Below, piece by piece: positions 1-64,000 of a DNA stretch of 64,000 bases; position 1 is the first letter of the stretch, and the number at the start of each line of letters is the position of its first letter. This stretch comes from Stegostoma tigrinum (lineage: Eukaryota). The stretch is from the NCBI RefSeq assembly GCF_030684315.1, contig NC_081356.1:40821197-40885196 (forward strand), read 5' to 3'. Below the pieces are notes generated by a model. The model was not told the DNA's origin and searched no databases. It worked only from the letters and a program-made list of their open reading frames with translations. The position numbers and the translations under genes are program-made.

Positions 1-1090
1 GATCCCAGGAATGGCTGTGGGGTCAGTACTAGGGATCCTGATCATTACCTCAAATCAAAAATGGGTCGCAAGCCTTCAAAGTGGAAAATGTCAGCACAAT
101 CTGAGAGGGAGTATGGTTAGAAGATGATGGACCCCTCCATAAGCTGCTCAGAAAGAGAGAAGGGTCCTATGTACCACTGTGGATAAATGCCAGAAGACAA
201 AATAAGAAATTATGTGTCCTGCTCCATGCATTCAAATGAAAATACCTTATGTGGTTTTCAGTCAAATGCTGTTCTAAATTGTACTGTAGCCTGAACACAG
301 ACATCACGAGGTTAGCATATAGGGGGAAGGGAGAATACCAAATCACTACTCACTTACAATACTATCAGTACAGAACCTTCACATACAACACTCAAACCTC
401 CACCTTTTGTACAAACTCGCTCATACTATAATCGCGATTGTCGAAATCACGAGGAGCAGTGAGATCTTTGTCGATGCCAGTGACAGACTCAGAGAAACTG
501 GGGGTTTATTTGGAGAAATATGACATTGACATTGAAATCCTCCCAGAAAAATTACAATGGATCTGGACACAACTGGCAAGTGCACCAAAAACTTTTGAGG
601 TTGTATTTGCCACATAGAGCAAATTTGTAAGTGTGTCAGGGAAATCAAAGTGACTAATTGGTGGTAACAAAGTGTGAAGCTGGATTAACACAGCAGGCCA
701 AGCAGCGTCTCAGGAGCACAAAAGCTGATGTTTCGGGCCTAGACCGTTCATCAGAGGCCCTCTGATGAAGGGTCTAGGCCCAAAACGTCAGCTTTTGTGC
801 TCCTGAGATGCTGCTTGGCCTGCTGTGTTCATCCAGCTTCACACTTTGTTATCTTGGATTATCCAGCATCTGCAGTTCCCATTGTCTCTGACTAATTGGT
901 GGGATGATTTCTGGAACTGCCCTTCAAATGTGTAGGTTGACCCATGGGCTATGTCTCCTATCACATATAGTTGTGTTGTTCATCCTGTTTACTTTGGTCT
1001 GCTCACCGTCATTGTTAAATTCATCCGCTGGAAGGAGAAGCTCATCCAGAAACTAACCTACGTTCCTACGGTAAGAACTAAGAAATTAAT
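1..1090 (+). pseudogene. env: Decayed envelope (class I fusion-type) gene, 3' part, of an LTR retroelement/ERV; runs off the window start
   Basis: Frameshifted translation gives ...ENTLCGFQSNAVLNCTV...DITRLAYRGKGEYQITTH...IVEITRSSEIFVDASDRL/EKLGVYLEKYDIDIEILPEKLQW...EIKVTNWWDDFWN...DPW..LLSHIVVLFILFTLV (hydrophobic TM). Homologous to the array env (FVNASDELKETLGEYFEIYDTGIKLLPERL; WDDFWNWGSNLQIHPW). Interrupted by a Penelope fragment at 665-888. Confidence 0.7.
665..888. mobile_element. Fold-back (inverted-repeat) Penelope terminal fragment
   Basis: Arms ~665-755 and ~760-851 are reverse complements and match the 3' end of the Penelope copy at 25559-25686; flanked by 14-bp TSD TGACTAATTGGTGG (651-664, 889-902). 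Confidence 0.85.
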
Positions 1091-1594
1091 TAACCCAGGC
1101 TGCACTGTGAAAGAATGATGTAAATTGTTGAGTGGCATGAATTTTACTCTCTTGAATGCTGCCAATTGCCAAAGAAATGTTAGGGGAAGCCAGTAAATAG
1201 TGGCTAATCTTTAATTTATGTATTAAGTTATTTTTATGTAGCACTCAAGCTTATTAATGTGCATAAGGAAAGTAGTGTGTAGGGTATTCTTATCTATGTA
1301 TGATAGAGAATCCAGATACTCAAGAGAGCTAGTCTAATACTTGGTACATGCCTGCATAAGAGTGTGGTCTGAGCCTGTGATCTCATTTTCTCAGACGTTT
1401 CAAAGAATCAACAGTAGGAACTGTTGTCAAGTGACCTTGGGTCCAAAATTAAACATTCTAAATTGATGTCCAGTTGAAGAAATAGGGCCTAACAAAAAAG
1501 TGGCCAAACTAAATCAAACAGCAGCCAGCAGCTATTGGCTACTGAGAACAGTGAAAACAAAAGAATCAAAGAGGTTACGAAGATTCGGGGGAAC

Positions 1595-2181
1595 CAGTTA
1601 TAACCAGCCCGAAGGTTGTGTATTGGAGAAATGTCAATCAGATATTCTGGCATCTTGACTGCCTTCATATGCGCACTTTACACATCTCGGCATGGCAACA
1701 GTGAAGGGTGTTGGTGCAACCCCATTGGACATTTTGAATCCAGCTTATGACCCTATTGGCCAAAGACTATGGGACATTTTAGTAGGCCCAGTGCAAGGAG
1801 GAACAAAAACACATAAACCTAGAAGCCATCCCCAATGAAAGCTCAGCAAAAACTTGCAGCTGGCCCAGCAGCGGAGCTACGCTCTGGAGAAAGAGAAAAG
1901 ATCCACCTTGATCTTCCAAATTCATGCAAGAGAGCTACCCAACACTAAGGAGCAAGGAAATTGTAGAAGCTCAGCAAAAACATGTGGATCCATGCAGGTA
2001 ATATCCTTTCTCAGATGCAAAGAACTAGCTAGAGAGTATATATTGAAGGAATTTGGGAAATGTTCGCAGAGTGTTTAGGAAAGAATATTTTGTTAATAAA
2101 AACGAATTGAACTGCAAACTGAATTCTGTGTCCCTTCATCCGCCTCACTGACGAGAGCACTTGGATAGTGTTTTTCATACA
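1595..2181 (+). mobile_element. Putative 3' LTR of the upstream env-bearing element
   Basis: Follows env and a purine-rich tract (GAAGATTCGGGGGAA, ~1579-1593); AATAAA at 2095-2100; ends ...TTTCATACA. The 5' TG is not clear and no partner LTR is in the window. Confidence 0.4.
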
Positions 2182-2716
2182 TAAACCGCTTAAAGTGTTG
2201 GAAGCACGGACAACCATGGGTTAAGCCAACGGCTGTTGCCATCCCAAGTGCTGTTGGTGTCACAGACAGGATGGTTTGTCAGTGTTGACAGACCAATAAA
2301 CAACAGTATCCTGAAACACTCAGCGGCTGAGTGGTTGAGTGAGTGAGTGAGTGGGTGGGTGGTTGAGCATTATGCCTGAAACTTCCAAGATTGGTGGGGA
2401 TGAGGGTGTGGGTGCTGATGGGAATGTGTCAATTTAATCCATTTCAGAAAGAGCGGGGGTCTCCGTGTATTGAAGCATTCAACACGCTCTGCTGAATGTT
2501 GACCTTCTGTTTTCATTGAGACTAATGGAACTTGAAAATATTTCCGGGTTAATATTGGTGCCATTCAGATTGGCTTAACAGATCATTCTGATTTGTAATA
2601 AATATCAGTGCAAACAACTTTTATACTCTGCTAATATACATGGCAAAAGCAGGTTTCACTCAACATGTTTGGCTCTTACTAAGCAATAAATGAACAAAAA
2701 CCAATAGTTTAAATTT

Positions 2717-2811
2717 CTGAAGAAGGGTCTCGACCTGAAACGTCAAACTTTCCTGCTCCTCTGATGCTGCTTGGCCTGCTGTGTTCATCCAGCTTCACAC
2801 CGTGTTATCTC
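2717..2811 (+). mobile_element. Penelope terminal fragment
   Basis: CTGAAGAAGGGTCTCGACCTGAAACGTC...GCTGCTTGGCCTGCTGTGTTCATCCAGC; flanked by the direct repeat CCAATAGTTTAAA. Confidence 0.75.
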
Positions 2812-3720
2812 CAATAGTTTAAACGTTTTTTTCGGTAATCACAAAATTAAAGAGATTTAAAGCATAGATATAAAGTGATGATGGTGGGAACTCAAGGGAT
2901 AAAGATGAGGAGGGATAAAGAAGCATTAACACACATAAACACAGAGACTGTGACACAGAAAAAAGTGAGGACCAATAACCAAGAAATGAAGCTGAGAAAA
3001 GACTTGTTAGTGGTGTTTGTTGTTTAAGCTCTTTAGGATTTTGAAGCAGCCTTGTTATACTATCATGGTATTGCTTGGGTAAAAATAGCACAGCTAAGAT
3101 AGAAAAACGAGGAATGCTAAGACATGGTATAAGTCTTCCCATGTGATTGTTAGGAGCACATGAGGAGAAGCAAGTAAATGTGCTACCCTTAGACAGTAGA
3201 GTTTATGGAAGCCTTGCAATAATATAACAGGAAGATTAGAGATGGATATATTTGTGAATACCGTGTATTATGCCAGTTTGTATTAATATATAATAAACAG
3301 TATTACAAAGAACCCATGTCAGACAGTTTTGGGGTTGAGGGAAAGGAACAGAGGAATAGTGATGATGGTAGGAATTACAGAGCAAGGAGCAAATAAAGGA
3401 AAAGATACTTGGGTACCTGGGATGATGTCGTTTTGCTCTACATTTTTGGAGACATTGGTAGAGGATATTGAGGACATATCCTGCATGAGGCCTATTTGCC
3501 CTCTTCTGTAACAGTGCTTTGTTTCTCCATCTTTGGCAGTTACCCTTTAAGACTTTTGCATTTTTTCCTTCCCTGTACTCCACCAATACTCTTTTGCCTC
3601 TACTTTGTAGCCTTCTCTGCTCTACTTCATTACCTCCCTTCCACCAAACCAATATTTCCCCTTACCTACAATATGCTTTAAGCCTGGACACTGTGCAAAA
3701 CAGCTCATTGTGTTTCACAG

Positions 3721-5649
3721 CGGCCGGTCTCCATCTCCTTCCCAAAATCCACAAACCTGCCTGCCCTGGTCGACCCATTGCCTCAGCCTGTACCTGCCCC
3801 ACCGAACTCATCTCCACCTATCTGGACTCCTTTGCTCCAGGAACTCCCTACCTACATCCGTGGCACCTCCACCTCCTCCAGAACTTCCAATTCCCTGGCC
3901 CCCAACACCTCATTTTCAACATGGACATCCAGTCCCTATACCCCTGTTTTCCTCATGCAGATGGCCTCAAGGCCCTTTGCTTCTTCCTGTCGCGCAGGTC
4001 TGACCAATCCCCCTCACCGACACCCTCATCCGCCTAGCCGAACTCGTCCTCACCCTCAACAACTTCTCTTTTGATTCCTCCCACTTCCTACGGACAAAGG
4101 GGGTGGCCATGGGTACTCGCATGGGCCCAAGCTATGCCTGCCTCTTTGTAGGTTACATGGAACAGTCCCTCTTCTGCACCTCCACAGCCCTCAAACCCCA
4201 CCTCTTCCTCCAATACATTGATGACTGTATCGGCGCTGCCTCATGCTGGCAAGAGGAGCTCGAACAGTTCATCCACTTCACCAACACCTTCCACCCCAAC
4301 CTCAAGTTCACCTGGGCCATCTCCAACACATCCCTCACCTTACTGGAACTCTCAGTCTCCATCTCAGTTAACCAGCTAGAAACTGATGTCCATTTCAAGC
4401 CTACTAACTCCCACAGCTACCTAGAATACACCTCCTCCCACCCACCCTCCTGCAAAAATTCCAATCCCTATTCCCAATTCCTCCACCTCCGTCGCATCTG
4501 CTCCCAGGATGAGGCATTCTGCTTCCGCACGTTCCAGATGTCCACGTTCTTCAAGGACCGCAACTTTCCCCCCGCACTGGTTGAGAACGCCCTTGACCGC
4601 GTCTACCGCATTTCCTGCAACACATCCCTCACACCCCGCCCCCGCCACAACCATCCCAAGAGGATCCCCCTCATCCTCACACATCACCCCACCAACCTCC
4701 GGATACAACGCATCATCCTCCTACACTTCCGCCATCTACAATCCGACCCCACCACCCAAGCCATTTTTCCATCCCCACCCTTGTCTGCCTTCCGGAGAGA
4801 CCACTCTCTCTTTGACTCCCTTGTCCACTCCACACTCCCCTCCAACCCTACCACACCCGGCACCTTGCCCTGCAACCGCAGCAAGTGCTACACTTGCGCC
4901 CACACCTCCTCCCTCACCCCCATCCCAGGCCCCAAGATGACTTTCCACATTAAGCTGATGTTCACCTTCACATCTGTCAATGTGGTATACTGTATCCATT
5001 GTACCTGGTGTGGCTTCCTCTACATTGGGGAAACCAAGCGGAGGCTTGGGGACTGACTTGTAGAACACCTCCGCTTGGTTCGCAATAAACAACTGCACCT
5101 CCAAGTCGCGAACCACTTTAACTCCCCCTCCCATTCCTCAGACATTATGTCCATCATGGGCCTCCTGCAGTGCCCCAATGATGCCACCCGAAGGTTGCAG
5201 GAACAGCAACTCATATTCCGCTTGGGAACCCTACAGCCCAATGGTATCAATGTGGACTTCACCAGCTTCAAAATCTCCCCTTCCCCCACTGCATCCCAAA
5301 ACCAGCTCAGCCTGTCTCTGCTTCCCCAACCTGTTCTTCCTCTCACCCATCCCTTCCTCCCACCTCAAGCCGCACCTCCATTTCCTACCTACTACCTCAT
5401 CCTGCCTCCTTGACCTGTCCGTCTTCCCTGGACTGACCTATCCCCTCCCTACCTCCCCACCTATACTCTCCTCTCCATCCATCTTCTTTTCTCTCCATCT
5501 TTAGTCCACCTCCCCCTCTCTCCCTGTTTATTCCAGAACCCTCTCCCCATCCCCCTGTCTGATGAAGGGTCTATGCCTGAAACGTCAGCTTTTGTGCTCC
5601 TGCGATGCTGCTTGGCCTGCTGTGTTCATCCAGCTTCAGGCTTTGTTAT
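3721..5649 (+). mobile_element. Penelope-like element, 5'-truncated, RT + GIY-YIG endonuclease, disrupted
   Basis: LPKIHKPACPGRPI, GTRMGPSYACLF, YIDDCIG, CNRSKCYTC, NVVYCIHC..C..LYIGETKRRL (ORF 4103-5056, premature stop); 14-bp TSD ATTGTGTTTCACAG (3707-3720, 5650-5663). Confidence 0.93.
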
Positions 5650-5899
5650 ATTGTGTTTCACAGTACATTTGCAATTGTACACCAGCACTCCGGCAGCTTT
5701 AGACCACTAACCAGATTCAAACAGATAAATACAGCCACACCTGAACAGGCCCTATTCATTTAAATCCAAATGACGGAAATACAACTATTAGCTCTTAGGC
5801 CATCCAATGAGATTTGATTTTTCCATTTTACTTTGACTTTGTCATTCACACTTGTTATGGTTTTTACTTTTGGAACAAAGTTTCAGTTCAGTGTGACAT

Positions 5900-6260
5900 T
5901 ATTCGAAATGCAACTGGTTGACATTGCTGGATTAAGGTTGCTCCAAGTCCTGTCTCGTGACATTACACTGTAGGGTAATGCCATCAATGATGTTTTCATA
6001 TTTCAGCACTGACATTGGTGCTACTAGTTGCTTGATTTTAGTGAGTCATGCTTCTTGTTCTGTTCCAATACCACTGTATGTCCTTGCATGTAAGTGGTGT
6101 AATGGTTCAAATTCTGACTACAGATTGGGCAAGAATTTTGCCGAAATTATGAATCCAACAAATCATTGCTGTGCTTTATATCTGCTGGTTGCTGCACAGC
6201 TGCTACATTTCTCACTTTTTCAGAACATGGATGAAAACCTTTTGCTCTCAGTGCACCTTT
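5900..6260 (-). pseudogene. Decayed Ty3/Gypsy pol fragment (RT thumb/connection to RNase H start)
   Basis: Manual minus-strand translation with frameshifts: AKGFHPCSEKVRNV..QQPADIK; KFLPNL*SEFEPLHHL; KDIQWYW; TKIKQLVAPMSVLKY; ITLQCNV..TGLGATLIQQCQPVAF. This matches the Gypsy pattern GLHPDPEKV...FLPNLS..LEPL...LQCDAS..GLGAVL.Q...PVAF. Confidence 0.65.
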
Positions 6261-8479
6261 AGGGGATATTCAATTGTAATTTTGTCTTGTTCAGTTTCAG
6301 ATTCTCATAGTGAACTCTACAGGACCATACTTTGATCAGGGTCAAAAAATGGCTTCTTGCATCAAGTCACTGCATCCATTAGCTACCATAAACGCACTAC
6401 AGCTCCCACTCCGGGACAATCATTAACTGTCTCAAATTGTCTGAACTGATACTTTTCTGGAAATGACACCAATTCATTCCTTGTTGTCCTTAGTATTTTG
6501 TAAACCTGCGCACGGCTGTTGTAATTACTATCCCAGGTCTATGAGGAGTCCAGATGATTTTAAATGACTTCTTATGGAACGCGAATGTCCCTTGTGAAGC
6601 TGCCCCTAACAGGAATTGCAAGTGAAAATCCCTGCCATAACTGATAGAATGGAGTGGAAGTTGATAATTTTCAGGCTCCTCCTGTCCAACATTGTGTCAA
6701 TTACTGACATTACCAACTTCATTCATCCCAAACCAGAAGCTCCCACTTCTTTCTAATGACCTTTTTTCTTTCATTCATGGGATGTGGGCATTGCTGGTTA
6801 TGCCATCATTTATTACCCAGCCCTTGTTGCCCTTGAGAAAATAGTGATAAACTGCCTTCTTGAACCAGTGCAGTCCATTTGCTGTAGGTAGACCCACATA
6901 AATATGCAGTTCATTTGAAATATTGATTGAGGAGAGTAATACTGGCTTGACAATACTGGCTCCATTATTAAGACGTAGGGGAAATTTTAACCCTAAAAAC
7001 AGATGGGGGGAGGTATGGGATGTTGGCGAGGGTGATATCTGCTGGTCATAAAATGCTCACATTTCTGGAATATCTCCAACCCAAACTTAAACTACCTCTG
7101 ATTTTTCTACTTATTATTTTTACGAATATAGAACAAGCAGCCAACACTCTTCCATCAGAAGGATTAGTTTTTTAAATATTATAAGGCGGCAGCTTGCCTC
7201 AGATTTTATTATTCAGGTTTTACAATGGTCAGTCAGAGTTGCTGGGGCTTGGGAAACCAAGCAGCTCAAAAGGATGCAAGGACTGCTGCGTAAAAGAGGT
7301 CTTTCTAGCATTGCTTGTGAGCTGGGAACAGAAACAATGCCACCTCCACGCCCCTTGCGCTTTTCAAGCTAATCTGTTTCTCCTTCTAAAATTTGCAGCC
7401 GCCCTCCTCAAGATCACCAATGCTGTCCCACATCATAAGAACAACTCCTCAACAGCTGGTGGCTTCCTCCCTACACGATATCCAATTGGGCTACGCTAAT
7501 ACTTTCACTACTTCAGCAATATGGTCCATTCTTGCTTCTGGCCACCTCTGGAGTATTTCCTGCCTGACATGAGCCAACTCAGTCAGACTTTTAGGCAGGG
7601 AATTTGAAAAGAGTAAAGAACACACATTGTCAAAGTAAAACTGTTACAGTGTGTTCAAACTGGATTTCCACGTTTCCTGATCACAATACCTCTCCCATCC
7701 CAGTCCAAGTTAATGTTTTACTTCGATCTGCATACAGAGCGATTCTGCACTTCAAAGCTGATCATCAGACGATGCTGGCAACAATCATTGTAATGCTGCA
7801 ACAAGAAGACTGCATTCAAGGATACACTGCCAGCTCATGAACTGGGTCAGGTTGCATCTCTGGGGTCTTCACTCCCTGCCATAGCGCTCAATCACTCTGA
7901 GAGTATCTGGATACTCCTCGAATCCTTACCTTGACTTGAATTGCTTTTTTTTAAAACACTTTTGCCCCCTCAGCTAGAGATACTCAAGTTCTGTTACTGC
8001 TGTATTGCCATGCTGTTTATCAAAGGCATAAAATCTGGAAATGCCTCAGTAAAGTCAAGAGGGATAGCATTCACTCAGGGGGTCTTAACACAGTCAGCCA
8101 AGGATAGCCTAAGGGGCTACCAATGCAGGGGCTTAGTCATGGTCAATCAGCTGCTTCGTGCAGTCAGATTCAGAATAGTCTGATGGATGGTGTGAGGAGC
8201 TGAATGTTAGGCAACCCACCACCTGTCAGAACTTTTTCTGCCTGTTTTCTTCCTGGATGGAGAGAGAGACAGATAATCAGGGAGATGAACATGAATGACA
8301 CAGTTATCATGTTTAGTTAGGTGGGAAAGTGCCCTGAGTGATTGAGTAGGCAGTGCAGAGGGCATGCAGTGTTAATGGTTCGGTTGTTTAGGGTGAGTGA
8401 GTGAGAGTGAGTAAGGGAAAATGTTGCAGTCAACAGTGAGAAATGGGTGGAGTTGCAGAGATAGAATAAGTGAGGTATT

Positions 8480-8650
8480 GGACAGAAGGTAGTGCCATTT
8501 CTTGGACCAAGTTGGCATGGTTTTGGTGTCATGGCCTCCTGTGCTAGCCCTGGGAGAAGAGGAAACCCAATGTCTACATCATTCCAACCAGCAGGACCTC
8601 CAGGTCCTTGCCACAAAGTATGACACCTATTATCCGCTATCTATCATGCC
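8480..8650 (-). pseudogene. Possible decayed Myb/SANT-like fragment of a PIF/Harbinger transposon
   Basis: Minus-strand translation F.GKDLEVLLVGMM*TLGFLFSQG*HRRP*HQ.MPTW resembles Harbinger MSANTD N-termini (RFSDxDLEVLL...LF...W); recognised by pattern only. Confidence 0.35.
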
Positions 8651-8749
8651 CTGGGCAAGTATCAGGAAGTGCAGGGCAGCTCTGGCCTGATGGTGCTTGT
8701 CTAGGTGTTCAATGAGCTTTTAAAGATGGCCCATGTGCAAGGGATGCTG

Positions 8750-10080
8750 GTGAATTTTAGGATACCTGAGCAGAGTGATAAGAGATGGAAACAAAGTTTA
8801 AAAAAGGAAGTTTATATGACAAGTATCAGATAGTAAATAGTTGAGAACCAAGTCAAAGACAGAAAATTCAGAAGGGAGGTGAAAAAGCAAATGATGAAAA
8901 ACTGGCAGCTAACATACAAAGATATCCCAAAGTTTACTATAAACACATCAAGTATAAAATGGTGATAAGAAGAGTAGGGCTGATTAGGGACCAAAAAGGT
9001 AATTTGCACTTCAAGGTAAGTAGCATGGCTGAAATGTTTCTTGAATACTTTGCTTCTGTCTTTACCTACAAGGCAGCTGGTGATAAAGGAGGAAACTCTG
9101 TTACAAGTGGGGGTTAAAATTTTTTAAAGAAAAGCTGTTGGATTAGTCTTCTGTACTAGAAGTTGATAAGGCACTGGAGCCCAATGAGATACATTGAAGG
9201 AAATTTAAGGAAGTGACAGTGGAAATTGCAGATGCACTGACAATGATCTTTATGTCTTCTATGGATACTAGCATGAATCAACATCTTGGATCAGGACCCT
9301 TCTTCAGAACTGGGAAAGGGGAAGGGAACTGGGAAATAAATAAAGGGAAGTGGGGTGGGGCTGGGGAAATTAGGTGGAATGGTGGTATGTGGATGCAGGT
9401 AGCGGGTGGTGAGGATTGGTCAGTGGGAAGGGTGGGGCGGACAGGAGGCAAAGAAAATGGACAGGTTGTGTCAGGTCAAGGAGGTGAGAGGGAGGATGGT
9501 TGGGTTTGGGGAAAGGTAGATGGGGTGGTGATAGATTGGATTTCCTGCTCCTCTGATGCTTCCTGACCTGCTGTTTTTCCTCCAGCTGCACACTGTGTTG
9601 ACTCTGACTCTAGCATCTGCAGTTCTTGCTGTCTCTGTGGATAGGAGCATGGTGCTGGAGGACTGGAGAATTGCAAACGTTATGCCCTTGACCAAAAATA
9701 TTTGTAAGGATAAACCTAGTAATTGTAGGAAAAGGCAAGTTAAATTCAGTATTGGGACAATTTCCAGAAACAATTCTTTGTGGTAGAGTTAAAATTCATG
9801 TGGAAATATGTGGATTGAATTGGAAGAATTAGCATGGACTTGTTAAGGGATATAATGTCCAACTTGCTGATGGTTTTGAAGAGGGCGCAGAGATATCGAC
9901 ACAATGCCTCACAACAAACTTGTGAGGAAAGTGATAAAACATAGAATAAGAGGAACAATAGCGATGTGGACACAAAACTGGCTAATTGATTGAAATAGAA
10001 AGTCATGGTTAATGGATATTTATTGGACTGAAAGCAAATATGTTTTCAAGCTCCCCAGGATCGGTTTTGAGATCCTGATA
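8750..10080 (+). mobile_element. Old degraded CR1 LINE ORF2 fragments, interrupted by a Penelope fragment at ~9277-9635
   Basis: Remnants such as VEIADALTMIF, VLEDWRIANVMPL..K...KDKPSN; many stops and indels. Confidence 0.7.
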
Positions 10081-10425
10081 TACAGTAAACTTTTTATTAC
10101 CTGACACCTTTTGGACCATGATTGTGCTGATTGGTCAAATGTTCTGGATAGTCAAGATGTCCACATAATTAATGTAAATATACACACTCTGTAATAGAAA
10201 TATAATCAAGGGGCATACACCTCACTGTTATATTTTCTTTACAGCAAAAATCACTTAAATAATAATATAACTTTACTTTAAATAAAACTTACCGACAGAC
10301 AGCCTTCATATTCACATTATCAACTGACTACTCAGACAAATAACATAGAACATTACAGCACAGTACAGGCTCTTCGGCCCTCGATGTTGTGCCAACCTGT
10401 CATACCAATCTCAAGCCCATCTAAC

Positions 10426-11205
10426 CTACACTATTCCATGTACGTCCATATGCTTGTCCAATGACGACTTAAATGCACTTAAAGTTGGCGAATCTACTAC
10501 CGTTGCAGGCAAAGCGTTCCATTCCCTTACTACTCTGTGAGTAATGAAACCACCTCTGACATCTATCCTACATCTTTCACCCCTCAATTTAAAGCTATGC
10601 CCCCTTGTGCTCGCTGTCACCATCCCAGGAAAAAGGCTCTCCCTATCCACCCTATCTAACCCTCTGATTATTTTATATGTCTCAATTAAGTCACCTCTCA
10701 ACCTTCTTCTCTCTAACAAAAACAGCCTCAAGGCCCTCAGCCTTTCCTCGTAAGACCTTCCCTCCATCCCAGGCAACATCCTAATAAATCTCCTCTGCAC
10801 CCTTTCCAAAGCTTCCACATCCTTCTTATAATGCGGTGACCAGAACTGTACACAATACTCCAAGTGCGGCCACACCAGAGTTTTGTACAGCTGCAGCATA
10901 ACCTCTTGGTTCTGGAACTCGATCCCTCTATTAATAAAAGCTAAAACACTGTATGCCTTCTTAACAACCCTGTCAACCTGGGTGGCAACTTTCAAGGATC
11001 TGTGTACATGGACACCGAGTTCTCTCTGCTCATCTACACTACCAAGAATCTTATCATTAGCCCAGTACTTTGCATTCTGGTTACTCCTACCGAAGTGCAT
11101 CACCTCACACTTGTCTGTATTAAACTCCATTTGCCACCTCTCAGCCCAGCTCTGCAGCTTATCTATGTCTCTCTGTAACCTACAACATCCTTCGTCACTA
11201 TCCAC
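10426..11205 (-). CDS. CR1 ORF2 C-terminal RT/thumb portion
   Basis: 259-aa ORF-track product with WQMEFNTDKC, HLEYCVQFWSP, RRLRGDLIETYK. Confidence 0.85.
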   Translation of the reverse strand: MDSDEGCCRLQRDIDKLQSWAERWQMEFNTDKCEVMHFGRSNQNAKYWANDKILGSVDEQRELGVHVHRSLKVATQVDRVVKKAYSVLAFINRGIEFQNQEVMLQLYKTLVWPHLEYCVQFWSPHYKKDVEALERVQRRFIRMLPGMEGRSYEERLRALRLFLLERRRLRGDLIETYKIIRGLDRVDRESLFPGMVTASTRGHSFKLRGERCRIDVRGGFITHRVVREWNALPATVVDSPTLSAFKSSLDKHMDVHGIV

Positions 11206-12020
11206 AACTCCACCAACCTTAGTGTCGCCTGCAAATTTACTAACCTATCCTTCTACGCCCTCATCCAGGTCATTTATAAAAATGACGAACAGCAGTGGAC
11301 CCAACACCGACCCTTGCGGTACACCACTAGTAACTGATCTCCAGGATGAACATTTCCCATCAACCACCACCCTCTGTCTTCTTTTAGCAAGGCAATTTCT
11401 GATTCAAACTGCTATATCTCCCACAATCCCATTCGTCCGCATTTTCTACTATAGCCTACTATGGGAAACCTCATCGAACGCCTTGCTGAAATCCATATAC
11501 ACCACATCAACCGGTTTACTCTCATCTACCTGCTTGGTCACCTTCTCAAAGAACTCAATAAGGTTGTGAGGCACGACCTACCCTTCACAAAACCGTCCTG
11601 ACTATTCCTAATCAAATTATTCTTTTCTAGATGATTATAAATCCTATCTCTTATAACCTTTTCTAACACTTTACCAACAACTGAAGGAAGGCTCACTGGT
11701 CTGTAATTACCAGGGCTGTCTCTACTCTCCTTCTTGAACAGGGGAACCACATTTGCTATCCTCCAGTCATCTGGCACTATTCCTGTAGACAATGACAAGT
11801 TAAAGATCAATGCCAAAGGCTCGGCAATCTCCTCCCTGGCTTCCCAGAGGATTTAAGGATAAATCCCATCCGGCCCAGGGGGCTTATCTATCTTCACACT
11901 CTGCAGGATTTCAATATCTCTTCCTTGTGAACCTCAATTCCACCTAGTCTAGTAGCCTGTATCTTAGTATTCTCCTCGACAACATTGTCATTTTCTAGAG
12001 TGAATACTGTTGAAAAATAT

Positions 12021-13103
12021 TCATTTAGTGCTTCCCCTACCTCCTCTGACTCCACACACAACTTTCCCACTACTATCCTTGATTGGCCCTAATCTTACTC
12101 TCGTCATTCTTTTATTCCTTATATACCTATAGAAAGCCTTAGGGTTTACCCTGATCCTATCCGCCAACAACTTCTCATGTCTCCTCCTGGCTCTTCTGAG
12201 CTCTCTCTTTAGGTCTTTCCTGGCTACCTCGTAACCCTCAAGCGCCCCAACTGAACCTTCGCATCTCATCCTAACATAAGCCTTCTTCTTCCTCTTGACC
12301 AGAGATTCCACTTCCTTCGTAAACCACGGCTCCCGCGCTCTACAGCTTCCTCCCTGCCTGACAGGTACATACTTATCTAGGACATACAGGAGCTTTCCCT
12401 TGAATAAGCTCCACATTTCTAATGTGCCCATCCCCTGCAGTTTCCTTCCCCATCCTATGCTCCCTAAATCTTGCCTAATCTCATTGTAATTGCCTTTCCC
12501 CCAGCTATAAATCTTGCCCAGCGGTATACACCTATCCCTTTCCATCACTAAAGTAAACATAACAGAATTGTGATCGCTATCACCAAAGTGCTCACCTACT
12601 TCCAAATCTAACACCTGGCCGGGCTCATTACCCAGTACCAAATCTAATGTGACTTCACCCCTTGTTGGCCTGTCTACATACTGTGTCAGGAAGCCCGCGT
12701 GCACACACTGGGCAAAAAATGACCCATCTATTGTACTCGAACTATAGTGCTCCCAGTCAATATTTGGAAAGTTGAAGCTCCCCATGACAACTAACCTGTC
12801 TCTCTCACTCCTATTGAGAATCATCTTTGCTATCCTTTCCTCTACATATCTGGAACTATTTGGAGGCCTATAGAAAACTCCCAACAGGCTGACCTCTCCT
12901 TTCCTGTTTCTAATCTTAGTCCATACTATCTCAGTTGACAAGTCCCCACACATCCTTTCTGCAACTGTAATACTGTCCTTGACCAACAATGTCACACCTC
13001 CCCCGCTTTTACCATCTTCTCTGTTCTTACTGAAACATCTAAATCCCGGAACCTGCAACAACCAATCCCGTCCCTGCTCTATCCAGGTCTCCGAAATGGC
13101 CAC
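12021..13103 (-). CDS. CR1 ORF2 APE endonuclease portion (frameshifted downstream)
   Basis: 360-aa ORF-track product with APE motifs ISETW, YRPP, FNFPNIDW, LDLVL, SDH. Confidence 0.85.
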   Translation of the reverse strand: MAISETWIEQGRDWLLQVPGFRCFSKNREDGKSGGGVTLLVKDSITVAERMCGDLSTEIVWTKIRNRKGEVSLLGVFYRPPNSSRYVEERIAKMILNRSERDRLVVMGSFNFPNIDWEHYSSSTIDGSFFAQCVHAGFLTQYVDRPTRGEVTLDLVLGNEPGQVLDLEVGEHFGDSDHNSVMFTLVMERDRCIPLGKIYSWGKGNYNEIRQDLGSIGWGRKLQGMGTLEMWSLFKGKLLYVLDKYVPVRQGGSCRAREPWFTKEVESLVKRKKKAYVRMRCEGSVGALEGYEVARKDLKRELRRARRRHEKLLADRIRVNPKAFYRYIRNKRMTRVRLGPIKDSSGKVVCGVRGGRGSTK

Positions 13104-15156
13104 AACATCGAAGTCCTAGGTACCAACCCATGCTGCAAGTTCACCCACCTTATTCCGGATGCTCCTGGTGTTGAAGTAGAACACTTCAAACCAACTTCTT
13201 GCTTGCCGGTGCCATCTTGCACTCCTGAAACTTTATTTTGGCCCTCCCTACTCTCAGCCTTCTCTATACTTGAACTACAATTTTGGTTCCCATCCCCCTG
13301 CTGAATTAGTTTAAACCCACCCGAATAGCCTTAACGAATTCCCCCCCAGGATATCGGTACCCCTCTGCTTCAGGTGAAGACCATCCTGCTTGTAGAGGCC
13401 CCACCTACCCTAGAAAGAGCCCCAATTATCCAAGAATCCAAAACCCTCCCTCCTGCACCATCCCTGTAGCCAGGTGTTCAACTCCTCTCTATCTCTATTC
13501 CTTGCCTCACTAGCACGTGGCACGGGCAACAAACCAGAGACAACAACTCTGTTCGTCCTAGCTCTCAGCTTCCATCCTAGCTCCCTGAGTTTCTGCCTTA
13601 AATCCCCATCTCTCTTCCTACCTATGTCTTTGGTGCCTATGTGGACCACGACTTGGGGCTGCTCCCCCTTAAGGATCCCAAAAACACGATCAGAGACATC
13701 ACGCACCCTGGCACCTGGGGGGCAACACACCAACTGTGAGTCTCTCTCGTCCCCACAGAACCTCCGATCTGTCCCCCTAACTACGGAGTCCCCAATGACT
13801 ACTGCTCTGCTCCTCTTCCCCCTTCCCTTCTGAGCAGCAGGGACAGACTCTGTGCCAGAGACCTATGCCCCACTGCTTTCCCCTGGTATGTCGTCCCCCT
13901 CAACAGTATCCAAAACGGTTTACTTATTGTTGGGGGAAATGGCCACAGGGGATCCCTGCACTGCCTGCCGGTTCCCTTTCCGTCCCCTGACCATAACCCA
14001 TCTGCCTTCTTCTTGTACCTGAGGAGTGACTACCTTCCTGTAACTCCTCTCAATAACCCCCTCTGCCTCCCGAATGATCCGAAGTTCATCCAGCTCCAGC
14101 TCCAGTTCCAGTTCCCTAACGCGGTTTTTGAGGAGCTGGAGTTAGGTGCACCTCCCGCAGATGTAGTCAGCAGGGACACTAGTGGTGACCCTTACCTCCC
14201 ACATTCTGCAGGAGGAACATTCAACTGTCCTGACCTCCATTCCCATTATTCTAAATTCCCAAAGAGACTGTTGAAAAATAAAGAATAAAAAATAAACTAG
14301 TTACCTTACCAATCCGACACCCAGAACCCTTTTTTTTGTTTAGAGGAGGAGGATGGGTGGGAGACAGTACCCGAGTAGTATTTCAGGTAACACAACCACA
14401 CAAATATATTACCTCACTTACTCAGCAGTCCCGTGTCCGCTCCTGCTCAGCGTACGCTCTGCCTATTCACGAGGTAAGCTTTTTAAAGTTTTAAAATCTC
14501 TGACTCACCAGCTTCCCGACAGGCCCCTGGCCCAAGCTCCCGCTCGCACTGCTGCTGCAAGCATCTTGGTCGTTCATGGTATTTGAGGAGAAATTGACTT
14601 AAAATTGAATCAACTGTTGATAGTTTTTGTGACCATTCATTTGGACAAAAGGTATATTTGTGTTCTGAGGAAGGGTCACTGAACCCGAAACATTAGCTCT
14701 GTTTTCTCCTTCACCGATGCTACTAGACTTCCTGGGCTTTTCCAGCAACTTTGTTTTTGTTCCCAATTTACAGCGTCTACAGTTCTTTCGGTTTTTATTC
14801 TGTTTTTATTAAGTATATTTACATTGCATTGTAAACAAATTTAAAATCCAAAATAATTGAACAGAACAATACAGTAAACTTTGCAACATTTGACGCATAC
14901 AATTATTGCTGATTTGTCGAGACTGCTGGTTCATAAGATGCCGGTTAAAACATCGATTAGTGCATATGTTATCCAGGCCTTTTTGTACAGGGGACGATGT
15001 CAAACTTTATAGACACCACAATTCTTAGAGAATCTTGGAGGATGACGATGAGTAGGAGTAGGGAGACCTGAATATACATGTCCATAAATCATTAAAGGCA
15101 ACAGGACAGGTAGAGAGAACTGCTAATATAGGATACAGTATTTTGGGCTTCATAAC

Positions 15157-15526
15157 GGGAGCAGCACAGTGGCACACTGGTTAGCGCTGCTGCCTCATAG
15201 CACCAGGGACATGAGTTGATTCCAGCCTTGGTGACTGTGTAAAGTTTACACATTCTCCCTGTGTCAGTGTATGTTTCTGCTGGATGCTCTGATTTCCTCT
15301 CACAGTCCAAAGATGTGTAGGTTAGGTGGATTGGTCATGATAAATTGCCTCGTAGTGTCCAGGGATATGTAGGCTATATGAATTAGCCATAGCAATTGTG
15401 GAATAACAGGGAGAGGGTCGGTGGGGGTGGGGGGGTTGGGGGGTGGTCTGGGTGGGATGCTATTTGGAGGGTTGGCACAAACTCCATTGGCCAAATGGCC
15501 TCTTTCTGAACTGTAGTGAGTCTGTG
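15157..15526 (+). mobile_element. HE1-like tRNA-derived elasmobranch SINE
   Basis: tRNA-like head (GCACAGTGGCACACTGGTTAGCGCTGCTGCC), conserved core (CACATTCTCCCTGTGTC...CAGTCCAAAGATGTG.AGGTTAGGTGGATTGG) and CR1-type tail. Confidence 0.75.
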
Positions 15527-16422
15527 GATCGAGGCATAGAGCGCAGCAAGGGAAGGTTATGGGTAACTTATCTAAGACACTAGTTCGACCTCAGCTGAAC
15601 TATTGTGTACAGTTCTGAGTGCCACACTATAGGAAGACAGTGAATGTATCTGAGGGAGAGCTAAAGTGGTTTACTAAGATGGTCCCAGGGATGAGATACT
15701 AAGCTAAAGTGCTTAGAGAACCAATTGAAATGAACTGAATGGCCTCATTCTGCACTGTAACAATTCTGTGATTCTGTGGATGCAATAGGCATGGCAAGGT
15801 TCTTCCCTGTCATCACAAAGGAGATGAATGTAGGCACTCTAGTTATCAAGGAGAAATGCGAAACATTAGTTAAATAAGTACAATGAGAAGGGGCTTCAGG
15901 GACTGACCTTTTTAAAGGTGGATGTAACAATAAGCCAAATTAATTGTATCATAGGCTATTAAAGGAATCCAGGGAAAAAAAGTGAATTATCTGAGGATCA
16001 TCTTCCAATTCACATTAGACATAGGAGAGGTACCCAAAGAATGGAAATCTGTGAACATTGTTCAAAATGAATGCAATGGCTAGGCCAAATAATTATCGGT
16101 GGCCAGTCTGACCTCAGTGGTGGGCAAGTTACCAGAATCAATGTTGAGAGACAGGATTAATTATTACTTGGAAAGGCACAGATTGATCAGGGATGGCTAG
16201 CATGGTTTTGTTACAGGACTATTGTGTCTTAATAACATAATTGAATTGTTTGAGGAGGTGATGGTAAGGATTGTGCAGTGGATGTAGCTTACATGGATTT
16301 TAATAATGCATTTGACAAGGTACCACATGGCAGACTGGTCAAAAAGTTAAAGCCCTAAGGATATTGGGGAATGTGGTGAGTTGGATCCAAAATTGATTCA
16401 GGAACAGAAATCAAAGGTTAAT

Positions 16423-16668
16423 AAGGAGTAGAGCTGGATGAACACAGCAGGCCAGGCAGCATCAGAGGAGCAGGAAAACTGACATTTTAGTTCTGGCTCC
16501 TTCTTCAGACATGTCTGGACCCTTCTTCAGAAATGGCATGTCTGAAGAAGGAGCCAGAACTAAAACGTCAGCTTTTCTGCTCCTCTGATGCTGCCTGGCC
16601 TGCTGTGTTCATCCAGCTCCACACTTTGTTATCTCAGACTCCAGCATTGGCAGTTCCTGCTATCTCTG
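16423..16668. mobile_element. Fold-back Penelope terminal fragment
   Basis: Inverted arms around ~16513-16537; 17-bp TSD AGAAATCAAA(G/T)GTTAAT (16406-16422, 16669-16685). Confidence 0.85.
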
Positions 16669-18012
16669 AGAAATCAAATGTTAATCATCAATGGATGTTT
16701 TTTGTGAATGGAAAGCAGTTTCCAGTGGTATTTTACAAGCCTTAGTTCTTCACTGTTTCTAATATACATTAATGATTTAGACTTAAATGCAAGAAGCATG
16801 ATTGGAATATTTGCAGATGACAGAAAAATTGGCAGTATAGTTGATAGTGAAGAAGGTGGCAGAATGATGTCAATTTATTTAAGTGGAAATGTAGCTAATG
16901 GAATTCAATTCAGAGAAGTGCAAGGAAATGCATTTGGGGAGGATAAACAATGCGGGAATACTTAATAAATAGGAGGATACTGAATGGGTTGCAGGAAATA
17001 CAGAACTTGGCATACGTACCCACAGGTCCCTGAAGTTGGCAGGAAAGGTAGATAAGGTGGTAAAGAAAGTATATGGGATGTATATGTGATGATTTCCTCT
17101 TTTGGGTGAGGAATTGAATACCAAATCAAGGAAGTAACATTGGAAGTCTAGAAAAGATAGGTTAGGCCACAGCTGCATTTTGTGTATTTTTCCAGTTACT
17201 ACATTACAGGGAGGGCATATTTATTCAAAAGGCAGCACCGAGGAGATTTAGAAGAATATTCCCAGAGCTTGAAAATTGCACTTACAAAGGAAAGCTCAGA
17301 CAGATTTTTTTTTCTGAAGAAGGGTCTCGACCCGAAACGTCAACTTTCCTGCTCCTCTGATGCTGCTTGGCCTGCTGTGTTCATCCAGCTTCACACTGCC
17401 TTTTCTCAGATTCTCCTGCATCAGCAGTTCCTACTATCTCTTAGACAGACTAGGATTATTTTCCTTAGAAGAGGAGGCTGAGAGATGTGCAAAATAATGA
17501 GACGCTTAGAATCATAGATTCACTAAAGTGCAGAAAGAGGCCATTCGGCTTATTGAGTCTGCACCAATGCTCCGAGAACATCACACCCAGGCCCAGTCCC
17601 CCACCCTGTCCCATACCCACCTAGCCTGCACATTCCTACACATTAAGGGGTAATTTAACTTGGGGATATTTTTCCTCACAAAAGATCTGTTTCCCCTAGC
17701 AGTGAAGTAAGTTACCAGGAGGCACAGATTCAAGGTGATTGCTGGGAGGATTACAGAGGGCATGAAGAAAAGCGGTTTCACTCAGCAGATGGCAATTATA
17801 TGGAACTTGATGGGTGGTTTGATGGTTGAGGTAGAAGTCTTGAACCTATTTAAAAGGAACCTAGATGAGCATCTGCAATATCTTTTCATCCATTAACCAC
17901 CATCAATAAATCACACATGTTTTCCAACTGATTAATTTATATCCAAAACCTGTTAGGGGTATGCAGACCTCAAAGTTGAGGGAGAGGTAGTGAGAGAGGG
18001 AGGGGACTAGAT

Positions 18013-18290
18013 TTAAATGGAGCTGGAAGTTGAGATAAAAACTTCAGCCTCAACAGTGCTCACATTTCTCGAAAGACAAAAAGTGTATTGGTGTACATAT
18101 TGAGCTCCTTCTCCAGAGACTTGAATGTAGCCACGGAAGAAGGGCAGACAGTCAACCGTTACGAGCCCCTCCACTCCACGCTGCCTGGATCTGTTAATGG
18201 CCAAATTGGCGAAGCCCTGGAGCAATTTGACAAGCAGAACCACAGCTCTCCACACTGTTACCCTAAGATCTGGATGATCGGCTGAAGTTC
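18013..18290 (-). pseudogene. Tx1/L1-clade LINE ORF2 C-terminal fragment
   Basis: LLVKLLQGFANLAINRSRQRGVEGLVTVDCLPFFRGYI resembles the C-terminus of fish Tx1-like ORF2 (LLLGLAKLAIxRSR...DCLPLFRGY); recognised from memory. Confidence 0.5.
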
Positions 18291-18391
18291 AATCAGAAGT
18301 ACAACTAAAGGTTTTTCAAATAATAAAAAGGGCCCACATGCAATATATTCATGGGTCACGGACTCCACAGCACTGTAAACTAATTTTTTTT

Positions 18392-18520
18392 CTGAGGAAG
18401 GGTCTTGACCCGAAACGGCAGATTTCCCACTCCTCTGATGTTGCTTGGCCCGCTCTGTTCATTCAGTTCTACACCATGTTATCTCAGACTCTCCAGCATC
18501 GGCAGTTCCTACTATCTCTG
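18392..18520 (+). mobile_element. Penelope terminal fragment
   Basis: CTGAGGAAGGGTCTTGACCCGAAAC...CAGCATCGGCAGTTCCTACTATCTC. Confidence 0.7.
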
Positions 18521-19175
18521 TAACAAAATAAACAGCTATAGTGTTGCAATCTGCAAGACATGGACCAGATGCTGGAAAGTGGGATGAGAAAGAATGATTG
18601 AGCTGGTACAGACATGATGGACTGAATGGCCTCTTTCTGTTCCGTAATTTTTCTCATATTCTCTGAGAAGGAAACAATTGATTTCTAGGGCTGCTGGTCT
18701 CAGTCAGAGTATATATTCAGCAAAGTAGTTTGCTTCTTTAAAAGCCAACTCACATGATGTGCCCTTCAGGCTCCTTTGCATTCTGGCAGTATCCCCCACT
18801 GACCTGTGAGTTAACCAGCTCAAGTATTATCAATATGAAGAGCTCATTCACATTGTATTAATAAAAATAATCCTGGAAATATGCATTGGGTCAATGCATT
18901 AAAATGTTCCCCACACAGTCTGATGAGTGTTTGAAAATTTGACATTATTTTCTCTGTGATACACATGAGCAAAACATCCACCATAAAAAAAAGCAACTGT
19001 CAGATGATTGATAAATGCATTGAAATAACCTCAAGACACCAAATTTATTGTATTTCAGAATTTGGCTGGAACCTTATTAGCAAGGTGGTGAAGCAGAATA
19101 TTGGAAATGTTATAGACTGATAAGGTAAGGATGTGTGTTAGTCTAATTTTAACCCAACAATTTCCAACACAGTGA

Positions 19176-19290
19176 GGGCACTTGTGGTGCAGTAATGGTG
19201 TCCCTACCTCTGAGCCAAAAGACATACGTTTGAATTCCACCTGCTCCAGAGGTGTGTCATAGTATCTCTGAACAGGTTGTTAAAAATATC
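19176..19290 (+). mobile_element. tRNA-derived SINE head fragment
   Basis: GGGCACTTGTGGTGCAGTAATGGTGTCCCTACCTCTGAGCCA...GTTTGAATTCC: decayed A-box/B-box-like layout. Confidence 0.45.
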
Positions 19291-22200
19291 TCAAAAATAT
19301 TTCACATGCCTATAATTTCACTGTGCCATTATGTGGAGATTATTATGTGAAGGACTGTTGAGACTTCAGATCAAGAAAATGAAAAAGATAAGTCAATACA
19401 CACAAACAGCAAATGTTTTAGAAGTTGAAATGCCTCAGTGAATGTTAGGACACAAACTTCAGGCAGAAGAGACTGGGGGATTGCTATGAGTGACCAGCAT
19501 GATATAGTGAAATCCAAACTGCTGCTCTTCCAAGACAGGAAATGAGAAATTCTACCCTTTTGAACATGTGGGACTTGAACCTGGGCCTTCCTTACAGGGA
19601 AGTGCACACCAGCCTAATTCTTCCAATATGGGGAACAATGAACAAATCAAGTTAAGCTGCTGATGTGTGTTAGGAACATTATTGTACTTACACAGGATGT
19701 TAACACTTCCAATGGTGTTTCCACCCACTTGTACAGCCCCATGTTCAAATGGACAAAACCATGCAGTTGGCACTGTTTGCTCTCTTGCTGCACTGATTTC
19801 AAAAGGTTTAAACAGGGTGTCACACGCTCCTACATTGGCAGATACTCAGATATATCTAGTACCCCTTAGGCCCCAACCCAATTTAGCCCCTCCAGTTACA
19901 GGTCAGCTGTACCCACCCAGCTTGATTTCAAACACTACTCATTATCTCATTGATTCAAGACAGTCATCCCTCAACCCACTCAACATGACTAAAAATGTTT
20001 CAGATCCTGATAGAGCACAACATACTCTAAGCCACCCCAACACCACCCTTGGCACAGCTTAGACCTTGATAGAGCTCAGTAGCAGTCCCAAGTCAGTGCA
20101 GCAACCCCTTTGATGTGGCTCAGGTGGCTCTACTTTCACCACTACAGATCAATTCTTCTTTCTCCCTCCCAAAAATGTTCACAACACACTGCCCCCCGTC
20201 TTGATGATGCTAATAACCTAATAACAGATCTTCAAGGACATTTTCAATTGATGACAAGAAAAGGGCAGTGGATTTGTTTTAATTGAGCTTTCTTCACCTC
20301 TTACTGTCCTCCTCTGCTTCTCACTGAATTAAATCTGAATGTGGGCCCAGAAAGTGCAAAGATTCCAGTATGAAAAGCTAAGTGGGCAGTTTGAATCACA
20401 ATCTACGATATGAGCTTCCATTCAACAATGTACCTTGTCAGAGTTGATGATTCATAACTTGGCTTGTTTTCGGGCACATTTTCTCATCTTGGGCATGCGC
20501 TGGTGCATCTGTTGAGCACTCAGCATGATATTTCCCATAGTTTTTCTTTAAATAGTTAATGAAACAAAGGTTTCAGAACAGAGACACAACAGAACCAGAT
20601 GAGAAGTCCACAACATTGTGAAGATCTATTGGCTGTCAATACATCTGAAGATAAACAAAAAAAAGAAAAAAATATCAGAGGCAGGCCTGTGTGGCATTTA
20701 TCGCTTTAGATATTATGCCAAGTAAGACTGGTTTAACTAAATCAACTGTCTTCTTTGGAGAATGTTAATTCCATCCCAGTTGATCCTACGATGCCACCAA
20801 CAGAAAGACATCATTATAATCTAAAGAAATTCAGTAGATTTAGTGTTCTATGTGACTAATACCTTCTGTGGCACTGTGTTCAATGCATATAATGTACACA
20901 TTGAAAGTTACGAGGACAGTCATTCATTGCAGAAGGATGCAGACTCAATGAAAAGTGAAGAAAAATTATAAAATGACATTGTTCCAACAAACTTTTAAAA
21001 GAGAAAAATCTTCAGAATAAATTGCGAGTCTTTACTAGTAAAGTAAAGACAGACACTTGGGGGTTCAATCTCACAATGGTAGCTGTTAGAATTTTAAATC
21101 TAAATAATATACTCTGCAAGTGAGAGCTTATCTCAATAACGGTGACTATGCAATGATCATTGATTGCTACAAACAAATGTCTTTTAGGGGAGGAAATCTG
21201 GAATATGATGCAACTCCAGATCCATAGCAATGGGGTTGACTCCTAGCAGCCTCCTAAAATTCCTGAGCAAGCCTTTCAGTTCAATGGTAATTAGGGATGA
21301 GCAATAAATGTTGGCCCCGTCAGCGATGTCCACATCTAATGGAAGAGTAAATAATGTGTGCACAAAGAAATTATTAAGGATCAAAGATGATGTTCACGCC
21401 ATAATGTTATCATGTACAAAATGTGGGAAGTTTTTAATTTGACCAAGGCTGGCAATAAAGATTCCTTCCTCAGCTTGTTCCTTAAACATCCCAAGTCCAT
21501 GTAGCGGACTGGTAATTAAATCTGTATGAAAAGCTTGTTCAACAAAGTTCACCATGACTTAATACCAATAATAATAGACATATCAGAACACAGCTTTTGC
21601 AGTGGTGTCCTTCTCCATTGAAATGACTGGATTCACACCTGACCCAGAGGATACTGTGCCAAGGGATAGAAAGATATGAGGGTGAACCCTGACCTGAAAC
21701 TGACAAGCATTAGAGAAGGGAATTTCTTAATGATCTAGCGACAGCATGTGAGTGGGATTTGGATAATAAATTCAGGATCTTAACCCAGCATGCCAACAGG
21801 CCTTGGAGGAACTGAAAGTGGTGAAGTGGCAGGGAACAACAGGGCATTTGACTGGGAATGAGGTAAGTCATCACCTATTCACCATACTCAAAGGACATGT
21901 AAAAACCCATCATTCAGATCCCTCAGGGCAAAATCCAGCAGACAGTTGTGGCAGGTATCCAAGGTGTATTTCAATGACAGCTGCAAAGATATTGACATCA
22001 ATTGAAGAAGAACAAAGTTCATTAATGCAAGTGATGAGTTGAATGAAACAGTTGGGAATATTTTGAAATATATCACACTGGTATAAAACCTGAAGAAGGG
22101 TCTAGGCCCGAAACATCAGCCTTCCTGCTCCTCTGATGCTGCTTGGCCTGCTGTGTTCATCCAGCTCTACACATTGTTATCTCACAGTGACTAATGCCTA

Positions 22201-22572
22201 CACAGGCACACAGGGATTATAACATAGATGCAACTCCCAGCGTTGCATCAGTTTGGTTTGATTACTGTGTCTTGTTTATGCTTGACAATCCTCAACTGGA
22301 TTATCACCATGGGATTTTTCTGTTTTTATACAAAATTTTGTATGTATCTAAGACTTATAACTCTGAACCAGTTATTATTCTTATTATTATTAGGATTCTT
22401 TTTGTACGCATAGTCATATCACTTATCAGATATATGATGATAGTTTTGACTAAGGTACATAATAGCCTTCACCTTAAAACAGTAGCCTCCACTGACAATG
22501 GCAAAAGCCAACTTTTACAATTAGGTTTGAACTTCATTCACAGAAGACACTTTTCAATTAAAATGGGGGAAA

Positions 22573-23456
22573 TATAGCAGCCTCCTGGCTGCTGAAACAC
22601 AGATAGATGGGAAACTGTGTCAAACATCAAGGGATGCTGGGTATGATGGCCAAGTAAACCTCTGAAAACACAAAACCCAGATACAAACAGCAACTAGGTG
22701 CTAAAGATGTTACCATAGCGTAAAGGACTTGTCTGGTCGACAGTCATCCTGGATAGACATAGCTCATCAACTAAACAAAGAAGGGCTGCATGGTGGGATC
22801 TGAAAGTCAGACACTCAAACCTAAGACAATGGAACAAATATTAAGAGGATAATTGTAGATTAACAAAGCCTTCCAGACAAACTATCAGTAAGCATTAAGC
22901 AGGTTCGCCTAATTCCTAAAGCTATAGAAACATGCAAGACCAAGGCAAAAAGATATCAACATAGAACTTACCTGTAGACGAAGCAGAAAACCTTCCAAGG
23001 AGACTGGCATGGCAAACGGCAGAGGTCCACCAAGTGTCTGGAGAGAGAGATGAGAGAGCAACATCCACGTAGTCCCAGAGTGTAACAAAGACAGGAGAGC
23101 ACAATTGCACAAAACAAGAGACTCAGGAAGGATAGTAAACTTAATGGGCTAGATAGGATTAGAGGTAGTATTGTTTAGTATTGAAATCAATTGTAACTGG
23201 TTTCCAAATAAAGTTGATAATAAAATGTGAGGCTGGATGAACACAGCAGGCCAAGCAGCATCTCAGGAGCACAAAAGCTGACGTTTCGGGCCTAGACCCT
23301 TCATCAGAGCTTCATCATTATCTTGGGATCTCCAGCATCTGCAGTTCCCATTATCTCCAAATAAAGTTGAGATGGTTTTGCATCGTACCAATTTGTGCTC
23401 GTAGTGATTTGACTGCAATCATATTGCGGGAGACCTGGGCAATTAAATACACAACA
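22573..23456 (+). repeat. Array LTR 1 (contains Penelope fragment 23218-23355)
   Basis: Follows PPT AAAATGGGGGAAA; starts TATAGCAGCC (consensus TGTAGCAGCC); AATAAA; ends ...ACACAACA. Insert has 15-bp TSD TCCAAATAAAGTTGA. Confidence 0.8.
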
Positions 23457-24185
23457 TTCTGCTTAGAGTTGTTTAACTTGTTCAATGAGACATGTGCAGC
23501 CTCCTATATAACTGAAGAGGTACACGACAACACATGATTCAAGCACCAACAGGAAGCAATGTGTGGAATGTTATCCTTCAGACAATACCATATAATAATG
23601 GGCATATCTGGGATCCGCTACTGGACTGGTATCTTTTGCCTTTGAAACAGCTCTACTTACACCTGACCCAGAGGATAACGGAGAAAGGGACAGTAAGGTA
23701 CGAGGGTGAATCACGACTTGCAAGTGAAAAACACAACAGAACAGAATTCCTGTTTGATCAAGCAACAGTGCATGGGGAGGAGTGTTGACAGTTAATTGCC
23801 TTGATTTGGCCAATCTGGATAATAAACTCACAATCTTAATCTGACAAGTCAGAAAGACTTTGGCAGAACTGAATGATGACAGTGGCAGGTGACAACAGCA
23901 TAATAGATGAGGAACCAAGCTAGCCACCATTTCGTGATCACACCCAAAAATGCATCAACCAGATCTCTCTGGGCAAAACCATTGATTAGAGAAGGCAACA
24001 AATTCGCAACCTACGTAGTATGGAGGAATCCGAATGGTTGAGCATGCAAAAATCTGTCAATCAAATCTCTCAGTGCAAAATCATAAATGACAGCGGGCAA
24101 CAAAATCGCACTCTGTGTAGTATCTATGGAAACTGGATAGTTGAGCAACTGAGGGAGGATCTCAAATGAGCTAGATAGGGGCCAG

Positions 24186-25686
24186 CTCGAACAGTTCATC
24201 CACTTCACCAACACCTTCCACCCCAACCTTCAGTTCACCTGGGCCATCTCCAGCACATCCCTCACCTTCCTGGACCTCTCAGTCTCCATCTCAGGCAACC
24301 AGCTTGTAACTGATGTCCATTTCAAGCCCACCGACTCCCACAGCTACCTAGAATACACCTCCTCCCACCCACCCTCCTGCAAAAACTCCATCCCCTATTC
24401 CCAATTCCTCCGCCTCCGCCGCATCTGCTCCCACGATAAGACATTCCACTCCCGCACATCCCAGATGTCCAAGTTCTTTAAGGACCGCAACTTCCCCCCC
24501 ACGGTGATTGAGAACGCCCTTGACCGCGTCTCCCGCATTTCCCGCGACACATCCCTCACACCCCGCCCCCGCCACAACCGCCCCAAGAGGATCCCCCTCG
24601 TTCTCACACACCACCCTACCAACCTCCGGATACAACGCATCATCCTCCGACACTTCCGCCATTTACAATCCGACCCCACCACCCAAGACATTTTTCCATC
24701 CCCACCCCTGTCTGCTTTCTGGAGAGACCACTCTCTCCGTGACTCCCTTGTTCGCTCCACACTGCCCTCCAACCCCACCACACCCGGCACCTTCCCCTGC
24801 AACCGCAGGAAATGCTACACTTGTCCCCACACGTCCTCCCTCACCCCCATCCCAGGCCCCAAGATGACATTCCACATTAAGCAGAGGTTCACCTGCACAT
24901 CTGCCAATGTGGTATACTGCATCCACTGTACCCGGTGCGGCTTTCTCTACATTGGGGAAACCAAGCGGAGGCTTGGGGACCGCTTTGCAGAACACCTCCG
25001 CTCAGTTCGCAACAAACAACTGCACCTCCCAGTCGCAAACCATTTCCACTCCCCCTCCCATTCTCTTGATGACATGTCCATCATGGGCCTCCTGCACTGC
25101 CACAATGATGCCACCCGAAGGTTGCAGGAACAGCAACTCATATTCCGCCTGGGAACCCTGCAGCCATATGGTATCAATGTGGACTTCACCAGTTTCAAAA
25201 TCTCCCCTTCCCCCACTGCATCCCTAAACCAGCCCAGTTCATCCCCTCCCCCCACTGCACCACACAACCAGCCCAGCTCTTCCCCCCCACCCACTGCATC
25301 CCAAAACCAGTCCAACCTGTCTCTGCCTCCCTAACCGGTTCTTCCTCTCACCCATCCCTTCCTCCCACCCCCAGCCGCACCCCCAGCTACCTACTAACCT
25401 CATCCCACCTCCTTGACCTGTCCGTCTTCCCTGGACTGACCTATCCCCTCCCTACCTCCCCACCTACACCCTCTCCACCTATCTTCTTTGCTCTCCATCT
25501 TCGGTCCGCCTCCCCCTCTCTCCCTATTTATTCCAGTTCCCTCCCCCCATCCCCCTCTCTGATGAAGGGTCTAGGCCCGAAACGTCAGCTTTTGTGCTCC
25601 TGAGATGCTGCTTGGCCTGCTGTGTTCATCCAGCCTCACATTTTATTATCTTGGAATCTCCAGCATCTGCAGTTCCCATTATCTCT
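24186..25686 (+). mobile_element. Young Penelope-like element inserted in the env of unit B
   Basis: Uninterrupted frame from LEQFIHFTNTFHP through CNRRKCYTC and LYIGETKRRLGDRFAEH to LGTLQPYGIN; 14-bp TSD TAGATAGGGGCCAG (24172-24185, 25687-25700). Confidence 0.95.
24465..25334 (+). CDS. Penelope RT C-terminus/linker + GIY-YIG endonuclease (5'-truncated)
   Basis: 289-aa ORF with VVYCIHC..C..LYIGETKRRLGDRFAEH and VANHF motifs, no internal stops. Confidence 0.85.
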   Translation: MSKFFKDRNFPPTVIENALDRVSRISRDTSLTPRPRHNRPKRIPLVLTHHPTNLRIQRIILRHFRHLQSDPTTQDIFPSPPLSAFWRDHSLRDSLVRSTLPSNPTTPGTFPCNRRKCYTCPHTSSLTPIPGPKMTFHIKQRFTCTSANVVYCIHCTRCGFLYIGETKRRLGDRFAEHLRSVRNKQLHLPVANHFHSPSHSLDDMSIMGLLHCHNDATRRLQEQQLIFRLGTLQPYGINVDFTSFKISPSPTASLNQPSSSPPPTAPHNQPSSSPPPTASQNQSNLSLPP

Positions 25687-25992
25687 TAGATAGGGGCCAG
25701 TTCTGTTCTGGATCAGTGCCAAACATCTGGAACATCTGTTCCAGGGAAGGAAACACGCCAACATTTCCAGCTGCCAACTGAACAGTTATCCATGGTATAG
25801 CTCAATGACAGCTGCAAGGTAACTGGCATCTACTGAAGACAAGCAACATTAGTAAATATGAGTGATGCATTGAAATAAACTCTTGGGGGATATTTTGAAA
25901 TGTTACACTTCTATGATACTCTTAGGTATAAAACTTTTACCAGAATGACTGGATCAAGTACAAATGCAATTGATGAACACTTGCCATATTTT

Positions 25993-28892
25993 TAGAGTCA
26001 TAGAGCTGTCTGGCATGGAATCAACTCATCCATACCAACCAGATATCCAAAATTAAGCGAGCCCCATTTGCCAGTATTTGGTCCATATCCCTCTAAACTG
26101 TTCCTAGTGATATACCCATCTAGATGCCTTTTAAATATTGTCATTGTACCAGCCTCCATCACTTCCTCTGATGGCTTATTCCATACATGCACTGCCCGCT
26201 GCATGAAAAAATTTCCTCTTAGGCCCCTTTAAAATCTCCTCCCCCCACCCGTCTTAAACGTATGCCCTCTAGTTTTGGAATTGCCTACCCTTGGTAAAAG
26301 ACCTTGGCTATTCACCCTATTTATGTCCCTCATGATTTTATAAACTTCTATAAGGTCACCCCTCAGGCCAAATGGCCTCAGCATATTCTGCCTCTCCCTA
26401 CAGCTCAAACCCTCAAAATTTGGCAATACTCTTGTAAATCTTTTCCAAACTCTTTCACACTTCACAACATCCTTCAAATAGCAGGAGAGAAGAACTGAAC
26501 AAAGTAATACAAGAATTGCCAAACCAATGTACTGTACAGCTGCAATATGACCTCCTAAGTCCTGTGCTCAATACGCCAACCAATAAAGGCAAGCATACCA
26601 AATGCCTTCTTCACGGCCCTGTCTACCTGAAACAGTAGTTTTGAGGAACTATGAACCTGCACTCCAAGGTCTCTTTGTTCAGCAACAGGACTTTATCAAT
26701 AAGTGTATCAGTCCTGCCCTGATTTGCTTTTCCAAAAAGCAGCACCTCACATTTATCTAAATTAAACTCCATCTGCCACTTCTCGGTCCATTGGCCCATC
26801 TGATCACGGTCCCATTGTTATCTTAGGTTACCTTCTTGGCTGTCCACTACACCTCCAATTTTGGGGCTATCTGCAAACTTACTAAACATGGCTCTATATT
26901 CACATCCAAATCATTTATACAAATGACAAAAGCAGTGGACGAGCACCAATCCTTGTGCCACTGGTCACAGGCCTCCAAGTCTGAAAACTATCCTCTACTA
27001 CTAACCTCTGCCTTCTACCTTTGAGCCAGTTCTGTAGCCAACTGTCTAGTTCTATCAGTATACCATGTGATCTAGCCTTGCTAACCATGAAAAACCTATT
27101 AAGTGCCTTACTGAAATCCATACAGATCACATCCACCACTCTGCCTTCATCAACCCCCTTTGTTTCTTCTTCAAAAAATTCAATCAAGTTAGTGAGACAT
27201 GATTTCTCACACATAAAGCCATGTTGACTATCCGTAATCAGTCCTTGCCTTTCCAAATACATGTAAATCCTATCCCTCAGAATCCCCTCCAAGAATGTGC
27301 CCAGCGTTGATGTCATGCTCACCAGTCAATAATTCCCTGGCTTTTTCTTACCACCTTTCTTAAATAATGGCGCCATGTGAGCCAACTTCCAGCCTTCCGG
27401 CATCTCACTTGTGGAATAGATGATACAAATATCTCAGCAAGGGACGCAGCAATCACTTCCAAAACTTCCCACAAAGTTCTAGGGTATGCCTGATCAAGCA
27501 CCAGGGATTTATCCACCTTTATGCATATTAAGACATTCAGCACCTCCTCTTCTGTAATATGGACATTTTTCAAGATGTCGCTATTTATTTACCCAAGTTC
27601 TTTAGCTTCCATATCCAAAATTAGCACTGATGCAAAATATCCATTCAGTATCTCCCCAATTTCTCGTGGTTTCACACATAGGCAGCCTTGCTGATCTTTA
27701 AGGGGCCCTATTCTCTCCCTAGGTCCCTTTTTGTCCTTAATGTATTTGTGAAATTCCTTTGGATTCTTCTTAACCCTATTTGCCAAAGCTATCTCATGTC
27801 CGATTTTTGCCCTCCTGATTTCCATTTAAGGGTACTTCTACTGCATTTGTACTCTTCTAGGGATTCACTCGGTCCCTGTTGTTTATACCTGACACATGTT
27901 TCCTTCTTTTTCTTGGCCACAACCTGAATTTCTTTCGTTATCCAGTCTTGCCTACGCCTATGAGCCTTGCCCTTCACCCTAACAGGAACATACTTTCTCT
28001 GGACTCTCGAAATCTCATTTTGAATGCTTCCCACTTGTCAGCCATCCCTTTACCTGTGAAAATAAAATGTGAGGCTGGATGAACACATTTTATTTATCAC
28101 ATTTTTTTATCACATTTTATTATCTTGGATTCTCCAGCATCTGCAGTTCCCATTATCTCTGCTACTATTTTAACCCCTTTACCTGTGAATATGTCTAATA
28201 CTGTCAAAATTGGCTCTACTAAATTTAGAACTTTTAACTTTTAGATCTGGACTATCCTTCTCTCTCACTATTGTGAAACTAATACAATTATGATCAGTGC
28301 CTCCAATTCAGGTGCCATCCATGCTTCTTGTACTGATTACTTTTACCCTAGAAGAGATTCTAATGATCTAAAAATGTGAATCCTTCTCTCCTACACCAGC
28401 TCCACAGCCATGCATTCATCTGCCATATCCTCCAATTCCTACTTTCACTTGCTCAAAGCACTGGGAGTAATTCAGATATTACTACCCTCAAGGACTTATC
28501 TTTTTAAATTTCTGCCTAATTTCCTATATTCTGTCCTTAGAACGTCATCTTTTCTCATCCTATGTGGTTGTTTCCAATGCATACAATGACAACCTGCTGG
28601 CCCCTCTCCCCTTTGAGAATATTCTGCACACTCTCCAAGATACCCTTGAGCCTGGCACCATGGAGGCCACACACCATTCTGATGTCTCGTTATTGGCTGA
28701 GAAACATCTGTCTGTGCCTCTGACTGGGCTGTCCCCCATCACAATTGATTGCTTGGAACCTGACCTACCCCTCGTTACAGTAGAGCCAGTCTCAGTAGCA
28801 GAATTTGGCTGCCAGTGCTATATTCCCGTGAAAGTCCATCACCCACTGCATTTTCCAAAACAGCATATTTGTTTGAGATGGGGATAGCCGCA
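25993..28892 (-). mobile_element. Degraded CR1 LINE inserted in the env of unit B
   Basis: ORF1 remnants (ISNKYAVLE, GDSPVRGTDR) at 28560-28890; ORF2 remnants (DSQHGFM..KSCLTNLIEFFEE, LRGDLIEVYKIM). Env sequence is colinear on both sides. Confidence 0.88.
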
Positions 28893-30527
28893 GGTTGTGA
28901 AAATAAAACACAAAGGAGTTTAAAGATGAAGTGAATGAGCTTCAGCCCACCAATGGATATCACGACTTTTGAAATTGGGGTTTAAATCTACAAATTCATC
29001 CATGGATTCGGCTCTTCTCACTTTTAGCTGTGGTCCTAATTGTACTCACCTGGATGTACGTCAGGATGCTGGTGGTTAAGATTGCACATTGGAAAAGACA
29101 GATAACCAAACAGATGGGCACATTCACAATGATTAATCCCTACATATAACCAGGGGCAATGAGATAGAAGGGATATACAGGGTTATGACTATTGTCACTT
29201 CTGTTTGTTCGGATTAGTGTATGTGACCTATGAAACACAATCCTGTATGGATAATTGCCATGAGATTTTTCTGTTTTATTGCAAAATTTTGTCTGTATCT
29301 AAGCCTCACGACTCTGTACATGTCATTACGGGATTTTTTTTTTGTACATACACCTAAATCGCTCATCACACAAATGAAAATAAGCTTGACCAATGTTCAT
29401 AATGGCTTCCACCTTAACATGTAGCCTCCCTTGACAACAACCAGAACATAATGTTACAGTTAGGTTATAAGTTCCTTTGAAGTAGTTTCTTTCTGCTCAA
29501 AACAGTGGAATTGTTGGACAGATAGATCGTCAACTTCACCCAATCATACTTTCTCTGGACTCTCGAAAGCTGGGTATGTTGGCCAAGAAAATTTCTGAAG
29601 TCACAAAACCCAGACAGAAGCTAGATGCTAATGACATTAGTGTAGTGTAAAGGACATATACTGCCAACGGTCATCCTGAGTAGTCATATCTCTTCAAATA
29701 AACAAAGAAGGATGCATTTCTGCAACCAAGAACCAAACACTAAAGCTTGATACAAGGGAACAAATATTGAAAGGATGTTTAATGACTATCAAAGCCATAT
29801 AATCCATTGGTAGCCATTAAGCAAGATTTCTTGATTAGCTGAAACAATAGAAAGATGCAGAGGCAAGGGGAAAAAATATAAAAATAGAACTTGCCTGTTG
29901 ATTAAGGAGGAGACCTTTCAAGGAGACCGACATCGGAAAATTCAGAGATCTGCTGATAGAGGGAGAGAGAGAGAGTAGCTTTGCAGTCACACAGAGAGAC
30001 AGAGAGAATATGGCTCTGCAAAAATATGAGACTTGGGATGCATTGCCATCTCAAAAAAATTTAAAAATAAGATTGTTTAATATGAAAAGCGATTGTAATG
30101 CGTTTCCTAATAAGACCAAAAATCACCAGGTTATAGCCCAACAGGTTTATTTGAAAATACAACCTTTCATAACTCAGCTCCCTCCTCGGGCAGAGTGAGA
30201 GAGAGAGAAAGTTATAAGACACAGAATTTATTAGCAGAAAGGTGACAACCCTAAAACTGGCCGCCTCTTGTTGAATCATTAATCAGTTAGGAAGGAAACT
30301 ACTGATTAAAATGTAAAATCCACATTCCTCTCAAGTCATTGTCCTGAGATAATTAAAGGTTTTATCAATGTATACAAGAGGTAACATCTCAGGTCAGACA
30401 ATTCATTTTAGATGTGACGTCCTGCTTAGAATCTGTCCATGTTTTAAACTGATGTCAGGTTTTATTTTGTTGAGCATAAAAGAATGTACCTGCAACTACA
30501 CAAACATCTTACATGAAATAATTCAAG

Positions 30528-30630
30528 TCTGTGTCTGTGTGTGTACATGTGTGTGTCAGTGTCTCTGTGTGTGTCCATGCCTGAGTCCATGTCTGTGAGT
30601 GTGAGCGTGAGTGTGTGAATGTGAGTGTGA

Positions 30631-30662
<32 letters not shown>

Positions 30663-30705
30663 AAGCCAGAGAGAGAATGTGTTTGTGTGAAAGAGTGTGT
30701 GTGTA
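30528..30705 (+). repeat. Imperfect (GT)n/(GA)n microsatellite
   Basis: Direct inspection. Confidence 0.9.
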
Positions 30706-32928
30706 TACATCCAGACGAGGCAACAGAACTACACCATCTACATGCACACCAAGATCAAGAAACTCAAGAAACTTGGCATCACCACCAGCAATAACCGAGC
30801 TTCCCCTGGTGCCATGGTCAAAACATTACCACAGTTGAAGCCCAACGCAAAATTGAATCCCAATGGCCTCACTGCAGAAACAGAGGAATTCATTAGGAGA
30901 ATAAGACTCCGGGAGTCTTCCAGAAATCCCAAGAAGTTAGCAGTGAGCCCAATGAGACAACAATTGAACCCGAATAGCTGATAAGAGACATCTGTGCTGG
31001 AGCAACCAAAGAAGGAATCGAATTCGACCCCTCCAGAAGGCCATTGCCCTAGGTTCGGCATGTAGGCTTAAGCCATCAGGAAACACTTGAGTGTCAGATT
31101 TGCCACTCACGCTCACAAGTTGGAGCAGAATGTCACCCAGGCACAATACAACACCATCCAAACTCTCAAGACCAATCACAACATTGTCATCACACCAGCA
31201 GACCAAAGAGGAGCCACTATCAGACAGAATAGAACAGACTACTGCAAAGAAATGTACCAACAACTGAACAACCAGGTACACCACAGACAAATGCCTGCCG
31301 ACCCGACCAGAGAATACACCTATGAGCTCAACAGGCTGATAAAAACTTTTGATCAAGTCCTTCAAAGTACCTTACACACTCCCACCCCGCATACTTCTTG
31401 CTTAGGGGACTGCTACTGCCTTCTGAAGATTCACAAAGCCAACACATCTGGACATCCCATTGTATCACGCAATGGGTCTCTACGTCAAGGGCATCTTGAA
31501 ACCTATTTTACAAAGAACCCCCAGCCTCTGTCATCACACCACAGATTTCCTACAGAAACTCAGTACCCACAGATCAGTTGAACCAACAATACTCCTTGTC
31601 ACAATGGATATTTTGGCACTCTACAAGAGCATCCCCCAGAACAACTGCTTCGCTGCAACAGCCTCAGTATTCAAGACCAGCAACTGCCAGACACCAGTTT
31701 ATAATTCACCCGCTTCATCCTCGACCAAAATTTCTTCACCTGCGACAACCTGTTCTTCATTAAGACACACAGAACAGCCATTTGGACTAAATTTGCACCC
31801 CAATATGCCAACATGTTCATGCACACATTTGAACAAGACTTCTCTGCTATGCAAGACTTCCATCCAACACTATACACCAGATACATGGATGACATATTCT
31901 TCCTTTGCTCTCATGGCAAGGAATCATTGAAACAATAACATAACGATATCAACAAAGTTCATCCCATCATCAGACTTACCATGGACTACTCTCGAATCAG
32001 TCTCATTTTTGGACACATGCATCTCCATCAAGGATGGGCACCTCACTCTACAGCAAGCCCATAGATAACCTCATGATGATGCATTTCTCTAGTTTGCACC
32101 CTAAACATATTTTTAAAAAAGTCTTCCTCTACGGACAAGGCCAATGCATATCCAGGATCTGCTCAGATGAGGTGGAATGCGACAGGCACCTGAATGTGTG
32201 GAAGGATGTCCTCATAAGAACAGGATATGATGCTCAACTCATTGATTGCCATTTCCGTTGTATCAGAGAGAAAAACTGTAATGACCTCCACAGAAGGCAA
32301 ACACGAGATGCGACCTATAGGGTACCTTTCATCGTCCAGAACTTCCACGGAGTGGAGAAACTATACCACGTTCTTCGTAGGCTTCAACACATTATTGACA
32401 ATGATGAGTACCTCACTGTGATCTTCTCTACTTCTTGCCTTTCAACAAGTGCTATACCTATAACAGACAGTTGTTCGCAGCAAACTACCCAACCTTCAGG
32501 ATGACATCGACCACAGCACCACAAAATCTTGCCATGGCACCGCCTGCAAGACATGCCAGCTGCTCGGTATGGATCACCATCACACATGGGAACACCATTC
32601 ACCATGTAGACAGCAGATATTCATGTGATCAGCCAATGTTGTCCATCTCATACGATGCAGGCAAGGATGCCCCAAGGCATGGTATATTGGCAAATCTTTG
32701 CACGTGCTATGGCAACAGATGAATGGACACTGCACAATGATCATTGGACAGGGTGTTTTCTCCCACTGGGGGAACACTTCAGGGGTCAAGGACATTCAGT
32801 CTCCAATTTTTGGGTAAGCATCCTTCAACATTGACTTCAGGATACATAACAATGCAAAATCGCCAAGCAGAGGCTAGTAGCCAAAACAGCCTCAGTCGTG
32901 ATCTTGGGTTCATGTCGGACTACAGGTG

Positions 32929-33077
32929 NNNNNNNNNNNNNNNNNNNNNNNNNNNNNNNNNNNNNNNNNNNNNNNNNNNNNNNNNNNNNNNNNNNNNNNN
33001 NNNNNNNNNNNNNNNNNNNNNNNNNNNNNNNNNNNNNNNNNNNNNNNNNNNNNNNNNNNNNNNNNNNNNNNNNNNNN
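32929..33077. other. Assembly gap (149 N)
   Basis: Run of N. Confidence 1.
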
Positions 33078-33099
33078 ACTACAAGTGGCTCCAACACTC

Positions 33100-33107
33100 T
33101 ACATACA

Positions 33108-33140
<33 letters not shown>

Positions 33141-33310
33141 GTGCACACACACACACACATCATCTCTCACACACTCTTGTGCACACACACTCACACATGC
33201 ACACGCGCACATGCACACTTACACACACATAAACTCACACTCACATACTCTCAAGCACGTGCGCACATGCACACATGCCCACAAGCACAAACACTCTTAC
33301 TTTCTCTCTC
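33100..33310 (+). repeat. Imperfect (CA)n microsatellite
   Basis: Direct inspection. Confidence 0.9.
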
Positions 33311-35436
33311 TCTTCCTAACATACACAGACACACAAATTATATCATCCAACATGTTTGTGTAGCTGCAGATACATTCTGTTCTGTTCAAAAAAAACATAG
33401 ACAGATTGTGAGCAAGAACTCACAATTAAGATGCATTGTCTGCCCTGAGATGTCACCTCTTGTATACATTGATAAGGCCTTTAATTATCTCGGGATAATG
33501 ACTTGAGAGGAATCTGAATTTTGCATTTTAATCAGTAGTCTCTTTCCTAACTCTTTATTGATTCAACAAGAGGTGGCCAGTTTTAGGATTGTCACCTGTC
33601 TGTTTATAAATTCTGTGTCTTATACTCTCTCTATCACACACTGCACCTGAAGAAGGAGTTGAGCTGTGAAAGCTTGTATTTTCTATTTAACCTGTTGGAT
33701 TATGACCTCGTGTTGTGTGATCTTTGACCTTGTTCTCCTGTTTTCTTACAAAGTTGAGACTGTTTCATACTGGAACTGACTTGTACTCATAGTGATTTGA
33801 CTGCTTTGGTATTGTGGGACTCCTGGCCAAGTTCATTCATAACATTCTGGTTGGAGTTGTCTAACTTGTTTAAAGAGGCACACGTGCAGTCTCTGAGAGG
33901 GGGATACTTAAGGAGGGACGAGACAACATATGATTCAAGCACCAACCGGAAGTAATGTGTGGGATGTTATCCTTCACGTATTCAGGTAATGTGGATATTA
34001 ATAGCAAGTTTGAATTTTGTTGTAGGATCATGTTTAGTTTTGACTCTTTCAGTCACACAACATTAAGTTCCTGCTTCCACATTTCCCTACCACTCAGTGA
34101 CTGAACAGGATGAACTTGTCAAAGATTTCTTGAAATTAAAAATGGTCCAAGGCCAACAGTGAAGATTCCTTACTCAACTTGCTCCATAAGCACCCCAAGT
34201 CCATACAATGCACTGGTAATTAAACCTACAAGCAAAATTTTGTTCAATGATGTCCACCACAAATTACGACCATTAATAATAGCTTTATTTGGGACCCACT
34301 TTCTGGAGTGGTCCCCTTCACCATTGAAACCACTCTACTTGCACCTGACCTAAAGGATAATGGGCTAAAGGACAGCAAGATCAATGACAAGTGGGAGGAG
34401 ACACAGGACATTTGACATGAAGCCAGGTTCACCACGATCTAGTAACCATACTTGAAGGTCATGCAAAAACACATAAACCAGCTTACTTAGGGCAAAATCA
34501 TAGATGACAGCAGGCAACAAAATCACACCCTATGAACTGGATGATTGAGCAGCTGAGGTAGGGCCACAGGCAGGCTAGCTAGTGGAATGTTCTATCCTGG
34601 ATCTGTTCTGAGGGAGGAAACACACCAACATTTCTGGCAGTTAACCAAGGTGATGATAGCTGCAAGGAAACTGATGTCTACTGAAGACAAGTGACATTTG
34701 TGGATGTAATATATGACTTGAAAGAAAATCTTGGGAATAATTTGAAATATCTGACATTGGCATAAAACTTTTACCAGAAAGATTGGACCAAGTACGATTG
34801 CAGTTGATAAACACTTATCAATCCTTTGCACAGGTAATACAACATGCAAAGGAGGCACAAGATGAGGTGGAAGAGATTCAATGCACCAACCAGTAGGATG
34901 ACTCTTGAAATTGTGGTTCAAGTCCATACCTTCATTCCTGGATTTGACTTCTCTCACATCTGATGTGGTCCTAACTGTACTCACTTTAATATTCCTCAGG
35001 ATGCTGGTAGTTAAGATTGCAGGCTGGAGGTCAGAAATTCAGACAGATGGACAATAATGCCTCTACATGCTTCCCGGGGTTATAAGGTAGAGGGAACTTC
35101 CCGAGTTATTTCTATTGCCCCTATTATTTTTTCTAGCGAATAAAAATCATCTATACATCACAATCCCGTGTGGATTATTGCCACGGGATTTAAATTTCTT
35201 TTTACTATATTTTGTTTGTATCTCAGCCTTACAACATGTATGAATTATTTCATCAGGATTCTTTTCATATGTATAGTTATATCACTTATCAGACATATGA
35301 AGATAGGCTTGACCAATGTACATAATGTCTATCACCATAACATATAACCTCCCTTGACAACAGCCAGATACAGCCTTTTACATTGAGGTTTGAACTTCAT
35401 TTGAAGCAGGTTGTCTCTGTTTTAAAACAGAGAAAA

Positions 35437-36151
35437 TGTGACTGCATTATGGATGCTAAAGCACGGATAGGTGGAACATGGCCAAAACGAAAAGGGATAC
35501 GGAGTATATTGGCCATGCTAATCTCTGAAATCACAAAACCCAGAAACAATCAGCAACTAGGTACTAAGGGCATTAAAATAGTGTAAAGGACATATCCTGT
35601 CAACTGTCATCCTGGATAGATGTATCTCATCAACTAAACAAAGAAAGGATGTATATTAGTAAGCAAGGACAAAACACTCAAGCCTAAAACAATGGAGCAG
35701 ATATTAACAGGATATTTGGAGATTAACAAGGCCATCCAAATGATCAGTAGCCTTCAACCAGGATCTTTGCTGATTGGATAAAGCTATAGAAAGATCCATA
35801 AGCGAGGGTAAAGATCTAAACATAAAACCTACCTGCTGAAGAAAGAGAATATCTAAGGAGAACAGCATGGCAAAAGGCAGAGACCCTCTGAATGTTTGGA
35901 GAAAGAGAGACGACGACCCAGAAAGAGAGACAGAGATAGACAGAAAGCAGCAGCACAAAAACATAAAAGACTCAGGAAGAATTGTAAGCTTTAGGCACAA
36001 ATAGGAATAGAAAGAATATTGTTTAGCATTAAAAGCTATTTTAACTTATTTCCTAATAAAGTTGAGATTGTTACGGATTGTTACCAACTTGTATTCATTC
36101 TGATATGACCACTTCAGTACTGTATACACCTGGGCAATTTCATTCACAACA
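35437..36151 (+). repeat. Array LTR 3 (uninterrupted, ~715 bp)
   Basis: PPT AAAACAGAGAAAA then TGTG; AATAAA at ~36055; ends TTCACAACA. Confidence 0.82.
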
Positions 36152-37872
36152 TTATGGTAGTCTAGTGATATTGGGAACTGCAGATGCTGGAGAATCCAAG
36201 ATAATAAAGTGTGAAGCTGGATGAACACAGCAGGCCAAGCAGCATCTCAGGAGCACAAAAGCTTCCGGAGGGAGGAGGGTAACTTCTTCAGTTTAGGCAT
36301 CCCTGGAAGAGGCTTCGCAGTGAGGTTAAAATTGTATCAGTGATAATGGGAACTGCAGATGCTGGTCTAACTTGTTTCAGAAAGCACATGCAGCCTCTGA
36401 TATATTTAAGGAAGAAGAAAACAATGCATGATTCAAGCAGCAACGGGAAGCAACGTGTGTTATGTTAACCTTCAGACAATACCAAAAATACTAGATACAT
36501 GCAGGACCCAGCTGCTGGAGTAGTGCCCTTCCCCATTGAAACAGCTCTACTCACACCTGACCCAGTGTAAAATAGACCAAGGGACAGGAAGGTACTAGGG
36601 TGAACCATGACCAGAAAGTGATAAGCGCAACAGAAAGGAATTCCTTAATGATCAAGCTACAATGCATGGGGAGGCAGTGTTGACAGTTAATTGCCTTGAT
36701 TTGGCCAATTTGGATAATAAACTCACAAGCTTAACTCAAGAAGTCAGAAAGGCCTCAGGAGAACTGAACAATGACAAGTGGCAGGTGACAACAGCACAAT
36801 AGACAGGGAACCAGGCTAGCCACCAGCTAGTGGCCACGTTCAAGGGTCATGCAAAAGCCATCAACCAGATCACTCAGGCAAAATCAGAGATGACAGCAGG
36901 CAACAAAATTGCACCCTGTGTAGTAGCAATGGAAACTGGATGGTTGAACAACTGAGGGAGGATCTCAGACAGGCTAGATAGGGAAAAGTCCTGTCCTGGA
37001 TCAGTGACGAACATCTGTAACATTTGTTCCATTGAGGGAAATAAGCCAACATTTCCAGATGCCAATTGTGGCAGTTATCCATGGTGTAGTTCAATGACAG
37101 CTACTAAAGATAAGCAATATTCGTATATGCGAATGATGAGTTGCAAGAAAATGTTGGGGAATATTTTGAAAAAATATGGCACTGATATAAAATTTTTACC
37201 AGAAAGATTGGATCAAAAAGAAATGCTGATGATGAACACTTTCCAAACATTTGTGAAAATAATACAAAACACAAAAGAATTTAAAGTTGAAATGGATGAG
37301 CTTCAACCCACCAACAGCTGGCATAACATTTGGATTTGGGGTTCAAATCTGCAAATTCATCCATGGATTGGGCTTTTCTCACACCTAGCTGTGACTCCTA
37401 ATTGTGCTCACCTTGAAATACCACAGGATGCTGATGGTTACGACTGCAGGTTGGAAAGGACAGATTTCCGAACAGATTGACATGCCCACTGTGAATAATG
37501 CCTGTACATGTACCCAGGGGTTATAAGATAGAAGGAATGCCCAGGGTTATTACCTGTTGTCATTTCTATTTGTGGTGATTAGTGTATGCTATCTATACAT
37601 TACAATCCTGTATGGATTATTGTCATGGGATTTTTCTATTTTATTACAAAATTTTGTTGTCTCTCTAAGCCTCACAATGTGTATGCATTGTTATGGCAGG
37701 ATTTTTTATATGTACAGATAAATCACTTGTCAGACATATGTGGAAAGGCTTGACTAATGTACACAATGGCCTTCACCTTAACACTCAGCCTCCCTTGAAA
37801 AGAGCCAGAACGTAATTTTACACATAGGTTTGAATTTCCTTCACAGACCCTTTCCACTCAAAATGGGGCAAT

Positions 37873-38232
37873 TGTAGCAGCCGTCTGACCGCTGAAACAC
37901 AAGTAGCTTGCCAATTTGTCCCAAACACAGCAAGGGAAGGTGAGTACATTGGCCAAGAAAATGTCTATGTCACAAAACTCAGACACAGATGGAAACTAAG
38001 TGCTTATGGACATTAGCATAGTTTAAAGGACATATCCTGCCAACAGTCATCCTGGGTAGTCAAATTTCATCAATTAAACGAAGAAGGGATGCATATGTAC
38101 AACCAAGTATGAAAAGGGATTGTAATTTGTTTCCTAATGAAGTTGAGACAGTTTTGTATTTGAACTGCTTGAGTTCATAGTGATTTGTCTGCTTCAGTAT
38201 TGTCAGACACCTGGGCAATTTAATTCACAACA
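37873..38232 (+). repeat. Array LTR 4 (internally deleted)
   Basis: AAAATGGGGCAAT then TGTAGCAGCC; ends TTCACAACA. Confidence 0.8.
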
Positions 38233-39363
38233 TTCTGATTGTAGTTGTCTAACTTATTTAAGTAGGCACATGTAGCCTCTGATATAACTAAGGAGGGACA
38301 AGACACACATGTTTCAAGCACCAACAGAAAGCAATATTCCAGGAGTGGGATTTAACTTTGACTCTATAAGTCAGCCGTGACATTAAATTCCTGCTTTGTC
38401 GTTCCCAAGCACTCAGCGAGAGTGGACAGGATGCAACGTTGACTTTGTCAAAGATTTATTGAAATTAAATGGATCAAGGCCAGAAATAAAATTACTTTAA
38501 CCAGCTTGTCCCATAAGTATCCCAGGCCCACATAACGGACTGGTAATTAAACTTACAGGCAAAGTTTATTTTGACAATGTCCACCACAAATTAATACCAA
38601 TAATAGTGGATTTATTTGGGACCCAGCTATTGGAGTGGCACCTTATTCCACTCTGTTCACAGATTACGCAGAGGCTAATTGGCAGAAATATAGGAAGATG
38701 TGAGAGTAAGAGAGCAGAACTCCTTAATGATTCAGCCACAGTGTATCAGGCAGAAATGTCGACAGCCGATTCCGAAATTAAGGAGTAGATTGTTAAGATC
38801 CAACCCAGCATCTGGTGGGATGGCTTTTGGAACTATGGTTCAAATCTAGAAATTCATCAATCGATTTGGCTCCTTTTGCATCTAGCTATGGCCTTACTTG
38901 TACTCACATTTCCATACCTCAGGATGCTGGCAGTTAAGATTGCTTGTTGGAAATGGCAGATATTCCAATAGATGGCATGTTCACTAAGAACGCTCACAAA
39001 GAAGTTATAAGGTAGATGGAACTCCCAAAGTTATTACTGTTGTCACTTCTATTTGTTCTGATGACTGTATATTGTATATGCATCACAAACACTGTGTGGA
39101 TCATCATCAAGAGATTTTCTTTTCTTTAGTGAATTTGGTATTTATGTAAACCACACAGATCTGTAGGTGTTATTAAGGTGCCATTAATATTTTTGCTCCA
39201 TATTGTTATATCATTTATCAGAAGCATGGCGATAGCCTTGACCAGTCTCCAAAATGGCTTATAACTTAACACATCGCCTCCACTGACAACAACCAGATGC
39301 AACTTTTGCAATGAGGTTTGCACTTCATTTGCAGAAGATCCTATCCATTCAATACAGGGGAAA

Positions 39364-40102
39364 GGTAGCAGCCTCTTGGCTGCTAAAACACAGATAGATG
39401 GCCACCTTGGTTGAACAGCATGGAATGCTTGGTACGTTGACCAAATTAGTCTCTGAAATCACAGTACCAAGACATAAAAAGCAACTATGCGCTAAAGACA
39501 TTTTGCACAACAAAAAGGACATATCTTGTCAACAGTCATTCTGCATAGACATAACACATCAACCAAGCAAAGAAGGGATGCACACTAGCAACCAAGAACC
39601 AAGCACTCAAGCAAAAGCAGTGGAACAAACGTTAACAGAACATGTAATGATTAACAAAGGCATCAAACCATCAGCAGCTGTTAAGAACGATCTCATGATT
39701 AAGTAGAGCCTTAGAAAGATCCAGATGTGAGGGGAAAAGCGCTAAAACTAAATCTTACCTGTACATCAAGCAGCAGACCTTCCTGAGAAGACCAACATGG
39801 GAAAAGGCAGAAACCAGCTGAGCATCAGGAGACAGAGAGGGAGGAAGTGAAAGAGCAGTTTCGCAGACCCTCAGAGAGACAGAGACAAAGACAGAGAGCT
39901 GTTGCACAAAACTACAAGAGGCTCAGGAGGCATTGTAAGCTTTAGGACAAATTGATTTAGATATACTATATTTTAGTTTTAAAAGCTATTGTAATGTCTT
40001 TCTGAATAAAGTTCAAACCGTTTTGCATTAGTACCACTTTGTGTTTGTAGTGATTTGACTGCTTCAGTATTGTGGGACTCCTGCGCAAATTAATTCACAA
40101 CA
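39364..40102 (+). repeat. Array LTR 5
   Basis: PPT ACAGGGGAAA then GGTAGCAGCC; AATAAA; ends TTCACAACA. Confidence 0.82.
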
Positions 40103-40449
40103 CTCTGTTTGGTGTTGTCTAGCTTGTTTAAGGAGGCACACATGCAGCGGTTGATATAACTAAGGGGTGGGGACAAAACAAAGCATGATTCAAGAACTAA
40201 TGGGAAGCAATGGTGTGGAATGTTATCCTTCAGACCTTTAGACAACTTGGAGATCAATAGTACATTTGGAATCTGCACCAGGAGCGAATTAGCAGTGACT
40301 CTTTAAGTCAGCCACAACATTAAACTCCTGCTTCCACATTTCCCAAACACTCAGTGAGAATGGGCGAGATGAAGTGCTAACTTTGTCAAAAGATTTCCTG
40401 AAAATATAAATGCACCAAGGTCGGCAGTAAAGCTCCCTTCTTCAGCTTG

Positions 40450-41600
40450 ATCCATTAGCATCCCAGGTCCACATAATGACTGCTAATTAAACCCACAACC
40501 ATAGGTGTGTTTGACTATGTTCACCACAAATTAATACTAATAACAATATACATATCTGGGATCCAGTTTCTGCAGTGTTGCCCCTCCCCATTGAAACGAG
40601 TTTACTTGCTCCTGACCCGGAAAATAATGGCCAAGGGATAGTAAGATATGAGGGTGAACCCTGACCTGAAACTGACAAGCATATAAGAAGGGAATTTCTT
40701 AATGATCTAGTGACAGCTAAGGAGTGGGAGTGTCCACGTTTAATTCCCTTGATTTGGCCAATTTGGATGATAAACTCATGACCTTAACCTGTCAAGTCAA
40801 ACAGGACTTTGAGGAACTGAACCACAATAAGCAGCAGGAGACAACAACACAATGGATGGGGAGCCAGTCTAGCCATCACCTAATGACTATGCTCGAAGGG
40901 CATGAGAAAACTCACCAACAGATTTCTCAGGGCAAAATTGTAGAATTCAGCAGGCAACAAAATCATAAGCTGTGTAGCATCTATGCACAATGGAGCAAAA
41001 TGAGGAGGATCTCAGAGAGACTAGCCGGGGGAATGTCTTGTCCCGTATCAGTTACAATCATCTGGAACATCTGTACCAAGGGAGGAAACATGCCAACATT
41101 CTCAGCTGCCAAGTGAGTCAGTTAGTCAAGATGTGGTTCAACGACAACTGCAAAGAAATTGACATCCACCAAAGACAAGTGATATTAATAAATGTGAGTG
41201 GTGGGTTGAAAGAATCTCTTGGCAAATGTTTTGAAAAATATGACACTGGCATAAACATTTTTCCAAGAGATTTGATGAAGTTGTAATCAGGTTGATAAGC
41301 ACTCATAAAAAACATTTGTAAAAACAATACAAAACTAAAAGGTGTTGAATTGGTTGGATGAGATTCAGTCCAGCAAGGGTTGGGATGAGTTTTGGAACTG
41401 GGATTCAATCTACAATTTCATCCCCTCTCATGTCTATTTGGCTCCTCTCAAGTCTATTTGTGGTCCTAGTTATACTCAACTTGATATACCATAGAATGCT
41501 GGTGCTTAAGATTGCAGGTTGAAAAAGACATATATCCCAAGAGATAGCATGCTTACAATGAATAATGCCTGTACATGCGTCCGGGGGGTTTATGATAGCT
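40450..41600 (+). pseudogene. env: Best-preserved array env pseudogene (unit F)
   Basis: Frameshifted translation: ...DYVHHKLILITIYISGIQFLQCCPSPLKRVY...ETDKHIRREFLNDLVTA/GVSTFNSLDLANLDDKLMTLTCQVKQDFEELNHN...EDLRETSRG...HLEHLYQGRKHANILSCQVSQLVKMWFNDNCKEIDIHQRQVILINVSGGLKESLGKCFEKYDTGINIFPRDL...WDEFWNW...LLSSLFVVLVILNLIYHRMLVLKIAG (ORFs 40724-41116 and 40990-41286). Confidence 0.75.
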
Positions 41601-41942
41601 GGAACTCCCAGGGCTATCACTGTTGCCACTTCCATTTGTTCTGATTACTGCATGTTGTATATGCATCATAATGCTGCGTGGATTATTGCTGATGGATTTT
41701 TTAAAACTGAACTTGGCATTTATTTAAGTTACACAGGTCTATACATGCTATTAAGGCAGGATTGTCTTCTTTTTGTTCTTGTTGTTGTATCACTTATTAG
41801 ACATGGAATGATGGCCTTGATCAGTCTCCATTATGGCTTTTACCTAAACTCCCAGCTTACCCTGACAGCAACCAGGTGCAACTTTTACAATGGGGTTTGA
41901 ACTTAATTCGCAGGAGATTCTGCCCATTCAATAGGTGGGAAA

Positions 41943-42771
41943 TGTGGCATGTCTTCTGGCTGCGAAAGTACGGATACACCTTGGCCAAAGAACAAGGGAT
42001 GTTGGGCATGTTGGCCAAGTTAATCTCTAAAGGCACAGTACCAAGATACAAACAGCGACTAGTTGTTAAAGACATTATCATGCTTCAAACGACAAATACT
42101 GTCAATATAATAAAATGTGAGGCTGGACGAACACAGCAGGCCAAGCAGCATCTCAGGAGCACAAAAGCTGACGTTTCGGGCCTAGACCCTTCATCAATAC
42201 TGTCAATAGTTTTCCTGAATAAATATATCATATCAACTAAACAAAGAAGGGATGAACATTAGCAAACAAAGAATCAGACATTTAAGTCTTAAGAAAGGAA
42301 CAAACATCAACTGGAAACAACGATTGACAAAGCCATCGAAACCATCAGTAGCTATTAATCAGGATCTCTTGATTAGCTAAAGCTATAGAAAGATTCAGAG
42401 GTAAGAGCAAGAGATATAACATTAAGACTGACCTGTTGATCAAACAGGAAATCTTCCAAGGAGACTGACATGGCAAAAGGCAGAGACCTTCTGAGTGTCG
42501 GGAGAGAGGAAAAGACCGAGCTGCTTTGCAGTCCCATGGAGAGGCAGAGATGGAGATACCATGGTTCCGCAAAACTACAACATACTCAGGAGGCATTGTA
42601 ATTAACTGTAAGGGGACGAATAGGGTTAGAGTTCATATTGTTTAGTGTGAAAGGCAAGTGAAACTTGTTTCCTAATTAGATTGAGACTGTTTTGTATTGG
42701 TACTGACTTGTATTTGCAGTGATCTGACTGCTTTGATATGGTGGGATACCTGAGCAAATTTATTCATAACA
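41943..42771 (+). repeat. Array LTR 6 (contains Penelope fragment ~42107-42196)
   Basis: AGGTGGGAAA then TGTGGCA; ends TTCATAACA. Insert flanked by AATACTGTCAATA repeat. Confidence 0.8.
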
Positions 42772-43959
42772 TTCCAGTTGGCATTGTCTAACTTGGTTAA
42801 GGAAGCACGTGCAGCCTCTGATATATTTTAGGAGGATGAGACTTAACATGATTCAAGCAGATGGGAAGCAATGTGTGCAATAATATCCTTCAGACAACTG
42901 GGAGATCAAGAGCAGATTTGGAATCTGTTCCAGGAGCAAATTTAGCAGTGGCTCTTTAGGTCAACCATGACATTAAGCTCCTGCTTCCACCTTTTCCGAG
43001 CACTCAGTGAGAGTGGACAGGATGAAGCAATAAATTTGTCACAGGTTTCATGAAATTAAAATTGGACCAAGGCTGGCAATAGAGATTCTTTCCTTAACAT
43101 TTCCCATAATCACCCCAGGCCCATGTAGTAGGCTGATAATTAAATTTTCAGACATTGTTTGACAATGCCCACCATGAATTAATGCCCATAATATTAGACA
43201 TAAGCTGGTGGCTTGCCTGGTTATTAGACATATCTAGGACACAGTTTCCGATGTGGTGCCTACCTCCATTGAAACAACTGTACTCATATCTGATGAAGCA
43301 TAATGGTCTGATGGACAAGATGATATGAGGGTGAATCACGACCCGAAACTGACAAACATAAGAGAATGGAACTCCATCATGACCAAGCAACAGCATATGG
43401 GACGGGAATGTCAACAGTTAATTCCCTTGATTTGACCAATTTGGATAATAAACTCACAACCTTAACCTGACAAATCAAACAGACCTTGGAATAACTGAAC
43501 CACAACATGTATCAGGAGACAACAGCACAACTGATGGGCAACCAAACTAGCCACCAGCTAGCGACCACATTCAAAGATCATGCACAAAGCCATTAACCAG
43601 ATCACTCTGGGCAAAACCATAAATGACAGCAGGCAACAAATCTGCACCATGTGTAGTATCTATGGAAACTGGATGGTTGAGCTACTTGGGGGAGGATCTC
43701 AGGCAGGCAGGCCAGGGAAAGACCCATCCAAGAGCAGTGATGAACATCTGGAACATCTGTTCTGAGGAAGGAAACACGCCCACATTTCCAGCTGCCAGTT
43801 GTGGCTGTTTACTAAGGTGTGGGTCAATAACATCTGTAAGGAAACTGAGATCTACTGAAGCTAAGCGACATTCATAAATGCAAGTGAAAAGTTGAAAGAA
43901 ACTCTTGATGAGTATTTTGAAATATATGATACTGATATAAAACTTTGACAAGAAAGATT

Positions 43960-44277
43960 GATTAGATTAGATTCCCTACAGTGTGGTAACAGGCCTTTTG
44001 GCCCAACAAGTCCACACCACCCCCTGGAGCATCCTACCCAGACCCATCCCCCTCTAACCCACACACCCCTGAACACTACGGGCAATTTAACATGGCCACT
44101 CCATCTAGCCTGCACATTTTTGGGCTGTGGGAGGAAACCAGAGCACCCGGAGAAAACCCACACAGGCACAAGGAAAATGTGCAAACTCTGCACAGACAGT
44201 TGCCCGAGGCTGGAATTGAACCAGGGTCCCTGGTGCTGTCAGGCTGTAGTGCTAACCACTGAGCCACCGTGCCACCC
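43960..44277 (-). mobile_element. HE1-like SINE in the env of unit G
   Basis: Reverse complement reads GGGTGGCACGGTGGCTCAGTGGTTAGCACT...GGTTCAATTCC, then the core, then a (TCTAA)n tail. Confidence 0.85.
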
Positions 44278-44446
44278 AAGCATGAATACAGTTGATGAAC
44301 ACTCACTAAACATTCATGAAAATAATACAAAAGATGAAAGAATTGAGGATGAAATGAATGACATTCAACCCCCAAAGTGGTGGGATGGCTCTGGAAATTA
44401 GAGCTCAAACCTACAAATTCATTCATGGATTTGACTCCTCTCACAT

Positions 44447-44719
44447 AAAATCCCTACAGTATGGAAACCACACCCAGACCCATCCCCTTATAACCCACCT
44501 AAGCTACACATCTCTGAACGTGACAGATAATTTAGCATGGTTAATCCACCTAACCTGAGCAGTCTTTGGACTGTGGGAGGAAACCGGAGCACCTGGAGGA
44601 AACCCACACAGACATGGAGGGAATATGCAAACACCATACACAGTCCCCTGAGGGTGGAATTGAGCCTGGGTCCCTGGCACTGTGAGGCAGCAGTGCTAAC
44701 CACTGAGCCACTGTGCCAC
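44447..44719 (-). mobile_element. HE1-like SINE in the env of unit G
   Basis: Same head (GTGGCACAGTGGCTCAGTGGTTAGCACTGCTGCC) and core on the minus strand. Confidence 0.85.
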
Positions 44720-45209
44720 TCCTAGCTGTGCTCCTAATTGTACTCACCTTGATATATCTCATTATGCCGGGAATTAAGATTGCAATCCAGAAAAGTCAGA
44801 TATCCCAACGGACAGGATTGCTCACTGTGAAGAAGGTGTGTACACGCACGCAGGGGTTATAAGATAGGTGGAACTCCTGGCATTATCACTATTGTCTGCA
44901 CTATTTGTTCTATGACTAAAAGTTGTCATTGCATGATAATCCTGTAAGGTTTCTCACCATGGGACTTTACTTTCTTTTACTAGCGTTTGTACGTATTTTA
45001 GCCTCAAAATTCTGTACAAATCATCATGGTTTTTCCTTTTTTTTATACATGTAGTTATTTCACTTATCAGACAAATGATGATAGGTTTGACTAATGTACA
45101 AAATGGATTTCACCATAACACATCAACCCCCGACAAAAGCCAGTACTATGTTTCACAATTAAGTTTGAACTTAATTTGCACAAGATTCTTTCCTTTCAAA
45201 CTGGGATAA

Positions 45210-45906
45210 TGAAGCAGCCTCGTAGCTGTGAGAACACAGGCTAAGTAGACCAAACAGCAAGAGATGCCTGATATGTTGGCCAGGTAAATCTTTGAAGTCA
45301 TAAAATCCAGACACAAACAGCGAATGGGTGCTAAAGATACGGGCATATGCTGTCAACAGTCACCCTGGATGGATGTATCTCATCAAATAAACAAAGAAGG
45401 GATGCATATGAGCAAACACGAACCAGACACTCAAGCTTAATATAACCCAACACACAGTTATGGGACATTTAGCTATTAACAAAGCCATTAAAACCATCAG
45501 AAGCCTTCAAGCAGGGTCTCCTGATTGTCTAAATCTACAGAAAGATCCAGACCTGAGAGAAAAAGGTCTGAAAATAGAACTCACCTGGAGATGAAGCAGA
45601 AAATCTTCCGAGGAGACCAGCCTGCCAAATGGCAAAGACCTGCTGAGCATCCGGGGAAAGAGGGAAAAAGAGGAAGAGAGAATGCAAATTTGTAGTCCCA
45701 CAGAGAGAGATAGAGAAACTACAAGAGGCTTGGGAAGTATTGTAAGCTTTAGAGCGAATAGGTCCAGAGATAGTAACTTTTGGTATTAAAAGCTACTTTA
45801 ATGTGTTTCCCAATAAAGTTAAAACTGTTTTGCATTACTGACTTGTGTTTGTAGTGATATGACTGCTTCGGTATTGTGGGACATCTGGGTAAATTAATTC
45901 ACAACG
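45210..45906 (+). repeat. Array LTR 7
   Basis: Starts TGAAGCAGCC; AATAAA at ~45812; ends TTCACAACG; followed by TTCTGGTTGGAGTCGTCT. Confidence 0.8.
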
Positions 45907-47300
45907 TTCTGGTTGGAGTCGTCTCACTTGTTTAAGGAAGCTGACATGCAACCTCTGATATATTTATGGAGGAACCAGACAAAACATGATTCAAGCACCA
46001 ACAGGAAGCAATTTATGGAATATTATTCTTCAGACAATCAGAAAACGACAAGTTCGAGAGCAGGTTCCAATCTGTTACAGGAGCAGATTTAGATTTTTTT
46101 TAAGGCAGCTACATTAAAATCCTATGTTCATGTTAGGATCTAAACCAGGAAAGTCAAACAGGCCTTGGATGAACTAAACAAGGAGAACCAGCAGGAGCCA
46201 AAAGGACAATTGATGGTTAACCAGTCTATCCACCACCTAGAGACCATACTGAAAGGTCATGCAAAGAACTGTCTACCAGGTCACTCAGGGCAAAATCTTA
46301 GATGACAACAAGCAACATAATTCCACCTTGTGTAGAATCTATGGAAATCGAATGGTTGAGTAACTGAGAGAGGATCTTAATCTGGCTAGCCAAGGGAAAA
46401 TCCTGTCCTGGATCAGTGATAAATACTGGAACATCAGTTACGGAGAAGCAAACATGTCAACATTCCCAGCTGCCAATCAAGGCAGTTAACCAAAGTGTGG
46501 TTCAATGACAGCTGCAAGGAAATTGAGATCTACTGAAGACAAGCGACATTTGTAAATGCGAGTGATGAATGGGAATATTTTGAAAAATAAAATTCTGCCA
46601 TAAGATTTTCACCAGAAAGATTTGATAAAGTCAGAATGCAGTTGATGAACACTCACCAAACATTTGTTAAAAAAAATACAGCCCACAAAGGAGTTGAAAG
46701 ATGAAATGAATGTGATTTAACCCATCAACTAGTGGGATGATTTTTGGAATTGGGGTTCAAATCTACAAATTCGCCCATGGAATTAGCTCCTCTCTCCTTT
46801 ACCTGTGGTCCTAATTGCACTCACCCTGATAAACTTCAGGATGTTGGTGGTTAAGAATACAGGCTGGAAAACACAGGGATCTGAACAAATGGGCACAGCC
46901 ACTGTAAATAATGCCTGTACACACACACACACACAGAGGTTATCAGATAGAAGAAACATCCAGTGTTATCCCTGTTTGCACTTCTATTTGTTCTCATTAG
47001 TGTATGTCGTCTATGGATCACAATCCTGTGTGGATTATCACCACAGGGTCTTTCTATATTACTGCAAAATTTTCTGTGTATCTAAGCCTCACAACGCTGT
47101 ACGGTTTATTACGGCAAGGTTTTCTATTTTTTTGTATTGGCAGTTAAATCACTTATCAGACAAATGATGGTAGCTTGACCAAAGTATTTAATGGCCTTCA
47201 CTTTAATATGTAGCCTCCCCTGACAACAACCAGAATCCAATTTTACAATTAGATAAGAACATCCTTCACAGAAGATTCTTTCCACTCAAAACAGGGGAAA

Positions 47301-48664
47301 AAAAGCAGCCACTAGGTGCTGAAGATTTCAGCATAGTGCAAAGGACATATCCTGTCAACATGACAAAAAGCAGAGACCCACTGAGTGTGCAGAGAGAGAC
47401 AAGGAGCTTTGCAGTCTCACAGCCAGCAAGATAGAGTGTGATTGTGCAAAACTATAAGAGATTCAGGAAGTATTGTAAGCTTTAGGGCCCAATAGTTTAG
47501 AGAAAGCAAAGTGTGGAGCTGGATGAACACAGACCAAGCAGCATCTTAGGAGCACAAAAGCTGACGTTTCGGGCCTAGACCCTTCATCAGAAAAGGGGGA
47601 TGGGGAGTGGATTTAGAAATAAATAGGGAGGGGGGGAGGTGGGCTGAAGATAGATAGAGGAGAAGATAGTGGAGAGGAGAGTATAGGTGGGGAGGTAGGG
47701 ACGGGATATGTCAGTCTGGGGAGGATGGGCAGGTCAAGGGGGCGGGATGAGGTTACTAGGTAGGAAATGGAGGTGCAGCTTGAGGTGGGAGGAGAGGATA
47801 GGTGAGAGGAAGGCGGGAATGAGCTGGACTGGCTTTGGGATGCAGTGGGGGGAGGGGAGATTTTGAAGCTTGTGAAATCCACATTGATACCATCGGGCTG
47901 CAGGATTCCCAAGCGGAATATGAGTTGCTGTTCCTGCAACCTTCGGTGGCATCATTGTGGCACTGCAGGAAGCCCATGATGGACATGTCATCTAAGGAAT
48001 GGGAGGTGGAGTTAAAATGGTTTGCGACTTGGAGGTGCAGTTGTTTATTGCGAACCGAGCGTAGGTGTTCTGCAAAGCAGTCCCCAAGCCTCCGCTTGGT
48101 TTCCCCAACGTAGAAGAAGCCACAATGGGTACAGCAGATGCAGTATACCACATTGGCAGATGTGCAGATGAACATCTGCTTGATGTGGAAAGTCATCTTG
48201 GGGCCTGGGATGGGGGTGAGGAAGGAGGTGTGGGGGCAGGTGTAGCACTTCCTGCGGTTGGAGGGGAGAGTGCCGTGTGTGGTGGGGTTGGAGTGGGTTG
48301 GGGAGCAGACAAGGGAGTCCCAGAGAGAATGGTCTCTCCGGAAGGTAGACAAGGGTGGGGATGGAAAAATGTCTTTAGTGGTGGGGTCGGATTGTAGATG
48401 GCGGAAGTGTCGGAGGATGATGCATTGTATCCAGAGGTTGGTCGGGTGGTATGTGAGGACGAGGGGGATTCTCTTTTGGCGGTTATTGCCGGGGGCGGGG
48501 TGTGAGGGATGAGTTGCGGGAAATGCGAGTTTAGAGATAGTATTGTTCAGTATTGAAAGCTCTTGTAATTGTTTCCTCATAAAGTTGAGACTGTACTAAC
48601 TCATGGCAATTGTGAAATGACTGCCTTGAAGTTGTGGGACACCTGGGAAAATTCAATCATAACA
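47301..48664 (+). repeat. Array LTR 8 (deleted, split by Penelope 47507-48527)
   Basis: PPT AAAACAGGGGAAA; ends ATCATAACA; followed by ATCTGGTTAGAGTTGTCT. Confidence 0.75.
47507..48527 (-). mobile_element. Penelope-like element, 5'-truncated (GIY-YIG region)
   Basis: RIPLVLTYHP...NVVYCICCTHCGFFYVGETKRRLGD; TSD AGTTTAGAGA(A/T)AG (47494-47506, 48528-48540). Confidence 0.92.
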
Positions 48665-50367
48665 ATCTGGTTAGAGTTGTCTAACTTGCTTAAGGAGACA
48701 CACACGCAGCCTCAGATATAATGAAAATGGGATAAGACGAAATGATTCAAGCACCAATGGGAAGCAATGTGTGGAATGCTATTGCTCAGACCTTCGGACA
48801 AAGTGGAGTTCAACAGCAGGTTTGGAATCTGTTCCAGGATTGGATTTAGCTCTGACTCTATAAGTCAACCATGACATTATATTTCTGCCTCATGTGTTCT
48901 GAACATTGAGAGTAACTGTGATGGAGTGCTGCATTTGTCAAAGGTTTCATTAAATTGTAAGTGGACCATAAGCATCCCGGTGCCATGGAATGGACTGCTA
49001 ATTAAACATAGATGTAAAGTGTTCAACAATAACCACCACAAATTAATGCCAATAATAGTTGACATATCTGGGAGTCAGCTCCGGGAATGGCTCTACTTGC
49101 ACTTGACTAGGAGAATAATGGGCCGTGGGAGTGGAAGATATGATCTTCCAATAAGTGTAAGAGAAGAGAATTCTTTACTAATCTAGCTATGGCATATGAG
49201 GAGGGAGTGTTGACAGTTAATTGCCTTAATTTTGCCAATTTGGATAATAAACTTGGGATCTTAACTGAATAAGTCAAATGCCCTTGGACTTGTTCTGATC
49301 AAGAATCGGCAGGAAAAAAATAGCACAACTGACAGGGAACCAGTTCATTAACCGACTAGTGACATGCGACATTCGTGAATGCGAGTGATGAGTTGAAAGA
49401 AACCCTTGGGAATATTTTGAAATATATGACACTGGAAAAAAACCTTTGACCAGAAAAGTTAGCTCAAATATGAATCCAATTGATGAGCACTCACCAAACT
49501 TTGTCAAAAATCATGCAACACACAAGGGAGTTCAAAGTTGAGATGGATGAGATTCAACCCACCAACAGGTTGTACAAATTTTTAAAATAGCTTTCAGATT
49601 TACAATGCCATACCTAGATTCAGCACTTATCACATCTAGCTGTAATCCTAATTATACTCAACTCAATATCCCTCAGGATGCTGGTCGTTGAGATTGTAGG
49701 GTGGAAAGGTCAGATATCCCAACAGATGGACATGCTCACGATGATTAATGCCCGTACAAGCACCCAGGGGCTTAAAACAGGTGGAACTGCTAGTGTTATC
49801 ATTATTGTTACTTCTACTTGTTCTGATTACTGTATGTTGTCTATGCATCAAAATCCTAGATGGATTATTGTCACAGGATTTTACATTTTTTAAATTGAAT
49901 TTTGCATGTATTTAAAAATCACAACTCTGTACGGATTAGAGTTCACTCTACTTTCACAATGGCTTTTCATTTTTTTTGCGCGCATAATAAAATCACTTAT
50001 CTGACAAATGACGATAAGCTCACACACAAGCCTTGCCACCACCCAGACTGCTACCACACGCAACCCACTGTCAGCCTCAAAATGTCCCCATTAGGTGTTA
50101 TTCATTCCCTTAGACTGACCTTTAATTACACTTTTGTTTGAACAACTATTTTTCTCTCGCTTTGGACTTTATCTCCACCTATTGTATACTTTATCCCCTG
50201 TCCCCACCCCATCTTCTGTATTAATATCAATCTTTTCCTAGCTACCCTCACATCACTCCTGAAGAAGGGTCACTGACACAGAATGTTAACTCTGATTTCT
50301 TTCCATAGATGCTATCAGACCTGCTGAGTTTTTCTAGCAATTTCTGCTTTTCTTTTAGTTAAGAAGC

Positions 50368-50830
50368 TTTGTGTTTTGTATGCCTTTGTTAGTTGAAGCA
50401 CAGAGTATATGAACAGGGAGGTTATGTTGGCACTGTAGAAAACCTTGGTTAAGCTACAGCCAAGGCATTGTGCAGTTCTGAATCTATGTTGCAGACGTGA
50501 TGTTATAGCACTGGGCAGTTTAGGAGATTTACTAGGATGTTGCCTGGACAAGAGCGTTTCAGCTGTGAGGAGGGATTGCACAGATTGGAGTTGTTTCCCT
50601 TAGAGTAAAGAAGATTGAGTGGGGACAAGATTGAGAAGTGTAAAATTATGAGGGGCATAGATAGGGTAGACAGAAAAAAACTTTTCCCCTATATAGAGGG
50701 GGTCAATGATCAGGGGGCATAGATGTAAGGTATGAGCGGAAGGCTCAAGAGGGAATGTGAACATAGAACATAGAACATTACAGCACAGTACAGAGAAAAA
50801 CCTTTTCACCTAGAAAGCAGTGGGAACTCG
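50368..50830 (+). mobile_element. Degraded CR1 3' fragment
   Basis: Nucleotide similarity to the CR1 ORF2 3' region (GGAGATTTACTAGGATGTTGCCTGG, TAAAATTATGAGGGGCATAGATAGGGTAG). Confidence 0.7.
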
Positions 50831-51496
50831 GGACAAAAGTAACGAGGAATGGACAATAAATGCTGCCCAGCCAGTGTTGCCCTCATCCCTGAAAAAAATA
50901 TACAGGTCACACTCCCTTCACAACATAATCTTGTTCAGATCTTCCAACCGACCAACCAAGAGCCAGTATCAATTTCTGCAGTTTCACTGAAACTAATTTC
51001 ACAGCCTCCCCGACTCACATTTACTGAGTTGATAAACAGATTGTGATGTCTGATCTCGCTTTGATGTTCAGAGTGAGGGTGACATTTGCCTGGGGTCATG
51101 GTCAGCTTTGACCTGCTAAGGGCCTCAGCTGCTGAAAGGTTTTAGACAAATCTTCCTTCAGTTTCATTTAGGTCACAAGACAGAATGATTTAGAATCTAA
51201 AAACAGGTCACCTCAAGGTTACAAACCTGTGTACATGGCCAGTATACATGTCCAACAATTGACTATCTGAGCAATGAGATTTACTTGTGACAACAAATAC
51301 AACAGTTTTTACCTTAATGTGCCGCTGTATTACTGAGTCAGTTATGTGTCCAGTTACAATACAAAATAACCAGTTTAGACAAAACTTTCAATATCGGTAA
51401 CTTTCTGCTGAACCAACTGATTGATGATGTTATCATTGTTCACTCTACTTTCACAAAGTAAGCATGCACAGACCTTCTAGTCGACCACAAAGTCCT

Positions 51497-53600
51497 AGAA
51501 CATAGAACATAGAACAATACAGCACAATACAGGCCCTTCAGACCACGAAGTTGTGCTGACCTATTATCCTACTCTAAGATCAAACCACCCTGCATACTCT
51601 ACATTTTTCTATCATCCATGTGCCTATCCAAGAGTTGCTTAAATGTCCTTAATGTATCTGACTCCACCACTACCGCCAGCAGTGCATTCCACGCACCCAC
51701 CACTCTCTGTGTAAAGAACCTACGTAAGAATGTAAGAACCAGGAGCAGGAGTAGGCCATCCGGCCCTTCGAACCTGCTTCGCCATTCAATAAAATCATGG
51801 CTGATCTTTTCATGGACTCAGATCCACTTACCCGCATTCTCACCGTATTCCTTAGTTCCTTTATTGTTCAAAAAATATCTACCTTAGCTTTAAAAACGTT
51901 TACTGAAGTAGCGTCAACTACTTCACTGGGCAAGGAATTCCATAGATTAACTTCTGGGTGAAGAAGTTCCTTCTCAATTCATTTCTAAATTGGCTCCCTC
52001 TAATCTTGAGGCTATGCCCTCTTGTCCTAGCTTCCCCTGCCAGTGAATATATCCTCTCTACTTCTGTTTAATCTATTCCCTTCATAATTTCATATATTTC
52101 TATAAGATTACCCCTCTAATCTTCTGAATTCCGATGAATATAATCCCAATCTACTCTGTCTGTCCTCATAAGCCAACCCCCTCAACTCCGGAATCAACCT
52201 AGTGAACATACTATGCACCCCTCCAATGCCAGTACATCCTTTCTCAAGTAAGGAGACCAAAACTACACACAGTACTCCAGGTGTGGCCCCACCAGCACCT
52301 TGTACAGCTGCAACATAATCTCTCTGCTTTTAAACTCAATTCTTTTAAGCAATGAAGGCCCTACCATCACTCTGGCTATTCTCTTGTTCCTTAATCTTAC
52401 CCACCAAGGCTTTTTCATACCCCTTTCTCGCTCTCCTAAGTCCATTCTTCAATTCTTTACTGGCTACCCTGTAGTCTTCGAGAGCACTGTCCAGTACTTG
52501 CTTCCTCAACCTTAAGGAAGCTTCCTTCTTCCTCTTGTCTTGATGTTCCACATGTCTTGTCATCCAAGGTTCCTTCACCTTATCATCCCTTCCTTGCCTC
52601 GGTGGAACAAACCTATTCAGTTACAAGTTCTCCCTGAACAACATCCATATTTCTGTCCTTGCCTCGGTAGAACAAACCTATTCAGTTACAAGTTCTCCCT
52701 GAACAACATCCATATTTCTGTCGTGCGTTTCCCTGAGAACATCTCCCATTTTATGCTCTGCAGATCTTGCCTAATAGCATTGCAATTCCCCCTCCCCCAA
52801 TTAAATACCTTATCATACTGTCTGCTCCTATCCCTCTCCATGACTATAGTAAATGTCAGGGAGTTGTGATCACTCTCACCAAAATCTGACACCCGGCCTG
52901 GTTCGTCGCCAAACATGAAATCCAATATGGCTTCCCCTCTAGTCGGCCTACCTACATATTGAGTCAGAAATGCTTCCTGGATGCGCCTGACAAAATCTGC
53001 TCCATCCAAACTATTTGCACTTAGAAGGTTCCAGTCTATATTAAGGAAGTTGAAATCACCCATAACAACAACCCTATTACTTTTACACTTTTCCACAATC
53101 TGCTTCCCAATCTGTACCTCAGTGTCTCTGTTGCCATTGAGGGGTCGATAGAAAATTTCCAATAAAGTGACTGCTCCTTTCCTGTATCTGACTTCCACCC
53201 ATATTGTCTCAGTAGACATACCCTTCTTGACAACCTCTCTTTCTGCAGCTGTGATACCATCCCTGATTAGCAATGCCACTCCTGCACCTCTTCTACAACC
53301 CTCCCTGTTTCTTTTGAAACATCCAAACCCCAGAACATCCAACAACCATTCCTGCCCCTGTGTTATCCAAGTCTCCATAATGACCATAACAGCATAGCTC
53401 CAAGTACTGATCCATGCTGTAAGTTTGTGATCCTTATTCCTGACACTTCATGTGTTAAAATGGACACATTTAAACCCATTGCACTGACTGCAACTTTGCC
53501 CAATCAACTGTTTAACCTTTCTCACAGACTCTCTGCGTGCTGTATCTGCCTGTACACCAGCTACCCCATCCTCTGATCCATTCTTCCAGTTCTGTCCCCC
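51497..53600 (-). mobile_element. Stack of CR1 fragments: two 3' ends (51497-51722, 51723-52352) and an APE-domain piece (52353-53600)
   Basis: (TAGAACA)n tail; LYKVLVGPHLEYCV; ORF 52686-53387 with METW, IFYRP, MGDFN, SDHN; internal ~65-bp tandem duplication at ~52592-52721. Confidence 0.85.
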
Positions 53601-53935
53601 ACCATGATTTAACTCTTAGTTAGATTAGCCAGAAAGTAGCAGTCAGTGCAGCTCAGTTGCCTGATTGTGAAATCTCCTGCTTTAAAGTTACTGTTTACAA
53701 ACACATTGAAATGTCAGCTCTCATTATGATCCTCTTTCCCTATGACACTTGGATTGTGATACACACTGCGATTGTGACACTAGCCCTGTATTATTGAAGA
53801 TTGGCTCTTCTAGCTAAAGGGTTTGATGAAAGTGTTGAGCAAATACCCCTGAATTTCATATTGATCAGAGAATGAGATCTGAAGTAAAAGATTCCTCTGT
53901 GGATTCAAGCTATGGACTGGGCCTGAGGACAATGG

Positions 53936-54162
53936 TAACACAGTGTGGAGCTGGAGGAACACAGCAGGCCTGGCAGCATCAGAAGAGCAGGAAAGCTGAT
54001 GTTTTGGTGTGAGACCCTTCTTCAGAAAAATTTTTCTGAAAAAGGGTCCTGACCTGAAATGTCAGCTTTCCTGCTCCTCTCATGCTGTCTGGCCTGCTGT
54101 ATTCCTCCAGCTCCACACTGTGTTATCTTGGACTCCAGCACTGGCAGCTCTTACTATCTCTG
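53936..54162. mobile_element. Fold-back Penelope terminal fragment
   Basis: Inverted arms centred on CAGAAAAATTTTTCTG (~54023-54038). Confidence 0.8.
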
Positions 54163-55355
54163 AACACAATGGGTAATGATGGGAATATTCGCCTTCCCCA
54201 TGCCTCCTTTTTTTTGGAGCGGGATGATCCCAATGTTTGTGTTATTCAGAACCAGGGTTTGGGTTTCTTGAGTTTGGGGTTAGGATCCACAAAATGGTGA
54301 ATTAATTGGTTCTGGTGAGTATCTTGCTTGGAACTGAATCTAATTCTGATTGCGTTAATGACTTGAAGCTTAACAACAATTTATTGCCTGAGAGAACAGT
54401 AATTATTTAGTTCTGTTAAAAATTATTATGTGTAAATGGTAGGGGGTTGCAAATAAATGAATTCCTGGATTTGTATTGTGGGAATGTAGGATTGGACAAA
54501 AATTCCCATCGTCTAAAATACTGAACCAAAACCCTACAACCCAGTGTCCATGATAGGAGAGCAATGATGATGGGATTGTTTGCCTTCTATTCTCCTTCCT
54601 GGTGCAAGAGGATAGAAATGCTTCACTTTCCTTTGAAACAGTATTTGTATTTCTTGGATTTGGAGTAGTATTGGTCTGGACTCTTCAGATCATCAATAAT
54701 GCCAGACATTATAGATCAGGCTCCACTGATACTGTCTTGATGTCAGATGCACAGAGACAAGTGGCGCTTTTGGGCCCTTACATTGAGGTGAATCTGGTTG
54801 TCAGTCGAAGCAAAGATCTTTCAACAAGTCCTTGTGTGCTCTACTGTGTGGAAAAATGTCTATCTGAAATTTCAGAATGAACCTCGCAAATATTGATCAA
54901 TTATGCCCAACCTCTAGAGTGTTCCACAAAGAATGCATAGATGGAAGATCAACAAATGATCTAAAGTAGCTGAACACTATTACACATCAGGGTATGAGCA
55001 TTAAAAACACAGACTGACAGCGAGACAATCAGTGTCTTCAAAGAGAGTGAAGCTCATTAATCGAAGTCATGCTCCATGGATTGATTATCTGAACAGAGAT
55101 GGAAGATTCATCTGTGAAAACAAATACAACAGTTCCACCATAATATGCAGTAGTATTTACTGCATGTTACATGTAAAATTACAAAACAGAATAATCATAT
55201 TCAACAAAACCTTTCAATGCTAGCAGCTTCCAATTGAATGTACTGATTGAAGATGGAACCATTGTTTGGCCTCTCTTTACAATGTAAACTTGTTCAGATC
55301 TTCTAGTCAACAATGTTCACTTCTAGTTAGATCAGCAAAAGAGTAACAGTCAGTA

Positions 55356-55669
55356 TAAGGTGTAGAGCTGGATGAGCACAGCAGGCCACGCAGCATCAGA
55401 GGAGCAGGAATGCTGACGTTTCAGGTCTGGAGGCGGTAGGAACTGCAGATGCTGGAGAATCTGAGATAACAAGGTGTAGAGGTGGACGAACACAGCAAGC
55501 CAAGTAGCGTCAGAGGAGTAGGAAGGCTGATGTTTTGAGCCTAGACCCCTCTTCCCAGGCCGAAACGTCAACCTTCCTGCTCCTCTGATGCTGCTTGGCC
55601 TGCTGTGTGCAATCAGCTCTACACCTCGTTATCTCAGATTCTCCAGCATCAGCAGTTCCTACTATCTCC
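55356..55669. mobile_element. Composite inverted Penelope terminal fragments
   Basis: Two minus-strand and one plus-strand terminal pieces; 12-bp TSD TAACAGTCAGTA (55344-55355, 55670-55681). Confidence 0.8.
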
Positions 55670-57127
55670 TAACAGTCAGTACAGCTCAGTTGCACTGTTC
55701 AAATTGATTGTGAAATCTCCTGCTTCAAAGTTAATGTTTATAAACCTATTGAGATGGGTTTGGAACGCTCTGAGGGTTGGTGTGGATGTGTTGGGCCGAA
55801 GGGCCTGTTTCCACACTGTATGGATTCTATGATGATAATGATGATACCTGAATTCGTTGTGGTCCACCTTGTGAGGTGGAGTATTTGATTATTTGTCTTG
55901 GACTGAGGTAACAATGCACTAGACTGGAATAAACACTTTATCACTTCCCAAAGAACAGGCAATATTTCTGGGCGCCACACTGCAGGAAGCATCTAAGTAC
56001 ATGGTAGTAAATGCTGATGGGGCTATCAGAAAGTTTCCAAAAATGAGAAATTTCAGTTGTGCAGATATGTCGGTAAGGTTGGGACTGTTTTCCTTGCAAA
56101 GAAGACTAAGAATAGTTTGATAGAAATTTTCAAAATCATGAAGAATCTGTTTGGGTGAATGTAGACAGGGTAAGATGGCTTCTACTTGTAAAAGGATTGG
56201 GAGCAAGGCCATACAGATTCAAAGTAATTTGCAAAATGCAGTGTGAGAAGAAACGTCTTCACTCCTAAATGCACTGCCTGGAAACGTGGTGCAGTTTACT
56301 CAAATCTTTCAAGAGGGCATTTGCTGATTATTTAAATGGAGACAATGTGCAAGATTATTGGAAAAGCTTGTGAATGTCACAGTGCTCATTCAGAGAACTG
56401 ATGTGTTGACACAATGGGTGTGAAAACCTCCTTTTTCACTGTCACAATTCTGTGGTTCTGTGAGGGAATGTTGGCAATGAACAGCTTTGATTCCTGCCTT
56501 TGATGTTGAATAGTTGTTAATAGTTACAATAAAAGGAATAGGCCATTCAGCCCTTCAGCCGGTTTCAGTTAGATTTTGACTGATTTGTACCTTCAATATA
56601 TGACTGTCTTCGAACCCCATATTGCTTAATAATCTTACAGATTGGAGCAATCCATTCAGCTCCTTGACTGTGCTGCTATTCAACGAGGTCACAGCTGATC
56701 TGTACCTTCTCTAAAGCATCCATCTTGCATTCATTCCACATAATAACCTATCTCACATAAGTCAATCACTTTAATTTTTAGTTTCTAAATCCAGACTCAA
56801 CATCATTTTCCAGTTGAGGATTTCTATTTCCCAGTGCTCTTTTGTGTGATGAAGTGCTTTCTGACATCATCTCTGATCAGTCTAGTTCTAATTTTGAGAT
56901 CATGTCCATTGTTTCTGGAGTCCCTCACCAGAAACAATAATCTCTCCCGATTGAATGTATCATTTCCTCAAAATGCAATTAAATCCTGAATGTCTGAATG
57001 AGATCAACACTTTAGCTTCTGTACTTGAGCGAATACAAAATTAATCTATACAACATATTCTCATAATGACAGATAACATTATTGTATTCCAGCTCTGACT
57101 GGAAGCCAGATTCTAGTAGCATATTGT

Positions 57128-57480
57128 AAGAGCTGGATGAACACAGCTGGCCAAGCAGCAACAGAGGAGCAAGAAGGCTGATGTTTCGAACTGGACCCTT
57201 TTTCAGAAATGTGGGAGGGGAACGGGATTCTGAAATAAATAGAGAGGTTGGGCAGGCGGATGGAAGATGGATAAAGGAGCAGATAGGTGGAGAGGAGATG
57301 GACAGGTCAAGGAGGCGGGGATAGAGCCAGTAAATGTGAGTTTAGGTGGGGAGTTAGGATGGGGTAGGTCTGTCAAAGGAAGACGGACAGGTCAAGGAGG
57401 CGGACATGAGGCTGGTAGGTAGGAGGTGGGGGTGGGTGTTGAGGTAGGGAGAGCAGATAGGTGGGAGAAATAGGAAGGGA
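57128..57480 (-). mobile_element. Penelope 3' fragment
   Basis: GAGCTGGATGAACACAGC...GACCCTTTTTCAG followed by the purine-rich complement of the C/T-rich Penelope 3' UTR. Confidence 0.75.
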
Positions 57481-59407
57481 AATGAAACTGTCAATACAGA
57501 TGGATAGATATTTTTAAGGGGAGAGGAACAAGAGTTAAGTAGCAAAAATGTCAATGGAATTAAGGTGCAGATCAGCCATGATTGAACGGAAAAGCACACA
57601 TACCATGAAGATTTGATGGCTTTTCCTGTTTCAAATGATCATGTTTAATACATATTGAAACCTCCACTGATGTGCAGGGCCACAGTTACAATAAATCTCC
57701 TCTTTCATAACTATCTAAAGCATAAAGGAATAATCATAGTAATTTCCATGTTCAAAATGCAGATTTTAACAATCAGAAAAATAGCTTTACAGCAGCAGCC
57801 ACTAGCTGAAAGACCCCATCACTGATGGGAAGGACTCCTCAATATATAGCACATTTCCAGTCAGGAGGATTAAGAAATCATACATTGATGTAGTACAAAG
57901 AGACTGTCCAGTCCATTAACTCTGTGCGAGAAAAATGCTTGAGCTGCGAGTTCCCAGAACATCCTATCCCTCAGGCATTTACTTCCTCTACTCGACCTGG
58001 TGTGATGTGCTATTAGTTCCTTGGACAGGAGGATCTTTTTTGTTTAGTATTGGGTTTGTGCTTGGGACTCTCTGCTACTAGAAAGTGGCTTCCAGTCAGA
58101 GTTTACTTTTCACAATGACCCATCAAGGCATTTGAGGCAGTCATCCTGCTTCTGAGCAAGGATTAAAATCTATAAACCAGAAACAAAAGCACAGAGTATT
58201 CACCAATCAAATCACCTGAGATTGTAGAGATCGACAGATTTTTAATGTTAAGATGAAGGGTCACTGTGCCTAAAACATTGACTATGCTTTCTCCCCACAG
58301 ATGCTGCCAGACCTGCTGAGTTTCTCCAACACTTTTTAATTGGTGAACAATCGAGGATTATGAAGTAAAAGCATCAAAGTGGAGTTAAAGGTTATCAGGT
58401 CAGCCATGATCAATGACAAGACAGATTCAATGGCCAAATGGCTTACTTCTGCTCCTACATCTTATGCTTTTATCAGTATAATCAAGACATAAGATAGACA
58501 TTTTTAAAATCAGGAACAAAGCATTATAGGATAAGGCAGAAAAGTGGAGGTGAGAATTATCATTAGTCATGATCTCACTGAGTAGCCGAGTAAAACCAAT
58601 GGGCAGAACGGCCTACTTCTACCCTTACATCTTACAGGCTTGTAATTATGTTCAAGCCTAGGGGGAACAGATTTTTCACCCATTTTCTGCAAAGCCAATT
58701 AAAATATTTGGTTTGATACTTGGCAAGAATTATTAGATTGGGCACTCAGTGGTACTAAAGGTCAGCCAGAATAGCCACCCTCAATATTTGGAGTTTTGCA
58801 CTTTGTTCCCATCATTATAGTAACAGAGAGTGTCGATAATGTTGCAACAAGGGAAGTTAGACATTTGAAACTCCACTGATTGGGGCCAGAAGATGGAAAA
58901 CTCAAATCAGATTGAAATTCCACAGCACCAGGGCTTCTATGGAAATTTAAATTAGTATGGGAGAAGTCAATTTCAAATCAGGTACTGAAAAAGAACTAAA
59001 GAGCGAGATTAAAAATAAGACTCTACAAAAAGAGAGTGAAAAGGCCAGACAAAAGAAAAGATTCATTTCATTTTATGTGACTTCTCTACATACTCCTATT
59101 GAAGGAATTGCATCTCGATGGTTGCAGTAGTTAATTTACCTGAATGGTTGATTGGCTGTGATTAAGACTTATCACATCATTGAAAGGTATTTCAATGGGA
59201 ACAGACTAGATTTTGCATTCTGCAACAAATTTACTTTGTATCTACTTTGTGAAACCAGTGATGATTTTCAAAGTATTTCAACATGAGGCAGATATTGAAA
59301 TGTCATTTGCAAATAGTTAAGAAATGAATTCTTTTGGACTTCTTAAATTTGAAACTACATCTGCTTTTTTGTCCAAAATTCCTGTATTGTTTTTGCAGAA
59401 GTAACAA

Positions 59408-60090
59408 GTACCGATGACCTTAAGATTACATTGACAGAACAACCTTGCGTGAAAATGTGTGCCTTCAAGAGGGAGTTGTTCTGCCTTGTTTCTCTTGAAG
59501 AGGGATATTGTATACTTGGTAGTGAGGTATCTGCTCCATAGAAAGCAGAGTAGAAGTGTTTGTTGCTTTAAAAAATTAGATATAGGAAGCATGAGTGAAC
59601 AGCGTCAGGCTCACACACACCCAACATTTTAACTCTGTTTTCAGTTGTTGAAGTTGGTGTTTTTGGATTTGAATCTGCTAGTTACAGTTCTCTCTTTCTG
59701 CTACTGCATAAATCTTGCGTTCTCTCTCTGATGCTAGATTCATTCGGTCAGTATTCCTTCTCCTGGACTGGAGAAGATGGCAGGTCAGGGAAGTGAGTCT
59801 TGCTAAATTTGCTTAACCAATGGTGTGTTTATGGGATGCAGCTATTTTGGAACAGTTGATGAGTAGTGGTTAAATATTATATTATTTTGTTAAGTATTTT
59901 GATATAGTTAGGCCAAACCTTCTTGTTTTTCTTTGTATTTTAAATGTGGTATCAGAATAAAGTGTGTTTTGTTTCTAGCCTAGTAGTTTGACCAATCAAA
60001 TCACACCTGGAACACCTTATATATGCCTCTAGATAAGTTAAAAATTAGAGTCTAGACTTTTTCCTTGCTATGTTTTGAGGAGGAGTTGGG
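59408..60090 (+). mobile_element. Possible decayed solo LTR
   Basis: LTR-like composition with AATAAA at ~59956; truncated by CR1; termini not demonstrable. Confidence 0.25.
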
Positions 60091-60092
60091 TG

Positions 60093-61527
60093 GGATGAGA
60101 TTACAGAGCCTTTGGCTTTGATCTTTACGTCAGCATTGTCTACAGGAATAGTGCTAGAAGACTGGAAGATAGCAAATGTTGTCCCCTTGTTCAAGAAGGG
60201 GAGTAGAGACAACCCTGACAATTATAGACCAGTGAGCCTTATTTCGGGTATGGGTAAAGTGTTGGAAAGGATTATAAGAGATAGAATTTATAATCATCTA
60301 GATAGGAATAATTTGATTAGGGAAAGTCAGCACAGTTTTGTGAAGAGAAGGTCATGCCTCACAAACCTTATTGAGTTCTTTGAGAATGTGACCAAACAGG
60401 TGGATGAGGGTAAAGCGGTTGATGTGGTATATATGGATATCAGTAAAGCATTTGATAAGGTTCCCCATAGTAGGCTATTGCAGTAAATACAGAGGCATGG
60501 GATTGAGGGAAATTTAGCAGCTTGGATCAGAAATTGGCTAGCTGTAAGAAGACAGAGGGTGGTGGTTGATGGGAAATGTTTATCCTGGAGTTCAGTTACT
60601 AGTAGTATACTGCAAGGATCTGTTTTGCGGCCACTGCTGGTTGTTATTTTTATAAATGACCCGAATGAGGGTGTAGAAGGATGGATTAATAAATTTGTGG
60701 ATGACACTAAAGTTGGTGGAGTTGTGGATAGTGCGGAAGGATGTTGCAGGTTATAGAGGGACATAGACAAGCTGCAGAACTGGGCTGAGAGGTGGCAAAT
60801 GGAGTTTAATGCGGAAAAGTGTGAGGTGAGTCACTTTGGAAGGAGTAACAGGAATACAGAGTACTGGGCTAATGGTAAGATTCTTGGTAGTGTGGATGAG
60901 CAAAGACACCTTGGTGTCCATATGCATAGATCCCTGAAAGTTTCCACCCAGGTTGATAGGGTTGTTAGGCAGGCATATGGTGTGTTAGGTTTTATTGGTA
61001 GAGGGATTGAGTTTCAGAGTCATGAGGTCATGTTGCGGTTGTACAAAACTCTGGTGCGGCCGCACTTGGAGTATTGCGTACAGTTCTGGTCACCGCATTA
61101 TAGGAAGGATGTGGAAGCATTGGAAAGTGTGCAGAGGAGATTTACCAAGATGTTGCCTGGTATGGAGGGAAGGTCTTATGAGGAAAGGCTGAGGGGCTTG
61201 AGGATGTTTTCGTTAGAGAGAAGAAGGTTAAGAGGTGACTTAATAGAAACATACAAGACAATCAGAGGATTAGATAGGATGGACAGTGAGAGCCTTTTTC
61301 CTTGGATGGTGATGGCTAGCACAAAGGGACATAGCTTTAAATTAGGGGTGATAGATATAGGACAGATGTCAGAGGTAGGTTTTTTACTCAGAGAACAGTA
61401 AGGGCGTGCAATAATGGAATAGCATAGATTAGATGGGCTTCAGATTGATTTCACAGGTCGGCGCAACATCAAGGGCCGAAGGGCCTGGACTGTGTGGTAA
61501 TGTTCAATGTTCTATGCTCTATGTTCT
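60093..61527 (+). mobile_element. 5'-truncated CR1 LINE (RT to 3' end), same family as 10342-14558
   Basis: DWKIANVVPLFKKG, SQHSFV..RSCLTNL, KAFDKVPH, QGSVL, KFVDDTK, RPHLEYCVQFWSP; (TTCTATG)n-like tail at ~61500-61527; in-frame stops. Confidence 0.93.
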
Positions 61528-63429
61528 GTAGCACTGAATTATTTTATTTCTGTATGTATTTTGATGCTAAACATTGTTTCATGACTGTGCATTGCCTTGG
61601 GATATTTTAATATGTTGAAAGTGCAATACAAATGCATGGTATTAAGGTATTGTGGTACTATTGTGGTATTAAGGCCAAATGACAAAATCTAACCTACAGC
61701 CACTTAAAGCCTTTTGTACCCTATTGATGAAGGATGTTGGAACATTGGAGAACAGGCAGAGGCATTAATGTGATTATGTAAAGTCTTCAGGTTCTTCCTC
61801 AGCTATGAGGAAGGATGTGAGAAGCAAAAACAAAAATTGCTGGACTTGCTGAGCAGGTCTGGCAGCATCTGTGAAGAGAAATCAGTGTTAATGTTTTGGG
61901 TCCAGTGACCCTTCCTCAGAACCCTGTCCAGCAATTTCTGTTTTTGTTTCTGATTTAAAGCATCTGTAGTTCTTAACACTTTTGTTTAGGAAGGATGAGA
62001 GATGTGGAGTCACTCACTTTGGAACGCAACAGGAGAAAGATGATTGATATCTTTTAAAACCATGAAAGGGCTAAAAACTATGTAATTCTTTGAAATGGAA
62101 ATAGATGGCAGAACTGGAGGCTATTGTTAATATACATCAATTGAGTACAAATTGCACTTATATAGAAGTCAGGAGAGGTGTGTTGTAACATCTCTGAGAA
62201 AATTGATTAGAAATATTTGTATAGAAACAGCTATAAGGGTACTATTGCTATTGGAGGTATACAATTTGTAACATGTATCTCGACAAATAAAAGTTACTAA
62301 ATGAGTAAAGACATGACTTTAAAGTTCTATTCTTCATTGCAGGGCTATCTAAATTTCACATGGGAAAAGGGAACATTCCCAAAAGGTGAAATTTGGAAAC
62401 AATAATTTCTTTTTCTTTTAACTTCTGCGTGTGGTATGTGGTCTAATTTAAAATCTCACTAAGGCTCATTAGCTTCAGTAAGGCAGGAAGGAGTAATTGT
62501 CTCCCAGGAATCTTTGTGGGAGCAATAGACATTTGATCCCAAAATATTTTCTTCTCTGAGAATGAGATTGTCAGAAAAGAGTGATATTTATCAATAACAA
62601 CTTATTCCCATGCTGATTACCTACTCCCTGGAGGCCGCAGTTTGCTGTCTTTCCCTCGGATCAGGATCTCTCCATTTGCAGCTGTCTTAAACCAATTTCT
62701 TCCAATTGTAGCGCTGGGGGAGGGCAGCATTTTAATGAATACTTGGGTCTGCTTTGAGGTTATTATGCGGCCAGCATATTTAATGTGTATCCTCAATTGT
62801 ACACCATACTGTGTGTATGATGCGACATTCTCTTTCCCATTCCCCAACGTACACCCCTGATCCTGTCCCACAGCACGGTTTGGGAATGAGCCTAGGCACT
62901 GCCTGTTTGTTTACATGTGAACCGTTAGTCCATGGGAATAGAAATTTGAAATGTATTCCCACTCAGTCAAAAATCTTGGAATTCCCAATGTTTGAGCATA
63001 GCCTACTTCTGATTGCTCACCCTCTCCCCATTCCCAGAATTTAACTAAACGCAGACTCTTTAAATTCAAAAATACAGCAAATCATTGGCTGACCATGTTA
63101 ACCAGTTGAAATTTTGCGACCAGAAAATGCTCATCGGATTTCAATGCAGGGAATGGGAAGTAAGCAGAATTATAATTATCCATAAGAACTTTAAAATCCC
63201 AATTTATATTCTGCATCTAGCATCACAAATTGTTGGTGCTATTTTATAGAGAGGTTTAACTTGTCAAAATGCATCTGTCACTTTGTAGTCATGTAGCTTG
63301 CAATGTTTTAATTCTGCATATACATGTGTGGTGCTCCACCTAATGGTGGCATTGGCTTTAAAAGCAGCCATTGTGATTAACCCAGTCAGTCTGTTGAGCC
63401 TATGCGAATCACTTCCATAGGGAAATGAG

Positions 63430-63547
63430 AAAGTGTAGAGCTAGATGAACACAGCAGCGTCCTAAGGTGCTGCTTGGCCTGCTGTGTTCATCCAGCTCTA
63501 CACTTCGTTATCTCGGATTCTCCAGCAAGTGCAGTTCCTATTATCTC
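63430..63547. mobile_element. Short inverted Penelope terminal fragment
   Basis: GTGTAGAGCTAGATGAACACAGCAG...CTGCTGTGTTCATCCAGCTCTACAC hairpin plus terminal GCAGTTCCTATTATCTC. Confidence 0.7.
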
Positions 63548-64000
63548 CGTAGGGAGATGGCTGAGTAAAATCTGTACTCTAGCCTATTATGAACAACCAA
63601 AAGAAACTTGCTATTTGATTCAATTAACTAACCATTGACACATATAGTCCAAATATCAGGTATTGCATTAGCATTGAAATTCATACTTTACAATTTGTTA
63701 AACATTTTTGCAATGAAGTAACTTCTTTCAACAGTAAATGATTGAGTGAAAAAAAAGGTTTCACCTTGACTTGAAAACATTTCACATTCCTTCCTCCTAG
63801 TAAGCTCAAGAAATCCGTAGGCAATGACAAACTTATAGCGACATAAAATTATGGCTTCCTTCCTTTCTCTCCTCTCAACATTGGGACGTTGGCTTTCTCT
63901 ATGTGAAAAGCAGAGAAAAATCAGCTCTTAGAAATCATGTTACTCGTGAAATTCACTCACTGATACTTCAAAAATATATTTTCTTAAAAGAAATTTTTAA

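Follow-up and report, generated by a model that had tools for sequence, protein, structure and literature searches.

A dead tandem array of provirus–host junction units in the shark Stegostoma tigrinum

In the shark Stegostoma tigrinum, an array of retrovirus-derived sequence is an ancient, dead product of tandem amplification, at the DNA level, of a junction between a provirus and host DNA, and is not a series of mobile env-only elements. The array lies on the plus strand at positions 21434-50016 of the window, the whole stretch of 64,000 nucleotides analysed (assembly GCF_030684315.1, contig NC_081356.1, 40,821,197 to 40,885,196). There, nine env-bearing segments alternate with eight LTRs, as an earlier note on this DNA had described (nine internal units and eight spacers on a single strand). 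All eight LTRs pass at the same base into a non-viral repeat and from there into the middle of env, so the repeating unit consists of the 3ʹ part of env, a polypurine tract, the 3ʹ LTR and host flank. This anatomy and an origin at the DNA level are held with high confidence; the more specific account, duplication of the 3ʹ end of one provirus together with its host flank, is probable.

Anatomy of the array

Copies within the array are 65-77% identical pairwise, and element DNA makes up about 18.4 of its 28.6 kb. The remainder consists of nested insertions that differ from unit to unit (Table 1); the family labels of those in unit 2 (GIY-YIG or Penelope-like, LINE) are in part presumed. When the window was searched by profile together with 40 kb on its upstream and 20 kb on its downstream side, exactly eight LTRs emerged and no terminal LTR at either end of the array; both ends fall inside env. 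Probes for gag, PR, RT and IN taken from dispersed relatives had no match in the window, and the env probe alone matched, as expected from the proposals that the array lacks pol and that env is its coding remnant.

Table 1. Features of the array, in positions of the window
Feature	Position	Strand	Remarks
Unit 1 env remnant and polypurine tract	21434..22572	+	starts ~15 bp past the flank–env junction position of other units; short repeat inserted 22090-22182
LTR 1	22573..23532	+	short repeat inserted 23216-23357
Non-viral flank 1	23533..23583	+	shortened; deletion in common with flank 3
Unit 2 env remnant	23584..29511	+	interrupted by other elements
Insertion in unit 2	24181-25686		young GIY-YIG (Penelope-like) element
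Insertion in unit 2	~25990-28894		LINE pieces
LTR 2	29512..33928	+	split by 3.6-kb insertion 30114-33738
Non-viral flank 2	33929..34133	+	complete, ~205 bp
Unit 3 env remnant and polypurine tract	34134..35436	+	
LTR 3	35437..36426	+	short repeat inserted 36164-36365
Non-viral flank 3	36427..36477	+	deletion identical to flank 1
Unit 4 env remnant and polypurine tract	36478..37872	+	
LTR 4	37873..38307	+	~370 bp deleted internally
Non-viral flank 4	38308..38457	+	internal deletion
Unit 5 env remnant and polypurine tract	38458..39363	+	large internal deletion
LTR 5	39364..40183	+	uninterrupted, ~820 bp
Non-viral flank 5	40184..40400	+	complete, ~215 bp
Unit 6 env remnant	40401..41942	+	longest; stops, frameshifts; late SU, basic cleavage site, putative fusion peptide, heptad repeat, hydrophobic TM segment, polypurine tract
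LTR 6	41943..42846	+	short repeat inserted 42103-42196
Non-viral flank 6	42847..43055	+	complete
Unit 7 env remnant and polypurine tract	43056..45209	+	two short-repeat insertions
LTR 7	45210..45984	+	uninterrupted
Non-viral flank 7	45985..46131	+	3ʹ part deleted
Unit 8 env remnant and polypurine tract	46132..47300	+	
LTR 8	47301..48740	+	partly deleted; minus-strand Penelope-like insertion ~47496-48530
Non-viral flank 8	48741..48946	+	complete
Unit 9 env remnant	48947..50016	+	stops short of polypurine tract; no final LTR

The spacer was rightly called an LTR. It has at least 46 matches on many contigs of the genome (best 40 of 486 candidates scored), TG...CA termini and dispersed solo copies. 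Dispersed LTRs are flanked by 4-bp target site duplications (TSDs; at most one mismatch) in 13 of the 20 pairs scorable among 68 loci examined, 4 of them exact, against 1.95 in shuffled pairs (p<0.0001); the same 20 pairs gave no signal at 3, 5 or 6 bp. A purine tract stands immediately before each array LTR. The quoted motifs TGTAGCAGCC and AAAACAGGGGAAA each occur exactly once, the remaining copies being degenerate. Nor does the LTR end at TTCACAACA, as had been proposed: in solo and 3ʹ LTRs the true end, ...GACAACA, lies 45-70 nt further on. The TGG following TTCACAACA, formerly read as a primer site, is not one: it falls where solo and 3ʹ LTRs still continue.

Dispersed elements of the family carry a polypurine tract before their 3ʹ LTRs and a primer site after their 5ʹ LTRs, with a TGG-type motif common to ten dispersed 5ʹ LTRs picked by eye. 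The primer may be tRNA-Asn; no matching tRNA was found among the 10 anticodon types in the genome sample. After the array LTRs the primer motif is absent in all eight cases (3-5 of 12 positions match the family motif, compared with 7-12 of 12 in dispersed elements). The first 16 bases there agree instead with the foreign repeat at 13-16 positions, whereas dispersed 5ʹ LTRs agree at 3-7.

This foreign DNA, overlooked in the earlier note although it opens eight of the nine internal segments, is a non-viral low-copy repeat that extends from the same base after every array LTR for up to ~205-220 bp. A profile built from six non-array copies only matches all eight LTR junctions, six matches beginning at model position 232-233 and two reaching slightly into the LTR end, with no further match below E 0.7 across 124 kb. 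The repeat's other copies, which cluster at 38-42 Mb on the same contig, 0.6-2.7 Mb away, continue on both sides; one of them (L106) has neither LTR nor env within 10 kb. No family could be assigned to the repeat from Pfam or Rfam.

Genome searches placed the LTR–flank junction in the array alone for all seven candidates scored, and a query spanning flank and env returned the array matches, one copy of the foreign repeat and one copy of env. Junction queries thus found no dispersed copies of the chimeric unit; these searches score the best candidates only and set a lower bound, a limit that counts against the favoured explanation. Units 3, 5, 6, 7 and 9 have the same flank–env junction, with a short TGAA-like word in common at this point. 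With so short a word, and with copies ~30% diverged, this microhomology may be due to chance.

Decay, divergence and the parent family

Array env begins in the middle of the gene. Relative to a 673-aa shark homologue, it has lost some 145 N-terminal residues and with them the signal peptide; a further ~450 nt are deleted from the TM ectodomain (measured in units 2, 4, 6 and 7). Stops and non-triplet indels interrupt all eight units scored. Differences among the env copies (121 synonymous and 320 non-synonymous) are close to those expected from the LTR mutation spectrum (117 and 324; p=0.67), and env is decaying neutrally. The array is predicted to encode no protein and to undergo no copying by reverse transcription.

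Ten homologues of array env were looked up, nine of them named shark proteins and one unnamed, which agrees with a cartilaginous fish as host. Pfam returned nothing meaningful for 24 array translations, word-based homologue searches nothing for env or RT, PDB sequence searches with env only chance-level matches, a protein atlas search no matches and a viral-contig scan no relative. In particular, no match of env to PF00523 (paramyxovirus F) appeared in Pfam or PDB searches. Two AlphaFold models of env (mean pLDDT 57 and 34) were too poor to compare, and the sole fold search yielded no match at E<=0.001. The locus thus draws attention to a shark env family that is little described and has no Pfam model.

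The units are on average 0.307 apart in p-distance (36 pairs; range 0.23-0.35), or ~31%. They form one clade against 23 dispersed copies (UFBoot 94), with a star-like topology, and the tree of array LTRs is likewise star-like. Both the common junctions and the single clade bear out the view that the array is a tandem amplification. Units 2, 4 and 8 group together in a subclade, and units 2 and 4 have a deletion in common; part of the duplication, at least, therefore took place in steps. The LTRs have diverged nearly as far as env (K2P 0.355 versus 0.40). Given this divergence and the unit-specific insertions, ongoing homogenisation is not seen. A dispersed solo LTR (L015) was placed inside the array radiation in the LTR tree with weak support, a placement counted against the favoured explanation. 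Head-to-tail monomers, common derived junctions, the env deletion and monophyly together mark the array as a tandem repeat derived from a transposable element.

An autonomous gag-pol-env parent family, anticipated in the earlier note, is dispersed in the genome. It comprises a gag zinc knuckle, PR, RT, tether, RNase H, integrase and env. One locus (L045) retains LTR, PR, RT, IN and env; a second (L099) matches zf-CCHC, RVT_1, RT_RNaseH_2, rve and RNase_H (the last at 22.3 bits, below cut-off), and a third (L100) joins pol of the L099 type to env of the array type. RT of L099 and L100 is 43-50% identical to that of L045, making them relatives and not the direct parent. By eye, the RT motifs match the snakehead retrovirus (SnRV) row of a published alignment, and the parent RT thus appears to resemble that virus; in the PDB, its N-terminal part is matched best by foamy virus RT and its C-terminal part by MLV RT. 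The family also includes short, internally deleted members with TSDs (L116, 1.9 kb; L117, 4.3 kb) and a tandem element (L034) with a primer site after the common LTR. A provirus just upstream of the window was rejected as founder, since it carries an env of its own and searches there detected no LTR of the array type. Duplicated host exons were rejected on LTR termini, TSDs and gag-pol linkage, and an assembly artefact on units 23-35% apart with unit-specific insertions.

Origin of the array

For the probable duplication of one provirus's 3ʹ end with host flank, we infer four steps, of which the exact first step stands at about an even chance. An endogenous retrovirus with SnRV-like RT would have integrated into one copy of the low-copy repeat clustered on this contig. 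End-joining at a few bases of microhomology may then have fused a point ~215 bp past the 3ʹ LTR to the middle of env, producing a ~2.6-kb tandem duplicate. Unequal crossing-over would rapidly have raised this to at least nine units, followed by a few later duplications, units 2, 4 and 8 being relatives of one another. Finally, homogenisation presumably ceased, both ends of the array disappeared along with the 5ʹ half of the provirus, and individual units took up insertions of other elements. Had an intact provirus simply been duplicated, a 5ʹ proviral half, a 5ʹ LTR and the upstream portion of the foreign repeat would be expected. None was found in 124 kb or in the searches (the search for the upstream half beside a 5ʹ LTR returned one self match only), and their absence counts against simple duplication. 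The start of unit 1, so near the junction, also counts against it and would suit either the reinsertion of a circle or a founder that had been truncated at this point beforehand.

The same unit and junctions would result if two neighbouring insertions of the family had lost the DNA between them, leaving LTR-flank-env-LTR, and LTR–LTR unequal crossing-over had built the array. Such crossing-over has been proposed for HERV-K tandem arrays in the account of PMC13648407, and double insertions seeding satellites are described for Drosophila (10.1101/158386). This course of events is nevertheless rather unlikely: it requires two insertions and one deletion, and it predicts terminal LTRs, of which none was found, and two recombining LTR haplotypes, whereas the array LTR tree is star-like.

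That star, with its near-equal distances, is what would be expected if an env-LTR-flank segment had left a donor provirus as a DNA circle, multiplied through rolling-circle replication and returned to the genome here as a single concatemer, which would then have been frozen for likely >90 million years. The lack of a 5ʹ proviral half or terminal LTR within 124 kb, the start of unit 1 at about the junction position and the location of the foreign repeat's other copies on the same contig point the same way. Yet a rapid, ancient series of crossovers would likewise give a star, the stepwise duplication in units 2, 4 and 8 does not suit a single concatemer, and the donor site (upstream repeat half beside an LTR) was not found. 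Excision and reinsertion, including the long freeze, are unlikely.

The alternation of LTR and internal segments had suggested non-autonomous env-only elements sharing LTRs, expanded by multimer integration or LTR-driven growth as in a plant TRIM array. The family's short deleted elements and its tandem also speak for this proposal, but it is already largely refuted and very improbable. Multimer integration is unlikely because the primer site is absent, host flank is fused to the LTR at its terminal base and the unit is not found dispersed; the DNA after the LTR is non-viral, terminal LTRs are absent, and the analogy with TRIMs such as Cassandra fails on the primer site and the array ends. Host retention for a function (Env-based restriction, small-RNA silencing or an enhancer cluster) has in its favour very long persistence with eight LTRs in cis, nothing more, and is scarcely credible against broken, neutrally decaying env that lacks its signal peptide and part of the TM ectodomain, and LTRs diverged almost as far as env.

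Comparison with known arrays and significance

HERV-K(HML-2) tandem arrays reach up to six copies in the account of PMC13648407, and TSD-flanked arrays of plant LTR retrotransposons and TRIMs are described in PMC11899658. As outlined in these sources, they resemble the shark array in one-orientation alternation of LTR and internal region and in likely expansion by unequal recombination. However, they repeat the element's own internal region, whereas the shark array includes host DNA beyond the LTR and differs further in having no primer site, only the 3ʹ part of env, no terminal LTRs and ~31% divergence. Further parallels are the retroelement-derived tandem repeats CRM1TR and CRM4TR of maize, Sobo of potato and RPCS of Ctenomys (PMC3648361, PMC9659126). 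As presented there, the monomer in these cases too stems from illegitimate joining within or close to an LTR element, followed by DNA-level amplification, and Sobo, whose 4.7-kb monomer contains LTR, satellite and genomic sequence, also combines an LTR with genomic DNA. They are far larger or homogenised; the shark array has nine units, vertebrate env and an early freeze.

Among viruses, SnRV-related endogenous retroviruses (clade Huo, class III), including CmiERV lineage I of the elephant shark, are covered by PMC4422223 and PMC6001957. The parent family resembles them in gag-pol-env order, dual RNase H, RT motifs (by eye) and chondrichthyan hosts, whereas the array has no pol and env matches limited to unnamed shark proteins. 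With Lokiretroviruses, as characterised in PMC7947760, it has in common a dual RNase H, whose tether is Ty3-like, and an env in which a basic cleavage site, a heptad repeat and a TM segment are present. That source lists none of three chondrichthyan genomes as positive, and the parent RT carries LPQGF and QYVDDL as in canonical retroviruses and not the Loki motifs (by eye, against its supplement); Lokiretrovirus identity was rejected on these motifs.

The array is a new variant among retroelement-derived tandem repeats, with no evident function. It also serves as a warning that DNA duplications with host flank can mimic mobile env-only elements in LTR-internal-LTR arrays. If very old, the locus would be a synteny marker and neutral clock across sharks, and if a circle was involved, it would offer a germ-line record, open to dating, of how a circle was amplified in a vertebrate. 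It illustrates how a macrosatellite-like array can grow from the insertion of a vertebrate retrovirus and die before homogenisation, and through this early death it has preserved founding junctions of the kind that are erased as satellites mature.

Array layout and the LTR

The spacer that separates the env units of the array is an LTR. Copies are present on many contigs of the genome; the dispersed ones start TGTAGCAGCC-like and terminate in ...GACAACA, placing the true terminus 45–70 nt beyond the end proposed in the earlier note, and the TGG pointed out there sits within the LTR itself. The same note's expectation that the spacer occurs elsewhere as an LTR flanked by target duplications was borne out. 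Among 68 examined loci, 20 had scorable outer ends once two duplicates, ends not placed within 2 nt and ends beside the purine tract or TGG were left out, and 13 of these show a target duplication of 4 bp, exact or with a single mismatch, versus 1.95 after shuffling; duplications of 3, 5 or 6 bp gave no signal in the same 20 loci. Additionally, a TGG-type primer motif follows ten dispersed 5ʹ LTRs, chosen by eye.

Self-comparison, mapping of natural copies and profiles built from them agree with the layout first described, on one strand: a repeat family of 65–77% identity with nine internal segments and eight spacers. Across the window extended by 40 kb upstream and by 20 kb downstream, these profiles find exactly eight LTRs and no terminal LTR at either array end. 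The element makes up approximately 18.4 of 28.6 kb, the remainder being nested insertions, every one at its own position in a different unit. The GIY-YIG copy inside unit 2 shares 98% identity with a GIY-YIG-bearing copy ~740 kb away and is thus a recent arrival in an old array. In the window, gag, PR, RT and IN probes taken from dispersed relatives match nothing; the corresponding env probe matches seven units and env profiles match all nine, leaving env as the sole coding remnant of units without pol, as originally noticed.

Coordinates of the array and of loci discussed with it
Feature	Location	Remarks
Array	window 21434-50016; the window is G000:C3:40821197-40885196	+ strand
GIY-YIG retroelement copies, Penelope-like	window 24181-25686, 4004-5650, 47496-48530	first copy inside unit 2
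Foreign repeat copies (L213-L217, L140, L141; L142)	C3 38.09, 40.10, 40.28, 42.1 Mb; C44	at least 880 bp, old, low-copy
Same-family tandem (L034)	G000:C3:72604400-72608900	minus strand; env-LTR-primer site-gag-env-LTR
Degraded provirus (L087, L086, window 1-~1000)	G000:C3 ~40809300-40822200	RT, tether and env remnants
Retroviral-like PR-RT (L098)	G000:C55:10911500-10921499	open frames 308 and 379 aa
env remnants (L036, L037, L038)	G000:C41 37.33, 37.45, 37.60 Mb	~130 kb apart
Near-identical pair (L121, L122)	C53, C37	

Probable host flank and likely origin of the array

All eight array LTRs are followed by CATGATTCAAG-like sequence and no primer site. The bases after them match a non-viral, foreign repeat at 13–16 of 16 positions and the family primer motif at 3–5 of 12; after dispersed 5ʹ LTRs the values are 3–7 of 16 and 7–12 of 12, one being the reference itself. 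The units are therefore not the non-autonomous env-only LTR elements that the earlier note proposed. The C3 copies of the foreign repeat cluster within ~4 Mb around the array. Neither Pfam nor Rfam identifies the repeat. It continues on both sides at its non-array copies, and the 10 kb of one such locus (L106) contain neither LTR nor env. A profile of six non-array copies matches all eight array junctions and nothing else notable in 124 kb, and junction queries of the genome return the array alone among the best-scored candidates, a lower bound. In units 3, 5, 6, 7 and 9 the flank reaches one common point (~205–220 bp where not internally deleted), and its join to env carries a short common word; the point is deleted in units 2, 4 and 8, with the same deletion in units 2 and 4. 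DNA that starts at the terminal base of the LTR and is missing from viral copies would most simply be integration-site flank.

The array most likely arose by tandem DNA duplication of one provirus's 3ʹ end plus flank. End-joining would have duplicated the 3ʹ end with ~215 bp of flank in tandem, unequal crossing-over would have expanded it rapidly, and the array would then have frozen. Two observations count against simple duplication: searches turned up neither the 5ʹ half of a provirus, nor a terminal LTR, nor the upstream part of the flank repeat, and unit 1 starts ~15 bp from the junction position. Because of these, the array may instead derive from two insertions or from a rolling circle. 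A retrotransposed multimer is unlikely; an element with no primer site cannot be reverse transcribed by the standard retroviral mechanism. An assembly artefact is also unlikely, as the earlier note judged, because the copies diverge by 23–35% and carry unit-specific insertions. In four runs (two samples, one study) 94–99% of the words of window 36400-44000 occur, but these runs may be the assembly's own source.

The parent retrovirus family and its env

An autonomous gag-pol-env parent family, which the earlier note suggested looking for, exists among dispersed loci. L045 joins LTR, PR, RT, integrase zinc finger and env, and two remoter relatives, L099 and L100, add zf-CCHC, RVT_1, RT_RNaseH_2 and rve, plus a second RNase H below cut-off; in L100 the same env type lies downstream of pol. 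Of the RT pieces, the N-terminal part matches foamy virus RT at E 8e-5 and the C-terminal part MLV RT at E 3e-19, with Ty3 at 2e-8. By eye, the parent RT is closer to the snakehead retrovirus row than to the Loki rows of the supplement alignment of PMC7947760, which suggests that the family may be allied to snakehead retrovirus and clade Huo. SnRV-related ERVs are reported from the elephant shark (PMC4422223) and placed in clade Huo (PMC6001957).

Other family remains include copies that have gag and env but no pol, as well as very short derivatives. There are many internally deleted forms (L032, L116, L117, L125, L039, L112), among them LTR-LTR elements of 2–4 kb, an env duplicated internally and a block of purine tract and LTR present twice. 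The degraded provirus just upstream of the window is a separate, remoter member of the same broad group, with no array-type LTR detected in it, and L098 comes from a different, likely younger family. The spacing of L036-L038 and the L121/L122 pair suggest segmental duplication.

Aligned env pieces contain what we take to be a basic cleavage site, a putative fusion peptide and a heptad repeat, as in class I fusion proteins, with a hydrophobic segment downstream of the heptad repeat region. Pfam and PDB gave no match to env; a profile search of 1.84 billion proteins returned 22 at E ≤ 0.001, and nine of ten looked up are shark proteins without a name. Unnamed annotated homologues (P0005, P0008, P0012, P0018) of 398–673 aa come from five other shark genera and have no Pfam model. 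Array env picks up only near residue 147 of a shark homologue of 673 aa and so lacks the signal peptide and early SU. In L046 the TM ectodomain includes ~450 nt that units 2, 4, 6 and 7, those measured, do not have. In eight units (unit 5 is without this region), env differences comprise 121 synonymous and 320 non-synonymous changes, where the LTR mutation spectrum predicts 117 and 324 (p = 0.67). The same units hold 18 in-frame stops in 851 env codons and 1–6 non-triplet indels each, and a host function for the array is unlikely.

Age and comparison with known tandems

In a tree of 607 aligned columns, the nine units separate from 23 dispersed copies (UFBoot 94), with short internal branches and the pairs 2+4(+8), 3+7 and 5+6. 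The p-distance is 0.307 within the array (K2P 0.40, 36 pairs), 0.357 from array to dispersed copies and 0.308 among the latter. Array LTRs are K2P 0.355 apart, and a solo LTR, L015, is placed weakly among them. For approximately 0.2 substitutions per site per lineage, the mammalian rate that PMC4422223 cites gives ~90 My, whereas the shark rate that it assumes gives ~900 My, which is impossible. Since mutation is reported to be slow in sharks (PMC10587355), the array is likely older than ~90 My, an age that is poorly bounded.

Tandems with shared LTRs are known for HERV-K (PMC13648407) and in plants (PMC11899658), as are retroelement-derived tandem repeats, one combining LTR and genomic DNA (PMC3648361, PMC9659126). 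In line with the earlier note, no such array in cartilaginous fish appears in the literature searched, mostly at title and abstract level and with subscription journals little covered. A useful contrast is the canonical tandem L034, whose two env 3ʹ parts are K2P 0.15 apart: unlike the array, it has a primer site and gag after the shared LTR. The array is a real, unusual but dead structure.
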